Translations under genes and position numbers: made by a program
Shown: positions 1-64,000 of the stretch, piece after piece
Position numbering within the stretch: position 1 is the first letter of the stretch
Layout of the letters: each line of letters opens with the position of its first letter
Source of the DNA: an uncultured Acidobacteriota bacterium
Lineage (GTDB): Bacteria > Acidobacteriota > Thermoanaerobaculia > Gp7-AA8
Assembly: GCA_963822445.1 (NCBI GenBank)
Contig: CAWGHO010000003.1
Coordinates: 512,001-576,000 of the forward strand
Direction of reading: 5' to 3'
DNA length: 64,000 bases
Notes under the pieces: model-generated
The model's input: only the letters and a program-made list of their open reading frames with translations
Databases searched by the model: none
Told to the model about the DNA's origin: nothing

Positions 1-3000
1 GACCATGCAGCAAAGGTGTTGTAGCGCCGATCCGGCGATCGCATCATCTGCAGTTGAACGCGTCGCAACGCTTCGGCGGGTTCGACGCCAAGGCGCAGCG
101 CGCGATGGAATGCGACGGAAAACTCACGGCCCGCAGCATCTTCCACGTCCCACAGCGATGCCACGACGTGCCTCGCCCCCGCCGCTAGGAATGCCGAAGA
201 GAGGCTACGGCTGTACCCGTAGCCTTGGCTGGGCGTGGCTGTTCGGCAGCCCGCCGCGACGACGGTATCGAGATGCCGAAGATTCATTCCGGCGATTTCA
301 CTCGCCGTCAGTGAATCGTCCGTACCGGTCGACGCGACCAGAATTCGGGAGTTGTCGGGACTCAAGGGATCAGAGACTGCATGGGTGGCGAGATGAGCGA
401 CATCCACTTCCTGCAACGCCGCGGTGATTCTGCTCTTCGTCGCGTCCTCCGCTACCAGCAGCGTGGCTCGATCGTACAGCGCGGCAACGTCGTTCGCTTC
501 GCGTTGGGCCGCCTCGAGCGACGGGTACGCGGAATACCGCATCCGGTCGATGGATGGATTTCCGACGCTCAGCAAGGCTTGCGCGCGCCGATCCAGCCGG
601 AGCGGCGCGGCGGCGAATGCTCGAAGCGAGGGGATGATGGTGACGGTTGCGTCCTCGATCAGGAACCGTTCGTCGGGCCCGATGAGGGACGCGAAGGATA
701 GACGGGCGAACCCGGGCGCGTCGACGACCACGAGGTTGTTGTGTCCTGCGATTGCCTCGTGGATGGGTCCGAGCAAGAGCGAGTAGAGCGTCCGGGCTTC
801 CGCCCTAGCGCGCGGGTCCTCACCACTCCCTATCGCGTCGGCGAGTCGTTCGATAGAACGCTCCACCTGTCTCCAGGACACCAAATTCCCGACTCGTTGC
901 ATGTCTCCCGTGGTGATCACATAGCGGACGGTTCGCTCCCGATAGAAACCGAATGCGAGCAGAACCGTTCCGGGCTTCACGAGGGCGGCGAGGTCGCGCG
1001 CACGGACCGGCTCGGACACGTCCCTGCCCTCTTCGCGATCGAGAAGAATTCGTGCGCGAGGGCGGTCTGCGACCGCAAGCGCGGCGTCGTACTCGCCACG
1101 GCTGTCGAGGAGGTCAGCCAGCGCCATGTATGCGTCGCTCGATTTTCCGAGAAACGTATCGCGGAAAACGTCTCGCTCGACGCGATCCCTCCGCTCTTCG
1201 ATCATCTGCACAGCGAGCCGGAGATCGCTCTCCGCTTCGGCGAACCGCTCGACCTTGCTCGCCAAGCCGGCACGGACCACCAGCACCTCGGGGACTCGTC
1301 TCAGGCGTCCCCGCTTCGTCGCCACGGCGAGGTAGTCGGTGAGCAGCGACCGCGCACGTTCCGGTGCCTGATCGCCGGTCAGCAGAGCATCTGTGAGACG
1401 GAGCTCATTCTCCGCTCCCTCTCGGAAATTCGCGTCCGCGATCGACGCCGCGGCCTGACGCGCGCGCTCGAGATCCGCTGCGATCGACGTCTTCAGCCCT
1501 GCGTTCTTCGCTGCGAGCGCACGCCAGATCGCCGCTTCGGCCAGACGCGTGTCGGCCCCGCCGCCCTCGAGTTCGAGATTGAGCAATGCGTGGGCAAGCT
1601 CCCAGCGACGTTCGCTGAGCGCGACGAACGCCGCCGCATGAAGCAACGATTGGATCACCCGGGTATCGCCATGACCACCCGCAGCAGCGAGCGAAGACCG
1701 AATGATCGGCCACGCTTCGTGCGGCCGGCCCAGACTCGTGAGTGCCGCCGCGATGCGGCCGGTCATCTCGACGGCGTTCGGAACGTCGCCGATGGCCATA
1801 AACGCCGCTTGAGCCGAACGTTGGGCGGCGAGTGCCTCCTCGAACCGGCCGTTGAACGACAGGATCGTCGCTCGGAGACGATTCATCTGTCCGTGAAGGA
1901 AGCGGAACCCTGCCGGTACCTCCGAAGAGAGGTCGTCGAGCAGAGTCAGGGCGCGGGCGTGATGTCCGACGTCGACCGCCGCGCTGGCGTAATAATGTCG
2001 GGCCAGAAGAGCCATCGGGCTCGACCGGAACGCGAACAGTGCCCCGGCCTTCTGGAACAGTTCGGCGGCTTCCACGGTTTGACGCGCGCCATTCAGCCGG
2101 CTTGCGTCGCGATAAAGCTGGTGCGCCGTGACGAGGGCAGCAAGTTTGGCCGGATCACTTGACGCGCGATCGATCGCGGCGACCGCACTCGCGAGCAGTC
2201 CTTCGCCTTTCGTACGGCGCAACGTGTCGCCCATGACCCGGCTGACCATGAGATGAGCGGCAGCACCCGCGGCATCGCCGCGGGAGGTCGCGATGGCCCA
2301 CTCCGCAAGGCACTCAGTCTCTGCCCAGCGGCGTGCATACTCGGGATGGCGCATCACAGCGTCGGTGATCGGCCCGAAGGTTCGGGCCGCCCCAGCCTGA
2401 GGGAGCGTTGTAACCACGCGTTCCCAGGCACTGGTTCTACTGCCCGCCGATTCGAGCGTCGCAAGGCGCCGCCGCGCCTCGGCAGCCCATGGGCTCGTCG
2501 TGTCAACGCCGAGGTAAGCCTCGTAGGCGGAACGTGCAAGAGCGTTGAGACCGAGGTCGTCGACAACCATCGCCCGGTTGAATCGTGCATGCGAGGGGAT
2601 TGCAGCGTCGGCGATTGCGCGGTCGGCGGCGGCGAGGGCCTCGATCAGCGTGGCATCGTCGCGGTCTAATCCCTTCGCTGCGAGAACGACCGCGAGGTCG
2701 TTCCAGTAAGCCGGGCTGCGACCGCGCTCGGGGATCGCGCGAAGGAGGCGCTCCGCCTCGGCCGTGTTTCCGACGACGAAGGCCGCGACGGCTTTTTGAT
2801 GGTCGTTAGTATCCGGTGAAGCGATGACGGCGTATCCGGTCGCTTTGATCTCGAGCGATTGCCCTGGCACAACGACCAGCGCTGAACGTGTGACGAGGTG
2901 CCGCGCCGGCTCGGTCTTGAGGATCGCCAAGCGGCCGGCCGGGAGAGCATGTTGGCGTCTAACGGAGCGCTGCAGCGCCCGCCACGGATCACGTTCCGCC

Positions 3001-3074
3001 GCCACGAAGACTACGACCGCGGCGGTCAGGACCGCCACGGTCGCTACGCCGAGAGCTGTACGAAACCGGAACAA
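1..3074 (-). CDS. Membrane-anchored TPR + CHAT (caspase-like, clan CD) domain protein, >1020 aa, truncated at left window edge
   Basis: Absent from the ORF track (no stop in window). Manual translation from TTG 3074: hydrophobic ALGVATVAVLTAAVVVFVAA, TPR-like YWNDLAVV..EALAAADRA..RFNRA..PWAAEARRRL, C-terminal CHAT motifs VAHLATHA, VVAAGCRT, AFLAAGARHVVASLWDVED. Both ends are in the same frame. Confidence 0.9.
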   Translation of the reverse strand, partial: MFRFRTALGVATVAVLTAAVVVFVAAERDPWRALQRSVRRQHALPAGRLAILKTEPARHLVTRSALVVVPGQSLEIKATGYAVIASPDTNDHQKAVAAFVVGNTAEAERLLRAIPERGRSPAYWNDLAVVLAAKGLDRDDATLIEALAAADRAIADAAIPSHARFNRAMVVDDLGLNALARSAYEAYLGVDTTSPWAAEARRRLATLESAGSRTSAWERVVTTLPQAGAARTFGPITDAVMRHPEYARRWAETECLAEWAIATSRGDAAGAAAHLMVSRVMGDTLRRTKGEGLLASAVAAIDRASSDPAKLAALVTAHQLYRDASRLNGARQTVEAAELFQKAGALFAFRSSPMALLARHYYASAAVDVGHHARALTLLDDLSSEVPAGFRFLHGQMNRLRATILSFNGRFEEALAAQRSAQAAFMAIGDVPNAVEMTGRIAAALTSLGRPHEAWPIIRSSLAAAGGHGDTRVIQSLLHAAAFVALSERRWELAHALLNLELEGGGADTRLAEAAIWRALAAKNAGLKTSIAADLERARQAAASIADANFREGAENELRLTDALLTGDQAPERARSLLTDYLAVATKRGRLRRVPEVLVVRAGLASKVERFAEAESDLRLAVQMIEERRDRVERDVFRDTFLGKSSDAYMALADLLDSRGEYDAALAVADRPRARILLDREEGRDVSEPVRARDLAALVKPGTVLLAFGFYRERTVRYVITTGDMQRVGNLVSWRQVERSIERLADAIGSGEDPRARAEARTLYSLLLGPIHEAIAGHNNLVVVDAPGFARLSFASLIGPDERFLIEDATVTIIPSLRAFAAAPLRLDRRAQALLSVGNPSIDRMRYSAYPSLEAAQREANDVAALYDRATLLVAEDATKSRITAALQEVDVAHLATHAVSDPLSPDNSRILVASTGTDDSLTASEIAGMNLRHLDTVVAAGCRTATPSQGYGYSRSLSSAFLAAGARHVVASLWDVEDAAGREFSVAFHRALRLGVEPAEALRRVQLQMMRSPDRRYNTFAAW

Positions 3075-3084
3075 GTGGGGAGCT

Positions 3085-3879
3085 CTAGTTATAATGATCG
3101 ATCGTACAGTCGTCGCCGGGATCGGCCAGGAGTATGTCTGCGCGTGGCGGGAAGGGCCCGCACTTCTTCGGCTCCGTGCAGGGCAAATCGGTCACCGCCG
3201 GACGCACTTGGTGGTTCGCGCACTTACCGACGTAGATGTTGTAGGCCTTATCGAAATGCCGGGCCACGACGTGCGGCGGGCGATTGACCACCTTGATCTC
3301 AGGGACTGCGTCCGATCGTCCGCCGGCGACCTTGATCTCATGGGTCTCAACGACTTCTTTGCCGTTGTTGTCCAGAGACTTCTTCTTGTAGACGAGCGTG
3401 ACATGGTCGCCGCGGAGATCGGCTTCGTAGCGCATCCGGCAGATGGCGCACCGAGGCTCTCTTCCTTCGAAGGAAAGCATCTTCGGCAAGTACGCTTCCG
3501 GCATCACTCTGCCGCCGCGGAAATCTACATACGCTGCGAGCTCGCCCGGGACTACCTGTCGCTTCCTCACCTCTGGCCGAAGCTTGCACGTGGGCGCGAG
3601 CGAGCGCAATGACGGCGAGCCCTCCATGAATTCATCCTTCACGTCGGAGAAGATGCCGCGTGTCCCCCTCACCCGAATCGTCGCACCGGTGAGATCGATC
3701 TCGGCGTCCGATCCCTTCTTCTGTCTCACCACCCAGTCGTCGGGATTGATGATCGAATCGAAGGGTATTACCAGCGTCGGCTGGTGGTGTTCTGCCGCGA
3801 CCAGCACCGCGGTGTTGGCTAGCGACATCGGCTGGTTCACCTGCACGATGAGGCCGATGAAAATGATGATGATTTTCAT
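3085..3879 (-). CDS. Hypothetical protein (264 aa) directly upstream of the CHAT gene, Cys-rich C-terminus
   Basis: ORF 3085..3912; better start ATG 3879 after GAGGGAAGAG; MKIIIIFIGLIV N-terminus, HFDKAY motif, several C-terminal Cys; stop 10 nt before the CHAT start. Confidence 0.75.
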   Translation of the reverse strand: MKIIIIFIGLIVQVNQPMSLANTAVLVAAEHHQPTLVIPFDSIINPDDWVVRQKKGSDAEIDLTGATIRVRGTRGIFSDVKDEFMEGSPSLRSLAPTCKLRPEVRKRQVVPGELAAYVDFRGGRVMPEAYLPKMLSFEGREPRCAICRMRYEADLRGDHVTLVYKKKSLDNNGKEVVETHEIKVAGGRSDAVPEIKVVNRPPHVVARHFDKAYNIYVGKCANHQVRPAVTDLPCTEPKKCGPFPPRADILLADPGDDCTIDHYN

Positions 3880-3990
3880 CTCTTCCCTCCGACTGTGTGT
3901 TCTGTGTGCCACTAGTATAGAGGGCGTCGTTCCCCGTTTTTCCCGCCCGGCGAATCGAAGAAAACCGTCGTCGTGTCTCTCGAAAATGAC

Positions 3991-5208
3991 ATGGAATCAC
4001 GTGAACTGATCGTCTCGTTCCGCGCCGATACCGAAGGGACGCTGCTTTATCGCTCCGTTCCCGCTCCCGATTTCACTTTGGATGCGGTTGCCGCTCTCCT
4101 CAAACGATCCGGACTGGCGGAAGCGGCGTTCGTCAAGGCCGCGGCCCGAGTTCCGGAGCAGGACATCGAGCGCAAGTCGGCGCCGCTCACGAACGTGACC
4201 CCCTCGTGGCGAAGCCGGCAGGGGTATCTCGATGCCGCGCCCGGGGGCGTGCACACGAGTGCTCTCGCCGGTGTTGCCGGCGCCAAGGGGGCGCGCGTCC
4301 GCGTGTTCGATGCGGAGGAGGACTGGGAGACTGGACATATCGATCGGCCCATTGCCTTTTCATCAGTGGTGTTCGGACCCACGACGGCCGCTGCCGGTGC
4401 CGATCAGGACCATGGCACCGCGGTGATGGGAATCATCGCGGCGCGTGAGGATGCCGTTGGTGTGACCGGAATCGCACCCGACGCGACCGTGGGCCTGGTG
4501 CGGTTCGAGCCGAATTTTTCCAACTCGCACATGACGATCCAGAACGCTGTCGACACTCTGAAGATGAAGGGCGGCGACATTCTCGTTCTTCCGATCGACC
4601 GGAAGGGACCGCTCGGAAAACAGATCGCCATCGAGTGGTGGCCGGACGATTTCTCGGCCATAAAGTACGCGACAGGCAAAGGGGTGATCGTCGTCGAAGC
4701 GGCCGGGAACTCTGGCGAGAATCTTGACCTCACCGACTACGACACGCGCCTGCCGGGCTTCAGTCTCGGTTGGAGCAATCCCTTCAAGAGGGGCGCCATG
4801 GATTCCGGAGCGATCCTCGTGGGGGCCGGTGCGCCTCCTAATGGCGCTGATCCGGACCGCTCCCGGCATCGCGATTCGAACTATGGCACGTCTGTGGACG
4901 TTCAAGGATGGGGTGCCGACATCGTCACGACCGGCTACGGCGACCTTACCAAAGGCAGCGACACGACCAAGTTCTACGCTGCGAATTTCGGCAAGACGTC
5001 AGGCTCGACGGCGATGGTTGCCGGCGTTCTCGCGTGTGTTCAGGGCGCCCGCATCGCGGCAGGGCGAGCGCCCTGGACGCCCAGCGAGGCCCGCAACGCC
5101 CTTCGGACCACCGGTTCTCCTCAACAGGCTTCGACAACGTCTCCGCTCAGCGAACGGATCGGCAGCCGACCGAATCTCGCTCAGCTGCTCGCCCTCGCGC
5201 TTGCGTGA
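3991..5208 (+). CDS. S8 (subtilisin-like) serine peptidase
   Basis: Catalytic motifs VFDAE (Asp), DHGTAVMG (His), EAAGN (oxyanion Asn), FGKTSGSTAMVAG (Ser). No clear signal peptide. Start could be GTG 3973 or ATG 3991. Confidence 0.9.
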   Translation: MESRELIVSFRADTEGTLLYRSVPAPDFTLDAVAALLKRSGLAEAAFVKAAARVPEQDIERKSAPLTNVTPSWRSRQGYLDAAPGGVHTSALAGVAGAKGARVRVFDAEEDWETGHIDRPIAFSSVVFGPTTAAAGADQDHGTAVMGIIAAREDAVGVTGIAPDATVGLVRFEPNFSNSHMTIQNAVDTLKMKGGDILVLPIDRKGPLGKQIAIEWWPDDFSAIKYATGKGVIVVEAAGNSGENLDLTDYDTRLPGFSLGWSNPFKRGAMDSGAILVGAGAPPNGADPDRSRHRDSNYGTSVDVQGWGADIVTTGYGDLTKGSDTTKFYAANFGKTSGSTAMVAGVLACVQGARIAAGRAPWTPSEARNALRTTGSPQQASTTSPLSERIGSRPNLAQLLALALA

Positions 5209-5422
5209 CCGTGAGGTGGCGGAGCCGCTCACTCAGCGACCACGATCGCCAGCGATTCGTACCTCAAGCCAACCGCCACGCCGCGCCGGCGGCGCTTCCC
5301 CGATACTTCTCAACAGATCGAAGGCTGTAATCGTGACCTGCACTTGTTTCGGGTCGGTGTTGGCCGGGACCAGGTGCGTGACGTCGAACCGCTGCACGGG
5401 CCGAGCGTGATCGTGCTCCCCC

Positions 5423-5643
5423 GAGCAGCCTCAGGTAGTTCTTGTTGAACCCGGAGCGTCGCGCGAGAAGGGGAAGAACACGCGAGCCTCAACATGCTCT
5501 TCGAGTGGGCCGACATCTTCCACGTCGAAGCCTCTGACCTGCTCCGCGAGCTGGAACAAGGTCGGAAGGAAGCGCGGGCTCGGCGCGCGTCAGCGATGCT
5601 GGCCGCGGCAGGCCTGACCCCGCCATCCTCTACACCGGCGTAA
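5423..5643. pseudogene. XRE-family HTH gene relic split across both strands
   Basis: Minus strand 5467-5423 reads LARRSGFNKNYLRLL; plus strand from ~5467 reads EGEEHASLNMLFEWADIFHVEASDLLRELE...stop 5643. Joined, they match the HTH_3 pattern. Confidence 0.5.
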
Positions 5644-8321
5644 TCGGAATCTCCCCGGTCAACGGACGAAACAGCGTCTGTTGCAGGAACGGCAGGACGT
5701 CGTCCGCGGGGAGGGGGCGGCTGAAGAGATAGCCCTGCATCAGATCGCAGGCGTAGTGGCGCAGGAACGTGTACTGCGCTTCCGTCTCCACCCCTTCGGC
5801 GACGACCTTGAGCTGCAGGGTGTGGGCGAGGTTGATGACATACGACACGATTGCCGCGGCCGTTTCGTCCGACGTCACTTCGCGGAGAAACTCCTTGTCG
5901 ATCTTCACCGTTGTGATGGGGAAGTGCTTCAGGTAGATCAGCGAGCTCTGGCCGGTGCCGAAGTCGTCGATGGCGATGCTCACGCCCATCGTGCGCAGCT
6001 CGCGCAGCACTTTCATCGTCAGATCGAAGCTCTGCATCGCCGCGCTCTCGGTGATCTCGAGCTGCAGCATCTGCGGCTGGAGTCCGCTTTCCGTCAGGGC
6101 GATGCGCACGACGTCGACCAGTCCGCGTTGCTGCAGCTGCACCGCCGAGATGTTCACCGCCATGCACAGCGACGTCAGCCCCTGATCGTGCCAGCGGCGC
6201 AGTTGCCTGCACGCCGTGCGAAGCGCCCACTCGCCGATCTGGATGATCATGCCCGTCTCTTCGGCGAGCTGGATGAACTCGATGGGCTGAATGAGGCCGC
6301 GATGAGGATCGCGCCAGCGCAGCAACGCTTCGAGCGACACGATCCGCCGCCGCGCACGATCGTAGATGGGCTGGTAGTAAAGCTCGAGCTCCTCGCGCTC
6401 CACGGCGTGATGCAGATGCTGCTCGAGCGCGAGGCGGCGCACGTAGCGCTCGTTCATGCTCGCCGTGAAGAGCTGCGCCTGATTGCGGCCGAGCTCCTTC
6501 GCGCGGTACAGCGCCGCGTCGGCGCACTTGAGCAGCGTCTCCGCATCCTCGCCGTCGGAAGGAAAGCAGCTGATGCCGATGCTCGCGGTCACGAAGAGCT
6601 CGTGCCCATCGACGCTGAACGGCCGCTGCAGCGAGTCGAGAACCTTGCGGGCCACGCCGGCCACACCTTCCGCGTTCACGATCTCCGGCAGCAGCACGCT
6701 GAACTCATCGCCGCCGATGCGCGAGATCGTGTCCGACGCGCGCAGTGAGCTCTGCAGACGTTTGGCGATGTCCGCGAGCAATGCGTCGCCGAACGAATGA
6801 CCCAGCCCGTCGTTGACCAGCTTGAAGTGATCGACGTCTAGGTACATCACCGCCAGTCCCACGCGATTGCGCCGCGCATGCGAAAGGCTGTTCACCAGCC
6901 GGTCGCGGAACAGCAGGCGGTTGGGGAGCGCTGTCAGCGAGTCGTAGTAGGCGCGGTACTCGAGCTGTTTCTCGGTCTCCTTGCGCTGGGAGACGTCGCG
7001 GTAATTGAGGACGACCGCTCCGACGCTCTCTTCGTGAAGCAGGTTCTGGCTGAACCCTTCCAGCCAGATCCACATGCCGCTCTTGTGGCGGAAGCGCAGC
7101 TCGCCGTGCGACTCGTGATTCGGCATGGACAGGATGTCGCCGAACACTTTGCGCGCCGCTTCGACGTCGCGAGGATGAACGAAGTCGAAGATCGAGCGGC
7201 CGAGGAGCTCGGACTCGTCGTAGCCGATGAGGTGGGAGGTCGAGGAACCGGCGTACGAGAAGCGCAGCTCGCCGTCGAGCAGCACCACGCCGCTCCAGCT
7301 CTTCTCGACGATCGTGCGGAAGCGTTTCTCGCGCTGCTCGAGCGCGCTCTCCGCGAGACGGCGCCGGGAGATGTCGCGAATGAATGCAGTGAAGCTCAGA
7401 TCGTTGCCGCTGCCTGCCGGGGCGATCGTGACTTCGATCGGGAACTGCTCGCCGGAGGCGCGGCGGGCGAAGGTCTCGATGCGTCGTCGCAGCAATCGCG
7501 ATTGCGTACCTTTCTCATGGCGGGCCAGGGCTTTCTTGAACAGCGCCAGCTCGCGTTTGTCGAAGAGCTCTTCCCGCAATGGCATTCCCATCACGGTCAC
7601 GCGTCGCGATCCCGAACGTGGCCTCGGCCTGCCGGTTCCACTCGATCACGTTCAGCGAGCGATCGACGGCGATGACCGCATCGAGCGTAGTGGCGATGAG
7701 CTGGCGCAGACGCGCTTCCGATTTGCGCAGCGCGTCTTCCGTCCGCCCGCGGGCGATCGCTTCGCCGACGATGCTCGCCGTCGAGCGCAGGAACGCGAGC
7801 TCGTACTCCGCGAAGACGCGCTCTTCGTTCGAATAGACCAGCATCACGCCGAACGGTCCGTACTGCGTGCGGATCACGACCCCGGCGCCGCTGCGCACGC
7901 CGTGGTAATTGCGAAGGTGCGTTGCCTTGAAGCGCGTTTCCTGCTCGAGCCGTCCGAAACTGAACGGCGTCTCGGCGAGCAGCGTGATCATGCCCAGGGC
8001 CTCGTCCTCGTCCGCGTCGCGGGTGCAGTGCAGGAAGGTCTCGTTCGCGCCGAGCGCGCCGCGGACGATCATCCGCCCGCCGGGCAGGATCTCCAGCGCA
8101 CGGCAATGCGAGACCTGCAGGGTGCTCTCGACGAGCGCGCAGGCTTGGCCGAGGAGAATCAGGGGGTCGACGCCGGTGAGGGCGGCCTGACCGAGCTCGG
8201 CGATCGCCGTTTGCTGACGATCGCGCGCCTCGATCTCCGCGCGTACACGAAGCAGATCCGCATCCGGAGACTCCGGCTGCGCCCCGCGGACGAGGTGGAA
8301 CGGCGTCGATTGTTCGGACAT
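5630..8321 (-). CDS. GAF-PAS-PAS-GGDEF-EAL diguanylate cyclase/phosphodiesterase (~896 aa), one frameshift near 7597
   Basis: ORFs 7515..8321 and 5630..7600 join within a PAS domain (WNRQAEATFGIATRD / VMGMPLREELF); YDSLTALPNR, DVDHFK, RIGGDEF, LEALLRW, LEITES, DDFGTG, VVAEGVET, MQGYLF. Confidence 0.9.
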
Positions 8322-8446
8322 GGAACCCGATTGCGCCCGATGGAAAAGCTACCTGTGTGCGTTGCAGTTTAAGCGCAAGTGACCCAGGTCACAACGAGGT
8401 TCGGAGCGGCGCGTATACTTCCGGTCCACAACCACAGCAGCACTGC

Positions 8447-8486
8447 AAAAAAGGGGGGCGTACCGCACGCCCCCCTTTTTCTTTTT
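8447..8486 (+). terminator. Intrinsic terminator-like hairpin 12 nt upstream of the 8499 start codon
   Basis: AAAAAAGGGGGGCGT-ACCGC-ACGCCCCCCTTTTTCTTTTT: perfect GC stem with U-tract; A-tract on the other side could make it bidirectional. Confidence 0.75.
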
Positions 8487-8498
8487 CCCGGAGGCTCG

Positions 8499-9614
8499 AT
8501 GACAGGCAGGAAATTCGTGATGGTGTTGATGCTGATCGCGGCCGCGGCTTGCCGCCGCGAGAGCTCGAACATTACCGGCAGTTACAGCGGCGGCTTCCTG
8601 GCGGGCGCGGTCGTGTTGAACGGCATCGAAGGATCGCCGCAAGGCGTCGAAGTATCTGTTCGCGACACCGGCATGGTCACCACGCTCGCGGCCGACGGGC
8701 GGTTCTCGTTCGCGAACGTTCCCGACAACGCCATTCTCGATTTCCGCCGCGCCGACGGCATCCAGGCCTCGCTCGCCATCGCTCCGAACGGCGGCAAGGG
8801 CTCACTCATCGTCGACCTGGGACGCAGCCGCGCGGGCGCGTCTTCTGGCCGCGGCAACAACACGCGCGATAAGCGCGAGTTCGAAGGTGTGATCCGCACC
8901 GCCGGCGCGGACAGCATCGTCATCTTCACCTCGCATCAGGAAGAAGTGGGCATCGGACTGACCGATGACACGGTCATCCGCAAAGGCAACGAGGTTCTCA
9001 CCGCGGCCGATCTGGTCGCGGACATGCGCGTTCACGTGCGCGCGCGGAAAGTCATCGATGGTTACGTCGCGCAGCAGATCGTCGTGCAGGAAGGGGAGGA
9101 CGACGACGATGGCGAAGACGACGAGCGTCCGTCGCTCCGCCAGTACGAAGGAACGGTCGTCAGCGCGAGCGCGACGGAGCTGGTCATCAACGACTCCCAT
9201 CGCAACGAAGTGACGTTCGCCATCACCGCGGAGACGATCATCCGCAAAGGGAACGCGACCGTAGCGGCCGCAGACCTGCGGCCGGGCCAGCGGGTTCACG
9301 TCAAGGCGGAAGTCGCGGCCGACGGCGCGGCGACCGCGGTGCAGGTCGTTCTGCAGAACACGCGGGACTCCCAGACGGTCAGCGTGAGCGGAACGGTGGT
9401 GAGCGTGAGTGGTGCGGACATCGTGGTCGATACGAAGACCGGCGACGTCACCGTCCAGACCGACGCCACGACCGCTATCCGCAAGAAAGGAAAGGCGATA
9501 GCGCTGACGGACATCGTCGCCGGCGACTCCCTTTCCGCGAAGGGAACGAGGGTTTCGGAGAACACGATTCTGGCCTCGGAAGTCGAGATCCGCGGCAAGA
9601 GCGGGCATCCGTAG
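8499..9614 (+). CDS. Lipoprotein with three DUF5666-like repeats
   Basis: ATG 8499 after GGAGG; lipobox LIAAAAC; three repeats of G-x-V/I...TxIRKG/K...DL..G..V.V (TVIRKG, TIIRKG, TAIRKK). Confidence 0.8.
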   Translation: MTGRKFVMVLMLIAAAACRRESSNITGSYSGGFLAGAVVLNGIEGSPQGVEVSVRDTGMVTTLAADGRFSFANVPDNAILDFRRADGIQASLAIAPNGGKGSLIVDLGRSRAGASSGRGNNTRDKREFEGVIRTAGADSIVIFTSHQEEVGIGLTDDTVIRKGNEVLTAADLVADMRVHVRARKVIDGYVAQQIVVQEGEDDDDGEDDERPSLRQYEGTVVSASATELVINDSHRNEVTFAITAETIIRKGNATVAAADLRPGQRVHVKAEVAADGAATAVQVVLQNTRDSQTVSVSGTVVSVSGADIVVDTKTGDVTVQTDATTAIRKKGKAIALTDIVAGDSLSAKGTRVSENTILASEVEIRGKSGHP

Positions 9615-9664
9615 GTGCCCAGGGTGTGGCGCTGAGCTGCCGCTCACGCGCGCGGGTGTGATGG

Positions 9665-9692
9665 AAGGGCCGGCGGAACACGCCGGCCTTTT
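9665..9692 (+). terminator. Intrinsic terminator after lipoprotein gene
   Basis: GGCCGGCG-GAACA-CGCCGGCC-TTTT. Confidence 0.65.
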
Positions 9693-9824
9693 CTGCGTCC
9701 GTAAGTTATTGCTGCAATGCGTCGTTTCCAAAATGGTGTAAAATTCACCGGTCCGATTTCCGCGTCCAACTCGAGAACGCCCGGGATCACCCCGGGTGTA
9801 GCCATTTTGTCGATAGGGGTTGCC

Positions 9825-12800
9825 ATGACCGCGAACCGCCGTTTGCTCGTCTCTTCGTTCTTGTTCTTTGCGTTGTTTCCGGTGTTGGCAGGTGCGGCCA
9901 CGATCGAGTTCCGCACCCTGATCGACGTCGACAACAACGGGGCAACGGGTTGCGCGACCGGTGGACTGACCGGAGTCGAGCACGTGGTCGTAACCGTGGT
10001 GAAGACGGACGCCACCAGCGGCGCGGTGGAGCAATCTTATCGACTGGCCTGCTCGGGCGGCTCGCTCGGTTCGCCGATCGACGTCAACACGAGCGGATGG
10101 CCGGTCGGATTCAACGCGGCGAGCGGCGGAATGCTCGTCGAGAATCGCATCGCTTTCTCAACCCTTGGCGGCGGCATGCCCAGCGGCCTTCGCCTCGCCT
10201 TCGACGCCCGCAGCGGCAGCTCGACTCACAGCGCGACGGCCACTTCGACCGGCGCGTCGATCATCTATCCCGAGCGTTCCGGCAAGCGTCGTTCGGTGGC
10301 GGCGCCGGGCGGCGACCAGCGGTTTTTCCAGCTCGATGGCAACGGCGCGGACTGGGGCGCGATCGACCCGGTCGTCAACGGCATCGCCGGCGACGGCACC
10401 GCCGCAATCCGCATGATCAAAGCGTTCGCGTACGCGAATGCGACCGATGAATTCGTGTACTTCCGCGTCGACGCGAACGGCGGCTCGGACGCCCCGTTTG
10501 CTGAAGATGACGAGTACTCGCGCACGACCGGCCAGGCCACCTTGTCGGTCCCGGCACCGGGCGTGCTCTCGAACGACGGCGACCCGAACGGCCAGCCCCT
10601 CACGGCGCTTCCGGTCAGCCCCGCGACGCACGGCGACGTCACCCTGAACGCGGACGGCAGCTTCACCTACTCACCGGCCGACCCGAGCTCGTCGCAGACG
10701 GACTCCTTCCAGTACAAGGCCACGAACGGCGCGCAGGACTCGAACGTGGCCAAGGTCACGATCAAAGTGTCTACCGTCGCGAACCTCGCGCCGGTGGCTG
10801 TGAACGACTCGCAGAGCACGAGCGAAGATCAGACGCTCAATGTCGGGGCGCCGGGCGTTCTCGCCAACGACAGCGATCCCGACGGCGACACGATGACGGC
10901 GACCAAGCTCACCGATCCGTCCAACGGCTCGGTGGTCGTCAACCCCGACGGCTCGTTCACCTACACCCCGAACCTCGACTTCTTCGGTACGGACACCTTC
11001 ACCTACGAAGTCAGCGATGGCGAGGCCACCTCCGTCGCCACCGTGACCATCACCGTCGAGAGCGTGAACGATGCGCCGACCGTCTCGCCGGCCACGTTCT
11101 CGGTCGACGAGAACGCCGCCAACGGCACGGTCGTCGGCACCGTCAACATGAATGACGTCGACGCGGGCGACTCCCACGGCTTCGCGATCACCGGCGGCAA
11201 CACCGGCGGCGTCTTCGCGATCAGCAACTCCGGCCAGATCACGGTTGCCAACAACGCCGCGCTCGACTTCGAAGTCACCCCGTCCTACAGCCTCACCGTG
11301 ACGGTGACGGACAACGGAATCCCGGCCCAGTCGGGCAGCGCCACGATCACGATCACCGTGAACGACCAGAACGAGGCCCCGGTGGCAGCCAATGACGCCG
11401 CTACGATCCTCGAGGACGGCAACGTCAACGTGGTTGCGCCCGGTCTGCTGGCGAACGACACCGATCAGGAAGGTGACACGCTCACCGCGACGAAGCTCAC
11501 CGATCCGGCGAACGGAACCGCGACCGTCGCGGCCAACGGCGCCTGGACCTATCAGCCGAACCCGAACTTCAACGGCACCGACAGCTTCACCTACCAGGTC
11601 AGCGACGGCACGAACACGTCGAACATCGCCACCGTGACCATCACCGTCACCGCGGTCAACGACACGCCGTCGTTCACGGCCGGCCCGAACGTCGTCTCCG
11701 ACGAAGACACGCCGTTCAGCGCCGGTTGGGCAACGGGCATCAGCGCTGGTCCGGCCGACGAAGCCGGCCAGACGCTTACGTTCAACGTCAACTCCGACAA
11801 CCCGGGCCTGTTCCAGTCCGGACCGACGATTTCGTCGACCGGCGTTCTGAGCTTCACGCCGGCGTTGAACGCGATCGGCGTGGCCAATGTGACGGTTTCC
11901 CTGTCCGACAACGGCGGGGGAGCGAACACCAGCGGCACCCAGAACTTCACCATCACCGTGAACGCGGTCAACGACGCGCCGTCCTTCACCGCCGGTCCGA
12001 ATCAGACCGTCAACGAAGACGCCGGCCCGCAGACGGTGAACCCGTGGGCCACCGGCATCACCCCCGGACCGGCCGATGAGGCGGGACAGACCGTCGCCTT
12101 CGCGATCACGAACAACACCAATCCGGCGCTCTTCTCCGCCGGCCCGACCGTCTCGCCGACCGGCGTACTGACGTATCAGGCCGCGGTCAATGCCAGCGGC
12201 GTCGCGACGATCACGCTGGTCCTCTCCGACAACGGCAGCAACGTCGCGCCGAACGTCAACACCTCCGCGCCGCAGTCGTTCACGATCACGATCAACGCCG
12301 TGAACGACGCGCCGGTCAACAGCGTGCCGGGTGCGCAAACCGTCGCGGAAGGGGGGACGATTGTCTTCTCGGCAGCGAACGGCAATCTGATCTCGATATC
12401 GGACGTCGACGCCGGATCGGGTCCGTTCCTAGGCGCAATGTCGTGCAGCAATTGCAATATGACAGTTGCGACCGGCTTCGGCGCGACAATCACACAGAAC
12501 GGCACGTCGTCTGTTGTCATCGAGGGCACGCTTGCGCAGGTAAACGCAGCGCTGAGCTCCGTGACATACACGTTGAACGCTGATTCCAACGGACCTCAGA
12601 CGATTACCGTTCAGGCCGATGACCGGGGCTCGACGGGAGCGGGCGGGGGTCTCTTGGACACGGACGTCATCAACGTCACCGTCACGGAAGTCAACGACCC
12701 GCCGACGCCGACGAATGACGCCACTACCACGCCGGAAGACGTGCCGCTCGCCTTCGCCGCCGCCACGCTGACCACCAACGACAGCGCCGGCCCGGCCAAC

Positions 12801-15800
12801 GAGAGCGGCCAGACCCTCACCGTCACGGCAGTTTCCGCGACCTCCACCCAGGGCGGCACGGTCACCCTCGTCGCCGGCACGATCACCTACACGCCGCCCG
12901 TGAATTTCAACGGCACCGACACCTTTACTTACACGGTCACCGATAACGGCACGACCAACGGCGGCGCCGATCCGCAGAGCGCGGTCGGGACGGTCACCGT
13001 CACCGTGACCGAGGTCAATGACGCGCCGGTTGCGACCGACGACGCCACCGCGGCGACGGAAGACACGCCGCTGGCCTTTGCCGCCGCCACCCTGACCACC
13101 AACGACAGCGCAGGCCCGGCCAACGAGAGCAGTCAGACGCTCACCGTCACCGGTGTTTCAGCGACCTCCGCGCAGGGCGGCACGGTCACCCTCGTCGCCG
13201 GCACCATCACTTACACGCCGCCGGCGAACTACTTCGGCGCAGACAGCTTCACCTACACCGTCACCGACAACGGCACGACCAACGGCGTCGCCGCTCCGCT
13301 CACCGACACCGGCACGGTCAACGTGACCGTCTCCGCAGTGAACGACGTGCCGCTCCTCACCGTTGCCGGCGCGGTCACGCACACCGAGGGTGGCGCGGCC
13401 ACGAACGTCGCCACGGCGGCCAACATCTCCGACGTCGACGACACCAACATCGAGTCGGCCACCGTCCAGATCAGCGGCAACTTCGCGGTCGGCGAGGACG
13501 TCCTCTCGTTCGTCAACACGCCGCAGATCACCGGAAGCTTCGTCGGCGATACGCTGACGCTCACCGGCAGCGACACGCTGGCGAACTACATCGCCGCGCT
13601 GCAGGCCATCCAGTACACGAACACCTCCGACACACCGTCGACGCTCCAGCGCACGCTTACGTGGATCGTCAACGACGGCAGCGGGAACAGCAACACCCAG
13701 AACACGACGGTCGACGTGACCGCGACGAACGATGGGCCGGTCAACACCGTTCCGGTCGCGCAGTTGGTGTCCGAGGACACGCAGCTCACGTTCAACCTCG
13801 CGAACGGCAACCTGATCTCCATCGCCGACGCGGACGCGAATCCGGATGACGTCCAGGTCACCCTCAACGTCACCAACGGCACGGTAACCCTCAATCCGGC
13901 GGCGACCGGCGCGCTGACCACGCTCACCGGCGACGGCACGGGCACCGTGGTCGCCACGGGCACGGTGGCCGAGATCAACGCCGCCCTCGATGGACTGGTC
14001 TTCCAGGGCATCGCCAACTACACCGGCGCGGCCTCGATCGAGATCGTCACCAACGACCTCGGCAACAACCCCAGCGGCGCCTCGACGACACGGACACTGT
14101 CGCGATCACCATCAACCAGATCAACGATCCGCCGGTCGCTCACCGTCACCGGCGCGGTCACGCACAACGAGGCGGCGCAGCCACGAACCTCGCCACGGCG
14201 GCGAACATCACCGACGTCGACGACACCAACATCGAGTCAGCGACGATCCAGATCACCGGCAACTTCGCCAGCGCCGAGGACGTCCTCTCCTTCGTCAACA
14301 CCCCGACCGATCATCGGCGTCGTCGCCGGCGACACGCTGACCCTGACCGGCAGCGACACGCTGGCGAACTACATCGCCGCGCTGCAGGCCGTGCAGTACA
14401 CCAACACCTCGGATACCCCGTCTACGCTGCAGCGCACGCTCACCTGGACCGTCAACGACGGCAGTATAACAGCAACACCCAGACGACGACGCTCGACGTC
14501 ACCGCGACCAACGACGGCCCGGTCAACACGTCGCCGTTGGCGTCGCGACACGAATGAAGACACGCCGGTGGTCATCAACGGCGCCAAGCGATTCCATCGC
14601 CGACGCCGATGCGCGTCCGACGACGTGCAGATCACGCTGAACGTGACCGGCGGTACGGTCGCACTCGACCCACGCCACCGGTGCGCTGACCACCCTGACC
14701 GGCGACGGCGGCGGCAACCGTCGTCGCCACCGGCACGTCGCCGAGATCAACGACGCCCTCGACGGCATGACCTTCGCCCGACGCCAATCCAGCGGCACCG
14801 CTCGATTCAGGTGGTCACCGACGATCTCGGCAACAATCCGAGCGGCACCTCACCGACACCGATTCCTTCAACATCACCATCAATCCGATCAACGATGCGC
14901 CGGCACTCACCGTGACCGGTTCGCCGACCTTCGGCGAGAACGGATCGCCCGTCCTGATCGCCTCGGCCGTCAACATTACCGACGTCGACGACACCAACAT
15001 CGAATCGGCCACGATCACCATTCCGCGAACTTCCAGGCGCTCGACGTGCTGAATTCACCAACACGCCGAACATCACCGGCAGCTTCGTCGGCAGCACGTT
15101 GACGCTCACCGGCAGCGACACGCTCGCCAACTACATCGCCGCCCTGCAGTCGGTCGAGTTCTCGCACGGCTCGGAGAACCCGTCGACGGCCCAACGCACC
15201 ATCACCTGGACTGTCAACGACGGCGACAGCAACAGCAACACGCAGAACACGACCGCCGACGTGACCGCAGTCAACGACGCGCCGATCAACACCGTCGCGG
15301 TCGGGGCGGTCACGGACGAAGACATGCCGCTGACCATCAACGACGCGTCCATTACGGACGTCGACGCCAATCCGGACGATGTCCAGATCACCCTCAACGT
15401 CACCAGCGGTACGGTGGCCCTCGATCCGGCCGCCACGGGCGCGCTGGCGACCCTGACCGGCGACGGTACGGCCACCGTTGTTGCTACCGGCACGGTCGCG
15501 GAGATCAATGCCGCGCTGAGCGGCATGGTCTTCACCCCGACACCCGACTTCAGCGGCACCGCGTCGATTCAGATGGTCACCGACGACCTCGGCAACAACC
15601 CGAGCGGCGCGATCACCGACACCGACTCGTTCAACATCACCGTCAACAACCTCAACGATGCGCCGGTCCTCACCGTGACCGGCGCGCCGACCTTCGCCGA
15701 AAACGGCTCGGCGGTGGCGATCGCCTCGAGCGCCAATATCACCGACGTCGACGACACGAACATCGAGTCGGCCACCATCACCATTACTAATGTGCAGACC

Positions 15801-18800
15801 GGCGACGTGTTGAACTTCGTCAACACGCCGAACATCACCGGCAACTTCGCGGCCGGCGTGCTCACGCTGACCGGCAGCGACACCAAGGCCGCGTACATCG
15901 CCGCCCTGCAGTCCATCACCTTCTCGAACGCCTCCGACAACCCGTCGATCACCCAGCGCCTCCTCACCTGGGTCGTCAACGACGGCAACATCAACAGCAA
16001 CACCCAGAACACCACCATCGACGTGACGGCGACCAACGACGCGCCGGTGAACACCGTCGCCGTCGGTGTGACGACGAACGAAGACACGCCGGTGGTCATC
16101 AACGGCGCGTCGATCGCCGATCCGGACGCAGATCCGGACGACGTCCAGATCACGCTGAACGTCACCGGCGGTACGGTGGCCCTCGACCCGACGGCCACCG
16201 GCGCGCTGGCGACGCTGACCGGCGACGGCTCGGCCACTGTCGTTGCTACCGGCACGGTCGCGGAGATCAACGTCGCGCTCTCCGGCATGACCTTCACCCC
16301 GACGCCTGACTCGAACCTGAACACCGTCAGCGCGGCGATCCAGATGGTCACCGACGATCTCGGCAACAACCCGAGCGGCGCCATCACCGACACCGACTCG
16401 TTCGGCATCACGGTGAATGCAGTCAACGACCCGCCGAGCTTCACTCCGGGCACCGACATCACCGTGCCGGAAGACGCCGGCAACGTCATCTCCCCGAACT
16501 GGGCAATGAACCGCAGCAAGGGACCGGCTGACGAAAACGGACAGGTCCTCACGTTCACCGCCACCGTCACCGGCACGACCGGCACGCTGACGTTCCAGAC
16601 CGCCCCGGCCGTGAACGCCACCACCGGCACCCTGACCTTCCGGGCCAACGACAACACCTGCGGCACGGCGACGGTCGACATCTTCCTGACCGATGACGCC
16701 GGCACGCCGGGCGTCCCGGGCGATGATCTCAGCGGGCCGACGCACACCCTCAACCTCATCATCCAGTGCGTCAATGACACCCCAAGCTTCACCAAGGGCC
16801 CGGACCAGACCGTCGACGAAGACGCAGCCGCGCAGACCATCAACCCCTGGGCCACGGCCATCAGCCCCGGCCCCGGTGAGACCGATGCTCTGACCTTCAA
16901 CGTCTCGAACGACAACAATGCGCTCTTCACCGCGGGCGGCCAGCCGGCCGTTTCGCCGACCGGCGTACTGACCTACACCCCGGCGCCGAACGCGAACGGC
17001 ACCACCATCGTCACCGTCACTCTCACCGACGACGCCGGCACCCCGGGCGTTCCGGGCGACGACGTCACCACCGCACCGCAGACGTTCAACATCACCATCA
17101 ACGCGGTGAACGACGCTCCGAGCTTCTCCATCGCCGGCGACCCGCCGTTCGTCGTCCTCGGCTCGGGCGCGCAGACCGTCAACGGCTACGCGACCAGCAT
17201 CACCGACGGCGATCCGGAACTGACGCAGGTCCTGACTTTCAACCTCAGCCAGACCGCGAACAGCGGCACCCTGGCGTTCGACGTGGCCCCGGCCATCGAT
17301 CCGTCAACCGGCAACCTGACCTACACGCCGAGCGCCGGCACCCACGGGACGGTGACGTTCAGCGTCACGCTCAGCGACAACGGCTCGAACACCGCACCGA
17401 ACGTGAATGTCTCCGGTGCGCAGAGCTTCACCATCGCCGTGGAGAAGGCTCCGGAAGTCACCACCACCGTGCCGGTCAACGGCGCGACGGGTGTGAGCAC
17501 GTCCACGAACATCACCGTCAACTTCGACGAGCCGGTCTCGGTCACGCTGGTTCCGGCCTCGTTCAAGATCAACTGCAACGCCGGTGCGGATCTCGCGTTC
17601 GCCTACGTCGGCGGAACGACCAACGTCACCACCGTGACGCTCGACCCGACGGCCACGCTGCCGGCCGGCAACTGCGTCGTGACCGTCGTCGCCAACGAGG
17701 TGCATGACACCGACGCGTACGATCCGCCGGATGGTCTCGCCGCCGACTACGTGTTCAGCTTCGTCACCAACACGCCGCCGACCGCAGTCGACGACAACGC
17801 GACGGCCCTCGGCCATGTCACGCTGACGGTCGCCGATGGGGCGGGCGTGCTCGGCAACGACACCGACCCGGATGCGGGCGCGGACATGGACATCCAGAAC
17901 TTCGGTACGCCCATCACCACCACGCAGGGCGGCACGATCACCTTCACGAAGGAAGGCGGCTACACCTACAACTCACAGGCGCTCGACCAGAACATCACCG
18001 ACACGGTCAACTACACGGTGACCGACCAGTTCGGCGGCACCGACGTCGGCCAGCTCTCGATCAACCTCGGACCGCGCTTCATCTACGTCGACGACGATCA
18101 CCCGACGGTGACGCCGGACGGCCGCGACATCCATCCGTGGAAGACGCTGCAGCAGGCCCAGGCCAACTCGGCGGCGGGCGACACCATCCTGGTCAAGTCC
18201 GGTACGTATACCGACTTCATCGTCCTGCAGGCCAACCAGAGGCTGATTGGCCAGGGCATCGCCGCGAACCTCACGCAGCTCCACAACGCAGTCAACTTCA
18301 CCGTGCTCACGACCGGCGCGGCACCGAGCCTCTCCCGTGCCACCGCTGGTGACACGATCACGCTGGGGGCCAACAACGTCATCCGCGGCGTAGCCATCGG
18401 CGCGTCCAACGGCCGGGGCGTCGTCGGCAATGCCTTCACCTCGGTGACGATCAGCGAATCGTCGATCTCCACGACCGGCGGCGCGGCTCTCGATCTCACC
18501 ACCGGCGCGGCGACGATCACCCTGAGCAGTACCTCGTCGACGAACAGCACCGGCACGGGCGTCAACCTCGTCGGCATCACCGGCTCGGTCGATCTCGGCA
18601 CGGGCAGCATCACCAATCCGACCGGTATCGCCTTCAACGCGACCGGCGGCACCGCGGCCATCACCTACGCCGGCAACGTCAGCGCCGGCGGCGCCGGCGC
18701 GGTAGTCATCGCCACGCGCGCGGCGGGCAGCGGCAATGTCACCCTCTCAGGCACCATCACCGGCTCGGCGAACGGCATCGGCATCAACGTGAACAACGTC

Positions 18801-21800
18801 ACTGTCGGCACCGTCACCTTCAGCGGCGCGAAGAACCTGTCGACCGGCGCCAACGCCGGCGTGAGCCTCTCCACGAACACCGGCGGTACCATCGTCTTCA
18901 GCGGCGGTGCGCTCGCGATCACCACCACCACCGGCACCGGCTTCACGGCCACCGCCGGCGGTACGGTCACCGTCCTCGGAGCCGCGAACACCATCAACAC
19001 CACCGGCGCGGCCTCGGCAGCCTTGAACCTCAACGCCGTGACGATGTCGGCCGGCAACGGCGTCACCTTCAACTCCGTGAGCGCCGGCGCCACCACCGTG
19101 ACCGGCGTCAGTCTGACCGGCCTCCTCGGCACGGGCGGCGTCACGATCAACGGCGGTACGAACTCGGCCGTCACCGGCGTCGCCCTCAGCACGATGGGCA
19201 CGGTCGGCACGTCGCTGAACAACCTCACGATCAACGGCACGACCGGCATCACGGGAGTCGCCGGCTTCGGCACGCTCACGGTGTCGGGCGTGACGGTCAG
19301 CGCGGGGAATCAGGCCCTCAGTCTGGCGACCGGCACCGTGAACGGCACCTTCACCAGCGTCGGAGCCACCGGCAACGGCAACGTCTCGCCGGTCTTCCTG
19401 GGCGCCGTAGCCGGTACCTTCACCGTCAGCGGCGGCGCAGTCGCCGATGCCGGTGCGGCGAACACCGTCTTCCATGTCATCGGCGGCACTGCAGCGATCA
19501 CCTGGAACGGCACGCTCACGCAGGGCAACGCCGCCGCGCTCGTCGACGTCTCCGGAACCCACACCGGCAGCCTCACCTTCGGCGCGAACCTCACCGCTTC
19601 GGCTGGTACGGGTTTCGTCTTCAATGACGCGGACGGCATCTACAACATCAACGGCGCGACCAATAACCTGACGGGCGGCGCGCGCATCAGCATCACCGGC
19701 GGGTCGGCGGGAACGTTCTCGTTCAGCGCGGGCACCTCTGTCACCAACGCGACCGCCAACGCGGCCTTCGCTTTCGACACCAGCACCGGCGGGGTCACCT
19801 ACAGCGGCAACATCACCCAGACCGGTGCGCAGCGCGCGGTGTCGATCAACAACCAGGCGTCCGGCACGATCACCTTCCAGACCAACACCATCGCCTGCAA
19901 CACCAGTTGCACCGGCATCGTCCTGAGCAACGCCGACGGCACGGTCAACTTCAACGGCACGAACACGCTGAACGGCGCCAACGCCGGGATCGACATCGAC
20001 ACCGGCTCGGGCGGCACGTTCTCCTTCGCGTCTACGTCATCGGTCACCACCACGGCAGACATCGCCTTCCGCATGAACGGGAGCCAGCCGACGTCGATGA
20101 CCTATGGCGGTACGCTCACCAACAACAGCGGCCGTGCGGTGGAGGTCAGTTACACCGCTGCCGCCACCGGCAACTGCGGCGCGGCGACGAACTTCAACGG
20201 CAACATCACCAGCAACGGGGCCAGCGCGTCGGGCATCTTCATCGACCGCTGCAGCGGCGGCACGATCGGATTCTCAGGCGCGACCAAGACCCTCAACACC
20301 GCGGGCAACAACGCCGTGACGATCTCGACGAACGGCGCCACGGTGAACTTCACCAACGGCGGTCTGGACATCGACACCACCAGCGGCACTGGCTTCACCG
20401 CAGCGGGTGGCGGCACGGTCACGGTGCAGACGGGCGGAAACCCGAACAGCATCCTGACCCTGACCGGCACGGCGCTGACGATGAACGCCACGCAGATCGG
20501 CGCGGCGGGCATGACCTTCCGCAGCATCAACACCGACGGCAACGACACCTTGCCGACCAACTCCATCTCCCTGGTGAGCACCGGCACGGCAGGCGGCGTG
20601 ACCGTCACCGGCAACGGCGGCTCGTGCACAGCGGGAACGCCGACGTGCACTGGCGGAACTCTGCAGGACACGGCGGGCGACGCCATCTTCCTCAACAACA
20701 CCGGCAAGCACTCGTTCGGGCTGATGCGGATCACCAGCAACCTCGGCAGCGGTATCCGCGGCAACACCGTCAACGGCCTGGTCGTCGATACCTGCCTCGT
20801 CACCAGCAACGGCAACAGCGCCGCGACCGACGAGTCGGGCTTCGACGTCGACGAGCTCACCGGAACCGCGCGCGCGGGCACGCATCCGACGAAGATCGTC
20901 AACAGCACCTTCTCGGAGAACTGGGAGTTCCAGATTCAGGTCACCAACACGACCGGCACGCTCCCGGATCTGTTCCTCGACAGCAACGTCGTCAGCAGCA
21001 CGGGCGCGAGCCCCGACACCGGCAACCTGGTGAACGTCCTCGGCTCGAGCACGGCCAACATCACCGTGGCCGTCAACGCCGGGACTTACACCGGCAACGC
21101 CCCGGCCACCGCAACGGGCATGCATCTCGACACGAGCGGCGGAAGCATGAATGCAACCGTCACCGGCGGCACGTACACCAACAACAACGCCGCCGTGAAC
21201 GTCTCCACGGCGACCACCGGCGTGCTGACGTTCGAGGTCAACGGCGTCTCGGCGACCGGCAACCGCTCGCACGCTTTGAATCTGTTCGTCGCCGCCAGTT
21301 CCACCGGCTCGGTGAGTGGAAAGTTCCTCAACAACACCGTCGGTACGAGCGGCGTGAGCGGTTCGGGCTCCAATCTCGGCTTCGGGATCCGCGTGCAGAA
21401 CGAGTCCACCAACGGGGCGGCCATGCCCGTGACCGTGCTGATCAACGGCAATACCGTGCAGGAGACCACCAGCTTCAACCTGATCAACGTCAACCAGGGC
21501 ATCGCCAGCGGCAACGCCTCGCCGACCTACGCGACCATCACAGGCAACACGCTCGGCGACTCCGGGCAGCGCGGAATCGTCTTCGAGCAGAACAACAACG
21601 TGAACACCACCGGCTCGGCGGGCACGGCCTGCATCGACGCCTCGGGCAACAACTTCGCCGGCACGTTCGTCGGACAGGCCGGTGACGGATCGAAGTTCCG
21701 GTTGCGCGAGCTCACCGGCGGCACCTTCAGCGTGAGGCAGACCAGCGCGGCCGACATCGCCGCGCAGAACACGAACCTGGCCGTTGGCCAGATCAGCATC

Positions 21801-21845
21801 GGCGGCAGCCCGGACTTCAACGGCGGGGCCTGTCCGCAGCCTTGA
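9825..21845 (+). CDS. Giant surface protein 1 (~4000 aa): Sec signal, many Ig/cadherin-like (Big_9/tandem-95 type) repeats, SbsA-type Ig domain, C-terminal beta-helix; frameshifted in ~14080-15060
   Basis: ORFs 9717..14915 and 15099..21845 carry the same repeat types and are bridged by a damaged repeat copy; signal MTANRRLLVSSFLFFALFPVLAGA; repeats ND(A/T)P..ED..GVLAND.D..FTYTP..F.GTD.FTY; cadherin-like ENAANGTVVG..LDFE; G/T/N-rich beta-solenoid from ~18080; ends GGACPQP. Confidence 0.85.
13341..16424 (+). repeat. Four tandem ~770 bp intragenic repeats, each encoding two Ig-like domains
   Basis: Units begin ~13341, 14123, 14891, 15655; near-identical DVDDTNIESAT, LTLTGSDT, DDVQITLNVT, DLGNNPSG coding segments. 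Confidence 0.85.
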
Positions 21846-21875
21846 TGCGATTCTTTGAAGTCGGATAGTGCCGAC

Positions 21876-21925
21876 AGGGGGGTGGCGATGTTGAAAACCA
21901 TCGCTCCCCCCTTCGTTTTTTCTTT
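21876..21925 (+). terminator. Intrinsic terminator after giant protein 1
   Basis: AGGGGGGTGGCGATG-TTGAAAAC-CATCGCTCCCCCCT followed by TCGTTTTTTCTTT. Confidence 0.65.
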
Positions 21926-22026
21926 CCGGATCGGCCCGCTTGGGGTGATAATCGGCGCCGGTCCAAATCGTCCGGTCCCCTGACAATCCACGGCTCCACA
22001 TCTACTCAACCAGAGAGAGGAGTTTT

Positions 22027-22542
22027 ATGGCCGAGCCCTTCTTGTCCGAAATCAGGATGTTCAGCTTCAACTTTCCGCCGAAAGGGTGGGCATTCGCCAA
22101 CGGTCAGCTGCTGCCGATCAATCAGAACCAGGCGTTGTTCTCACTCCTGGGAACGACGTACGGCGGCGATGGACGCGTCAATTTCGGCCTCCCGAACCTG
22201 CGGGGATCCGTACCGATTCACTTCGGCAGCGGCTTCACGCTCGGCGAGCGTGCCGGAGCCTACGCGGTCACCATTACCCAGCAGACCATGCCCCAGCACC
22301 TGCACTTCCTGCAGGGTTCCTCGACGCAGGGCAATCAGGTCAATCCCAGCTTCTCCAACGTCGGGAATGTGCTCGCCAAGGATCCCGGCAACGTCTACGC
22401 CGACACGGCTTCGAACCTGGTGCCGCTCAACACCGGCTCGGTGACGAACATCGGCGGCAGCCAGCCGCACGAGAACACGCAGCCCTACCTGGTCATCAAC
22501 TTCTGCATCGCTCTGCAGGGCATCTTCCCGAGCCAGAACTAG
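22027..22542 (+). CDS. Phage tail-collar domain protein (MdpB-like), class A, copy 1
   Basis: EIRMFSFNFPPKGWA..GQLLPINQNQALFSLLGTTYGGDG..FGLPNLRG; PQHLH; GGSQPHENTQPYLVINFCIALQGIFP; RBS GAGGAG. Confidence 0.92.
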   Translation: MAEPFLSEIRMFSFNFPPKGWAFANGQLLPINQNQALFSLLGTTYGGDGRVNFGLPNLRGSVPIHFGSGFTLGERAGAYAVTITQQTMPQHLHFLQGSSTQGNQVNPSFSNVGNVLAKDPGNVYADTASNLVPLNTGSVTNIGGSQPHENTQPYLVINFCIALQGIFPSQN

Positions 22543-22555
22543 AAGGAGAACTGCA

Positions 22556-23071
22556 ATGGCACAACCTTTTATCGGAGAAATCCGCATGTTCGCCGGCAAC
22601 TTCAATCCGAACGGATGGATGTTCTGCGACGGAGCGCTCTTGCCCATTTCAGAAAATGAAGCTCTGTTCCAGCTCATCGGGACGACTTACGGCGGCGACG
22701 GCGAGTCGACGTTCGGTCTTCCGAACCTTCAGAGCCGCGTACCGATGCACTTCGGGTCGAACGGCGGTCAGACGTTCCAGATGGGCGAGGCGGCCGGCGT
22801 CGAGGAAGTGACGCTGACGATCCAGCAGATCCCGGTTCACACCCATCAGCTTTTCGGCAGCGAACAAAACGGCGCCCAGGCCGCGCCTGCGAACAATGTC
22901 CTGGCCAACTCCACGCTCGTGACGCCGTACGCACCGGAGACCCCCGGTACCAACATGGCCGCCACGTCGATCACGCCCATCGGTGGCAGTCAGCCGCACA
23001 CGAACCTGCAGCCCTTCCTGTGCGTCAACTTCATCATTTCCTTGTTCGGGCTCTTCCCGCAGCAATCATAA
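22556..23071 (+). CDS. Phage tail-collar domain protein, class B, copy 1
   Basis: GEIRMFAGNF..GWMFCDG..ISENEALFQLIGTTYGGDG; PVHTH; FIISLFGLFP; RBS AAGGAG. Confidence 0.92.
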   Translation: MAQPFIGEIRMFAGNFNPNGWMFCDGALLPISENEALFQLIGTTYGGDGESTFGLPNLQSRVPMHFGSNGGQTFQMGEAAGVEEVTLTIQQIPVHTHQLFGSEQNGAQAAPANNVLANSTLVTPYAPETPGTNMAATSITPIGGSQPHTNLQPFLCVNFIISLFGLFPQQS

Positions 23072-23086
23072 AGAGGAGAGGGACCA

Positions 23087-23614
23087 ATGGCTGATCCATT
23101 TGTTGCTGAGATCCGGATCTTTCCTTTCAATTTCGCGCCGACGGGCTGGGCGTTCTGCAATGGCCAGATCATGCCGATCAGCCAGAACACGGCACTCTTC
23201 GCGCTCCTCGGCACGACTTACGGCGGGGACGGCAAGTCGACGTTCGCTCTGCCCGATCTCCAGGGCAACGTCCCGCTGCATCCCGGACAGGGACAGGGCC
23301 TTTCGCTCTACGACCTCGGACAGACGGGAGGGGCGTCGAACGTATCTCTCCTGCAGAGCGAGATCCCCGCTCACACCCACACTCTGCGGGCCACTGTCGA
23401 AAACGGGACGCAGGGCTCGGTTACGGCGAACATCACCCTCGCCACTTCCGTCGGCGGGCAGTTGTACCAGAACAACACCAGCGCCAATCTCGCGATCATG
23501 AGCCCGCAGTCGCTCGCGCCGGCGGGCGGAAGTCAGCCCCACAACAACATGATGCCGTACCTCACTCTGAACATGTGCATTGCGCTTCAGGGTGTTTTTC
23601 CGCAGCGTCCATAA
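23087..23614 (+). CDS. Phage tail-collar domain protein, class C, copy 1
   Basis: FVAEIRIFPFNFAPTGWAFCNGQ..SQNTALFALLGTTYGGDGKSTF; PAHTH; CIALQGVFPQRP; RBS GAGGAG. Confidence 0.92.
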   Translation: MADPFVAEIRIFPFNFAPTGWAFCNGQIMPISQNTALFALLGTTYGGDGKSTFALPDLQGNVPLHPGQGQGLSLYDLGQTGGASNVSLLQSEIPAHTHTLRATVENGTQGSVTANITLATSVGGQLYQNNTSANLAIMSPQSLAPAGGSQPHNNMMPYLTLNMCIALQGVFPQRP

Positions 23615-23623
23615 TGAGATAAA

Positions 23624-23680
23624 TCGGACGGCAGCACGCAAGGAAAAAAGCTTGCGTGCTGCCGTCCGAAGACTTAGATT
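23624..23680 (+). promoter_or_regulatory. Perfect 19-bp inverted repeat overlapping a sigma70-like promoter upstream of giant protein 2
   Basis: TCGGACGGCAGCACGCAAG (23624-42) / CTTGCGTGCTGCCGTCCGA (23651-69); TTGCGT 23652-57, 17 nt spacer, TAGATT 23675-80. Confidence 0.55.
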
Positions 23681-23829
23681 GTCGTCTGTCCAATTCTCAC
23701 GAGAGAGAGAGTTAGCAACGACGTAGTGTATTGACCTGCGTGCTGCCGCTCGTCACGGCGCCGCTTGTACTCTGGTCCGCACAACCAAGTCAGAAGAGCC
23801 GTGCGCTCACGGTAAGGGGAGACCCACGC

Positions 23830-26800
23830 ATGCGATCCGTGTCATTGCGGGTATTTTTCGTCCTATTAGCCACTTTTGTTACTGCGTCGGCGTTTGCGCA
23901 CGATGTAACGCTGAGCGGTACGACATCCTTCGCGGCGATCGACGGATCTGCCAATGACCATGACAATGCCGTAAACGGCGTCTTCACGGTCAATGACGGA
24001 AATCTCGTCGTCAGTGGCGTCGTCAACTGCAATGACGACTCTACAGAGAGCGCATGTGCCATGGCCTTCGCGGTCAGCGGCAACATGACCGTCACTACGG
24101 CCGGCGCGCTCTATGCCGAGAACCGCTCCGGCGGCGGCAGCGGCGGCGCGATCACGCTCACTGTAGGCGGAAGCCTGACCATGAGCGGAAACGCCATTGT
24201 GTCGACCGCCTCCAGGAGCTCGAGCGGCTCGGGCGGCGGCGCCATTACGGCGAACGTGACCGGCAATGTCACGATCGGCAACGGCAGCACGATCGACTCC
24301 GGCAGCGCCAACGCCGCAGGCGGCAACCTCACCATCGCCTCCGCGGGTCTGGTCAGCATCGACGGCAACGTCCTGTCCGGCCCCAGCCGCACGATTCTCT
24401 CTACCCGCCTGACCGGCGCCGCCCTCGATGGCGGCACCGCCAATCAGGTCGGCGGTCAGATCACGATCGGCTCTTCGACGTTCGTCGAACCGGCCATCGT
24501 CATCGGCGGCAACGCGAACATCATTTCGCAGGGCGGCGGCTCCGGCGCCGGCCCGGTGGTCATCGACGGTTGCGGCGTTCAGGTCCGCGGCCTCGTGGCC
24601 GCCCTATCTCGGAATGCCTCGGCGGCGAAGGTCGCCATCCGTTCCGGCAAGGACGTCCTCATCGACTCGCGCGACCTCGGCGTCGTCGGCGCACCGCTCG
24701 GCCGCAACGGCCGCGTGCGCGCCGATGCTCCCACCGGTACGGCCATCAACAAAGGCGTCGACGTTTTCGCCGCCGAGACCATTGATATTCATGGTGCATC
24801 GGGCAGCCTCTTCTCGATCACCTCGCACCCGGGTGTCCACGATTCGAAGAGCTACGGCGGTCTGATTCGCATCACCTCCCTCGGCGACGCCATCACTGCC
24901 AGCGGCAATGTGATCGACGCCGGTCACAGCGCCGCGGGCGACACCGGCGGCACGGTCGAGATCAACGCCAAAGCCACGATCAATCTCGACTCCGCCGTGA
25001 TCCGCGCGATTGGCGACTTCAATACGAACAATCCCAACCGAGGGGGCGGGTCGATTCGCGTTCGCTCCTATTCGGGAGATGTGGTGTGGACCAACGGAAC
25101 CGGCGAAGTGCGGCCGGTCGGGTCCTCCTCGAACCTGCCCCTTGCGGATCAGGGCACCATCGTCCTGACCGCGTGCGGCACCGTGAACACCACCGGAAGC
25201 ACCTTCCCGGTGATGGGAACCGCGACCAGCATGTTCCCCGAAACGCACACCGGCGTCTGCTCGCCGGCGGCTCCGTCGCTGCCGACCGGTGTTGCGCCGC
25301 TCGTCACCTGCAACACGCCCCCCGTGGCGAACGACTCCGCGGCATCGACCAATGAAGACAACTCGGTCACGGTCACCATGACCGGTACCGACGCGGACGG
25401 CGACTCGCTGACCTTCTCCGTCGTCAGCGGTCCCTTCAACGGCAGCGTCGGCGCGGTCACGTTCGTGAACGCCACGACCTCCACCGTCGTCTACACCCCG
25501 AACCTCAATTACAACGGCGTCGACAGCTTCGTTTTCCAGGCGAACGACGGCAACGGCGGCACGGACAATGGCACGGCCACGATCACCATCGCACCGGTGA
25601 ACGATGCGCCGGTCTTCCTCGTCGGCCCGACCGTGACCGTCCTCGAGGACGCCGGTCCGCAGACCTACACCAACTGGGCGACCGGCATCAGCGGCGGCCC
25701 GGCCGATGAATCCGGCCAGGTCGTCACCTTCACCGTCACCAACGACAATCCGTCTCTCTTCAGCGTTCAGCCTGCGGTTTCCTCGAACGGCACGCTGACC
25801 TATACCCCGGCCGCGAACGCCTACGGCAGCGCGAACCTCACCGTCACCGCGCAGGACAACGGCGGCACGGCCAACGGCGGCGTCGATACCTCGGCACCGC
25901 AGAACAGCAGCATCACCGTCACGCCGGTCAACGACGAGCCGTCCTTCGTCAAGGGCGCCGACCAGACCGTGAACGAGGACGCCGGTCCGCAGTCGGTTGC
26001 CGGATGGGCCACCGCAATCTCGGCCGGTCCGAACGAAGGCGCACAGACGGTCACGTTCAACCTCTCGAACACCAACAACTCGCTCTTCAGCGTCCAGCCG
26101 GCGGTTTCGTCGAACGGCACGCTGACCTACACGCCGGCCGCGAACGCGAACGGTAGCGCCACGGTCACGATCGAGGCGCAGGATGACGGCGGCACCGCCA
26201 ACGGCGGCGACAACACGTCGCCTTCGCAGACGTTCGTCATCACCGTGAACGCGGTCAACGACGCGCCGAGCTTCACCAGCGGCGGCGACGTCTCCGTGCT
26301 CGAAGACTCCGGCGCCTACAGCGCCAACTGGGCGACCGCAATCAGCGCCGGCCCGGCCGACGAGTCCAGCCAGACCGTCACCTTCAACACGTCGAACGAC
26401 AACAACAGCCTCTTCTCCGTGCAGCCGTCCATCTCCCCGACGGGCGTGCTGACCTTCACCCTCGCCTCGAACGCCTTCGGTTCGGCGAACGTGTCGGTCA
26501 CGCTCTCCGACAACGGCGGCACCGCGAACGGCGGCGTCGACACCTCGGCGGCCCAGACGTTCTCGATCACCGTCGGGAACATCAACGACGAGCCGACCTT
26601 CACTGCCGGCGGCGACGTCACGGTCAATGAAGACAGCGGCGCCTACTCGGCGGCCTGGGCTTCGGCGATCAGCGCCGGTCCGAATGAGACCGACGCGCTC
26701 ACGTTCGTCGTGACCAACGACAACAACGGACTCTTCTCCTCGCAGCCGTCGATCTCCGCGAGCGGCGTTCTGAGCTTCACGCCGGCCGCGAACGCCTTCG

Positions 26801-29800
26801 GCAGCGCGGTCGTCAGCGTCACCCTGACCGATGACGGCGGCACCCTCAACGGCGGCGACGACACCTCGTCGACGGTGACCTTCACCATCACCGTGAATTC
26901 GGTCAACGACGCTCCGAGCTTCACCAGCGGCGGCAACGTCTCCGTCGGTGAGGACAGCGGCGCGTACTCGGCCGCCTGGGCCACCGCCATCAGCGCCGGC
27001 CCGGCCAACGAGTCCACGCAGACCGTTTCCTTCATCACCTCGAACAACAACAACGCGCTCTTCAGCGTGCAGCCGTCGGTCGACTCGAACGGCGTGCTGA
27101 CCTTCACCCCGGCCGCGAATGCGACGGGCACTGCGACCATCACGATCTACGCGCAGGACACCGGCGGCACCGCGAACGGCGGCGTCGACGTCAGCGCCTC
27201 GCAGACGTTCACCATCAGCGTCAACGGTATCAACGACCCGCCGTCGTTCACGCCGGGCGCCGATCAGACCTCGAACGAAGATGCCGGTCCGCAGACGGTC
27301 GTCGGCTGGGCCACGGGCATCAGCTCGGGTCCCGGTGAGACAGACAACGTCACCTTCTTCACCAGCAACAACAACCCGTCGCTCTTCTCCTCGCAGCCGA
27401 CGGTCGCTCCGAACGGCACGCTGACCTACACCGCCGCGCCGGATGCGAACGGCACCGCCACCGTCACGATCTACGCGCAGGATGACGGCGGCACGGCCAA
27501 CGGCGGCAATGACACGTCGGCCACGTACACGTTCACCATCACCATCGTGGCCGTGAACGATCCGCCGAGCTTCACCGGCGGCGGCAACGTGAGCGTCCTC
27601 GAAGACTCCGGCGCCTACTCGGCCACCTGGGCCACCGCGATCAGCGCCGGTCCGGCCGATGAAGCCGGCCAGACGCTGACCTTCAACGTCACGAACGACA
27701 ACAACAGCCTCTTCTCGGTGCAGCCGTCGATCTCGGCGAGCGGCGTCCTGAGCTTCACCGTCGCGGCGAACGCCTTCGGCTCCGCCAACGTGACGGTCAC
27801 GCTCTCCGACGGCCTCGCCACCACCGCACCGCAGAGCTTCACCATCACGGTCGGTGCAGTGAATGACGCGCCCTCCTTCGTCGGTGGCGGCGACGTCACC
27901 GTCAACGAAGACAGCGGTCCGTACTCCGCGTCGTGGGCCAGCAGCATCTCCGCCGGCCCGAACGAAGGCTCGCAGACGGTTTCGTTCAACACGTCGAACA
28001 ACAACAACAGTCTCTTCCTCGTGCAGCCGTCGATCAGCTCGACCGGCGTGCTCTCCTTCACCCCGGCGCTCAATGCCTTCGGTAGCGCCACGGTGACCGT
28101 TACGCTGTCGGACAACGGCGGCACCGCGAACGGCGGCGTCAACACGTCCGCGCCGCAGACCTTCACCATCAACGTCACCGCGACCAACGACGGCCCGACC
28201 GCGAACGCCGACTCGTGGCAGACGATCGGAAACACCGAGCTCCGCGTCGATCTCGTCGCGGGTTTGACGCCGTACGTCGGTGACACGACCCCGTCCGGCA
28301 ACGGCGTGCGCGACAACGACACCGATCCGGAAGGCGATCCGACCATCGTCACCGGCGTCGTCGGTTGCGGCGACACCACCGCGCCGTTCGACTGCACCCT
28401 GGGCAGCGGAGCGAAAGTCAGCATGCTCGCGAACGGCTCGTTCAGCTACACGCCGGCTCCGGGCACCAGCAGCGGCACGTTCCAGTACACCGCCACCGAC
28501 ATCCCGTCGGCCGGCTCGCCGGTCACGACCACCGGCACGGTGACCATCACGCACTTCGACATGGTCTGGTACGTCAACGGAGCCGCGCTGCCGGGTGGTA
28601 ACGGCACGTCGAGCTCACCGTTCAACGGCTTCACCTCTCTCAATGGCATTGGCGACGTCGACGGCCCCGGCCACACGATCTTCGTCCATACCTCGGCCGT
28701 CGCCGGCAGCATCGCCCTCGAGACCAGCCAGAAGCTGTGGGGCCAGGGCGTCGGTCTGAGCCTTCCGTACAACCTCAATGGCAACGGTAGCCCGACCGTC
28801 CTCGTGGCGCCCGGCATCCAGCCGACCGTCACCTCGGCCGCTGACGTCGTCACGGTCAGCGGAGTGATCGGCACCGAGATCGCGGGCCTCAACCTCGCGA
28901 GCACGGGCGGTAACGCCGTCGACGTCACCGCGGCGCCGTTCGGCTCACCGGCCGGTGCGTCGATCTACAGCAACACGATTTCCGGCGCGGGCGCCGAGGG
29001 GATTGACGTGAGCGGCGGACACGCGATGGTGTCCACAGTCTCGATCAACAACAACACCATCACCTCGACCGGCAACGGCATCGATGTGAGCTCGTTCGGC
29101 AGCACGAACATCGCCATCAGCAACACGACCATCACCTCGACGGGCGGCAGCGGTATCCGCATGGACGGCACCGGCTCGCTGACTGTCTCCGCGCTGCAGA
29201 ACATCACCGTCAGCGGCAACACCGCGGCGAACGGCATCGAGATCGCGGACGCGAGCTTCACCGCCGTCGCCACCGGTGCCATCACCGTCGGCGCGAGCGG
29301 CAATCCGGTCGGTGGTGCCGGCGTCGTCCTCACCAATTCGACGGGCAGCCTGGCCTTCGGCACGCTCACCGTACACGCCGCAACAACCGGCGTCACCGTC
29401 AGCGGTACGGCGGCGTTCAACGTCACCAGCGGCGGCGGCTCGATCAACAACGCCAGCGGTGCTGGTCTCAACATCTCCAACGCGACCATCGGCGCGGCCA
29501 ACTTCAACCTCACCAGCATCACCTCCGCCGGCGGCGCGAACGGCATCGTCCTGAACAACACCGGTACGGCGGGTGGTCTGAACGTCACCGGCAGCGGCTC
29601 GGCCGGCACGGGCGGCTCCATCACCGGCAAGACCGGCGACGGCGTCTCGCTCACCAACACCCAGCGCGTCGGCCTGGCCTGGATGAGCATCTCCGGCAGC
29701 GCAAGCAGCGGTATCCGCGGCAATGGCGTCAACGGCTTCGTCGTCGACAACAGCACGATCACTGGAAACGGCAGCAGCCTCGCGAACGACGACTCGGGCA

Positions 29801-30804
29801 TCAACATCGTCAACCTGACCGGCTCGCTCGCCGCGGGAACGCGCCCGACGGCGATCACCAATTCGACGATCAGCAACAACTACGAGTTCGAAGTGCAGAT
29901 CACCAACTCCACCGGCACGCTGCCTGACTTCCGGATCACCAACAGCACGATCTCGAGCAACGGCGCGACCGGCGTCCACGGCAACCTGGTGAACTTCCTC
30001 GCCACCGGCACGGCCAGCATGACCCTCAACGCGTCGGGCGGCAGCTATACCGGCAATGCCCCGGCGACGGCGACCGCCATTCAGGCCGACGCATCGGGCG
30101 GCACGGTCGTCGCCAACGTCTCCGGCGCGACGTTCACCACCAACAACGTCGGTGTCAGCGTCTCCGTGGCGCTGGGCGGTACCCTGACCTTCGACGTGAA
30201 CGGGAACACCCTCACCGGCACCCGCTCGCACGGTCTGAACTACTTCATCGCTGGGAACCACACCGGCACGTCGTCGGGCAAGTTCCGTAACAACGTCATC
30301 GGCACGTTCGGCGTGGCCGGCTCCGGCTCGGCGCTTGGCTTCCCGGTCCGCGTTCAGAACGAGGCCGTCAGCGCGGCGACGGTGCTGATCGACAACAACA
30401 CCATCTCCGAGTCCAGCTTCAACGCCATCAACGTCAACGTGGCCATCTCCACCTCGACGGGAACCGCGACGACCGCGGCCACGATCACCAACAACCTCAT
30501 CCGGAACGTGACCGCCAACCGCGCGATCATCGTGCAGCACACGTTCGGCAAGGGAACCATCTGCGCCGACATCGCCGGCAACTCCATGTCCGGAATCGCC
30601 GGCAGCGCGGGTGACGGTTCGAAGATCCGCATCCGCCAGCTGGCGGGCGGTACGTTCAACGTGAAGCAGAAGCAGGCCACCGTCGCGGTGGATCCGGCCG
30701 AGCTCGACGACGCCAACAGTGTTGGCCTCAACATCACCACTGCTGCGCAGGTCAGCACATCCGGGATCTTCAACTACAACGCCGGTGGCTGTCCGCAGCC
30801 CTGA
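23830..30804 (+). CDS. Giant surface protein 2 (2324 aa): Sec signal, N-terminal beta-solenoid, ~10 Ig-like repeats, C-terminal beta-helix
   Basis: Intact ORF; ATG 23830 after AAGGGGAG; signal MRSVSLRVFFVLLATFVTASAFA; repeats ND.PSF..G.DV.V.EDSG.Y...WATAISAGP..E..Q.V.F...N.N..LFSVQP; ends AGGCPQP. Confidence 0.9.
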   Translation: MRSVSLRVFFVLLATFVTASAFAHDVTLSGTTSFAAIDGSANDHDNAVNGVFTVNDGNLVVSGVVNCNDDSTESACAMAFAVSGNMTVTTAGALYAENRSGGGSGGAITLTVGGSLTMSGNAIVSTASRSSSGSGGGAITANVTGNVTIGNGSTIDSGSANAAGGNLTIASAGLVSIDGNVLSGPSRTILSTRLTGAALDGGTANQVGGQITIGSSTFVEPAIVIGGNANIISQGGGSGAGPVVIDGCGVQVRGLVAALSRNASAAKVAIRSGKDVLIDSRDLGVVGAPLGRNGRVRADAPTGTAINKGVDVFAAETIDIHGASGSLFSITSHPGVHDSKSYGGLIRITSLGDAITASGNVIDAGHSAAGDTGGTVEINAKATINLDSAVIRAIGDFNTNNPNRGGGSIRVRSYSGDVVWTNGTGEVRPVGSSSNLPLADQGTIVLTACGTVNTTGSTFPVMGTATSMFPETHTGVCSPAAPSLPTGVAPLVTCNTPPVANDSAASTNEDNSVTVTMTGTDADGDSLTFSVVSGPFNGSVGAVTFVNATTSTVVYTPNLNYNGVDSFVFQANDGNGGTDNGTATITIAPVNDAPVFLVGPTVTVLEDAGPQTYTNWATGISGGPADESGQVVTFTVTNDNPSLFSVQPAVSSNGTLTYTPAANAYGSANLTVTAQDNGGTANGGVDTSAPQNSSITVTPVNDEPSFVKGADQTVNEDAGPQSVAGWATAISAGPNEGAQTVTFNLSNTNNSLFSVQPAVSSNGTLTYTPAANANGSATVTIEAQDDGGTANGGDNTSPSQTFVITVNAVNDAPSFTSGGDVSVLEDSGAYSANWATAISAGPADESSQTVTFNTSNDNNSLFSVQPSISPTGVLTFTLASNAFGSANVSVTLSDNGGTANGGVDTSAAQTFSITVGNINDEPTFTAGGDVTVNEDSGAYSAAWASAISAGPNETDALTFVVTNDNNGLFSSQPSISASGVLSFTPAANAFGSAVVSVTLTDDGGTLNGGDDTSSTVTFTITVNSVNDAPSFTSGGNVSVGEDSGAYSAAWATAISAGPANESTQTVSFITSNNNNALFSVQPSVDSNGVLTFTPAANATGTATITIYAQDTGGTANGGVDVSASQTFTISVNGINDPPSFTPGADQTSNEDAGPQTVVGWATGISSGPGETDNVTFFTSNNNPSLFSSQPTVAPNGTLTYTAAPDANGTATVTIYAQDDGGTANGGNDTSATYTFTITIVAVNDPPSFTGGGNVSVLEDSGAYSATWATAISAGPADEAGQTLTFNVTNDNNSLFSVQPSISASGVLSFTVAANAFGSANVTVTLSDGLATTAPQSFTITVGAVNDAPSFVGGGDVTVNEDSGPYSASWASSISAGPNEGSQTVSFNTSNNNNSLFLVQPSISSTGVLSFTPALNAFGSATVTVTLSDNGGTANGGVNTSAPQTFTINVTATNDGPTANADSWQTIGNTELRVDLVAGLTPYVGDTTPSGNGVRDNDTDPEGDPTIVTGVVGCGDTTAPFDCTLGSGAKVSMLANGSFSYTPAPGTSSGTFQYTATDIPSAGSPVTTTGTVTITHFDMVWYVNGAALPGGNGTSSSPFNGFTSLNGIGDVDGPGHTIFVHTSAVAGSIALETSQKLWGQGVGLSLPYNLNGNGSPTVLVAPGIQPTVTSAADVVTVSGVIGTEIAGLNLASTGGNAVDVTAAPFGSPAGASIYSNTISGAGAEGIDVSGGHAMVSTVSINNNTITSTGNGIDVSSFGSTNIAISNTTITSTGGSGIRMDGTGSLTVSALQNITVSGNTAANGIEIADASFTAVATGAITVGASGNPVGGAGVVLTNSTGSLAFGTLTVHAATTGVTVSGTAAFNVTSGGGSINNASGAGLNISNATIGAANFNLTSITSAGGANGIVLNNTGTAGGLNVTGSGSAGTGGSITGKTGDGVSLTNTQRVGLAWMSISGSASSGIRGNGVNGFVVDNSTITGNGSSLANDDSGINIVNLTGSLAAGTRPTAITNSTISNNYEFEVQITNSTGTLPDFRITNSTISSNGATGVHGNLVNFLATGTASMTLNASGGSYTGNAPATATAIQADASGGTVVANVSGATFTTNNVGVSVSVALGGTLTFDVNGNTLTGTRSHGLNYFIAGNHTGTSSGKFRNNVIGTFGVAGSGSALGFPVRVQNEAVSAATVLIDNNTISESSFNAINVNVAISTSTGTATTAATITNNLIRNVTANRAIIVQHTFGKGTICADIAGNSMSGIAGSAGDGSKIRIRQLAGGTFNVKQKQATVAVDPAELDDANSVGLNITTAAQVSTSGIFNYNAGGCPQP

Positions 30805-30857
30805 CGTGAAGGAAACAGTTCGACTCTCCGAGTTCGATCAAAGGGAGAAAAAGTCTT

Positions 30858-31370
30858 ATGGAACCATTCATGGGCGAGATCAGGATCATGGGTTTCGGGT
30901 ACGCGCCGCAGGGCTGGGCGCTCTGTAACGGGCAGTTCCTGCCGATCAATCAGAACCAGGCCCTGTTTTCCCTTCTCGGCACGACGTTCGGCGGCAACGG
31001 GCAGACCACCTTCCAGTTGCCGGATTTCCGCGGCCGCATTCCGATGCACGCGGGCAACGGCCACGACCTCGGCGAACGGGCCGGTCAGGCCGCCCACACG
31101 TTGACCCTTTCCGAGATGCCGGCACATACGCATTTCCTGATGGCGTCGTCGACCCAGGGCGACTCCGTCAATCCGAGGTTCGGCGCCACGCCTCACATCC
31201 TGGCGAAGGATCCGGGGAACTGCTATTCCGACACCCTTACCAGTCTTCTGACGTTGGCTCCGGAAACGATCTCGAGCGTAGGGGGAAGCCAGGCCCACCG
31301 GAACGACCAGCCCTACCTGACGGTCAATTTCTGTATCGCGTTGCAGGGCCTCTTCCCGACGCAGAATTAG
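30858..31370 (+). CDS. Phage tail-collar domain protein, class A, copy 2
   Basis: GEIRIMGFGYAPQGWA..PINQNQALFSLLGTTFGG; PAHTH; LAKDPGN shared with 22027 gene; ends FPTQN. Confidence 0.92.
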   Translation: MEPFMGEIRIMGFGYAPQGWALCNGQFLPINQNQALFSLLGTTFGGNGQTTFQLPDFRGRIPMHAGNGHDLGERAGQAAHTLTLSEMPAHTHFLMASSTQGDSVNPRFGATPHILAKDPGNCYSDTLTSLLTLAPETISSVGGSQAHRNDQPYLTVNFCIALQGLFPTQN

Positions 31371-31379
31371 GAGAATTCA

Positions 31380-31877
31380 ATGCCATATATCGGCGAAATT
31401 CGCATGTTCGCGGGCAACTTCCCTCCCTCAGGCTGGATGTTGTGCGAGGGGCAATTGATTCCGATCTCGGAGAACGATTCCCTCTTCGTGGTTCTCGGAA
31501 CGACCTACGGCGGGGATGGCGAGAGCACGTTCGCACTCCCCAATCTGAGCGGCCGCGTTCCCCTTCATCAGGGCAATGGCTTCGTTCTGGGCCAGGCAGA
31601 CGGCGTTGAGGCCGTGACGCTGACTACCCAACAGATCCCCGCTCACACCCATCCGCTGGTCGGAACGGAAACGAACGGCAACCAGGCCGCGCCCTCGAAC
31701 AACATCCTGGCCAACTCCACTCTCGTGACGCCGTACGCGCCAGAGACTCCGACCGCAGTGATGGCTCCCAATGCGATCAGTCCGATCGGCGGAAGCCAGC
31801 CGCACGAAAACCTGCAACCGTACTTGTGCATCAACTTCATCATTTCGCTCTTCGGCGTCTTCCCGTCGCCGACCTAG
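31380..31877 (+). CDS. Phage tail-collar domain protein, class B, copy 2
   Basis: GEIRMFAGNF; LANSTLVTPYAPETP shared with 22556 gene; FIISLFGVFP. Confidence 0.92.
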   Translation: MPYIGEIRMFAGNFPPSGWMLCEGQLIPISENDSLFVVLGTTYGGDGESTFALPNLSGRVPLHQGNGFVLGQADGVEAVTLTTQQIPAHTHPLVGTETNGNQAAPSNNILANSTLVTPYAPETPTAVMAPNAISPIGGSQPHENLQPYLCINFIISLFGVFPSPT

Positions 31878-31893
31878 GAAGCAGGAGAAATCA

Positions 31894-32403
31894 ATGGATC
31901 CATTTGTCGCAGAAATCCGCATGTTTCCCTTCACCTTCCCCCCGAAGGGCTGGGCGTTTTGCGAAGGCCAGCTTTTGCCGCTGAGCCAGAACACGGCGCT
32001 CTTCTCTCTGCTCGGCACCATCTATGGCGGCGACGGCAAGTCGACGTTCGGCCTGCCGGATATGGCCGGGAACGTACCAGTTCATCCCGGGACTGGCTTC
32101 TTTCTGGGGCAGATGGGTGGCAGCGAGACCGTCACGCTTCTCCAGTCGGAGATTCCCTTTCACACACACAGTCTCGCGGCGACGGTCGAAAACGGCACGC
32201 AAGGCTCGGTCACGCAGGGCATCGCCCTGGCCACGTCGGTCGGCGGCCAGCTTTATCAGACCAATACGTCTGCCAATCTGGTCACCATGAATCCGTCGGC
32301 GCTGGCCGTGGCCGGCGCCAGCCTGCCGCACAACAATCTCATGCCTTACCTGGTCGTGCACTTCTGTATCGCGCTCCAGGGCGTCTTCCCGCAGCGTCCG
32401 TAA
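31894..32403 (+). CDS. Phage tail-collar domain protein, class C, copy 2
   Basis: ATG 31894 after AGGAG; MDPFVAEIRMFPF; ATVENGTQGSVT..LATSVGGQLYQ shared with 23087 gene; ends FPQRP. Confidence 0.92.
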   Translation: MDPFVAEIRMFPFTFPPKGWAFCEGQLLPLSQNTALFSLLGTIYGGDGKSTFGLPDMAGNVPVHPGTGFFLGQMGGSETVTLLQSEIPFHTHSLAATVENGTQGSVTQGIALATSVGGQLYQTNTSANLVTMNPSALAVAGASLPHNNLMPYLVVHFCIALQGVFPQRP

Positions 32404-32439
32404 GGCTTCGATTCGATGAGAGACAACAGGAGAACATCC

Positions 32440-33171
32440 ATGAGCACGAACGGCCATCAGATGGGAAGACGCGATTTCCTCATCGTCTCTTCGACCGCGG
32501 CTCTCGCTACCGCCACCGTCGGCCCGGAGCTTTTCGCCAAGGGTGCCGCCGCGGCTCCGACACGGCTGGCGGTCGGCTTCGCCCCGTTCGACGAGAACGC
32601 GGCGTTGGTACCCGCATCGAGCGTTCCCGCCGGTGACGGGGCCTTCATCAGCCGCGGAGCGCGTATCGGCGTCTTCGGCTCGCGGACGTTTGCGGATCAG
32701 CCGCGCGCGCGCCGTGCCGTCGACCTGCTCGCGCACTTTTCGGTGAGGGAAGGCTCCGAGCTGAAGAGGGTCCCTTTCCGCGCCTGGGCCTCCAGCCGCC
32801 ACACCGGAAACGAAAGCAGCGTGGTTTCCTTCACCATGCCCGTCGACGACACGCAGAACCTCGTCTTCACCGTCGAGACCGAGCGTGGCCTTCCTTCCGG
32901 TCTTGCTCCGAGCCGTCGTGAGGTATTCACGGCGCCGACGGAGTCGGCTCTGACGCCGGTGACGCTCAGCCTGAAGTCCGAGGCGGGGACGTTGAAGCTC
33001 GTCCGCGGCTTCTATGTCATCGCTCCGATGTTCGACGGTGATTCCGACCCGCGCTGGTCCGGCTACACCGTCAACCGGATGAACGACCGCTGGGCCCTCG
33101 TCGACCGCGACGGAAACGCCGCAGGCTTCGAGCACTTCGTGCTCCGGATCGATTACGCTTCCAAATCGTGA
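32440..33171 (+). CDS. Hypothetical Tat-exported protein (243 aa)
   Basis: ATG 32440 after AGGAG; twin-arginine GRRDFL plus hydrophobic stretch; stop overlaps GNAT start (GTGA). Confidence 0.75.
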   Translation: MSTNGHQMGRRDFLIVSSTAALATATVGPELFAKGAAAAPTRLAVGFAPFDENAALVPASSVPAGDGAFISRGARIGVFGSRTFADQPRARRAVDLLAHFSVREGSELKRVPFRAWASSRHTGNESSVVSFTMPVDDTQNLVFTVETERGLPSGLAPSRREVFTAPTESALTPVTLSLKSEAGTLKLVRGFYVIAPMFDGDSDPRWSGYTVNRMNDRWALVDRDGNAAGFEHFVLRIDYASKS

Positions 33172-33671
33172 TTCCTGCAGACACGGGTGATCGCGCCGGC
33201 TCCGGCGCGATCACTCTCCGCGAAGCGAACGGCGCCGACTACGACTTCATGCGCCGCCTCTACCACGCCGTGCGTGAAGAGGAGATGAAGCAGTTCCCCT
33301 TCACCGACGTCCAGAAAGTCGTCTTCCTGAACGAGCAGTTCGCGGCGCAGTTCGAGCACTACAAGATCCACTACCCGAGCTGCGAGCGGAACATCATCGA
33401 GCTGGACGGCCAGCCCGTCGGCCGCCTCTGGATCGACGAATGGAAAGACCAGATCCGCATCGTCGATATCGGGCTCATGCCCGGCCATCGCGGCAGCGGG
33501 ATCGGCACGAAGCTCCTTCAGGAAGTTCTGGAGCGGGGCGCTGCGGCGGGGAAGCCGGTCACCATCCACGTCGAGCGATTCAATCCCGCGCTGCGTCTCT
33601 ACGAGCGCCTCGGGTTCAAGGAAATCGACACCAACGGCGTCTACTTCCTGATGAAGTGGTCGCCCTCTTAA
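33168..33671 (+). CDS. GNAT family N-acetyltransferase
   Basis: IRIVDIGLMPGHRGSGIGTKLL (acetyl-CoA motif A), NPALRLYERLGF. Confidence 0.9.
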   Translation: MIPADTGDRAGSGAITLREANGADYDFMRRLYHAVREEEMKQFPFTDVQKVVFLNEQFAAQFEHYKIHYPSCERNIIELDGQPVGRLWIDEWKDQIRIVDIGLMPGHRGSGIGTKLLQEVLERGAAAGKPVTIHVERFNPALRLYERLGFKEIDTNGVYFLMKWSPS

Positions 33672-33967
33672 GTGAAGATCGCCTCGTACTCGTAGGTCTC
33701 GGACGTCTCGGAGACCGGCACGAGGAAGACGTCCATCGCTTCGAGCGACTCGTGCGTGACGTGGTAGATCTGCTGCTTGAGCTGGAACGATTTCGGTCCG
33801 ATGAAGAAGAGTGAAAAGGGGTGCCGCTTCAGCCGCGCCTGCTCGCTCTCCATGACTTTCGCTCCGCGGACCAGGCGCAGCTCCACCTTCGCCCCATTCG
33901 GAAATTCCGCCCAGAAACTGCTTCCGATATGCGGTTCGAAGACTTCGAAAGTGAGCTGATCGAGCAT
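33668..33967 (-). CDS. DUF6916-like small protein (99 aa)
   Basis: Last 99 aa of ORF 33668..35488: MLDQLTFEVF..PFSLFF.GP..LKQQIY...H......FLVPV.....YEAIFT, the pattern of the small proteins that accompany tail-collar triplets. Confidence 0.8.
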   Translation of the reverse strand: MLDQLTFEVFEPHIGSSFWAEFPNGAKVELRLVRGAKVMESEQARLKRHPFSLFFIGPKSFQLKQQIYHVTHESLEAMDVFLVPVSETSETYEYEAIFT

Positions 33968-34000
33968 GCCGCTTTTTAACACAGGCGCTACGATTGATCC

Positions 34001-34978
34001 ATGTCGGCAGTGGAAGAGCGTCCGCCCGGATCCGAGTCGCCTTCGGAGGAACAGAAAACCGATCTCGGATTCGGCTCCGTCGTACCTCGCGAGACCCGCC
34101 GCCGCCTTCTCAACCGCGATGGCACCTTCAACGTCCGCCGTGAAGGCGGCCGCTTCTGGGAATCGCTCTCCGCCTATCACTACCTCCTGACCATCTCCTG
34201 GCCGAAGTTCCTCGGCTACGTCGTCGGCAGCTATCTCCTGGCCAACGCCATCTTCGCCGTCATCTACGTGCTGGCCGGTCCGCACGCGCTCACCGGCGTT
34301 CACGCGGAAACGGTGGGCGGACGCTTCGGCGAGGCCTTCTTCTTCAGCGTCCACACCCTGGCCACCATCGGCTACGGCACCATCGCTCCGGCCAATCTCG
34401 TGGCCAACATCATCGTCACGATGGAGACGCTGATCGGCCTCGTCGGCGTGGCCGTCGTCGCGGGGATTTCCTTCGCGCGCTTTTCCCGGCCGGTGGCCAA
34501 GCTGCTGTTCAGCCGCCACGCGGTCATCGCGCCGTACCGCGGTGGACGCGCGTTCATGTTCCGGATCGTCAACCAGCGCAGCAACCAGCTCGTCGACCTT
34601 CAGGCCACCGTGCTGCTCAACCGCCGCAAGCGCGACGCCGCCCATCCCAACGAGCGGGAGTTCATCCCGCTGAAGCTCGAGCGCGATCGCGTCGTCTTCT
34701 TTCCCCTGGCCTGGACCATCGTTCATCCGATCGACGGGGACAGCCCGCTGCGCGGCTGGCGCAGCGAGGATCTCGTCGAATGCGACGTCGAGTTCCTGAT
34801 CCTTCTCAACGGCTTCGAGGAGACGTTTTCCCAGACCGTGCATGCGCGCTCCTCGTACCGCGCGGACGAGATCGTCTGGGGCGCGCGCTTCGCGAGCATG
34901 TTCAATCCCACGGATGAGGACGGTGTCCTTAGCGTCGATATTCGGAAACTGCACGACATCGAGCGCGTTCCGGTGTAA
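34001..34978 (+). CDS. KirBac-type inward-rectifier potassium channel
   Basis: AFFFSVHTLATIGYG selectivity filter, FARFSRP, FSRHAVI, FMFRIVNQRSNQL, WTIVHPID.DSPL. Confidence 0.92.
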   Translation: MSAVEERPPGSESPSEEQKTDLGFGSVVPRETRRRLLNRDGTFNVRREGGRFWESLSAYHYLLTISWPKFLGYVVGSYLLANAIFAVIYVLAGPHALTGVHAETVGGRFGEAFFFSVHTLATIGYGTIAPANLVANIIVTMETLIGLVGVAVVAGISFARFSRPVAKLLFSRHAVIAPYRGGRAFMFRIVNQRSNQLVDLQATVLLNRRKRDAAHPNEREFIPLKLERDRVVFFPLAWTIVHPIDGDSPLRGWRSEDLVECDVEFLILLNGFEETFSQTVHARSSYRADEIVWGARFASMFNPTDEDGVLSVDIRKLHDIERVPV

Positions 34979-35000
34979 ACAGAAAACGACGGGAGCCGTC

Positions 35001-36836
35001 ATGTACACCATGCGAAGCACAGCCCTGATCCTCATAGCGACGCTCGCCTCGCCGCTTCCGGCGGCCGATTGCGTGGTCGGCGGCGCCGCCGTAGCGCCGC
35101 ATCTCGAACGGGAGCGCATCGAGCGCACCCTTTCCGCGAACGCGGAGATCGTCGCTTCCTCCTCCTCGAGACGGCGAGCGGTCGGCAAGCCCATCGGCGG
35201 GTATGCGTCTCTTCCGATCGCGAACTTCATCGACACGCACATCGCCGCGAAGATGATCAAGGACAACGTGCCGCCGACCGTGATCGCCGGCGACGAAGAG
35301 TTCCTTCGCCGCGTGTATCTCGATCTGACCGGCAACATTCCGACAGCGACCGAGGTGCAGTCGTTCGTGGCCGATACGGCCTCCGACAAGCGGGCCAAAA
35401 AAGTCGACGCGTTGCTGAAGTCAGACGCGTTCGTCGATCGCTGGACGATGTGGTTCGGCGATCTGGTGCAGAACGTCCAGATCTCCACGAACAGCCGCGA
35501 GTACTACATCGGCCGCAACCTCTATTACTCCTGGATCAAAGACTCGATCCGAGCGGACAAGCCGTACGACGCGATGGTTCGCGAGCTCCTGGCAGGGGAG
35601 GGCGACAACTTTGTCACCGGCGTCGCGAATTACGTCGTCCGCCAGTTGCAGCGCAATGGTCCGCCCCAGGACACACTCGACAACCTGGCCACCCATTCCA
35701 CCGAGAAGTTCCTGGGCATGCCCGTGCTCTGCATCTCCTGCCACAGCGGGGTCGCCCACCTCGAGCTGGTGAACTGGTATCTCCGCGGCAAGACCCGCGA
35801 GGACTTCTGGAAGACGGCCGCCTTCTTCTCGCGGACCACGCTTCGCGGCCAGCAGTACACCGATCCGCAGAATCCGAACCAGCAGATCATCAAGTTCAAC
35901 GTCGGCTACAACCCGGCCGGCGTGTACATGCTGAACACGACCGACGGCAACAAGTCGGCGCGGCAACCTGCCCCCGGGCAGCCCGCCACGGTCACTCCGG
36001 CCTTTCTCACAACCGGCGAGCAGCCACGCGCGGGCGAGACCTATCGCGTCGCCTACGGCCGCATGCTCACCGCCGACCGCCAGTTCGCACGCGCCACCGC
36101 CAACTATCTCTGGAAGGAGATGTTCGGCCTGGCCATCGTCGAGCCGGTGGCGTCGTTCGACCTGGCCAAGCTCAACGAACAGGCCACGCATCCCGAGCTC
36201 CTCGAAGCGCTGACCGACGAAGTGATCGCGAAGAACTACAGCCTGCGCGAGGTCCTGCGCACGATCGCGATGTCCAACACCTATCAGCTCTCCGCGCGCT
36301 ACACACCGACCGCGTGGGCCGAGACCTGGGTCCCGTATTTCGCGAGGCGTTACCCGCGGCGGATGTCGGCGGAAGTGTTGTTCGATGCCGTCGCGACCGC
36401 GACGAATGTCCCCGGCAACTTCCAGGTCCAGGGTCTGACGCCGGTGACGAAAGCGATGCAGCTGCCTGATCCGCTCGAAGGCGGACGCCGCACACCCACG
36501 GCCCTTTTCCTCAACAGCTTCGGTCGCGGCGACCGCGATGACGTCGGCCGCACCAACGACAGCGCGATCTCCCAGGCCCTCGCGCTGATGAACGACGCCA
36601 CGGTGACGACGCGCGTCAAGCGCGCAACGCGCAACTCGACGGTCGAGCGCGTGCTCGCGTCGACGAGCGATCCCGGCGCGATCACCGACCAGCTCTACCT
36701 CGCGACGCTGTCGCGCAAACCGACCGCGGAGGAGCGTCAGGCCGCGATCGATTTCCTGCGGGAAGGACCGCTCGCCGAGCGGACCGAGGACCTGCAGTTC
36801 GTGCTGCTCAACACTCTGGAGTTCATCTTCCAATGA
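35001..36836 (+). CDS. DUF1549/DUF1553 (PSD1-type) exported protein with one CxxCH
   Basis: NFIDTHI, DEEFLRRVYLDLTG.IPT, KPYD.MVRELL, CISCH, THPELLEAL, SNTYQLS, RRMSAEVLFDA, QALALMN, LYLATLSRKPT. Start 35001 or 35010. Confidence 0.88.
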   Translation: MYTMRSTALILIATLASPLPAADCVVGGAAVAPHLERERIERTLSANAEIVASSSSRRRAVGKPIGGYASLPIANFIDTHIAAKMIKDNVPPTVIAGDEEFLRRVYLDLTGNIPTATEVQSFVADTASDKRAKKVDALLKSDAFVDRWTMWFGDLVQNVQISTNSREYYIGRNLYYSWIKDSIRADKPYDAMVRELLAGEGDNFVTGVANYVVRQLQRNGPPQDTLDNLATHSTEKFLGMPVLCISCHSGVAHLELVNWYLRGKTREDFWKTAAFFSRTTLRGQQYTDPQNPNQQIIKFNVGYNPAGVYMLNTTDGNKSARQPAPGQPATVTPAFLTTGEQPRAGETYRVAYGRMLTADRQFARATANYLWKEMFGLAIVEPVASFDLAKLNEQATHPELLEALTDEVIAKNYSLREVLRTIAMSNTYQLSARYTPTAWAETWVPYFARRYPRRMSAEVLFDAVATATNVPGNFQVQGLTPVTKAMQLPDPLEGGRRTPTALFLNSFGRGDRDDVGRTNDSAISQALALMNDATVTTRVKRATRNSTVERVLASTSDPGAITDQLYLATLSRKPTAEERQAAIDFLREGPLAERTEDLQFVLLNTLEFIFQ

Positions 36837-38206
36837 AATGCAAATGCACACCGGGCGGCCAGCAGTTCCCCTTGCACGGTGAAGGCTTCTCGCGCAGGAA
36901 CTTCCTGCGCGTGGCCGGCACCAGCCTCGTGGCGTCGTACTTTGCGGACGTTCTCGATCCGCGGCTGCTGCTCGCGCAGACCTCGACGGCGAAGGTTCCT
37001 CTGCTCAACACCGCGAAGAGCGTGATCTTCATCTTCCTGCAGGGCGCGCCCAGCCAGGTCGACATGTGGGACCTGAAGGAAGGCGCGTGGACGCCCACCG
37101 ACTTCGCGCCGACTTCCTACGGCAGCGTGCGCTGGCCGCAGGGCGTCCTCCCGAAAACGGCGGAGCATCTCTCGAAGCTGACCATCGTCCGCTGCGGCCT
37201 GGCCTGGGCGGCCGTGCACCAGCTCGCGCAGAGCTGGGTCCAAATCACCCGCAACCCCGGCGGAGCCACCGGCGCGATCGCGCCGCACATGGGCGCCGTC
37301 GTCTCACTGGAAACGCAGGCCTCCCGCGCCATCACCGACATCCTCCCGGGCTTCATCGCCCTCAACTCCGGCGCGATCCCGACCTCCGGCTATCTGCCGG
37401 CGAAGTACGCGCCGTTCGGCGTGCAGACGAACGCCACCGGCCTGTCCACGCTTTCGCATCCCGACGGCGCGGCGCGCTTCGATCGCCGCTGGGATTTCCT
37501 CCACCGGCTCGACACCGCGCGCAGCACCGGCGCGCTCGCCAAGCCGTCAATGGACATGAACGATTTCTACGATCAGTCGAAGGCGCTCATGGAGTCGCCG
37601 GGGATCAACGAGCTGTTCTCGTTCAGCGAGACCGAGCGCACCCGCTACGGCTCGTCGACGTTCGGCGATTCGTTGATCGTCGCCCGCAACCTCGTCGCCG
37701 CCAAGAAGGGCACCCGTTTCGTCCAGACCACCCTCGGCGGCTGGGACCACCACTCCGACATCTACGACCGCAACGCCGCGCAGTCGATCTACGCGCAGTG
37801 CGCGGACTTCGACGAAGCCTTTGCCGCGCTGCTCACCGACCTGACCACCATGAATCTCCTCGACGAGACCCTCGTCGTCGTCCTCGGCGAATTCGGACGT
37901 ACGGTCGGCCCGCTCAACAATCAGGGTGGCCGCGATCACTACCTCCGCAACTCAATCGTCTTCGCCGGCGGCGGCACGACGGGCGGCCGCGTGATCGGCA
38001 AGACCGACACGCAGGGCGACAAGGTCCTCGAATACCAGTGGGCGGCGAATCGCGACGTGCGCACCGAGGATGTGACGTCGACGATCTACTCCACGCTGGG
38101 GATCGACTACACGACCGTTCGCAACGACGATCCCCTGGGCCGTGGATTCGAGTACGTGCCCTTCGCCAAGGAAGGCCTCTACCAGCCGATCGCAGAGCTG
38201 TTCTAG
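36833..38206 (+). CDS. DUF1501 family Tat-exported protein
   Basis: SRRNFL Tat motif; AKSVIFIFLQGAPSQVDMWDLK, GGWDHH, LLDETLVVVLGEFGRT, GRDH; ATGA coupling to upstream gene. Confidence 0.9.
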   Translation: MKCKCTPGGQQFPLHGEGFSRRNFLRVAGTSLVASYFADVLDPRLLLAQTSTAKVPLLNTAKSVIFIFLQGAPSQVDMWDLKEGAWTPTDFAPTSYGSVRWPQGVLPKTAEHLSKLTIVRCGLAWAAVHQLAQSWVQITRNPGGATGAIAPHMGAVVSLETQASRAITDILPGFIALNSGAIPTSGYLPAKYAPFGVQTNATGLSTLSHPDGAARFDRRWDFLHRLDTARSTGALAKPSMDMNDFYDQSKALMESPGINELFSFSETERTRYGSSTFGDSLIVARNLVAAKKGTRFVQTTLGGWDHHSDIYDRNAAQSIYAQCADFDEAFAALLTDLTTMNLLDETLVVVLGEFGRTVGPLNNQGGRDHYLRNSIVFAGGGTTGGRVIGKTDTQGDKVLEYQWAANRDVRTEDVTSTIYSTLGIDYTTVRNDDPLGRGFEYVPFAKEGLYQPIAELF

Positions 38207-38208
38207 CC

Positions 38209-38254
38209 GGAGCGCCGGCGTCCGCGCCGGCTGGTGCGCCGGCGTCCCGCCGGC
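38209..38254. repeat. Two tandem REP-like palindromic units
   Basis: GGAGCGCCGGCGTCCGCGCCGGC and GGTGCGCCGGCGTCCCGCCGGC, each folding on GCCGGCG/CGCCGGC. Confidence 0.6.
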
Positions 38255-38280
38255 ACCGCCCTGCTAAACTTCTCCCAACC

Positions 38281-39192
38281 ATGCAGGTCATCCTCTCGGG
38301 GAGCCTCCGGCACTTTCCGCCGGCCGAGCTCCTCACCTTTCTCTCTTCACGGGGTATGAGCGGGACGCTCGACTTCGAGACGGCGGGCAGGCGGACGCGG
38401 GTCTTTTTTCAGAACGACCGGATCGTCTGGGCGGAGTCGAACAAGACGACCGACGTCGCCGAGGCCGTTCTCGACGCGTTCGAATGGCCTTCCGGAACGT
38501 TCACCCTTCTCGATTCCACGGCCTTGCCGGATGGGGTAGCCGCGGTTTCGATCGAGCTGGCGACGCTCGTCGCCGAGGCGACGAAACGCGCCGCGGCGGT
38601 CTCGCCTTACCAAGATGCGGCGATGTTCCGCGTCGTCGAGAACCCGCTGCAACAGCAACTGAGCATCACGGCCGACGATCTGAAGATGCTCTTCCGCCTC
38701 TCGTCGCCGAAGTCTTTCAAGGATCTCGTCGCTGAAGTGGGCCTGCCGCCGAAAGAGCTCGGCGAGCGCCTCAAGAAGCTCGAAGATGCGGGACTGGTTC
38801 ATCACAACGATCCCGACAAAACCGATCCGGCCCTGAAGCCCGGCAGAAAGCGGACGCTCGTCGGATCGCTCACACCTGACGGAGCAGTGGACAACGTCTT
38901 CCCGCTGCTCGACGCCGAACAGACCATCGGCCGCGTCCCCACGAACAACATCGCCCTTCCCGACGCGAGCATCTCCTCGACCCACGCCCGCATCAGCCGC
39001 ACGCCGGAAGGCTTCTTCATCGAAGACCTCCAGAGCCGCAACGGCACGTTCGTGAACGGCGAGAAAGTCGACTCGAAACGCCTCCTCACCGACGGAGACC
39101 TGATCCGCCTCGGCAAGGTCATCATGACCTTCAACGTGGCCCGGGAAGGGAAGGCTGGCGAAACGACGCAGCCGGAGGTGAGGGTGGTGTGA
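38281..39192 (+). CDS. DUF4388-like N-terminal domain + FHA domain protein (303 aa)
   Basis: LSGSLRHFPPAELLTFL...SGTL...VFFQNDRIVWA...FEWPSGTF; FHA IGR..SISSTHARI..DLQSRNGTFVNG. Confidence 0.88.
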   Translation: MQVILSGSLRHFPPAELLTFLSSRGMSGTLDFETAGRRTRVFFQNDRIVWAESNKTTDVAEAVLDAFEWPSGTFTLLDSTALPDGVAAVSIELATLVAEATKRAAAVSPYQDAAMFRVVENPLQQQLSITADDLKMLFRLSSPKSFKDLVAEVGLPPKELGERLKKLEDAGLVHHNDPDKTDPALKPGRKRTLVGSLTPDGAVDNVFPLLDAEQTIGRVPTNNIALPDASISSTHARISRTPEGFFIEDLQSRNGTFVNGEKVDSKRLLTDGDLIRLGKVIMTFNVAREGKAGETTQPEVRVV

Positions 39193-39277
39193 GGTTTCGA
39201 GGTTACGAGGTTACGGGGTTCCGAGGAGGAACCCGGTTTTCGACCTCGCAACCCCGTAACCCCGCAACCCCGGAACC
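39191..39277. repeat. Inverted pair of 8-nt tandem arrays filling the intergenic gap
   Basis: GAGGTTTC GAGGTTAC GAGGTTAC GGGGTTCC ... CCTCGCAA CCCCGTAA CCCCGCAA CCCCGGAA CC-ATG. Confidence 0.8.
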
Positions 39278-41651
39278 ATGACCTACGCGCTCGCCATCGT
39301 CGGCTCCGGCCCGGCCGGTCTCGCCACGGCATCCCATGCACACGACAACGGGTTGTCGTACGTTCTCCTCGAGCGCACCGATCATCTCGCCGACACGATC
39401 TACAGCTACCAGGCGCGCAAGTTCGTCATGGCCGAGCCGGTGATGATTCCCGCGCGCGGCGATCTGCCCTTTCAGGCCGGCTCGCGCGAATCGATCCTCG
39501 GCGCATTCGCCGAGCACGCGGATGGCAAGAAGCTGAACATCGCCTTCAGCGCCGACGTGAAGTCGCTCAAGCGCGAAGGCGACGCGTTCACGATCAAGAC
39601 CGCGGCGGGGGAGAGCTATCAGGCAAAGAGCGTCGTCCTGGCCATGGGCACGCAAGGCAATCCACGGCGGCTCGGCGTGCCGGGCGACGATCTGGCGCAC
39701 GTCCTCTACCGCCTCGTCGATCCCGCCGAGCATCAGGACCAGGACATCCTCGTCGTCGGCGCCGGCGACTCCGCGCTCGAAATCGCCATTGCCCTCTCCG
39801 ACGAAAATCGCGTAGGCCTGATCGTGCGCGGACCGGAGATCACCCGCGCCAACGAGATCCTCACTCGCGAAGTGCTCTCGCGGCAGGCCGCGGGGCGCAT
39901 CACCATCTACTTCAACGCCAGCGTCAAGGAAGTCTTCGACGGTTACGCCGATCTCAACGTTCGCGGCGACGTCACGCGCGTCCCCGCGGAGCTGATCTTC
40001 CTCAAACTCGGCGCGGATCCCCCGCGCAAATTCTTCGACGCCTGTGGCATCCGCTTCACCGGCGAAGGCAAAGACGCGCGGCCGGTGCTCAGCCCCGTCT
40101 ACGAATCGAGCGTGCCCGGTCTCTTCCTGATCGGTGCCGCCAGCGGTCGCGATCTCATCAAGCTCGGCATGAACCAGGGCTGGGAAGTGGTCGAGCATCT
40201 GATGGGCCGCGAGGTCGAGCCCGCGGACGAAGCGGTGCTGCGGGAACGCCTGCCGTTCTGGGAAGGCTCGGTCCGCGAACGGATCGCCGCGTTGCGCACG
40301 CGCATTCCGCTGCTCGCCGCGGCTGACGAGCAGCAGCTACGCGAAACCTTCCTCGCCACGCGCGTCCGCGAGTATCGCGACGGCGAAACGATCATTCAGC
40401 AGAACGACTACACCAACGACTTCCTGATTATCGCCGGCGGCCGCGTCGAGCTCTGGCGCCGTCCGGAGCAGTCCTCACAGGAAGTGAAGATCGCCGAGCT
40501 CACCGCGGGCAATTTCTTCGGGGAGATGAGCCTCATCTCCGGCCGCCGCCGCACCGCGACAGCGAAAGCGGTGGGCGTGACGCGCATGCTGGAGATCCCC
40601 CGCAAGGCGATCCTGAAACTGCTCGCGAACGCGCCACGCGCCAAGGCACTCGTCGATCAGGCCTTCCTCCTCCGCGCGTTCGGCGGCTATCTCTTCCCCG
40701 GCGTCACCGAAGCCCTTCTCGGCGAGCTGGTCGCCAAAGCCGTCGTGCAGAACTTCGGCAAGGACTCGGAGGTCTTCCGCCAGGGCGACAAGGCCGATGC
40801 CTTCTACCTGATCCGGAACGGGATGGTGAAGATCTCCAAGAAGTCCGGCGACAAGGAGGTCGTGCTCTCGTACCTCGTGGCCGGCAACTTCTTCGGCGAG
40901 GCCGCGCTCTTTTCCGACGCCGGGCGCACCGCGACGGTCACCACGATCTTTCCCTCGGACCTGATCAAGCTCTCCAAGCGCGACTTCGACAACTTCCTGG
41001 CAGCGCATCCCGATCTGCGCGAAGCGCCGCTGCGCAAGCTCGAAGAGCGCCGCATCGCCGGGATTGATCGCCGAGGCCACGCCGGGGTCGGGCAACATCC
41101 TCGGCGACCTCATTCGCGAAGAAGTGGTCATGGGCACGCAGACCCTGATCATCGACGAGCACAAATGCATCCGCTGCGGCAATTGCGTGAGCGCGTGCGA
41201 AGGCGTGCACGACGACGGACAGGCCCGGCTCTCGCTGACCGGCATCAAGTTCTACAACCTCCTCGCGCCCAACTCCTGCTGGCAGTGCGAGAACCCGTTG
41301 TGCATGCTCGACTGTCCGCCCGACGCCATCTCCCGCGATCCCCGCGGCGAGGTTTACATCAAGTCCAACTGCATCGGCTGCGGCAACTGCGAGCGCAACT
41401 GCCCGTACGGCAACATCTTCATGGTTCACAAAGAGCCGTCGTTTTCTCTGTTCGGATGGATCAAATCCATCTTCACGAAGGCGAAGGAAGAAGTCGAACA
41501 GACCGTGGCCGTGAAGTGCGATCTGTGCCGCGGAATCAGCGGCGGCCCCGCGTGCGTGCGCGGGTGTCCGACCGGCGCCGCGATCCGGCTCACGCCAGAG
41601 CAATATCGGGAAACCCTCGAAGAACTGGTGATCTCGAGAGGGGAGCGCTGA
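39278..41651 (+). CDS. TrxB-like FAD/NAD(P) oxidoreductase - 2x cNMP-binding - 4x[4Fe-4S] ferredoxin fusion (~790 aa), one +1 frameshift at ~41062
   Basis: GSGPAG, VVGAGDSA, ESSVPGLFLIG; FFGEMSL..RRTATA and FFGEAAL..RTATV; CIRCGNCVSAC, CWQCENPLCMLDCP, CIGCGNCERNCP, CDLC..PACVRGCP. Removing one G from GCCGGGATTG joins ORFs 39278 and 41064. Confidence 0.88.
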
Positions 41652-41744
41652 AATGCAGAATGCAGAATGCAGAATGCAGAAAGGTGAGTGGACTCCGCTG
41701 TCACGACCTGCTCTTTCTGCATTCTGCATTCTGCATTCTGCATT
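41652..41744. repeat. Inverted pair of heptamer arrays (AATGCAG)x4 / (CTGCATT)x4
   Basis: Perfect 32-bp inverted repeat including AAAG/CTTT, immediately after the stop at 41651. Confidence 0.9.
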
Positions 41745-41768
41745 CCGCGCGGCCGCCCAGAGGCGGCG

Positions 41769-42602
41769 ATGGCTCTAGCGCGATCCGGCGCGCTCTGGCG
41801 CCGCATTTTCGTCCTGCTTCTGATCGCGACGGTCGCGACCTTCTTCTACTACGCGCGCAACGAGTTTCCGCACGGCGGATCGCGCATCGGGCTGCTCTAC
41901 GGAACGATCGGCTTCGCGCTGATTCTCCTGCTGTCCTTCTTCGGTATCCGCAAGCGCTGGTATCGCTCGACGTTCGGAACGCTCGAGCAATGGATGCAGT
42001 CCCACATCTGGCTGGGCGTGCTGGTGCTGATCATCCTGTTCTTTCACACCGGCGGGCGGTTCGAGGACAAGGTGGCCGTGGGCACGCTGATTCTCGTCGC
42101 CATCGTCGTGGCCAGCGGGGTCGTCGGCGCGATTCTGTACGTCACCGTTCCGCGGCTGCTCACTGAAGTGGAGAGCAACCTCACCGTCGACGAGATCGCC
42201 GATCAGCTCAACCAGCTCGCCAAGTCGATGGCTCGCATCGCCTCGGCCCGCTCCGCGCCCTTCCAGCGGATTCACGACGAACTGGCGAAGCAGGCCAACC
42301 CCGGTGTGCTCGCGGGATGGCGGTTGATCCTGTCGCGTCTCGGCCGCAAGAAGCAGAAGGACGCCTCCGACTGGACGCGGCTGATCGCGATTGTGCCGAA
42401 AGAGGAGCAGGACGAACTGCGCCAGATGCTGGTGCTCTCGCGTCAGCGACGCGAGTTGATGCTGCGCCTGATCTTCCAGCAGCGCTACAAGAACGTCCTC
42501 GAAGCCTGGCTGTACATCCACATCCCGTTCACTGTCGCCGTACTGGTCTTCTCGATCGTGCACATCGTCGCGGTCTTCTACTACGGGCGGGTGACCTGGT
42601 GA
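41769..42602 (+). CDS. Multi-pass membrane protein with four membrane His (putative di-heme b, ferric-reductase-like)
   Basis: ~5 hydrophobic segments; WMQSHIWLG, FFHTG, WLYIHIPF, IVHIV. Confidence 0.75.
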   Translation: MALARSGALWRRIFVLLLIATVATFFYYARNEFPHGGSRIGLLYGTIGFALILLLSFFGIRKRWYRSTFGTLEQWMQSHIWLGVLVLIILFFHTGGRFEDKVAVGTLILVAIVVASGVVGAILYVTVPRLLTEVESNLTVDEIADQLNQLAKSMARIASARSAPFQRIHDELAKQANPGVLAGWRLILSRLGRKKQKDASDWTRLIAIVPKEEQDELRQMLVLSRQRRELMLRLIFQQRYKNVLEAWLYIHIPFTVAVLVFSIVHIVAVFYYGRVTW

Positions 42603-44890
42603 GCTTCCTCATCCAGCGCACCGCCGGACGCAACCTGACCCTCACTCAGGTCGGCACGCCGTCGCTGCGCATCGGCCGCGGAACGAATCAGGATCTGCGC
42701 TCCGAGAATCCTGCCGTCGCACTCGAGCACGCGATCATCGAGAGCGACGCCGCCGGCTACGTCATCACCGACAAGGGCTCGATCACCGGCACGTACGTCA
42801 ACGGCAAGCCGGTCGAGGCATCGCGTCTGTCGAAAGGCGACGTCGTCGAGATCGGCGATCTGCGCCTGGAGATCCAGCTCGCCGATCCGAGCAAGCCGCT
42901 CTTCATCCGCGTCGCGCCCGCCCGCGCGGCGGCGCCGACTCTCGATCCGGAAGAGGAAGAGGACGCGATCGCCTCGCCGGCCGTCGCCGCCGGGAAACGC
43001 GTGGTGAAGGCGAAGCAGATCGATTACGTCGCTGCCTACCGTCTCAAACGTCCCTGGCTGACGAAGCTCAGCCTCACCGCCATTCTGCTGATCATCGCCC
43101 TGACCATCGTCGGCGAGTATCTCGTTCGCCCCGAGGCTCAGTCCGTGTTCATGCCGGGCGGGGTTTCTTCGGCGCATTCACGAGCGCGCGATCCGCAGGG
43201 ACGCATCGTCGGCAATCAATGCAGCACCTGCCACACGCCGTGGAAGAGCGTGACCGGCTCGAAGTGCACGAACTGCCACGGCCAGCACCAGCACGCGAAG
43301 TTCGAGAGCAATCCGCCGGCGTGCTACACGTGCCACGCCGAGCATCGCGGGCAGACCAGGCTCGCGACGATGTCCGATCAGCGTTGCTCCGGCTGTCACT
43401 CCGATCTCGCGGCCCACATGCGCGTTCCGCGCGCGGAAGCGGCGACGCTGAAGTTCGCGCAGCAGCGGTATGGATTCGAGCAGATCGCCCGCATCTCCAT
43501 GTTCGGCGACAAGACCCATCCCGAGTTCGCCTACCCGCCGGATCGCAACACGCTGCGGTTCAACCACAAGCTGCATCTGTCGCCGAAAGGTGTCTTCAAC
43601 GCCACGGGCAAACGGGAAGTGCTGGAGTGCACCGGGTGCCACGAAATGGTCGCGACGCGCGAGAAGTTCGACCCCGCGCCGATCGATTTCGAAAAGCACT
43701 GCCAGACCTGCCACCGCCTGACCTTCGACATCCGCTTTCCGAATGCGCAGGTGCCGCACGGCGGCGATCCGGACATCGTCTACGGCTTCATCGCCTCGTA
43801 CGCCGGCGATCCCACCATTGCCAGCCGCAGCGCGGCGGAGATCCGCCGCATGCTCTCCGCCCGCAAACGGGTCACCTCGGACGAGCGCGCTGTCATCGCC
43901 GCGGGGCAGGTCATCAAGACCAAATGCGAAAAGTGCCACGAGACCACGTCGCGCGGCGCGCGCCTGGCCGTCGTTCCGCCGGTGATTCCCGGCTCCTGGC
44001 TCACGCACGCGCGCTTCACGCACACCAGCCATCGGACGATGTCCTGTGACGCGTGTCACGCCGCGGCGCGGCAGAGCGCGGGCACGACCGAGCTCCTTCT
44101 GCCTGTGCAGGCGAATTGCACGGGATGCCATGCGAAAGACGCCAAAATCGCCCAGGCAGCCAGCACGTGTGTCGCGTGCCACGAGTATCATCTTCAGGCT
44201 GCGCAACCGGTTGCGGCGTCGCTCGCTCAGGCAGGCATGGGCGGGCTTGGAAGTGGAGGGCGAATGCTGCAGGGGATCCTGCTCGCGGTCATCGTGATCT
44301 TGCTGCTGGTGGTGCTGGTGCCCGTCGGCATCGCGCTGTTCCAGCGGCTGAAGCCCGAGCGTCCGACCGCGGCTCCGCGCGCGCGCAACGTTCCTCCGCC
44401 GATTCCGGTGATCGCGCCGACCGCCAAGATCGTCCGGCCTGATGGACCGACGGACAAGGTCAGCAAAGAGCCGCCACCGCCGCCGGACATCGTGCCGGCG
44501 CAAACCGTCGCGGCGACGAAGATCGCCTCCGTCGCCGAGATGGCCAAGCCGTCCAGCGAGCCGGTCGGAACGGAGATGGTGCAGTGGTACGGCATGCTTC
44601 ATTGCACCAGCGGCTCGCTGGAAGGACAGCGTTTCGTGGTCGAGGAAGAGGGCTTCTACATCGGCCGCGATCCGTCGCTGTCGAAGATCGTCATCGCCGA
44701 CACGCGCGTGTCCAAGCGCCACGTGCGGATCCTGCCGCGCGACGGAAAGGTCTGGGCCATCGACGAGGGGTCGACCAACGGGACCTTCATGGCTTCGGCG
44801 CCGGGACAGCGGATCACCGAAGTGCAGTTGAAGCGGGGCGATACCCTGGTGCTCGGGGATAACGCGGCGACATTCGTCTATCAGATATGA
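42599..44890 (+). CDS. FHA - TM - decaheme cytochrome c - TM - FHA protein (763 aa)
   Basis: GTG 42599 overlaps upstream TGA; 10 CxxCH (CSTCH, CTNCH, CYTCH, CSGCH, CTGCH, CQTCH, CEKCH, CDACH, CTGCH, CVACH); FHA motifs IGRG..EHA..GTYVNG and IGRD..VSKRH..STNGT. Confidence 0.9.
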   Translation: MSFLIQRTAGRNLTLTQVGTPSLRIGRGTNQDLRSENPAVALEHAIIESDAAGYVITDKGSITGTYVNGKPVEASRLSKGDVVEIGDLRLEIQLADPSKPLFIRVAPARAAAPTLDPEEEEDAIASPAVAAGKRVVKAKQIDYVAAYRLKRPWLTKLSLTAILLIIALTIVGEYLVRPEAQSVFMPGGVSSAHSRARDPQGRIVGNQCSTCHTPWKSVTGSKCTNCHGQHQHAKFESNPPACYTCHAEHRGQTRLATMSDQRCSGCHSDLAAHMRVPRAEAATLKFAQQRYGFEQIARISMFGDKTHPEFAYPPDRNTLRFNHKLHLSPKGVFNATGKREVLECTGCHEMVATREKFDPAPIDFEKHCQTCHRLTFDIRFPNAQVPHGGDPDIVYGFIASYAGDPTIASRSAAEIRRMLSARKRVTSDERAVIAAGQVIKTKCEKCHETTSRGARLAVVPPVIPGSWLTHARFTHTSHRTMSCDACHAAARQSAGTTELLLPVQANCTGCHAKDAKIAQAASTCVACHEYHLQAAQPVAASLAQAGMGGLGSGGRMLQGILLAVIVILLLVVLVPVGIALFQRLKPERPTAAPRARNVPPPIPVIAPTAKIVRPDGPTDKVSKEPPPPPDIVPAQTVAATKIASVAEMAKPSSEPVGTEMVQWYGMLHCTSGSLEGQRFVVEEEGFYIGRDPSLSKIVIADTRVSKRHVRILPRDGKVWAIDEGSTNGTFMASAPGQRITEVQLKRGDTLVLGDNAATFVYQI

Positions 44891-46545
44891 GAAGCGTCGC
44901 GCTGGTGTGCCTCCTCGCGGCGGCGCTCGACGTGACCGCCGCGCGTGTGCGCTCCGTGCGGCCGCGGATCAACGTGACTCCTGAGCCGGCGGCGTGCGCA
45001 CTGACTCCCGCTGCGCCTGAATCGTGTAGCGAAGGGGGAGCGGCGTACGCGGCGCTGTTGCCGTCCGAGGTCGACGCGATCGTTCGGGCCGCGGCGCGCT
45101 CGCTTGATTCCGACGCGATGACCATCGCCGTCGTCGATCGAGCCGGCCGCATCCTCGCCCTGTTCCGCAAGACCGGCGCGAACGCCGCGAATGACGACGT
45201 CGCGGTGGGCGTCGCTCGCACGGCCGCGTTTTTCAGTCACAACCAGGCCCCGCTTTCTTCGCGGACCGTGCGGTTCATCAGCGGCATTCACTTTCCGCCG
45301 GGCATCACCAACACCCCGAGCGCGGCGCTGTACGGAATCGAGAACACGAACCGCGGCTGTGATTTCAATGTGACCTTCAACGCCGGCAAATGCCTGCCGC
45401 GCGCCCGTCGCGTAAACGGACTGCGCTGCGATTCCGGCGATACCAGCGGTTGTGGTCCCGGCATCGTGACCGGCAAGGTCTTGCCGGACGATGGCGATGC
45501 CGGCAGTGTGAATCCCGGCGGCATTCCGCTGTATCGGTTCGAAAAAGGGTTGATCGGTGCGGTCGGCGTCGCCGGCGTTTCGGGCGATGCACAGGAGTTC
45601 GCCGCGGCGAGCGGTGCATTCGGCGCGATCGCGACGGGCGTTGCGCCAGTCCCCGTTTTTCCGCTTCCGCAGCCCGGCAACGTCTTCATCGACGGCATCC
45701 GTCTCCCGTTCCTCGGCCCCAACCTCAAGCTCGAATTCAACGCGAACGGCATTCCCAACGGCGTTCGACGGCTCAAAGATACGAATGCGGGTAGCGATGC
45801 CGGCGCGTTCGTGATCGCGCCGCAACACGGCGGTTGTGCGCCGAACGAATATCTGGTCGGTCCAGTTGCGGGGTCGAAACTCAACGTCGCCGACGTGACG
45901 GGGATCGTCGACCGGGCCATCGCCACGGCGAGGAAAACGCGGGCGGCGATCCGCCTGCCGTTGAATCGCTACGCGCGGATGGTCATCGCCGTGGCCGACG
46001 TCGACGGCTCGATCCTGGCCCTCTACCGCATGCCGGATGCGACTGTCTTTTCGATCGATGTCGCCGTCGCGAAATCGCGAAACGTCGTGTACTTCTCCGA
46101 ACAGGGATTGCCGGGACTGTCCGGTGGCACCGCGGTGTCCAATCGAACCATTGCGTTCGGGTCGCAGCCGTTCTTTCCCTCGGGCATCGACTCCAGCGTG
46201 CTCCATCCGCGACCGGGGCCGTGGTTCGACTCGCTCTTCGTCAACGATCTGAACAAACCCTGCTCGCAAGGCGGGCAGCTCACCAACGCGAATCAGAACG
46301 GCATCGTCTTCTTCGCCGGCTCCACGCCTCTCTATCGCGGAACGGAACTCGCCGGCGGCCTGGGCATCTCCGGCGACGGCATCGAGCAGGATGATTACGT
46401 CACGTACTTCGGCGCGGGGCCGTTCCTGCCCGCGCAGGAGTTGTGGGCAGATCGCATCAGAGTCGATGACGTGCGGTTGCCGATGTTCAAGTTCCCCCGT
46501 CATCCGGAAGGCGTCACGGAATGTGAGGGCGGCCCGTGCAACTGA
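44887..46545 (+). CDS. Exported heme-binding protein with two GlcG/HbpS-like domains
   Basis: Signal peptide; TIAVVDRAGRILA..GGIPLYR..IGAVGVAG and VIAVADVDGSILALYRM..AKSR..GSTPLYR..GGLGISGDG. Confidence 0.8.
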   Translation: MRSVALVCLLAAALDVTAARVRSVRPRINVTPEPAACALTPAAPESCSEGGAAYAALLPSEVDAIVRAAARSLDSDAMTIAVVDRAGRILALFRKTGANAANDDVAVGVARTAAFFSHNQAPLSSRTVRFISGIHFPPGITNTPSAALYGIENTNRGCDFNVTFNAGKCLPRARRVNGLRCDSGDTSGCGPGIVTGKVLPDDGDAGSVNPGGIPLYRFEKGLIGAVGVAGVSGDAQEFAAASGAFGAIATGVAPVPVFPLPQPGNVFIDGIRLPFLGPNLKLEFNANGIPNGVRRLKDTNAGSDAGAFVIAPQHGGCAPNEYLVGPVAGSKLNVADVTGIVDRAIATARKTRAAIRLPLNRYARMVIAVADVDGSILALYRMPDATVFSIDVAVAKSRNVVYFSEQGLPGLSGGTAVSNRTIAFGSQPFFPSGIDSSVLHPRPGPWFDSLFVNDLNKPCSQGGQLTNANQNGIVFFAGSTPLYRGTELAGGLGISGDGIEQDDYVTYFGAGPFLPAQELWADRIRVDDVRLPMFKFPRHPEGVTECEGGPCN

Positions 46546-48441
46546 TCGCGGCGTTCGTCCTCGCCCAGCTCCTCAGTGATCAGGTGATCTTCACCGACCA
46601 GATCCCCTTTACCCTGACCGGCACCACCCAATCCGCCCCCGGCACACCCGTTCGCATCTTCATCGAGAACGCAAAGGCCGAGACCACCGTCGCCGCCGAC
46701 CGCACCTGGTCGATGTTCTGGACCCCGCCGTTGAAAACGGGCACGTACGACGTGCGCATCGAGATCGACGGCGTCACCGAGACCCGTCTGTTGCGCGTCC
46801 AACTCAAAGGGCCTTTGCCGCGGCAATCTGGAATCGAGCCGCAGCTGCGGTTCCCCGATCCGCTTTCGCCCGAGCCGTCATTGCAGGAGATGACCGATCG
46901 CTGGCGCATCGTCCCGCCGGCGTACGAGCTCGACGAGCCCTCGCGCGGCCGCCTCGATCCGTACAACCGCAACATCCTCAAGGGCGACTACCCGATCCTG
47001 AACGACGACACGTTCCTCGTGCTCACCGGCATCAGCGACTCGCTCGTGGAATCGCGCACGCTGCCGACGCCGTCCGGGCCGAGCTCCGCGCGTCCGGGCA
47101 GCTTCCCCTTCTTCGGCAGCGAAGATCAGGGGGTCTTCGTCCAGAACGTGATCGTCTCCGTCGATCTCTACCAGGGCAACACGACCTTCCAACCGGTCAA
47201 GCAGCGACTGAAGGCGACGCTGGTGGGCAATCTCAATCACGTGCGCGTCGAAGAAAACGCGATTCTCAAGCCGGACGTGCGCCGCGGCACGGAACGCACC
47301 GACGCCCGCATCTCGCTGCAGGAAGTCTTCTACGAGCGCAAGCTGCGCGACCTGTCGCCGAACTATGACTTCCTCTCCATCCGCGCCGGCGTGCAGCCGT
47401 TTTCCAGCGACTTCCGAGGCTTCATCTTCACCGACACGAACCTCGGCATCCGCGCCTTCGGCAACTACGCCTCGAATCGCTTCCAGTACAACCTGGCCTT
47501 CTTCGACCGATTGGAGAAGGACACCAACTCCGGCTTGAACATCCTCGACGACATCCGCGAGCAACGCGTCGCCGTCGCGAACTTCTACTGGCAGGACTTC
47601 ATCCGCAAGGGTTTCACGCAGCAGTTCTCGATTCACCACATGCGCGATGAAGCGACGGTGAAGTACGACCGCAACGGCTTCCTCGTGCGGCCTGCGCCGG
47701 TGGGCGCGGCAACGCCGCACGACATTCACGCAACCTACCTCGGCGCCGCCGGGCTCGGACACTTCGGCCGCATCAACGTCGACTACGCGACGTATCTCGT
47801 CTTCGGCCGCGACTCCTTGAATCCGATCGCCGGTCCCGATCCCGAATTGCGACGCGGCGACGCGGTGAACATCGGCGCAGGCATGGTCGCGCTCGAAGTC
47901 TCGTACGACCGCGACTGGCTCCGCCCGCGGATCGGTTTTTTCTACGCGAGCGGCGATCGCAATCCTCGCGATCGCACGGCCCGCGGCTTCGACGCGATTT
48001 ACGACTCACCGGCCTTTGCCGGCGGCGGCTTTTCCTTTTTCAACAGGCTCGGCATCCGCCTGGCCGGCAGTGGCGTGGCTCTCGTCGAGCGCGGCAGTCT
48101 TCTGCCGTCCTTGCGCAGCAGCAAGGACGAAGGGCAGCCGAATTACGTGAATCCCGGTCTGCAACTAGCGACGATCGGCCTCGACGTCGAAGTCACGCCG
48201 CGGCTCAAGGCGATCTTCACCGGCAACTACATCCGCCTCGACGCCGTCGAGCCGGTCGAGGAAGTGTTGTTCCAGGGCGACATCAGCCACGAGATCGGGA
48301 CCGATCTCTCCGCCGGCCTCCGCTACCGTCCGTTTCTCAGCAACAACGTGATCCTCGTCGGCGGCGTGGCCGCGCTGATCCCGGGCCAGGGCTTCAAAGA
48401 CATCTACGAGCGCAACGATCCGCTGTACCACCTCTTCACCA

Positions 48442-48461
<20 letters not shown>
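46536..48461 (+). CDS. Putative outer-membrane beta-barrel with N-terminal Ig-like domain
   Basis: Alternating amphipathic aromatic strands, FYASGD.NP.D....GFDAI (alginate-export-barrel-like), C-terminal Phe (VILQF). Confidence 0.7.
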
Positions 48462-51985
<3,524 letters not shown>

Positions 51986-51989
<4 letters not shown>

Positions 51990-53287
51990 AACGCGTGTTG
52001 CTCATCTCAATCATCTGCGCCGCAGCAGTGGGTATCGCGCAACAACCCACCCAGCAACCCAGCAACTCAGCAACCCAGCAACCCAATAAATACATCGGCG
52101 TTGCCACCTGCGTCAGCTCCGGCTGCCACGGCTCCACCGAGCCTCTCAACGCCTCCCGCGTCCTGCAGAACGAGTACTACACCTGGCTGAACAACGATCG
52201 CCATTCCCAGGCATACAACGTCCTCTTCAACGATCGCTCCGCGCGGATTGCGAAGAACATGCGCCTCAGGAAGCGCGCGTATGAAGAAGCGGCATGTCTC
52301 GATTGCCACACCACCAACGTTCCCGCTAGCGAAGTCGAAGGGCGCATCGATCCCGAAGACGGGATCCAGTGCGAGGCCTGTCACGGTCCGGCCAGCGGCT
52401 GGCGCGCTGAGCACACCGAGGAAGGGTGGACGCATGCGCAGTCCGTCGAGCGGGGGATGATCGATCTCACCAGCGTTCCTGTGCGCGCCCACATGTGTCA
52501 CCGCTGCCATCTCGGCAACGCGCAGAAGGAAGTCGATCACGAGCTCATCGCCGCCGGGCATCCGCTGCTGGCCTTCGAGCTCGACAACTTCACCGAATCA
52601 ATGCCGCCGCATTGGACGCCGAATCGAGCCACGCACGGCGTGAATGCCTGGGCCGTCGGACAGGTGATGAAGTTCCGCGACTCCCTCGGCAACCTCGCCC
52701 GTCACGCGCGCGGCAACGAGTGGCCCGAGTTCAGCGACATGAGCTGCTACAACTGCCATCACACGCTCAAAGGCAGCGAATGGCGTCAGCGTCGCGGCTG
52801 GCCCGATCGCGCCGGCCTGCCGTCGTGGTCCCCGCAACATTGGGCGATGTTGCGATTGCTGATCGGCCGCGTGTCCCCGCAGTCGCGGGATGAGCTCGAC
52901 GGACTGGTCGCGCAGATCGCGCGCGGAGTCGCGCGCATGAACGAGCCCGCCGCGGTCGCCGCGAACGCGGATCGGGCGCGCAGCATCGTTCACAACCTGG
53001 TGCCGCGCTTCGAATCGCAACGTTGGACCGACGCGGAAATCCGCGCGATCATGACCGCCATCGCCAGCGACCGCGCCTTCCTCGAGGCTGCCGACGTGCA
53101 CGTCGCGGAGCAATCCGCGCTGGCTCTGCAGAGCCTCGCCACGTCGCTCACCCGTCGCAATCCGCGCCTGCTGCGCGGCCCGATGATGCGCTCGATCGAC
53201 GCGCTGTTCGAAGAGGTGAAGAGTCGCGATGACTTTGATCCGGCGAGGTTCGGCGAGAAGCTGGCGGCTGTGAAAGCGGCCATTTAA
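51986..53287 (+). CDS. Exported multiheme cytochrome c (c554-like): four CxxCH plus one CX4CH
   Basis: Signal peptide; YIGVATCVSSGCH, CLDCH, GIQCEACHGP, CHRCH, CYNCH; ATGA coupling. Confidence 0.88.
52043..52085 (+). repeat. Octamer tandem (GCAACCCA) just after the signal peptide
   Basis: GCAACCCA GCAACTCA GCAACCCA GCAACCCA, within QQPTQQPSNSATQQPN. Confidence 0.75.
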
Positions 53288-53288
53288 G

Positions 53289-53377
53289 TGGAGTGCGGCG
53301 GCTCTGCCGCCGCTTTCACACGCGCCGGAGGCGCGCTCCGCGCGCTGCCAAAGCGGCGGCAGAGCCGCCGCACTCCA
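53289..53377. repeat. REP doublet / REPIN-like element with perfect 28-bp inverted repeats
   Basis: TGGAGTGCGGCGGCTCTGCCGCCGCTTT (53289-316) and exact reverse complement (53350-377); each arm is itself a hairpin. Confidence 0.85.
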
Positions 53378-53391
53378 ATAGAATCGCCCGC

Positions 53392-54648
53392 GTGTCCATC
53401 GCCGAATTCCTCCTGGCCCTGATCGCGATCTTCGTCGCTGCGAAAGTCTTCGGCGAGATCGCCGAGCGTTTCGGCCAGCCCGCGGTCCTCGGCGAGTTGA
53501 TCGGCGGGGTAGTCGTCGGCGTGTCCGGCCTGCATCTCGTCGATCCGCACAACATCACCATCCACCTGCTCTCCGAGCTCGGCGTCATCCTTCTGTTGTT
53601 CCTGATTGGCCTCGAGACCGACCTCCGCAAGCTCATGCAGGTCGGCGGTTCGGCAACGGCCGTGGCTCTCGTCGGCGTCGTTCTGCCATTTCTCGGCGGG
53701 CTCGCCTTCGGTCATCTCATGGGCATGCGAATGATGGTCGCGGTTTTCCTCGGCGCGGCGCTCACCGCGACGTCGGTCGGCATCACCGCGCGCGTGCTCT
53801 CCGACCTCGGCCATCTCAAAGACGACGAATCGCAGGTGATCCTCGGCGCGGCCGTCGTCGACGACATCATCGGCCTGGTCCTGCTGACCATCGTCGGAAC
53901 GCTTGCGAGCGGCGGCGAGCTGACCATCCTCGGCGTCGGCAAGATCGTGCTGATCGGTTTCGGATTCGTGCTGCTGGCCATCGTGATCGGATCGCAACTC
54001 GCGCCGATGCTCATCAGGGCGATCGACCGAATCGAGATGAATCGCGGCCTTTTCTTCTCCGCGCTCATCTTTGCCCTGCTGCTTGCTTATCTCGCCCACA
54101 GAGTCGGCTCGGCGGTCATCATCGGCGCGTTCGCGGCGGGACTCGTCCTGGCCCGCACGCATCGCGGCAAGGAGATCGAGCGCGAAGTGCACGACGTCGC
54201 GCAGTTCTTCATCCCCATTTTCTTCGTCGTGGTCGGGGCGGCCGTCGATCTTCGCAGCATCAATCCCTTCGATCCGAACGCACGCAAGTACCTCTGGATC
54301 GGCCTTGCGCTGACGGTGGTCGGCGTCCTCGGCAAAGTCGCCGCGGGGTATGTCGTCTCGGGAAAGAAGCTGCGGCGGATCGTGATCGGAGTAGGGATGA
54401 TCCCGCGTGGCGAGGTCGGCCTGATCTTCGCCACCATCGGCCTCACATCCGGCCTGCTCGACGCTGGCCTCTACAGCGCCGTGGCGCTGATGGTGATGCT
54501 GACCACATTCATCGCCCCTCCGCTGCTCCGGCGTCTGCTGGTTCCAGGAACACCGGAGCAGGTGAGGGGCGGGCGCGCCGAGTACGTGATGGACGCGCCG
54601 ATGGATGATGACGAGGACGAAGACGGGCCTACGTTACCCGCCTCTTGA
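53392..54648 (+). CDS. Cation:proton antiporter (CPA2/NapA-like)
   Basis: GQPAVLGELIGGVVVG, LFLIGLETD, ATSVGITARVL, GAAVVDDIIGL, GMIPRGEVGLIFA; GTG 53392. Confidence 0.92.
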   Translation: MSIAEFLLALIAIFVAAKVFGEIAERFGQPAVLGELIGGVVVGVSGLHLVDPHNITIHLLSELGVILLLFLIGLETDLRKLMQVGGSATAVALVGVVLPFLGGLAFGHLMGMRMMVAVFLGAALTATSVGITARVLSDLGHLKDDESQVILGAAVVDDIIGLVLLTIVGTLASGGELTILGVGKIVLIGFGFVLLAIVIGSQLAPMLIRAIDRIEMNRGLFFSALIFALLLAYLAHRVGSAVIIGAFAAGLVLARTHRGKEIEREVHDVAQFFIPIFFVVVGAAVDLRSINPFDPNARKYLWIGLALTVVGVLGKVAAGYVVSGKKLRRIVIGVGMIPRGEVGLIFATIGLTSGLLDAGLYSAVALMVMLTTFIAPPLLRRLLVPGTPEQVRGGRAEYVMDAPMDDDEDEDGPTLPAS

Positions 54649-55423
54649 CGTCCTGAAACTCCGGCTCGTCGGTGATCACGTTCCGTCCCTGAAGCTGCGC
54701 CGCGCGGTTCCGCGCATCACGAACCCGCTCCTCGGTGAGCGGATGCGTCGAGAAAAAGGCCTCGACCCGTCCCGGCGATCCCTTGCTGTGTTCCATCAGC
54801 TCCTCGAACATCGTGGCCATGCCGATCGGGTTGTAGCCGGCTTCGTACATCGCCCGGATTCCGAGCTCGTCGGCCTCCCGCTCGGCTTCGCGGCTGAATC
54901 GCGCCAGCGCACCCGAACCGACGATCTGCGCGGCGAGCTTCGCGAGATCGTTCGGGTTCTGGCCGAGGACGAGCGAGGCGAGGATGCTCAGGCCGTATTG
55001 CTTGGAAATCTGCTCGGTCGAATGGCGCGCCAGGACGTGACTGATCTCATGGGCCATGACGCCGGCGAGCTCCGAGGCGTTGTCGGAGTTGGCGATGAGG
55101 CCCGTGTGCACGTAGACGTGGCCGCCCGGAACAGCGAAGGCGTTGATCGATGGATCGTCGACGACGTAGAAGTTCCACGGCAGGTTGGCCATGTTCGTGG
55201 TCGCGACGATCCGCTGCCCCATGTTGCGGACGTACGCATTCAGCGCCGGATCGTTGTTGATCCGAACCTGACTGGCTATCTCGCGGGAGAGTTGCTGGCC
55301 GAGCTGCCATTCCTCCTCGAGCGAGATCAGATTGAAGTCGCCGCCGCCGCCCGCCGATCCGCAATTCAGCGAGAGGAGTGTGACGAGCGCGAGAGCGAGA
55401 GTACTTCTGTAATGCGTCTTCAT
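54629..55423 (-). CDS. M48 family zinc metallopeptidase lipoprotein
   Basis: Lipobox LSLNC; INAFAVPGG, ELAGVMAHEISH, FSREAEREAD, FFSTHP. Confidence 0.92.
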   Translation of the reverse strand: MKTHYRSTLALALVTLLSLNCGSAGGGGDFNLISLEEEWQLGQQLSREIASQVRINNDPALNAYVRNMGQRIVATTNMANLPWNFYVVDDPSINAFAVPGGHVYVHTGLIANSDNASELAGVMAHEISHVLARHSTEQISKQYGLSILASLVLGQNPNDLAKLAAQIVGSGALARFSREAEREADELGIRAMYEAGYNPIGMATMFEELMEHSKGSPGRVEAFFSTHPLTEERVRDARNRAAQLQGRNVITDEPEFQDVKRRVT

Positions 55424-55450
55424 GAGGGCACTGCGGTGCAATGAGAACGC

Positions 55451-56053
55451 CTACCGCGTCCGGGACAGCCCGCTGAGCTCGCGGGCGATGTTCTCGCGGG
55501 CCTGGCGCTCGAATCGCGCGTAGAACGCCTCACTCGCGTAAAGCCGCGGACGCGCGAGAAAGTGGTCGAGGATGGCCGCCCGTGCTCCGCGAAAGAACGC
55601 GTCGGGAACGTGCTCGTACTCGCGGCGGACTTCTGCGGTGTACTCCTGATAGCGCTCCGGCGTGCTGCCGAGGATGGACAGATCGGCATCGAGGAAAGCA
55701 TGGAATCGCGAATCGACCCGGGCTGGATCGTGGGTCTTCGTCGCCAGGATGAGACTCTCGACGATGCCGATCGTCTCCGGCGGGAATCGCAACTCGGTCA
55801 GTGCCTGGCGGGCCAGGATCGCGCTCTGCTCCTCGTTGGAGGATCCGCCGTAAACCGCGTCGTGGAACCAGACCGCGGCGAGCACCGTCTCATCCGCGTG
55901 CGGCAAAAGGTCCAGCATTTCCTCGAGATGGCGGAGCGTGTGGTAGTGCCGGTGCTCCTCGCCGTAGCGCGACGCCAGGTCGTGCCACCAGCGCTCGGCC
56001 ACCGCAACGTCGGCGCCATGAGCGAGGGCGAACCCGAGGAATCCGTCGCGCAC
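55451..56053 (-). CDS. HD-superfamily predicted metal-dependent phosphohydrolase (200 aa)
   Basis: End of ORF 55451..58702: RHYHTLRH, WFHDAVY, NEEQSA, ILATKTH, FLDADLSILG, VRREY. Confidence 0.85.
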   Translation of the reverse strand: MRDGFLGFALAHGADVAVAERWWHDLASRYGEEHRHYHTLRHLEEMLDLLPHADETVLAAVWFHDAVYGGSSNEEQSAILARQALTELRFPPETIGIVESLILATKTHDPARVDSRFHAFLDADLSILGSTPERYQEYTAEVRREYEHVPDAFFRGARAAILDHFLARPRLYASEAFYARFERQARENIARELSGLSRTR

Positions 56054-56098
56054 CGTAAATTGGAAGCGAGGCGTGAGCGCGGTTGTTCCCGACCGCGG

Positions 56099-58075
56099 AT
56101 GATCCGCACCCTTTTCGCGTTGACGCTCGTCGTGTCCCTGGCCGGTTCCGCATCGGCCCAGCAGACCCAGGCGGGTGGGAACGCCCTCGCCAGCGCGACC
56201 AGCCGCTTCCTCCGCGATGCTTCGGCCAGCCACATCAACTGGCGGCCGTGGGGGCAGACAGCAATCGATGCCGCGGCGCGCGCGAATCGCCCGCTCTTCG
56301 TTTCCATCGGCTTTGCGTCGTCCTGGGACGCCTTCCGGCTGCATCGCGAGGCCTTCGCTAACAGCGTAGTGGCCGACACGCTGAACGGCTACTTCGTGCC
56401 GGTGCTGGTCGATTCCATCGAGAATCCCGAGGTGGCTGAGGCGTTCGAGGCCATTCAGCGGGCGGTTGGAGGAACGGTTACCACGCCGGCGAGCTTCGTT
56501 CTCACTCCCGCGCTCGAGCCGGTGGCGGCGATCGGCTTCACCACGCCGGTGGAGTTGCGGACCTGGCTGGCGACCAGTGCGAGCCGCTGGGCGAATGAGC
56601 GCGACGCCTTCGTCGCCGAAGGGCGCAAAAATCTGATCAAGGCCCACAGCTTCGGCGACAAACGGGCGCCGTCGGATTACGACGCGACGACGCTCGACGC
56701 GGTCATGGAGGACATCGCCCGAACGCACGACGCGAAAGTCCTGCAGCCGATGGCCATCTCCTTCGCGCTCCGTTACGCCGAGCGCACGGGCAACAAGGCC
56801 GTTCGGGCCGCGGCGCTCGAGTCGCTGCGGACGTTCGCTCGGACGGCGATGCGCGATCAGATCGGCGGCGGCTTTCATCGGGCGCCGGGAGTCTTCGAGA
56901 AAATCCTCAGCGCTCAGGCCCTCATGGCCATGACCTACCTCGAGGCCTGGCAGCTCACGAAAGAGCCGCAGTTCGAGATGGTCGTGCGCACGACTCTCGA
57001 TTACATCATCCGCGACCAGCAGCGGACCAAAGGCGCATTCGTCGCGGCGCAGGATGCGCACGGTCTCGTGCCCGGACAGGGTCCGGAGTTTCACAACGGC
57101 ACGTTTTACCTCTGGTCGAAGAGCGAGATCGTCAAGCTCCTCGGTCCCGAGGCCGCGGCCAAGGCCTTGCGTGCTTACGGGATCGAGAGCGAGACCGGAA
57201 ATCTGCCGGTCTCTGTCGAGCCGCTCGATGCGGAGATCGCGCAGAAGCTCCTCGATCACCGGCAGAAGCGCCCCGAGCCCTTCCGCGATTTCAATGAGCT
57301 CTCCGGATGGAACGGGCTGATGATCTCCGCGCTGTCGCGCGCGGGGGCGGCGTTCGGCGACCGCAAGTACATCGACGCGGCGCTGCTCGCCACGCGCTCG
57401 ATCACCACCAAATTGTGGGACGAGAAAAAGAAGACGCTCTACCGAAGCGACGCCGCGACGGTGCCGGTGATCCCCGCCCTGTCGGACGATTACGCGATGC
57501 TCATTCAGGGGCTGCTCGATCTGTTCGATGCGACGTCGGACGTGAAATGGCTCGAGCTCGCGAAGACCCTTCAGGCGCGGCAGGATCAGTTGTTCTGGGA
57601 TGCGAGTGCAGGGCGCTACACGACCGGCACCGCGCTTCCGGAAGTCCTGCGCGGCTTGCTCGTGGAGAGCGACGCCACGGTGCCGTCCGTGAACGCGCTG
57701 GCCGCATCGAATCAGTTGCGTCTGGCCATGCTCACCGGAAGCAGCAGCGCCCGCGTCCCGATGATCGTCAGCTCGTTCGCCGGCCGGCTCAGACGATCGG
57801 GAGCGGAGCTGCCGCAGCTCGCATCCTCGCTGGCGATGACGTTTGAAACACCGAAGATCGAGGTCGTCGTGGCCGGCAAGAAGACCGAGACGCTGGAGCT
57901 CCTTCGCTCGATTTACGCGCGTTGGGAGCCGATGCGTACGGTGATCCTGCTCCAGCGCAAAGGCGCGGAGCGCGATCGCATCACGCGTGTCTTGCCCTTT
58001 ACCGCGGCGCTTGCGCCGGAGCCCGAGCTGCCCGTCGCGTACGTGTGCGAAAAAGGGGAGTGCCGGAGACAGTAA
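56099..58075 (+). CDS. Exported YyaL/SSP411-like (DUF255 thioredoxin-like + alpha/alpha barrel) protein
   Basis: Signal peptide; INWRPWG..A...A...NRPLFVSIG, DQIGGGFHR, FEKIL, WNGLMISAL, DDYA.LIQGLLDL, AYVCEKGEC. Confidence 0.85.
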   Translation: MIRTLFALTLVVSLAGSASAQQTQAGGNALASATSRFLRDASASHINWRPWGQTAIDAAARANRPLFVSIGFASSWDAFRLHREAFANSVVADTLNGYFVPVLVDSIENPEVAEAFEAIQRAVGGTVTTPASFVLTPALEPVAAIGFTTPVELRTWLATSASRWANERDAFVAEGRKNLIKAHSFGDKRAPSDYDATTLDAVMEDIARTHDAKVLQPMAISFALRYAERTGNKAVRAAALESLRTFARTAMRDQIGGGFHRAPGVFEKILSAQALMAMTYLEAWQLTKEPQFEMVVRTTLDYIIRDQQRTKGAFVAAQDAHGLVPGQGPEFHNGTFYLWSKSEIVKLLGPEAAAKALRAYGIESETGNLPVSVEPLDAEIAQKLLDHRQKRPEPFRDFNELSGWNGLMISALSRAGAAFGDRKYIDAALLATRSITTKLWDEKKKTLYRSDAATVPVIPALSDDYAMLIQGLLDLFDATSDVKWLELAKTLQARQDQLFWDASAGRYTTGTALPEVLRGLLVESDATVPSVNALAASNQLRLAMLTGSSSARVPMIVSSFAGRLRRSGAELPQLASSLAMTFETPKIEVVVAGKKTETLELLRSIYARWEPMRTVILLQRKGAERDRITRVLPFTAALAPEPELPVAYVCEKGECRRQ

Positions 58076-58084
58076 GATCTCCCC

Positions 58085-58795
58085 ATGCGTCCCGCCAACA
58101 CCGTCATCGCTGTCGTCGATGACGAAGACAACATCCGCGACACTGTCGGTTTCGCGCTGCGGCGCGAGGGATATCCCGTCGAGCTGTACGCAACTGGGCT
58201 CGAGGCGTGGCGCGCGTTTCAGCAGAAGCTTCCCGGCCTGGTCATCCTCGACATCACCATGCCGGAGATGGATGGTCTCGAGCTTTGCCGCAAAGTGCGC
58301 GCGGCTTCGGAGACCACGCCGATCATCTTCCTCACCTCCCGCGACGAAGAGCTCGACCGAGTCCTCGGCCTGGAGATCGGCGCCGACGACTATCTCTGCA
58401 AGCCTTTCTCGATGCGCGAGCTTCTCGCGCGGGTGAAAGTGCTCTTCCGCCGCGCGGCGATCGATCAGAACGCCGCCCCGCGACCGGCCGCCGACGCGCC
58501 GTTGCGTCACGGCGATCTCGAGCTCGACCTGCAGCGCTACAGCGTCCGCTGGAAGGGCGTGCCGGTCAGCCTGACCGTCACCGAGTTCATGATGCTGCAC
58601 GCGCTCGTGCGCTATCCCGGCCACGTGAAGACGCGAAAGCAACTGCACCAGGACGGCTATCCGCACGACGCCTACGTCAGCGACCGCACCATCGACAGCC
58701 ACATCAAGCGCGTCCGGCGGAAGTTCGAGGAAGCCGATCCGACGTTCGATCGCGTCGAGACGGTGTACGGGCTCGGGTATCGCTGGAAAGAATGA
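58085..58795 (+). CDS. OmpR-family response regulator, ChvI-like
   Basis: VVDDE, LDITMP, DDYLCKPFS; LTVTEF..HALVRYPGHVKTR, DRTIDSHIKR.RRKF..D..FD.VETVYGLGYR. Confidence 0.92.
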   Translation: MRPANTVIAVVDDEDNIRDTVGFALRREGYPVELYATGLEAWRAFQQKLPGLVILDITMPEMDGLELCRKVRAASETTPIIFLTSRDEELDRVLGLEIGADDYLCKPFSMRELLARVKVLFRRAAIDQNAAPRPAADAPLRHGDLELDLQRYSVRWKGVPVSLTVTEFMMLHALVRYPGHVKTRKQLHQDGYPHDAYVSDRTIDSHIKRVRRKFEEADPTFDRVETVYGLGYRWKE

Positions 58796-60333
58796 AACGC
58801 TTCGTTCGCGTTCTCAGCCGCCTTCCCTTCCGGCTCCTCGCGTTCAACCTCCTCCTCGTCTTCCTCCCGATCGCCGGCGTGCTTTTTCTCGGTGAATACG
58901 AAGAGCGCCTCGAGACCGCGGAGATTCGCGATCTCACCCATCAATCGCGATTGATCGCCGCGGCCATCGCTCGCGGCGGAACGCTGGATGCCGATGCGTT
59001 CGAGGATGTCATCCGCCGCGCGAAGATCGACGACGTGCGGATGCGCCTCATCGATTCGACAGGCCGCGTCGTCGCCGACTCGCACCAGATCGTCACGCCG
59101 GCCGTGCAGAAGCCGCCGCGGACCGATCGCCAGAACATCCTCTACCGCATCGGCGCGTTCATCCTCAGGCCGGTCGTGCGCTGGTTGCGGCCGCCCGAGG
59201 AACCGCTGGAGGTCGATTTTTACGCGAATGCGCAGCGCTTGACCGGAAGCGAGATCGCGGCGGTCCTGCGCGGAGTCGAGGTTTTCGACAAGCGGATCAC
59301 CGCGCAACGGCAGCCGTCGGTGACGCATTACCGGATGGTTCCCGTCGTCGTCGCGGGATGGACCGTCGGCGCGGTCGTGGCCTCGAAGAGCACGTACACC
59401 ATCCTCCAGGATCTCTACGTCATCCGCCTTCGGGTCATGCGCATCTTCCTGGCCTCGGTCGCCGTCGGCATCCTGGTCAGCATCCTCTTCACGGCGACGA
59501 TCGTCCGCCCGATCCGCCAGCTGCGCGTCGATGCCCGGGCCGTGCTCGATCGCCGGAACCGTTTGCGCGGGCACTTCAAGGGATCGAAGCGCGTCGACGA
59601 GATCGGGGAGCTGTCCCGCGCGCTCGAGCGGATCATGCGCCGCCTCGACGCGCACGTGGCCTTCATCGAGCGATTCGCGGCGGACGTCGTGCATGAGCTC
59701 AAGAATCCGCTGGCCTCGATCCGCAATGCGAACGAGATGATCGCCGACGTCGCCGATCCGAACGACCGCCGCCGCTTCGTGCGCGTCATCGAGCAGGAAG
59801 TGGCGAGGATGGAGCGGCTGCTGTCCGGCGTGCGGGAGATCTCGATCATCGACGCGCGGCTCATTCGCGAGGAGATGGCGCCGGTCGACGTCGCGGCTCT
59901 GCTGACGATGCTCGTCGATGGCTTTCACGTCCGTGAGGGCGACCGGGTGAACTTCGATCTCGAGATCGGCGCCGGGCCGATGACGGTGACGGCGTCAGCA
60001 GATCGGCTCACACAGGTCTTCGAGAACATCCTCGACAACGCGGCCAGCTTCTCGCCGAGCGGCAGCACGGTCTTGGTGAGCGCGCAGGCGGAGAACGGTG
60101 CGGTGGTGATCCGCGTCGCCGATCAGGGTCCCGGCATCGCCGAGGCCGACCTCGGGCGGATCTTTGATCGCTTCTTCACCCATCGACCCGAAGGAGCGCG
60201 GGTTGCGGCGGGTCACACCGGTTTGGGGCTGGCGATCGTGCAGGCCATCGTCGAGGCGTATGGCGGCAGCGTCACTGCGGCGAACGGGGAGAGAGGGGCG
60301 GTATTCACAGTGCGCCTGCCTCGCCTTCCGTAA
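58792..60333 (+). CDS. HAMP sensor histidine kinase, ChvG-like
   Basis: ATGA coupling; two TMs; DEIGELSRAL, IERFAADVVHELKNPLASIR, ENILDNAASFSP, DQGPGI, GLGLAIV. Confidence 0.92.
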   Translation: MKRFVRVLSRLPFRLLAFNLLLVFLPIAGVLFLGEYEERLETAEIRDLTHQSRLIAAAIARGGTLDADAFEDVIRRAKIDDVRMRLIDSTGRVVADSHQIVTPAVQKPPRTDRQNILYRIGAFILRPVVRWLRPPEEPLEVDFYANAQRLTGSEIAAVLRGVEVFDKRITAQRQPSVTHYRMVPVVVAGWTVGAVVASKSTYTILQDLYVIRLRVMRIFLASVAVGILVSILFTATIVRPIRQLRVDARAVLDRRNRLRGHFKGSKRVDEIGELSRALERIMRRLDAHVAFIERFAADVVHELKNPLASIRNANEMIADVADPNDRRRFVRVIEQEVARMERLLSGVREISIIDARLIREEMAPVDVAALLTMLVDGFHVREGDRVNFDLEIGAGPMTVTASADRLTQVFENILDNAASFSPSGSTVLVSAQAENGAVVIRVADQGPGIAEADLGRIFDRFFTHRPEGARVAAGHTGLGLAIVQAIVEAYGGSVTAANGERGAVFTVRLPRLP

Positions 60334-60406
60334 TTCTTACAGCGCATGCCGACTGCCTCCTACTTCGACGCGAATGCCACAATGCAGCGCGCCGGTTTGC
60401 GGGCGT

Positions 60407-60463
60407 GTAACCGGTTACCTGTAACCGAGTTTTCGTTGCCAACAGACGGAGAGCAGGTAATAT
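60407..60463 (+). promoter_or_regulatory. Sigma70-like promoter with upstream GTAACC repeat cluster
   Basis: TTGCCA 60436-41, 16 nt, TAATAT 60458-63; palindrome GTAACCGGTTAC 60407-18 plus a third GTAACC at 60421-26. Confidence 0.55.
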
Positions 60464-60688
60464 GGTGCGGCCGAGGCGTGCACGATTTCGTGCATTGCCG
60501 GAGCCCCCAAAAGGTCCGGTAGCTCAGAACGACAAGCAACGAACGTGTGCCCGAGAAATCGCGGCCTGTCTGCGGTCTATCCAGCAGTGGTGGACGGCCT
60601 TAGGCAGGTACGGAAAGATAGACTTCGACCGGTGAAGGAAGTAAACTGCACCCGAGTCCGGTCAAAAATCCAGTAATTAGGAGAACGT

Positions 60689-60973
60689 GTGAGTCCTGCA
60701 AAGAGTCAACGCGGTCGTCCCATTGTCCACACTGAGCCCTGGGCGAAGATCACGGTCGTACTGCTCGACCGTCATGTCGCCTACCTCGATCGTCTTGCCA
60801 TCGACATCCGTTTGAAGCATGGCAAGGCCATCAGCCGTGCCGAGATCATCCGCGGGTTGATCGAGGCGTCGTTCCAGAGCGGTACCGACCTTTCGCAGGC
60901 AGACTCGATCGATGGGATCGTCGAGCTCCTGACCGGGTCGCCGTCGACGTCGCGGAAAAAAGCCTCTCGCTAG
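60689..60973 (+). CDS. Ribbon-helix-helix-like DNA-binding protein (94 aa)
   Basis: RBS AGGAG; RGRP, strand KITVVL, helix HVAYLDRLA, helix SRAEIIRGLI. Confidence 0.7.
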   Translation: MSPAKSQRGRPIVHTEPWAKITVVLLDRHVAYLDRLAIDIRLKHGKAISRAEIIRGLIEASFQSGTDLSQADSIDGIVELLTGSPSTSRKKASR

Positions 60974-61253
60974 GCCGCGGTGCTCGCCGCCGGGATTGGC
61001 GCCCGCGAAGCGGCTCTGCCGCCAGTAGGGCGATTTCTTCTTCACTGCATGCGTCGGTGAGGTCGATACCACTCTCTTCAACGCGGTCGATCAGCGTGCG
61101 GATCAGATGCGGCAGGCCGAACGATTCCGGCATGTCGGGATTCATCTCCCGGGCAATCTGCCCGAGATAGTCGAGGTGCCTGTCGGAGAGCACGAGCGTC
61201 TCGAGCTCGTTCCCTCCGGCAGGTCGCTCTTGAGTCGGTGGCATGGCGTGCAT
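60846..61253 (-). CDS. Small protein paralogous to the 60689 RHH-like protein, with a basic tail overlapping it
   Basis: TLVLSDRHLDYL..A...LIRTLID....SGIDLTDACS.E.I aligns with TVVLLDRHVAYL..A...IIRGLIE....SGTDLSQADS.D.I. Confidence 0.65.
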   Translation of the reverse strand: MHAMPPTQERPAGGNELETLVLSDRHLDYLGQIAREMNPDMPESFGLPHLIRTLIDRVEESGIDLTDACSEEEIALLAAEPLRGRQSRRRAPRPSERLFSATSTATRSGARRSHRSSLPAKGRYRSGTTPRSTRG

Positions 61254-61361
61254 TCAGACAGCTCCGACTTAGGTGTGACTGGGGCGAACCTTTCCCTACC
61301 CTGAATTTCGAAAAATTCACCGGGCGGGCCGGTTGGCACTCCCGGTGAACCGTCCCCACCA

Positions 61362-62789
61362 GTGAAGTCTTACGATGCGGTCATCGTCGGGGCGGGGCCG
61401 AACGGCCTCGCCGCGGCCATCGTTCTTGCCCGGGCCGGCCTCTCCGTCCTGATCCTGGAGGCCAGAGAGACCATCGGCGGCGGCGCGCGCACCGAGGAGG
61501 TCACCCTTCCCGGGTTCCGCCACGACATCTGCTCGGCCATCCATCCGATGAGCGTCGTCTCGCCGTTCCTGCGAGCGCTGCCCCTGGCCGAACATGGTCT
61601 GGAGTGGGCTTGGTCGCCGGCCGCGATCGCCCATCCGCTCGACGACGGTTCCGCGGCCACCCTCGAGCTCGACCTCGACGCCACCGCATCCCGCCTCGGC
61701 GAGGACGAGCAGGCCTATCGCGCGCTGATGAAGCCCTTCGCGAAAATGGCCGGGAAGGGCTTCGACGACATCCTCCGGCCGATCCTGGTCTGGCCGCCGC
61801 CCCGCCACCCCGTCGTCCTGGCCCGCTTCGGCCTCCTCGGCCTCCGCTCGGCGATGAATCTGGCCAGCCGATTCAAGACTCCGCACGCACGCGCCCTCAT
61901 CGGCGGATCCGCAGCGCACTCGTTCATCCCGCTCGAGCGAACGGGCTCGGCGTCGTTCGGACTCGCGCTGATCCTCGCCGGTCACGCCACGGGCTGGCCG
62001 GCGGCGAAAGGCGGGTCGATCGCCATCATCAACGCCATGGCTTCATACCTCCGTTCGATGGGCGTCGAGTTTCAGACGGGACGTCCCGTTCGTACGCTGT
62101 CAGACATCCCGCAATCGCGCGCGGTGATCTTCGACGTCGGCCCGTGGCAGCTCGCCGACATCGCCGGCGATCAATTGCCAGCCGGTTACGTGAAGAAGCT
62201 ACGGCGTTTCCGCTACGGTCCGGGGGTCTTCAAGATCGACTGGGCGCTCGACGGTCCGATTCCCTGGCGTGCCGAGGCTTGTCTGCAATCGGCGACGGTC
62301 CACGTCGGCGGCACGATCGAGGAGATCGCGCAGCACGAGCACTCTGTCTTCAACGGCCGGATGACCGACAAGCCGTTCGTGCTCGTCGCGCAGCAGAGCA
62401 TGTTCGACGCGACGCGCGCGCCCGCCGGGAAACACACCGGCTGGGCCTACTGCCACGTGCCGCACGGGTCGACGGACGATCAGACCGAGCGCATCGAGCG
62501 GCAGATCGAGCGGTTCGCTCCCGGCTTTCGCGATCGAATCCTCGCGCGCCGGACCATCAACACCGCGCAGTACCAGGCCCACGATCCGAATTTCATCGGC
62601 GGCGACATCGCCGGCGGCGCGAACACGATGATGCAGTTCCTCACCCGGCCCTTCCCGAAACTCGATCCCTACGCGACGCCGAACGAGCGCCTGTTCATCG
62701 GATCGAGCTCCACCCCGCCGGGCGGGGGAGTGCATGGAATGTGCGGCTACTGGGCAGCGCAGAGCGCGTTACGACGCCTGTTCCGCTAA
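61362..62789 (+). CDS. Phytoene dehydrogenase-like FAD-dependent oxidoreductase
   Basis: DAVIVGAGPNGL.AA, IGGGART, HDICSAIHP, SSSTPPGGGVHGMCG. Confidence 0.9.
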   Translation: MKSYDAVIVGAGPNGLAAAIVLARAGLSVLILEARETIGGGARTEEVTLPGFRHDICSAIHPMSVVSPFLRALPLAEHGLEWAWSPAAIAHPLDDGSAATLELDLDATASRLGEDEQAYRALMKPFAKMAGKGFDDILRPILVWPPPRHPVVLARFGLLGLRSAMNLASRFKTPHARALIGGSAAHSFIPLERTGSASFGLALILAGHATGWPAAKGGSIAIINAMASYLRSMGVEFQTGRPVRTLSDIPQSRAVIFDVGPWQLADIAGDQLPAGYVKKLRRFRYGPGVFKIDWALDGPIPWRAEACLQSATVHVGGTIEEIAQHEHSVFNGRMTDKPFVLVAQQSMFDATRAPAGKHTGWAYCHVPHGSTDDQTERIERQIERFAPGFRDRILARRTINTAQYQAHDPNFIGGDIAGGANTMMQFLTRPFPKLDPYATPNERLFIGSSSTPPGGGVHGMCGYWAAQSALRRLFR

Positions 62790-64000
62790 ATCCTCGCGCT
62801 TCCGATCCTGCACTATCGTCTTCACCCGCGCTTCGATCGGCTTCGCGTCCTCGTCGCTGAGCTTCTCCGCCTCCTCGTGCACGCCGTCCGATGTGCCGCC
62901 GCTGAAGTCGATGACGCGTTGCACGACCGCTCGCCAGTTCGACGATTGTGCGGGTCCGCCGATCGTGCGGGTGGCGATGAGATCGAAGAAGTTCGACGCT
63001 CGCGAGTACACGTCGATCGCGAACTGCACCGCGCCGTCGGTGTCTTTCGTCGTGAACTCGACGATGCCCGCGAGTGGATGTCCTTCGATCGTCGCGAAGA
63101 CGACGCGATTCGGCTCGGCTACCTCGACGCGCACCTGAAAGTTGCCGCGCAGCGGAAGGCGTCCCGTCAACGTGACGCCTTTCTCGATCTTCTCCGGCGC
63201 ACCCGGCTCCGCCGCGAGCTCGAGCGGCATGAAGTCGTTCACCCGCTCGCGAAACTGCATCATCAGCGCGGGTGCGGGGTAGCGCGATCCGCGGATGTCC
63301 GCCGTGAACCGCTTGTGCTCGAGCGACCCGACGCCATCCTCGGGTAGCACTTCCTGCAGCGAGTCTGCGAGCGCGCGCAGACCCTCATCGAGCGGCGTGG
63401 TGTGGATGCCGAGGATCTCGATCGCGATCTTGCCGCGGACGATGTTCTTCTCTTTCAACATCGTCAGCATGTTCGGATCGACCGCTAGCTGGGCGAGCGC
63501 GGACGGAACAGGAACGCGAACCGGAGAGCGGCCGGTGATCTCGGCAAAGCGCCGGAGGAGATCGTTCATGGTGGTGATCTCCGAGCCCGCCGCGTCGAGC
63601 GTCTCCGCTTTCAGATCGCTCCGCTCGACGGTCGAGGCCAGGATTTTCGCCAGATCCTCGTGCCAGATCGGCTGAAACTCCTGATCGCCGCTGTCGATGA
63701 CCGGGACCGCCGGAAGGGCGCGCACCATTTTCAGGATGAGCGAGATCACTTCGTCGCCGGGGCCATACACGTTTCCGGCGCGAACGATGGTCCAGTCGAG
63801 CTCCGATTGCCGGACGAGATCTTCCGCGGCGCGCTTCGACTGATGATACTCGGAAGCGCCGCGATCCGCGCCGAGGGAGGACACGAAGACGAAGCGGCGC
63901 GCGTTCGCGCGTTGCGCTTCTTCGATGATGTTCCGTGTCCCGTTCACATTCACCGACTCGAACGTCGCCTCCGGCGGTTCTTCCGCCGCGATCCCTGCGA
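62769..64000 (-). CDS. Atypical SDR/NAD-dependent epimerase (NDUFA9-like) with extra C-terminal domain, 5' end outside window
   Basis: Frame open to right edge (AGIAAEEPPEATFESVNVNGT); FVFVSSLGA, YHQSK, VYGPGD, FQPIW.EDLA; C-terminal FATIEGHPLAG.VEF. Confidence 0.85.
   Translation of the reverse strand, partial: AGIAAEEPPEATFESVNVNGTRNIIEEAQRANARRFVFVSSLGADRGASEYHQSKRAAEDLVRQSELDWTIVRAGNVYGPGDEVISLILKMVRALPAVPVIDSGDQEFQPIWHEDLAKILASTVERSDLKAETLDAAGSEITTMNDLLRRFAEITGRSPVRVPVPSALAQLAVDPNMLTMLKEKNIVRGKIAIEILGIHTTPLDEGLRALADSLQEVLPEDGVGSLEHKRFTADIRGSRYPAPALMMQFRERVNDFMPLELAAEPGAPEKIEKGVTLTGRLPLRGNFQVRVEVAEPNRVVFATIEGHPLAGIVEFTTKDTDGAVQFAIDVYSRASNFFDLIATRTIGGPAQSSNWRAVVQRVIDFSGGTSDGVHEEAEKLSDEDAKPIEARVKTIVQDRKREDLAEQAS

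Follow-up and report, generated by a model that had tools for sequence, protein, structure and literature searches.

Organisation of the locus

The window analysed here, a 64-kb stretch of DNA from an uncultured Acidobacteriota bacterium, harbours two tandem, diverged modules, each consisting of a gene for a giant protein and a triplet of collar-domain genes, followed by single genes for a twin-arginine protein (TatP), a GNAT acetyltransferase and a DUF6916 protein (Table 1). An ORF check of the window placed 11 of the 11 genes where the first-pass annotation had located them. The TatP-GNAT pair is present once, 3' of module B only, with a gap of 12 nt between B3 and TatP and an overlap of 4 nt between the end of TatP and the start of GNAT. 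The DUF6916 gene is convergent with GNAT, and the ends of the two overlap by 4 nt. As GNAT, DUF6916 and the Tat protein are each encoded once, these closing genes are common to both modules, in agreement with the initial proposal. A hairpin sits between modules A and B, 10 nt after the stop codon of A3; no T-run follows it on the + strand.

Table 1. Coordinates of the genes and other features of the locus within the window
Feature	Position	Strand	Description
Giant A	9825..21845	+	Sec-type signal, cadherin/Big_9 repeats, 762-nt repeat region, predicted C-terminal parallel beta-helix; two ORFs as assembled
Indel cluster in giant A repeat copy	14138..15054	+	about 15 indels of one base, some others of 2 to 7 bases
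A1, collar type 1, 171 aa	22027..22542	+	Pfam Collar PF07484 E 6e-28; type by tree and type HMMs
A2, collar type 2, 171 aa	22556..23071	+	Pfam Collar E 8e-28; type by tree
A3, collar type 3, 175 aa	23087..23614	+	Pfam Collar E 3e-28, weak Gp10_C; type by tree
Hairpin	23624..23669		perfect 19-bp stem, 13 G-C pairs, 8-nt loop
Giant B	23830..30804 (alternative start 23731)	+	Sec-type signal, N-terminal region with no assigned domain, Big_9/Cadherin repeats, predicted C-terminal parallel beta-helix, conserved Cys pair at end
B1, collar type 1, 170 aa	30858..31370	+	Pfam Collar; 59% identical to A1
B2, collar type 2, 165 aa	31380..31877	+	Pfam Collar; 72% identical to A2
B3, collar type 3, 169 aa	31894..32403	+	Pfam Collar; 75% identical to A3
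TatP, 251 aa	32416..33171	+	twin-arginine motif, all-beta body
GNAT acetyltransferase, 167 aa	33168..33671	+	Pfam Acetyltransf_1 E 2e-14
DUF6916 protein, 99 aa	33668..33967	-	Pfam PF21880 E 2e-24

Giant proteins

Giant A, from the ATG at 9825, has an N-terminal Sec-type signal, as read from the sequence, and comprises Big_9, Cadherin_4, Cadherin_5 and Cadherin domains (Pfam, E 1e-99 to 1e-15); giant B combines a Sec-type signal with 8 Big_9 stretches (Pfam). Their last 497 residues share 45% identity (E 3e-88), and a conserved Cys pair ends both proteins at the C-terminus. The shared C-terminal part is predicted to form a right-handed parallel beta-helix (pLDDT 88.8, pTM 0.91), the top structural match of the model being AlgE4 (2pyg; Z 27.7, rmsd 2.7 Å over 316 residues), with the Pam1 tailspike 7eea at Z 27.5. 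Over 478 residues, the modelled helix resembles phage tailspikes, polysaccharide lyases or epimerases and autotransporter passengers (Z 24 to 28 to 2pyg, 7eea, 7akv, 6f7k and 3gq7). Unlike these known proteins, it matches no Pfam family, and therefore no catalytic residues can be assigned; the epimerase motif is absent from it as well.

As assembled, giant A consists of two ORFs (9717..14915 and 15099..21845). Compared with an intact 762-nt repeat unit, the repeat copy at 14082-14849 differs by about 15 one-base indels, and 2 more that break the frame lie in the following copy. As a result of these frameshifts, giant A has its signal peptide in one ORF and its beta-helix in the other. The indels may reflect either an assembly error or genuine decay, and giant A would be a pseudogene if they are real. 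The first-pass description of two Sec-signal Ig-repeat proteins with a homologous C-terminal beta-helix, each followed by a triplet, thus holds except in one respect, as giant A is not a single ORF.

Collar triplets

The cassette was surveyed in 80 loci from named genomes and in a phylum sample of 23 complete triplet loci (24 loci for the TatP count). The six collar genes of the window match Pfam Collar PF07484 (E 1e-26 to 3e-28). A tree of 77 collar proteins resolves three ancient groups that correspond to the three gene positions, with 8 label changes versus a shuffle mean of 37.0 and as low a value in 0 of 200 shuffles. The order is 1-2-3 in 64/80 loci and 2-1-3 in 6/80, and two Paenibacillus species carry a fusion of types 2 and 1 (ORFs of 335 and 333 aa) ahead of type 3. 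Both residues of a His-x-His motif are invariant within each 32-row alignment of types 1, 2 and 3. Type 3 proteins are 59-75% identical across the 80 bacterial loci. Extra collar copies come as whole triplets, in 3/80 loci, and such duplication is rare but recurrent; six collar genes were found in none of the 23 complete triplet loci of the phylum sample. In the window, the duplication is old, and every invariant residue is kept in both triplets. The head loops of triplets A and B are nearly alike, and B1, B2 and B3 are all shortened at the N-terminus in like manner.

There is a precedent for such a triplet in the virophage DSLV2, whose tripartite tail proteins likewise come from three small genes in a row, all with a PF07484 collar and a variable head. 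The three proteins are reported to co-purify and to migrate at about 55 kDa on native PAGE, the expected heterotrimer being 58.3 kDa, and their binding to Synechococcus cells was assayed by ELISA (PMC12724248, J Virol 2025). The virophage proteins, as described there, are virion parts and their genes lie beside capsid genes, unlike the chromosomal genes described here, whose neighbours encode a giant adhesin, GNAT, DUF6916 and a Tat-signal protein but nothing viral. Since the His-x-His motif is invariant, two Paenibacillus fusions occur and the virophage triplet sets a precedent, the assembly of collar types 1, 2 and 3 into one 1:1:1 heterotrimer is well supported. The domesticated collar trimer proposed at first is supported by the tree, the gene order, the fusions and the His-x-His motif: each set comprises three distinct paralogues, almost certainly forming one mixed trimer.

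Phage tail-fibre tips are homotrimers that end a long shaft. The collar profile matches the tail fibre 8kec (E 2.6e-8) over a region that takes in the His-x-His stretch, located where 8kec has its own, and T4 gp12 (1ocy/5iv5) at E 0.005-0.009; the title of the gp12 paper calls this fold 'knitted trimeric metal-binding'. Unlike phage tips, the stand-alone bacterial proteins start exactly at the collar, without a shaft, comprise three fixed paralogues and are at most 37.5% identical to phage homologues. They have no signal peptide. Other non-phage bacterial collar-domain proteins, for which no mechanism is known, include the 'microcystin-dependent protein' group COG4675 and, from the Rhizobium rhiABC(D) operon, RhiB (PMC13133039). 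As described there, RhiB alone has the collar domain in that operon, and no triplet, GNAT, DUF6916 or giant is mentioned.

Distribution of the cassette and helper genes

Many phyla carry the cassette, on chromosomes or on large non-mobilizable replicons. Most loci have one gene per collar type in a fixed order, usually with adjoining GNAT (70/80 loci), DUF6916 (65/80) and giant genes. The neighbour survey suggested in the first-pass annotation confirmed that triplets are strongly linked to giant beta-helix/Ig-repeat proteins: of the 55 loci that could be assessed (25 more could not), 51 have an ORF of at least 1500 aa within 1.5 kb of the triplet, versus 414 of 5000 positions drawn at random from this genome. 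In the phylum sample, an ORF of at least 1200 aa within 1.8 kb was found in 20/23 loci. Four assessable loci have a triplet without a giant, and about 25 other ORFs of at least 1700 aa in this genome have no adjoining triplet. The giants are heterogeneous, the beta-helix module of giant B being present in about 28 to 30 of 58 giant-bearing loci (BLAST E 1e-5).

As for the helper genes, TatP matches no Pfam or NCBIfam family and has no detectable relationship with DUF6916. TatP-like proteins with a twin-arginine motif occur in 11/80 loci and in 7/24 loci of the phylum sample. A DUF6916 paralogue with this motif is found in up to 30/80 loci by a loose pattern, and hhalign gives a probability of 99.8% for its homology to plain DUF6916. 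Together, the two types of putative Tat partners account for 40/80 loci. A motif search yielded no Tat-signal partner in about half of the 80 loci, and in Ruegeria sp. TM1040 the gene in the corresponding slot has no twin-arginine motif. The DUF6916 gene of the window is single-copy in the genome and its product has no signal peptide. No NCBIfam model matches the GNAT at its cut-off (rimI, 34.6 bits versus 86.4).

Proposed function and alternatives

We propose that the cassette is a cellular, non-viral system of phage ancestry, the front half of which is present here in two old, diverged copies. In each copy, the three collar proteins would form one heterotrimer, strongly supported by the data above, with the shape of a tail-fibre tip minus the fibre, i.e. 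a collar and a small head. It would be held by a metal ion, to which all three chains contribute their His-x-His pairs. Judging from gene linkage, the trimer and the adjoining Sec-exported giant could make up a device for recognising an extracytoplasmic surface or polysaccharide. Because the head loops of the two triplets are nearly alike, A and B are better read as variants of a single device than as two giant-matched specificities. As a whole, including export by the Tat system, we give this explanation a probability of roughly 45%.

A prophage or tailocin remnant is highly improbable. The collar domain does derive from phage tail fibres and type 3 has a weak Gp10_C match, but the 35 ORFs of the window scanned against Pfam yielded no family for capsid, tail, baseplate, integrase or lysis functions, consistent with the original view of a non-prophage locus. 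None of the 331 matching phage records reaches 60% identity (best 37.5%), most of them match at one place each (369 places), and the same cassette is spread over chromosomes and large replicons of many phyla. It is also rather unlikely that module A is a decaying duplicate and that the working unit comprises only giant B, triplet B, TatP and GNAT. The broken frame of giant A would fit this idea, as would the hairpin that sets module A apart and its lack of a TatP of its own, whereas in another locus with two triplets (L099) each has one. Nevertheless, the indels are limited to about 0.9 kb in one repeat copy, which suggests a local consensus error in the repeat, and the rest of the 12-kb gene is open. 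Moreover, A1 to A3 are intact, and their mean identity to cross-phylum sequences is 63.2%, versus 60.4% for B1 to B3.

The heterotrimer could be a free-standing exported lectin or matrix protein with the same target as the giant, an exopolysaccharide or a glycan on the surface of another cell, but never bound to it, the linkage reflecting co-regulation and co-transfer only. This is possible, but we lean against it. In its favour, cross-locus identity is much higher among triplets (58-68%) than among giants (25-44%), and the similarities of beta-helix and triplet are uncorrelated (Spearman 0.08, p 0.75, and 0.12, p 0.63; n=19 loci), giving no sign of a co-evolving interface. Giants are found upstream, downstream or convergent, one to three per triplet, their predicted fold is that of polysaccharide lyases, epimerases and tailspikes, and a soil metaproteome lists COG4675 proteins (PMC5579227). 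Against it, the collar in phage fibres is the end joined to the shaft. As the bacterial proteins begin precisely there, a partner would be expected, and a giant adjoins the triplet in nearly all assessable loci. In addition, the duplicated unit, both in L099 and in the window, is the giant end plus the triplet; in L099 the order is giant-triplet-giant-triplet and the last 370 nt of the giant were duplicated independently with the triplet (95.5% nucleotide identity). The same order in the window and L099 could argue for the reading first proposed, in which each giant would carry a cognate trimer at its tip or as an assembly cap, giant A being matched with triplet A and giant B with triplet B. 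The retention of all invariant residues in two old triplets and the shared shortening of triplet B at the likely docking end also fit such pairing. We nevertheless consider it quite unlikely, and one triplet per giant, as initially suggested, is not the rule: 7/23 phylum-sample loci have several giants for one triplet, including two same-family genomes (G040 and G070) in which the gene order is otherwise the same, and another locus (L135) has two triplets with one giant. The near-identity of the L099 triplets, the similar head loops of A and B and the lack of co-variation with the beta-helix module also speak against it.

Returning to the heterotrimer-plus-giant device, the signal peptides and C-terminal Cys pair of the giants suggest that it acts outside the cytoplasm. 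The trimer may contact the giant and leave the cytoplasm by piggy-back export. The signal-less collar proteins would most likely fold and trimerise in the cytoplasm before export by the Tat machinery, with the cassette's own twin-arginine protein as the carrier, TatP here and a Tat-signal DUF6916 paralogue in many other cassettes. In Tat 'hitchhiker' export, signal-less partners are carried along, as with the small and large subunits of hydrogenases. The collar trimer resembles such cargo as a putative folded, metal-holding, signal-less oligomer encoded beside a small twin-arginine protein; unlike in the known cases, half of the cassettes show no Tat partner, and TatP is a putative partner of the trimer. 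The GNAT probably modifies the trimer, and one speculative target would be the strongly conserved Met-Ala/Ser N-termini, which it might acetylate. In further support of a role outside the cytoplasm, the exoproteome of Ruegeria pomeroyi reportedly includes a protein with a collar domain (PMC4949626).

Organization of the locus and of the two giant proteins

A non-viral cassette, widespread and unstudied, occurs at this locus in doubled form; it is made of a triplet of collar genes, a GNAT gene, a DUF6916 gene and a gene for a giant surface protein (see the table). The host genome measures 6.0 Mb in 3 contigs, and the window has a G+C content of 65%. The eleven genes that the first-pass annotation had placed between 9.8 and 34.0 kb keep their positions, but giant A is not the single open frame assumed there. 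Each giant is followed by collar genes of types 1, 2 and 3 (A1 to A3 after giant A, B1 to B3 after giant B), with spacers of 9-16 nt in both triplets and a ribosome-binding site before each gene. A Pfam scan of 35 ORFs of the window identified a GGDEF-EAL protein among the other neighbours.

Features of the locus and of related loci (window coordinates unless another genome position or locus is named)
Feature	Position	Description
Upstream flank	1-5208	CHAT-domain protein (at least 1024 aa) adjoining an opposite-strand subtilase gene; 275-aa ORF without Pfam family between them
Giant A	ATG 9825	Sec-type signal; Big_9, Cadherin_4, Cadherin_5 and Cadherin (E 1e-99 to 1e-15)
Repeat copy of giant A	14082-14849	about 15 one-base indels relative to an intact unit (nucleotide alignment)
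Indel cluster of giant A	14138-15054	packed in one 762-nt repeat copy
C-terminal tail of giant A	21632-21845	ends in Cys-Pro-Gln-Pro
Hairpin	23624-23669	perfect 19 bp, 8-nt loop, 10 nt past the A3 stop; between the two modules
Repeat of part of one hairpin arm	about 23735-23750	just upstream of giant B
Giant B	23830-30804	own Sec-type signal; eight Big_9 stretches
C-terminal tail of giant B	30562-30804	ends in Cys-Pro-Gln-Pro
B1	start 30858	collar gene, type 1
B2	start 31380	collar gene, type 2
B3	start 31894	collar gene, type 3
TatP gene		starts 12 nt downstream of the second triplet; 251 aa, twin-arginine
GNAT gene		4-nt overlap with the TatP gene
DUF6916 gene		convergent, 4-nt overlap with the GNAT end; 99 aa
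Downstream flank	34001-38206	Kir-like potassium channel gene (IRK_C, E 2e-26), then PSCyt2/PSD1 (DUF1549/DUF1553), then DUF1501
Second collar locus of the host genome	G000:C3:1787545-1788553	outside the window
Collar fusion, Paenibacillus	L130:8985-10528	types 2 and 1 fused, 335-aa ORF
Collar fusion, second Paenibacillus species	L163:8985-10522	types 2 and 1 fused, 333-aa ORF
Hypothetical protein of Ruegeria sp. TM1040	L165:12598-13815	405 aa, between type 3 and GNAT; overlaps the GNAT start by 4 nt
Tandem repeat of a Chiayiivirga MAG	L099:1-12900	independent of that in the window

The two giants share 45% identity over their last 497 residues (E 3e-88), and the Pfam scan found no family in this part. 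A model built from 29 homologues (pLDDT 88.8, pTM 0.91) is a right-handed parallel beta-helix. It superposes on the AlgE4 epimerase module 2pyg (Z 27.7, rmsd 2.7 Å over 316 residues) and on the Pam1 tailspike 7eea (Z 27.5), and its scores of Z >= 8 with 159 representative chains place it in that fold; in Foldseek alone every E-value was above 0.001. An identity as an AlgE-type mannuronan C-5 epimerase was rejected, as the Asp-Pro-His-Asp/Glu string, which we take to be the catalytic motif of these enzymes, is absent from both giants. The Cys of the tail motif has a companion about 70 residues upstream in each giant. The pair looks like a conserved disulphide or a terminal signal; kept in both proteins, it would anchor the C-terminal tail on the helix, which fits giants that live outside the cytoplasm.

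The reading frame of giant A hops repeatedly between 14.1 and 15.1 kb, where the repeat spacing is 782, 783, 768, 763, 772 and 758 nt, compared with the usual 762. The repeat copy after the most affected one has two further frame-breaking indels. With so many indels in 0.9 kb of an otherwise open 12-kb gene, the cluster looks like a local consensus error in the repeat, though it could be real decay.

Two diverged sets of three ancient collar types

All six collar genes match the Pfam Collar family (PF07484) at 89.6 to 98.2 bits, for a curated cut-off of 24. Their products are 165 to 175 aa long, and the collar profile begins at residue 1 to 8. Identity between the triplets by position is 59% for A1/B1, 72% for A2/B2 and 75% for A3/B3, as compared with 45-53% between different positions. 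As no nucleotide similarity is left between the two triplet regions, the duplication must be old. When 77 collar proteins of our phylum sample are placed in a tree, the positions fall into three ancient groups, with 8 label changes versus 37.0 after shuffling. The A and B copies group together and with those of G034, a genome of another family, rather than with those of three genomes of the same family (SH-aLRT values for types 2, 1 and 3 in a quick search: 99, 84 and 88, respectively).

The six proteins share 45 invariant columns, which are kept in both sets. Across phyla, the head region is the most variable, with column conservation of 0.3-0.5 compared with 0.8-1.0 in the collar; within the window, the heads of types 2 and 3 are nearly the same in A and B. 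Judging from mean identity to 29 other triplets (60.4% for B, 63.2% for A), triplet B is more derived than triplet A. In all three proteins of triplet B, unlike those of triplet A, the start Met is followed by a gap of one or two residues. These residues are present in nearly all of the best 80 of at least 583 loci (segments read by eye), where types 1 and 2 begin with Met-Ala/Ser/Gly and type 3 begins with Met-Ala-Asp or Met-Asp. This shortening would represent a coordinated change at the place where the three chains should meet.

Distribution of the cassette

Our first survey was seeded from DUF6916. The phylum sample comprised 301 genomes, 27 of them with this family, and the survey covered 27 places in 25 of these, one tiny contig being omitted. 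A complete triplet was found at 23 places and two collar genes at a contig end at one; three places harbour a DUF6916-like gene without a collar gene, and none of the 27 has six collar genes. An ORF of at least 1200 aa is present within 1.8 kb in 20 of the 23 loci with complete triplets. As for the exceptions, one has a 971-aa ORF, one lies at a contig end, and one has none.

A second survey, seeded from the collar proteins with one genome per species, confirmed at least 583 stretches, of which the best 80 loci were kept. In every one of these best 80, the type 3 protein is 59-75% identical to A3, a range that spans Acidobacteriota to Paenibacillus and Mesorhizobium. According to record titles, the cassette occurs in Acidobacteriota, alpha-, beta- and gammaproteobacteria, Verrucomicrobiota, Chloroflexota and Actinomycetota, and further in Bacteroidota, Paenibacillus, Longimicrobium and Eremiobacterota; a plasmid search added Deinococcus. 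The genera are counted here under the phyla to which we take them to belong. Gene order in the best 80 of at least 583 loci is 1-2-3 in 64 and 2-1-3 in 6, whole-triplet duplicates occur in 3, and the other 7 are odd or at contig ends; GNAT is found in 70 and DUF6916 in 65. The window has the type order 1-2-3 twice, GNAT and DUF6916 beside the triplet, and two adjacent giants.

The plasmid search matched 72 records. The best 15 have three places each, and some of these are large replicons, from Aminobacter, Deinococcus and Ruegeria sp. TM1040; PLSDB typing classifies 65 of the 72 as non-mobilizable. Cultured carriers, by record title, are Ruegeria sp. TM1040, Aminobacter, Dyadobacter fermentans, Flavobacterium phragmitis and Paenibacillus eucommiae. 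On the TM1040 megaplasmid, the locus encodes a 1895-aa 'choice-of-anchor D' protein, three proteins of the genes TM1040_RS01850-RS01860, annotated as 'tail fiber protein', and a convergent 97-aa hypothetical protein with a DUF6916-like end. From the gene layout, the slot between type 3 and GNAT is variable, with the coupling to GNAT kept: it is occupied in TM1040 by a 405-aa protein in which we found no twin-arginine motif.

A predicted heterotrimer

The collar types 1, 2 and 3 very likely assemble as a 1:1:1 heterotrimer, as each set has one gene of each type and duplications copy whole sets. Type 2-type 1 fusions in two Paenibacillus species point the same way. The two moieties are joined by a short Gly-rich linker and the type 3 gene comes next, directly followed in one species (L130) by a 2762-aa ORF. 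In the stretches examined, with 10 kb of flank on both sides in L130 and only about 3 kb of downstream flank in L163, we detected no GNAT or DUF6916 gene. A His-x-His pair, invariant in the alignments of all three types, also argues for the trimer; it aligns with that of a solved long tail fibre, 8kec (E 2.6e-8), and the match to T4 gp12 covers the collar.

There is a precedent in DSLV2. The available part of the report describes three consecutive collar proteins that were co-expressed, co-purified and ran at about 55 kDa in native PAGE, for an expected heterotrimer of 58.3 kDa, and an ELISA was run to assay attachment of the complex to Synechococcus cells (PMC12724248). As far as that part goes, the likeness lies in the three consecutive collar-domain genes, which the window has twice, but the DSLV2 genes sit in a virophage genome beside capsid genes, whereas the triplets of the window are in a bacterial chromosome.

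Putative export and modification partners

None of the collar proteins has a signal peptide. TatP, the protein encoded after B3, displays a twin-arginine motif followed by a hydrophobic stretch at its N-terminus, which makes it a putative Tat substrate. It has 168 unnamed relatives, with R18, R19 and F21 invariant in an alignment of 41. Its model is an all-beta sandwich (pLDDT 74.7), for which the fold search returned only weak C2-like beta-sandwich hits (Z <= 6.5, Foldseek E > 0.001). We detected no kinship of TatP itself with DUF6916 (PF21880) other than in the signal peptide, as there is no Pfam match and the hhalign probability outside the signal region is 0.6%. The NCBIfam scan gave nothing for the collar proteins, TatP or DUF6916; in the protein atlas, TatP fell only in unnamed clusters at 0.90 and DUF6916 only in its own family. 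A predicted complex of B1, B2, B3 and residues 45-251 of TatP, run without controls, scored 0.24 for a mark of 0.32.

With an iterated profile, TatP-like proteins were detected in 11 of the best 80 of at least 583 loci, as well as in 7 of the 24 loci of the phylum sample. One TatP-like gene is in L126, from Chiayiivirga flava DSM 24163. The twin-arginine motif is present in all 20 proteins that are full-length, and in the subset listed the gene begins no more than about 0.5 kb past the type 3 gene, in several cases immediately behind it. Other cassettes have a DUF6916 paralogue as their Tat-bearing protein (hhalign probability 99.8%). Two or more DUF6916 genes are present in 29 of the best 80 of at least 583 loci, and in most of these one product is signal-less and about 100 aa long, and the second, of about 145-185 aa, has a twin-arginine motif. 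A loose pattern identified twin-arginine DUF6916 genes in 30 of the same 80, a few matches being seemingly spurious, and the union with TatP loci amounts to 40 of the 80. About half of the cassettes thus appear to have a dedicated Tat-signal protein, in two unrelated forms; in the other half of the best 80 of at least 583 loci, we found no Tat-signal partner. The presence of such a protein in half of the cassettes fits piggy-back export, whereby a folded, metal-holding trimer might cross the membrane with its Tat-targeted partner.

As for the GNAT, assignment as the RimI N-terminal acetyltransferase (TIGR01575) failed, with 34.6 bits for a cut-off of 86.4, and only the general GNAT fold was recognized. 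A small second residue leads to Met removal, leaving an Ala or Ser N-terminus. As almost every type 1 and type 2 protein has a small residue at position 2, our guess is that the cassette GNAT would acetylate the N-termini of collar proteins.

Relation to phages and to the giant proteins

No phage family was found among the 35 ORFs of the window scanned against Pfam, in agreement with the first-pass annotation, which had noted neither phage structural genes nor an integrase. Phage homologues amount to 369 places in 331 records, mostly one per record; all are below 60% identity, with a best value of 37.5%, the top ones carrying the annotation minor tail protein. A prophage remnant was rejected on the absence of phage families from the scanned ORFs and the identity of at most 37.5% to phage proteins. 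The collar proteins resemble T4 gp12/gp37-type tail-fibre tips in having a collar and then a head with His-x-His, a predicted metal site. However, those tips stand at the end of a fibre shaft in one long chain and are encoded among phage structural genes, neither of which holds for the proteins of the window.

The link of the cassette to giant surface proteins is well supported by gene neighbourhoods. Among the best 80 of at least 583 loci, an ORF of at least 1000 aa lies within 1.5 kb of the cassette core in 59, is absent in 4 assessable loci, and 17 are not assessable. The corresponding numbers are 51, 4 and 25 for at least 1500 aa, and 39, 7 and 34 for at least 2000 aa. Random 3-kb places in the host genome give 28-30%, 8.3% and 4.5%, respectively. 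The neighbour survey proposed at the outset thus bears out the association, with 51 of 55 assessable loci at the 1500-aa threshold. The reverse linkage fails: the host genome has about 25 ORFs of at least 1700 aa, only two of which are by a triplet. The trimer may also be physically attached to the giant.

Whether each giant has its own cognate triplet, as suggested earlier from the layout of the window, is a separate issue. Both the window and L099, from a Chiayiivirga MAG, are ordered giant-triplet-giant-triplet, which is what such pairing would produce. Nevertheless, several giants share one triplet in many loci. In the phylum, 7 of 23 loci have two or three giants for a single triplet, including those of G040 and G070, two genomes of the same family as the host, whose order giant-giant-triplet-TatP-GNAT with a convergent DUF6916 is that of the window minus the middle triplet. 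Conversely, L135 has one giant and two triplets. The tandem repeat of L099 is recent, with 95.5% identity along 1945 nt, of which about 370 nt belong to the end of the giant. A TatP-like gene of its own follows each triplet, and the near-identical triplets are thus beside TatP-like proteins that are clearly different by eye. The conserved head loops of A and B and the lack of correlation between beta-helix and triplet similarities (Spearman 0.08 and 0.12, n=19) also speak against cognate pairing. Finally, the giants are a mixed lot, with the beta-helix module of giant B in about 28 to 30 of the 58 giant-bearing loci among the best 80 of at least 583. As a rule, then, one-to-one pairing is unlikely.

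A bolder reading goes further. The cassette might be a domesticated phage receptor-binding device present in ten or more phyla, in which three ancient tail-fibre-tip paralogues would form a metal-centred heterotrimer that folds in the cytoplasm, crosses the membrane by Tat piggy-back on a dedicated carrier, and docks by its free collar end as the recognition head of giant tailspike-like beta-helix adhesins. The host genome would then have two versions of the device, diverged from one another and unlike at the end used for docking, as all three subunits of one set are N-terminally shortened. We give this complete scenario a probability of roughly one in five.

Collar-domain proteins outside phages

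To our knowledge, collar-domain proteins outside phages (COG4675 or 'microcystin-dependent protein', RhiB) have been without a mechanism for decades. The cassette offers a concrete, testable setting for them, with a fixed three-subunit assembly, helper genes and a neighbouring giant, and it can be tested as it occurs in organisms that grow in culture. The tandem duplications of the window and L099 represent natural material for swap experiments. If the trimer is indeed the recognition head of giant adhesins, a receptor-binding module of phages would have found broad use in cells, and the trimer would represent a new class of Tat cargo as well.

In the available portions of the literature on COG4675, 'tail collar domain protein', RhiB and the Ruegeria pomeroyi exoproteome, we found no description of the cassette, and the literature search returned no mention of DUF6916. 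From the accessible parts of the respective papers, RhiB is said to carry a collar domain (PMC13133039), the Ruegeria pomeroyi exoproteome includes a collar protein (PMC4949626), a soil metaproteome lists members of COG4675 (PMC5579227), and for Solibacter a positive-selection statistic is given for paralogues named 'Phage tail collar' (PMC3174227).

The host genome also has a second collar locus of a different kind, which is not a triplet cassette. It encodes a 162-aa protein that has a pair of short collar motifs but lacks a head domain; two more collar matches lie upstream.
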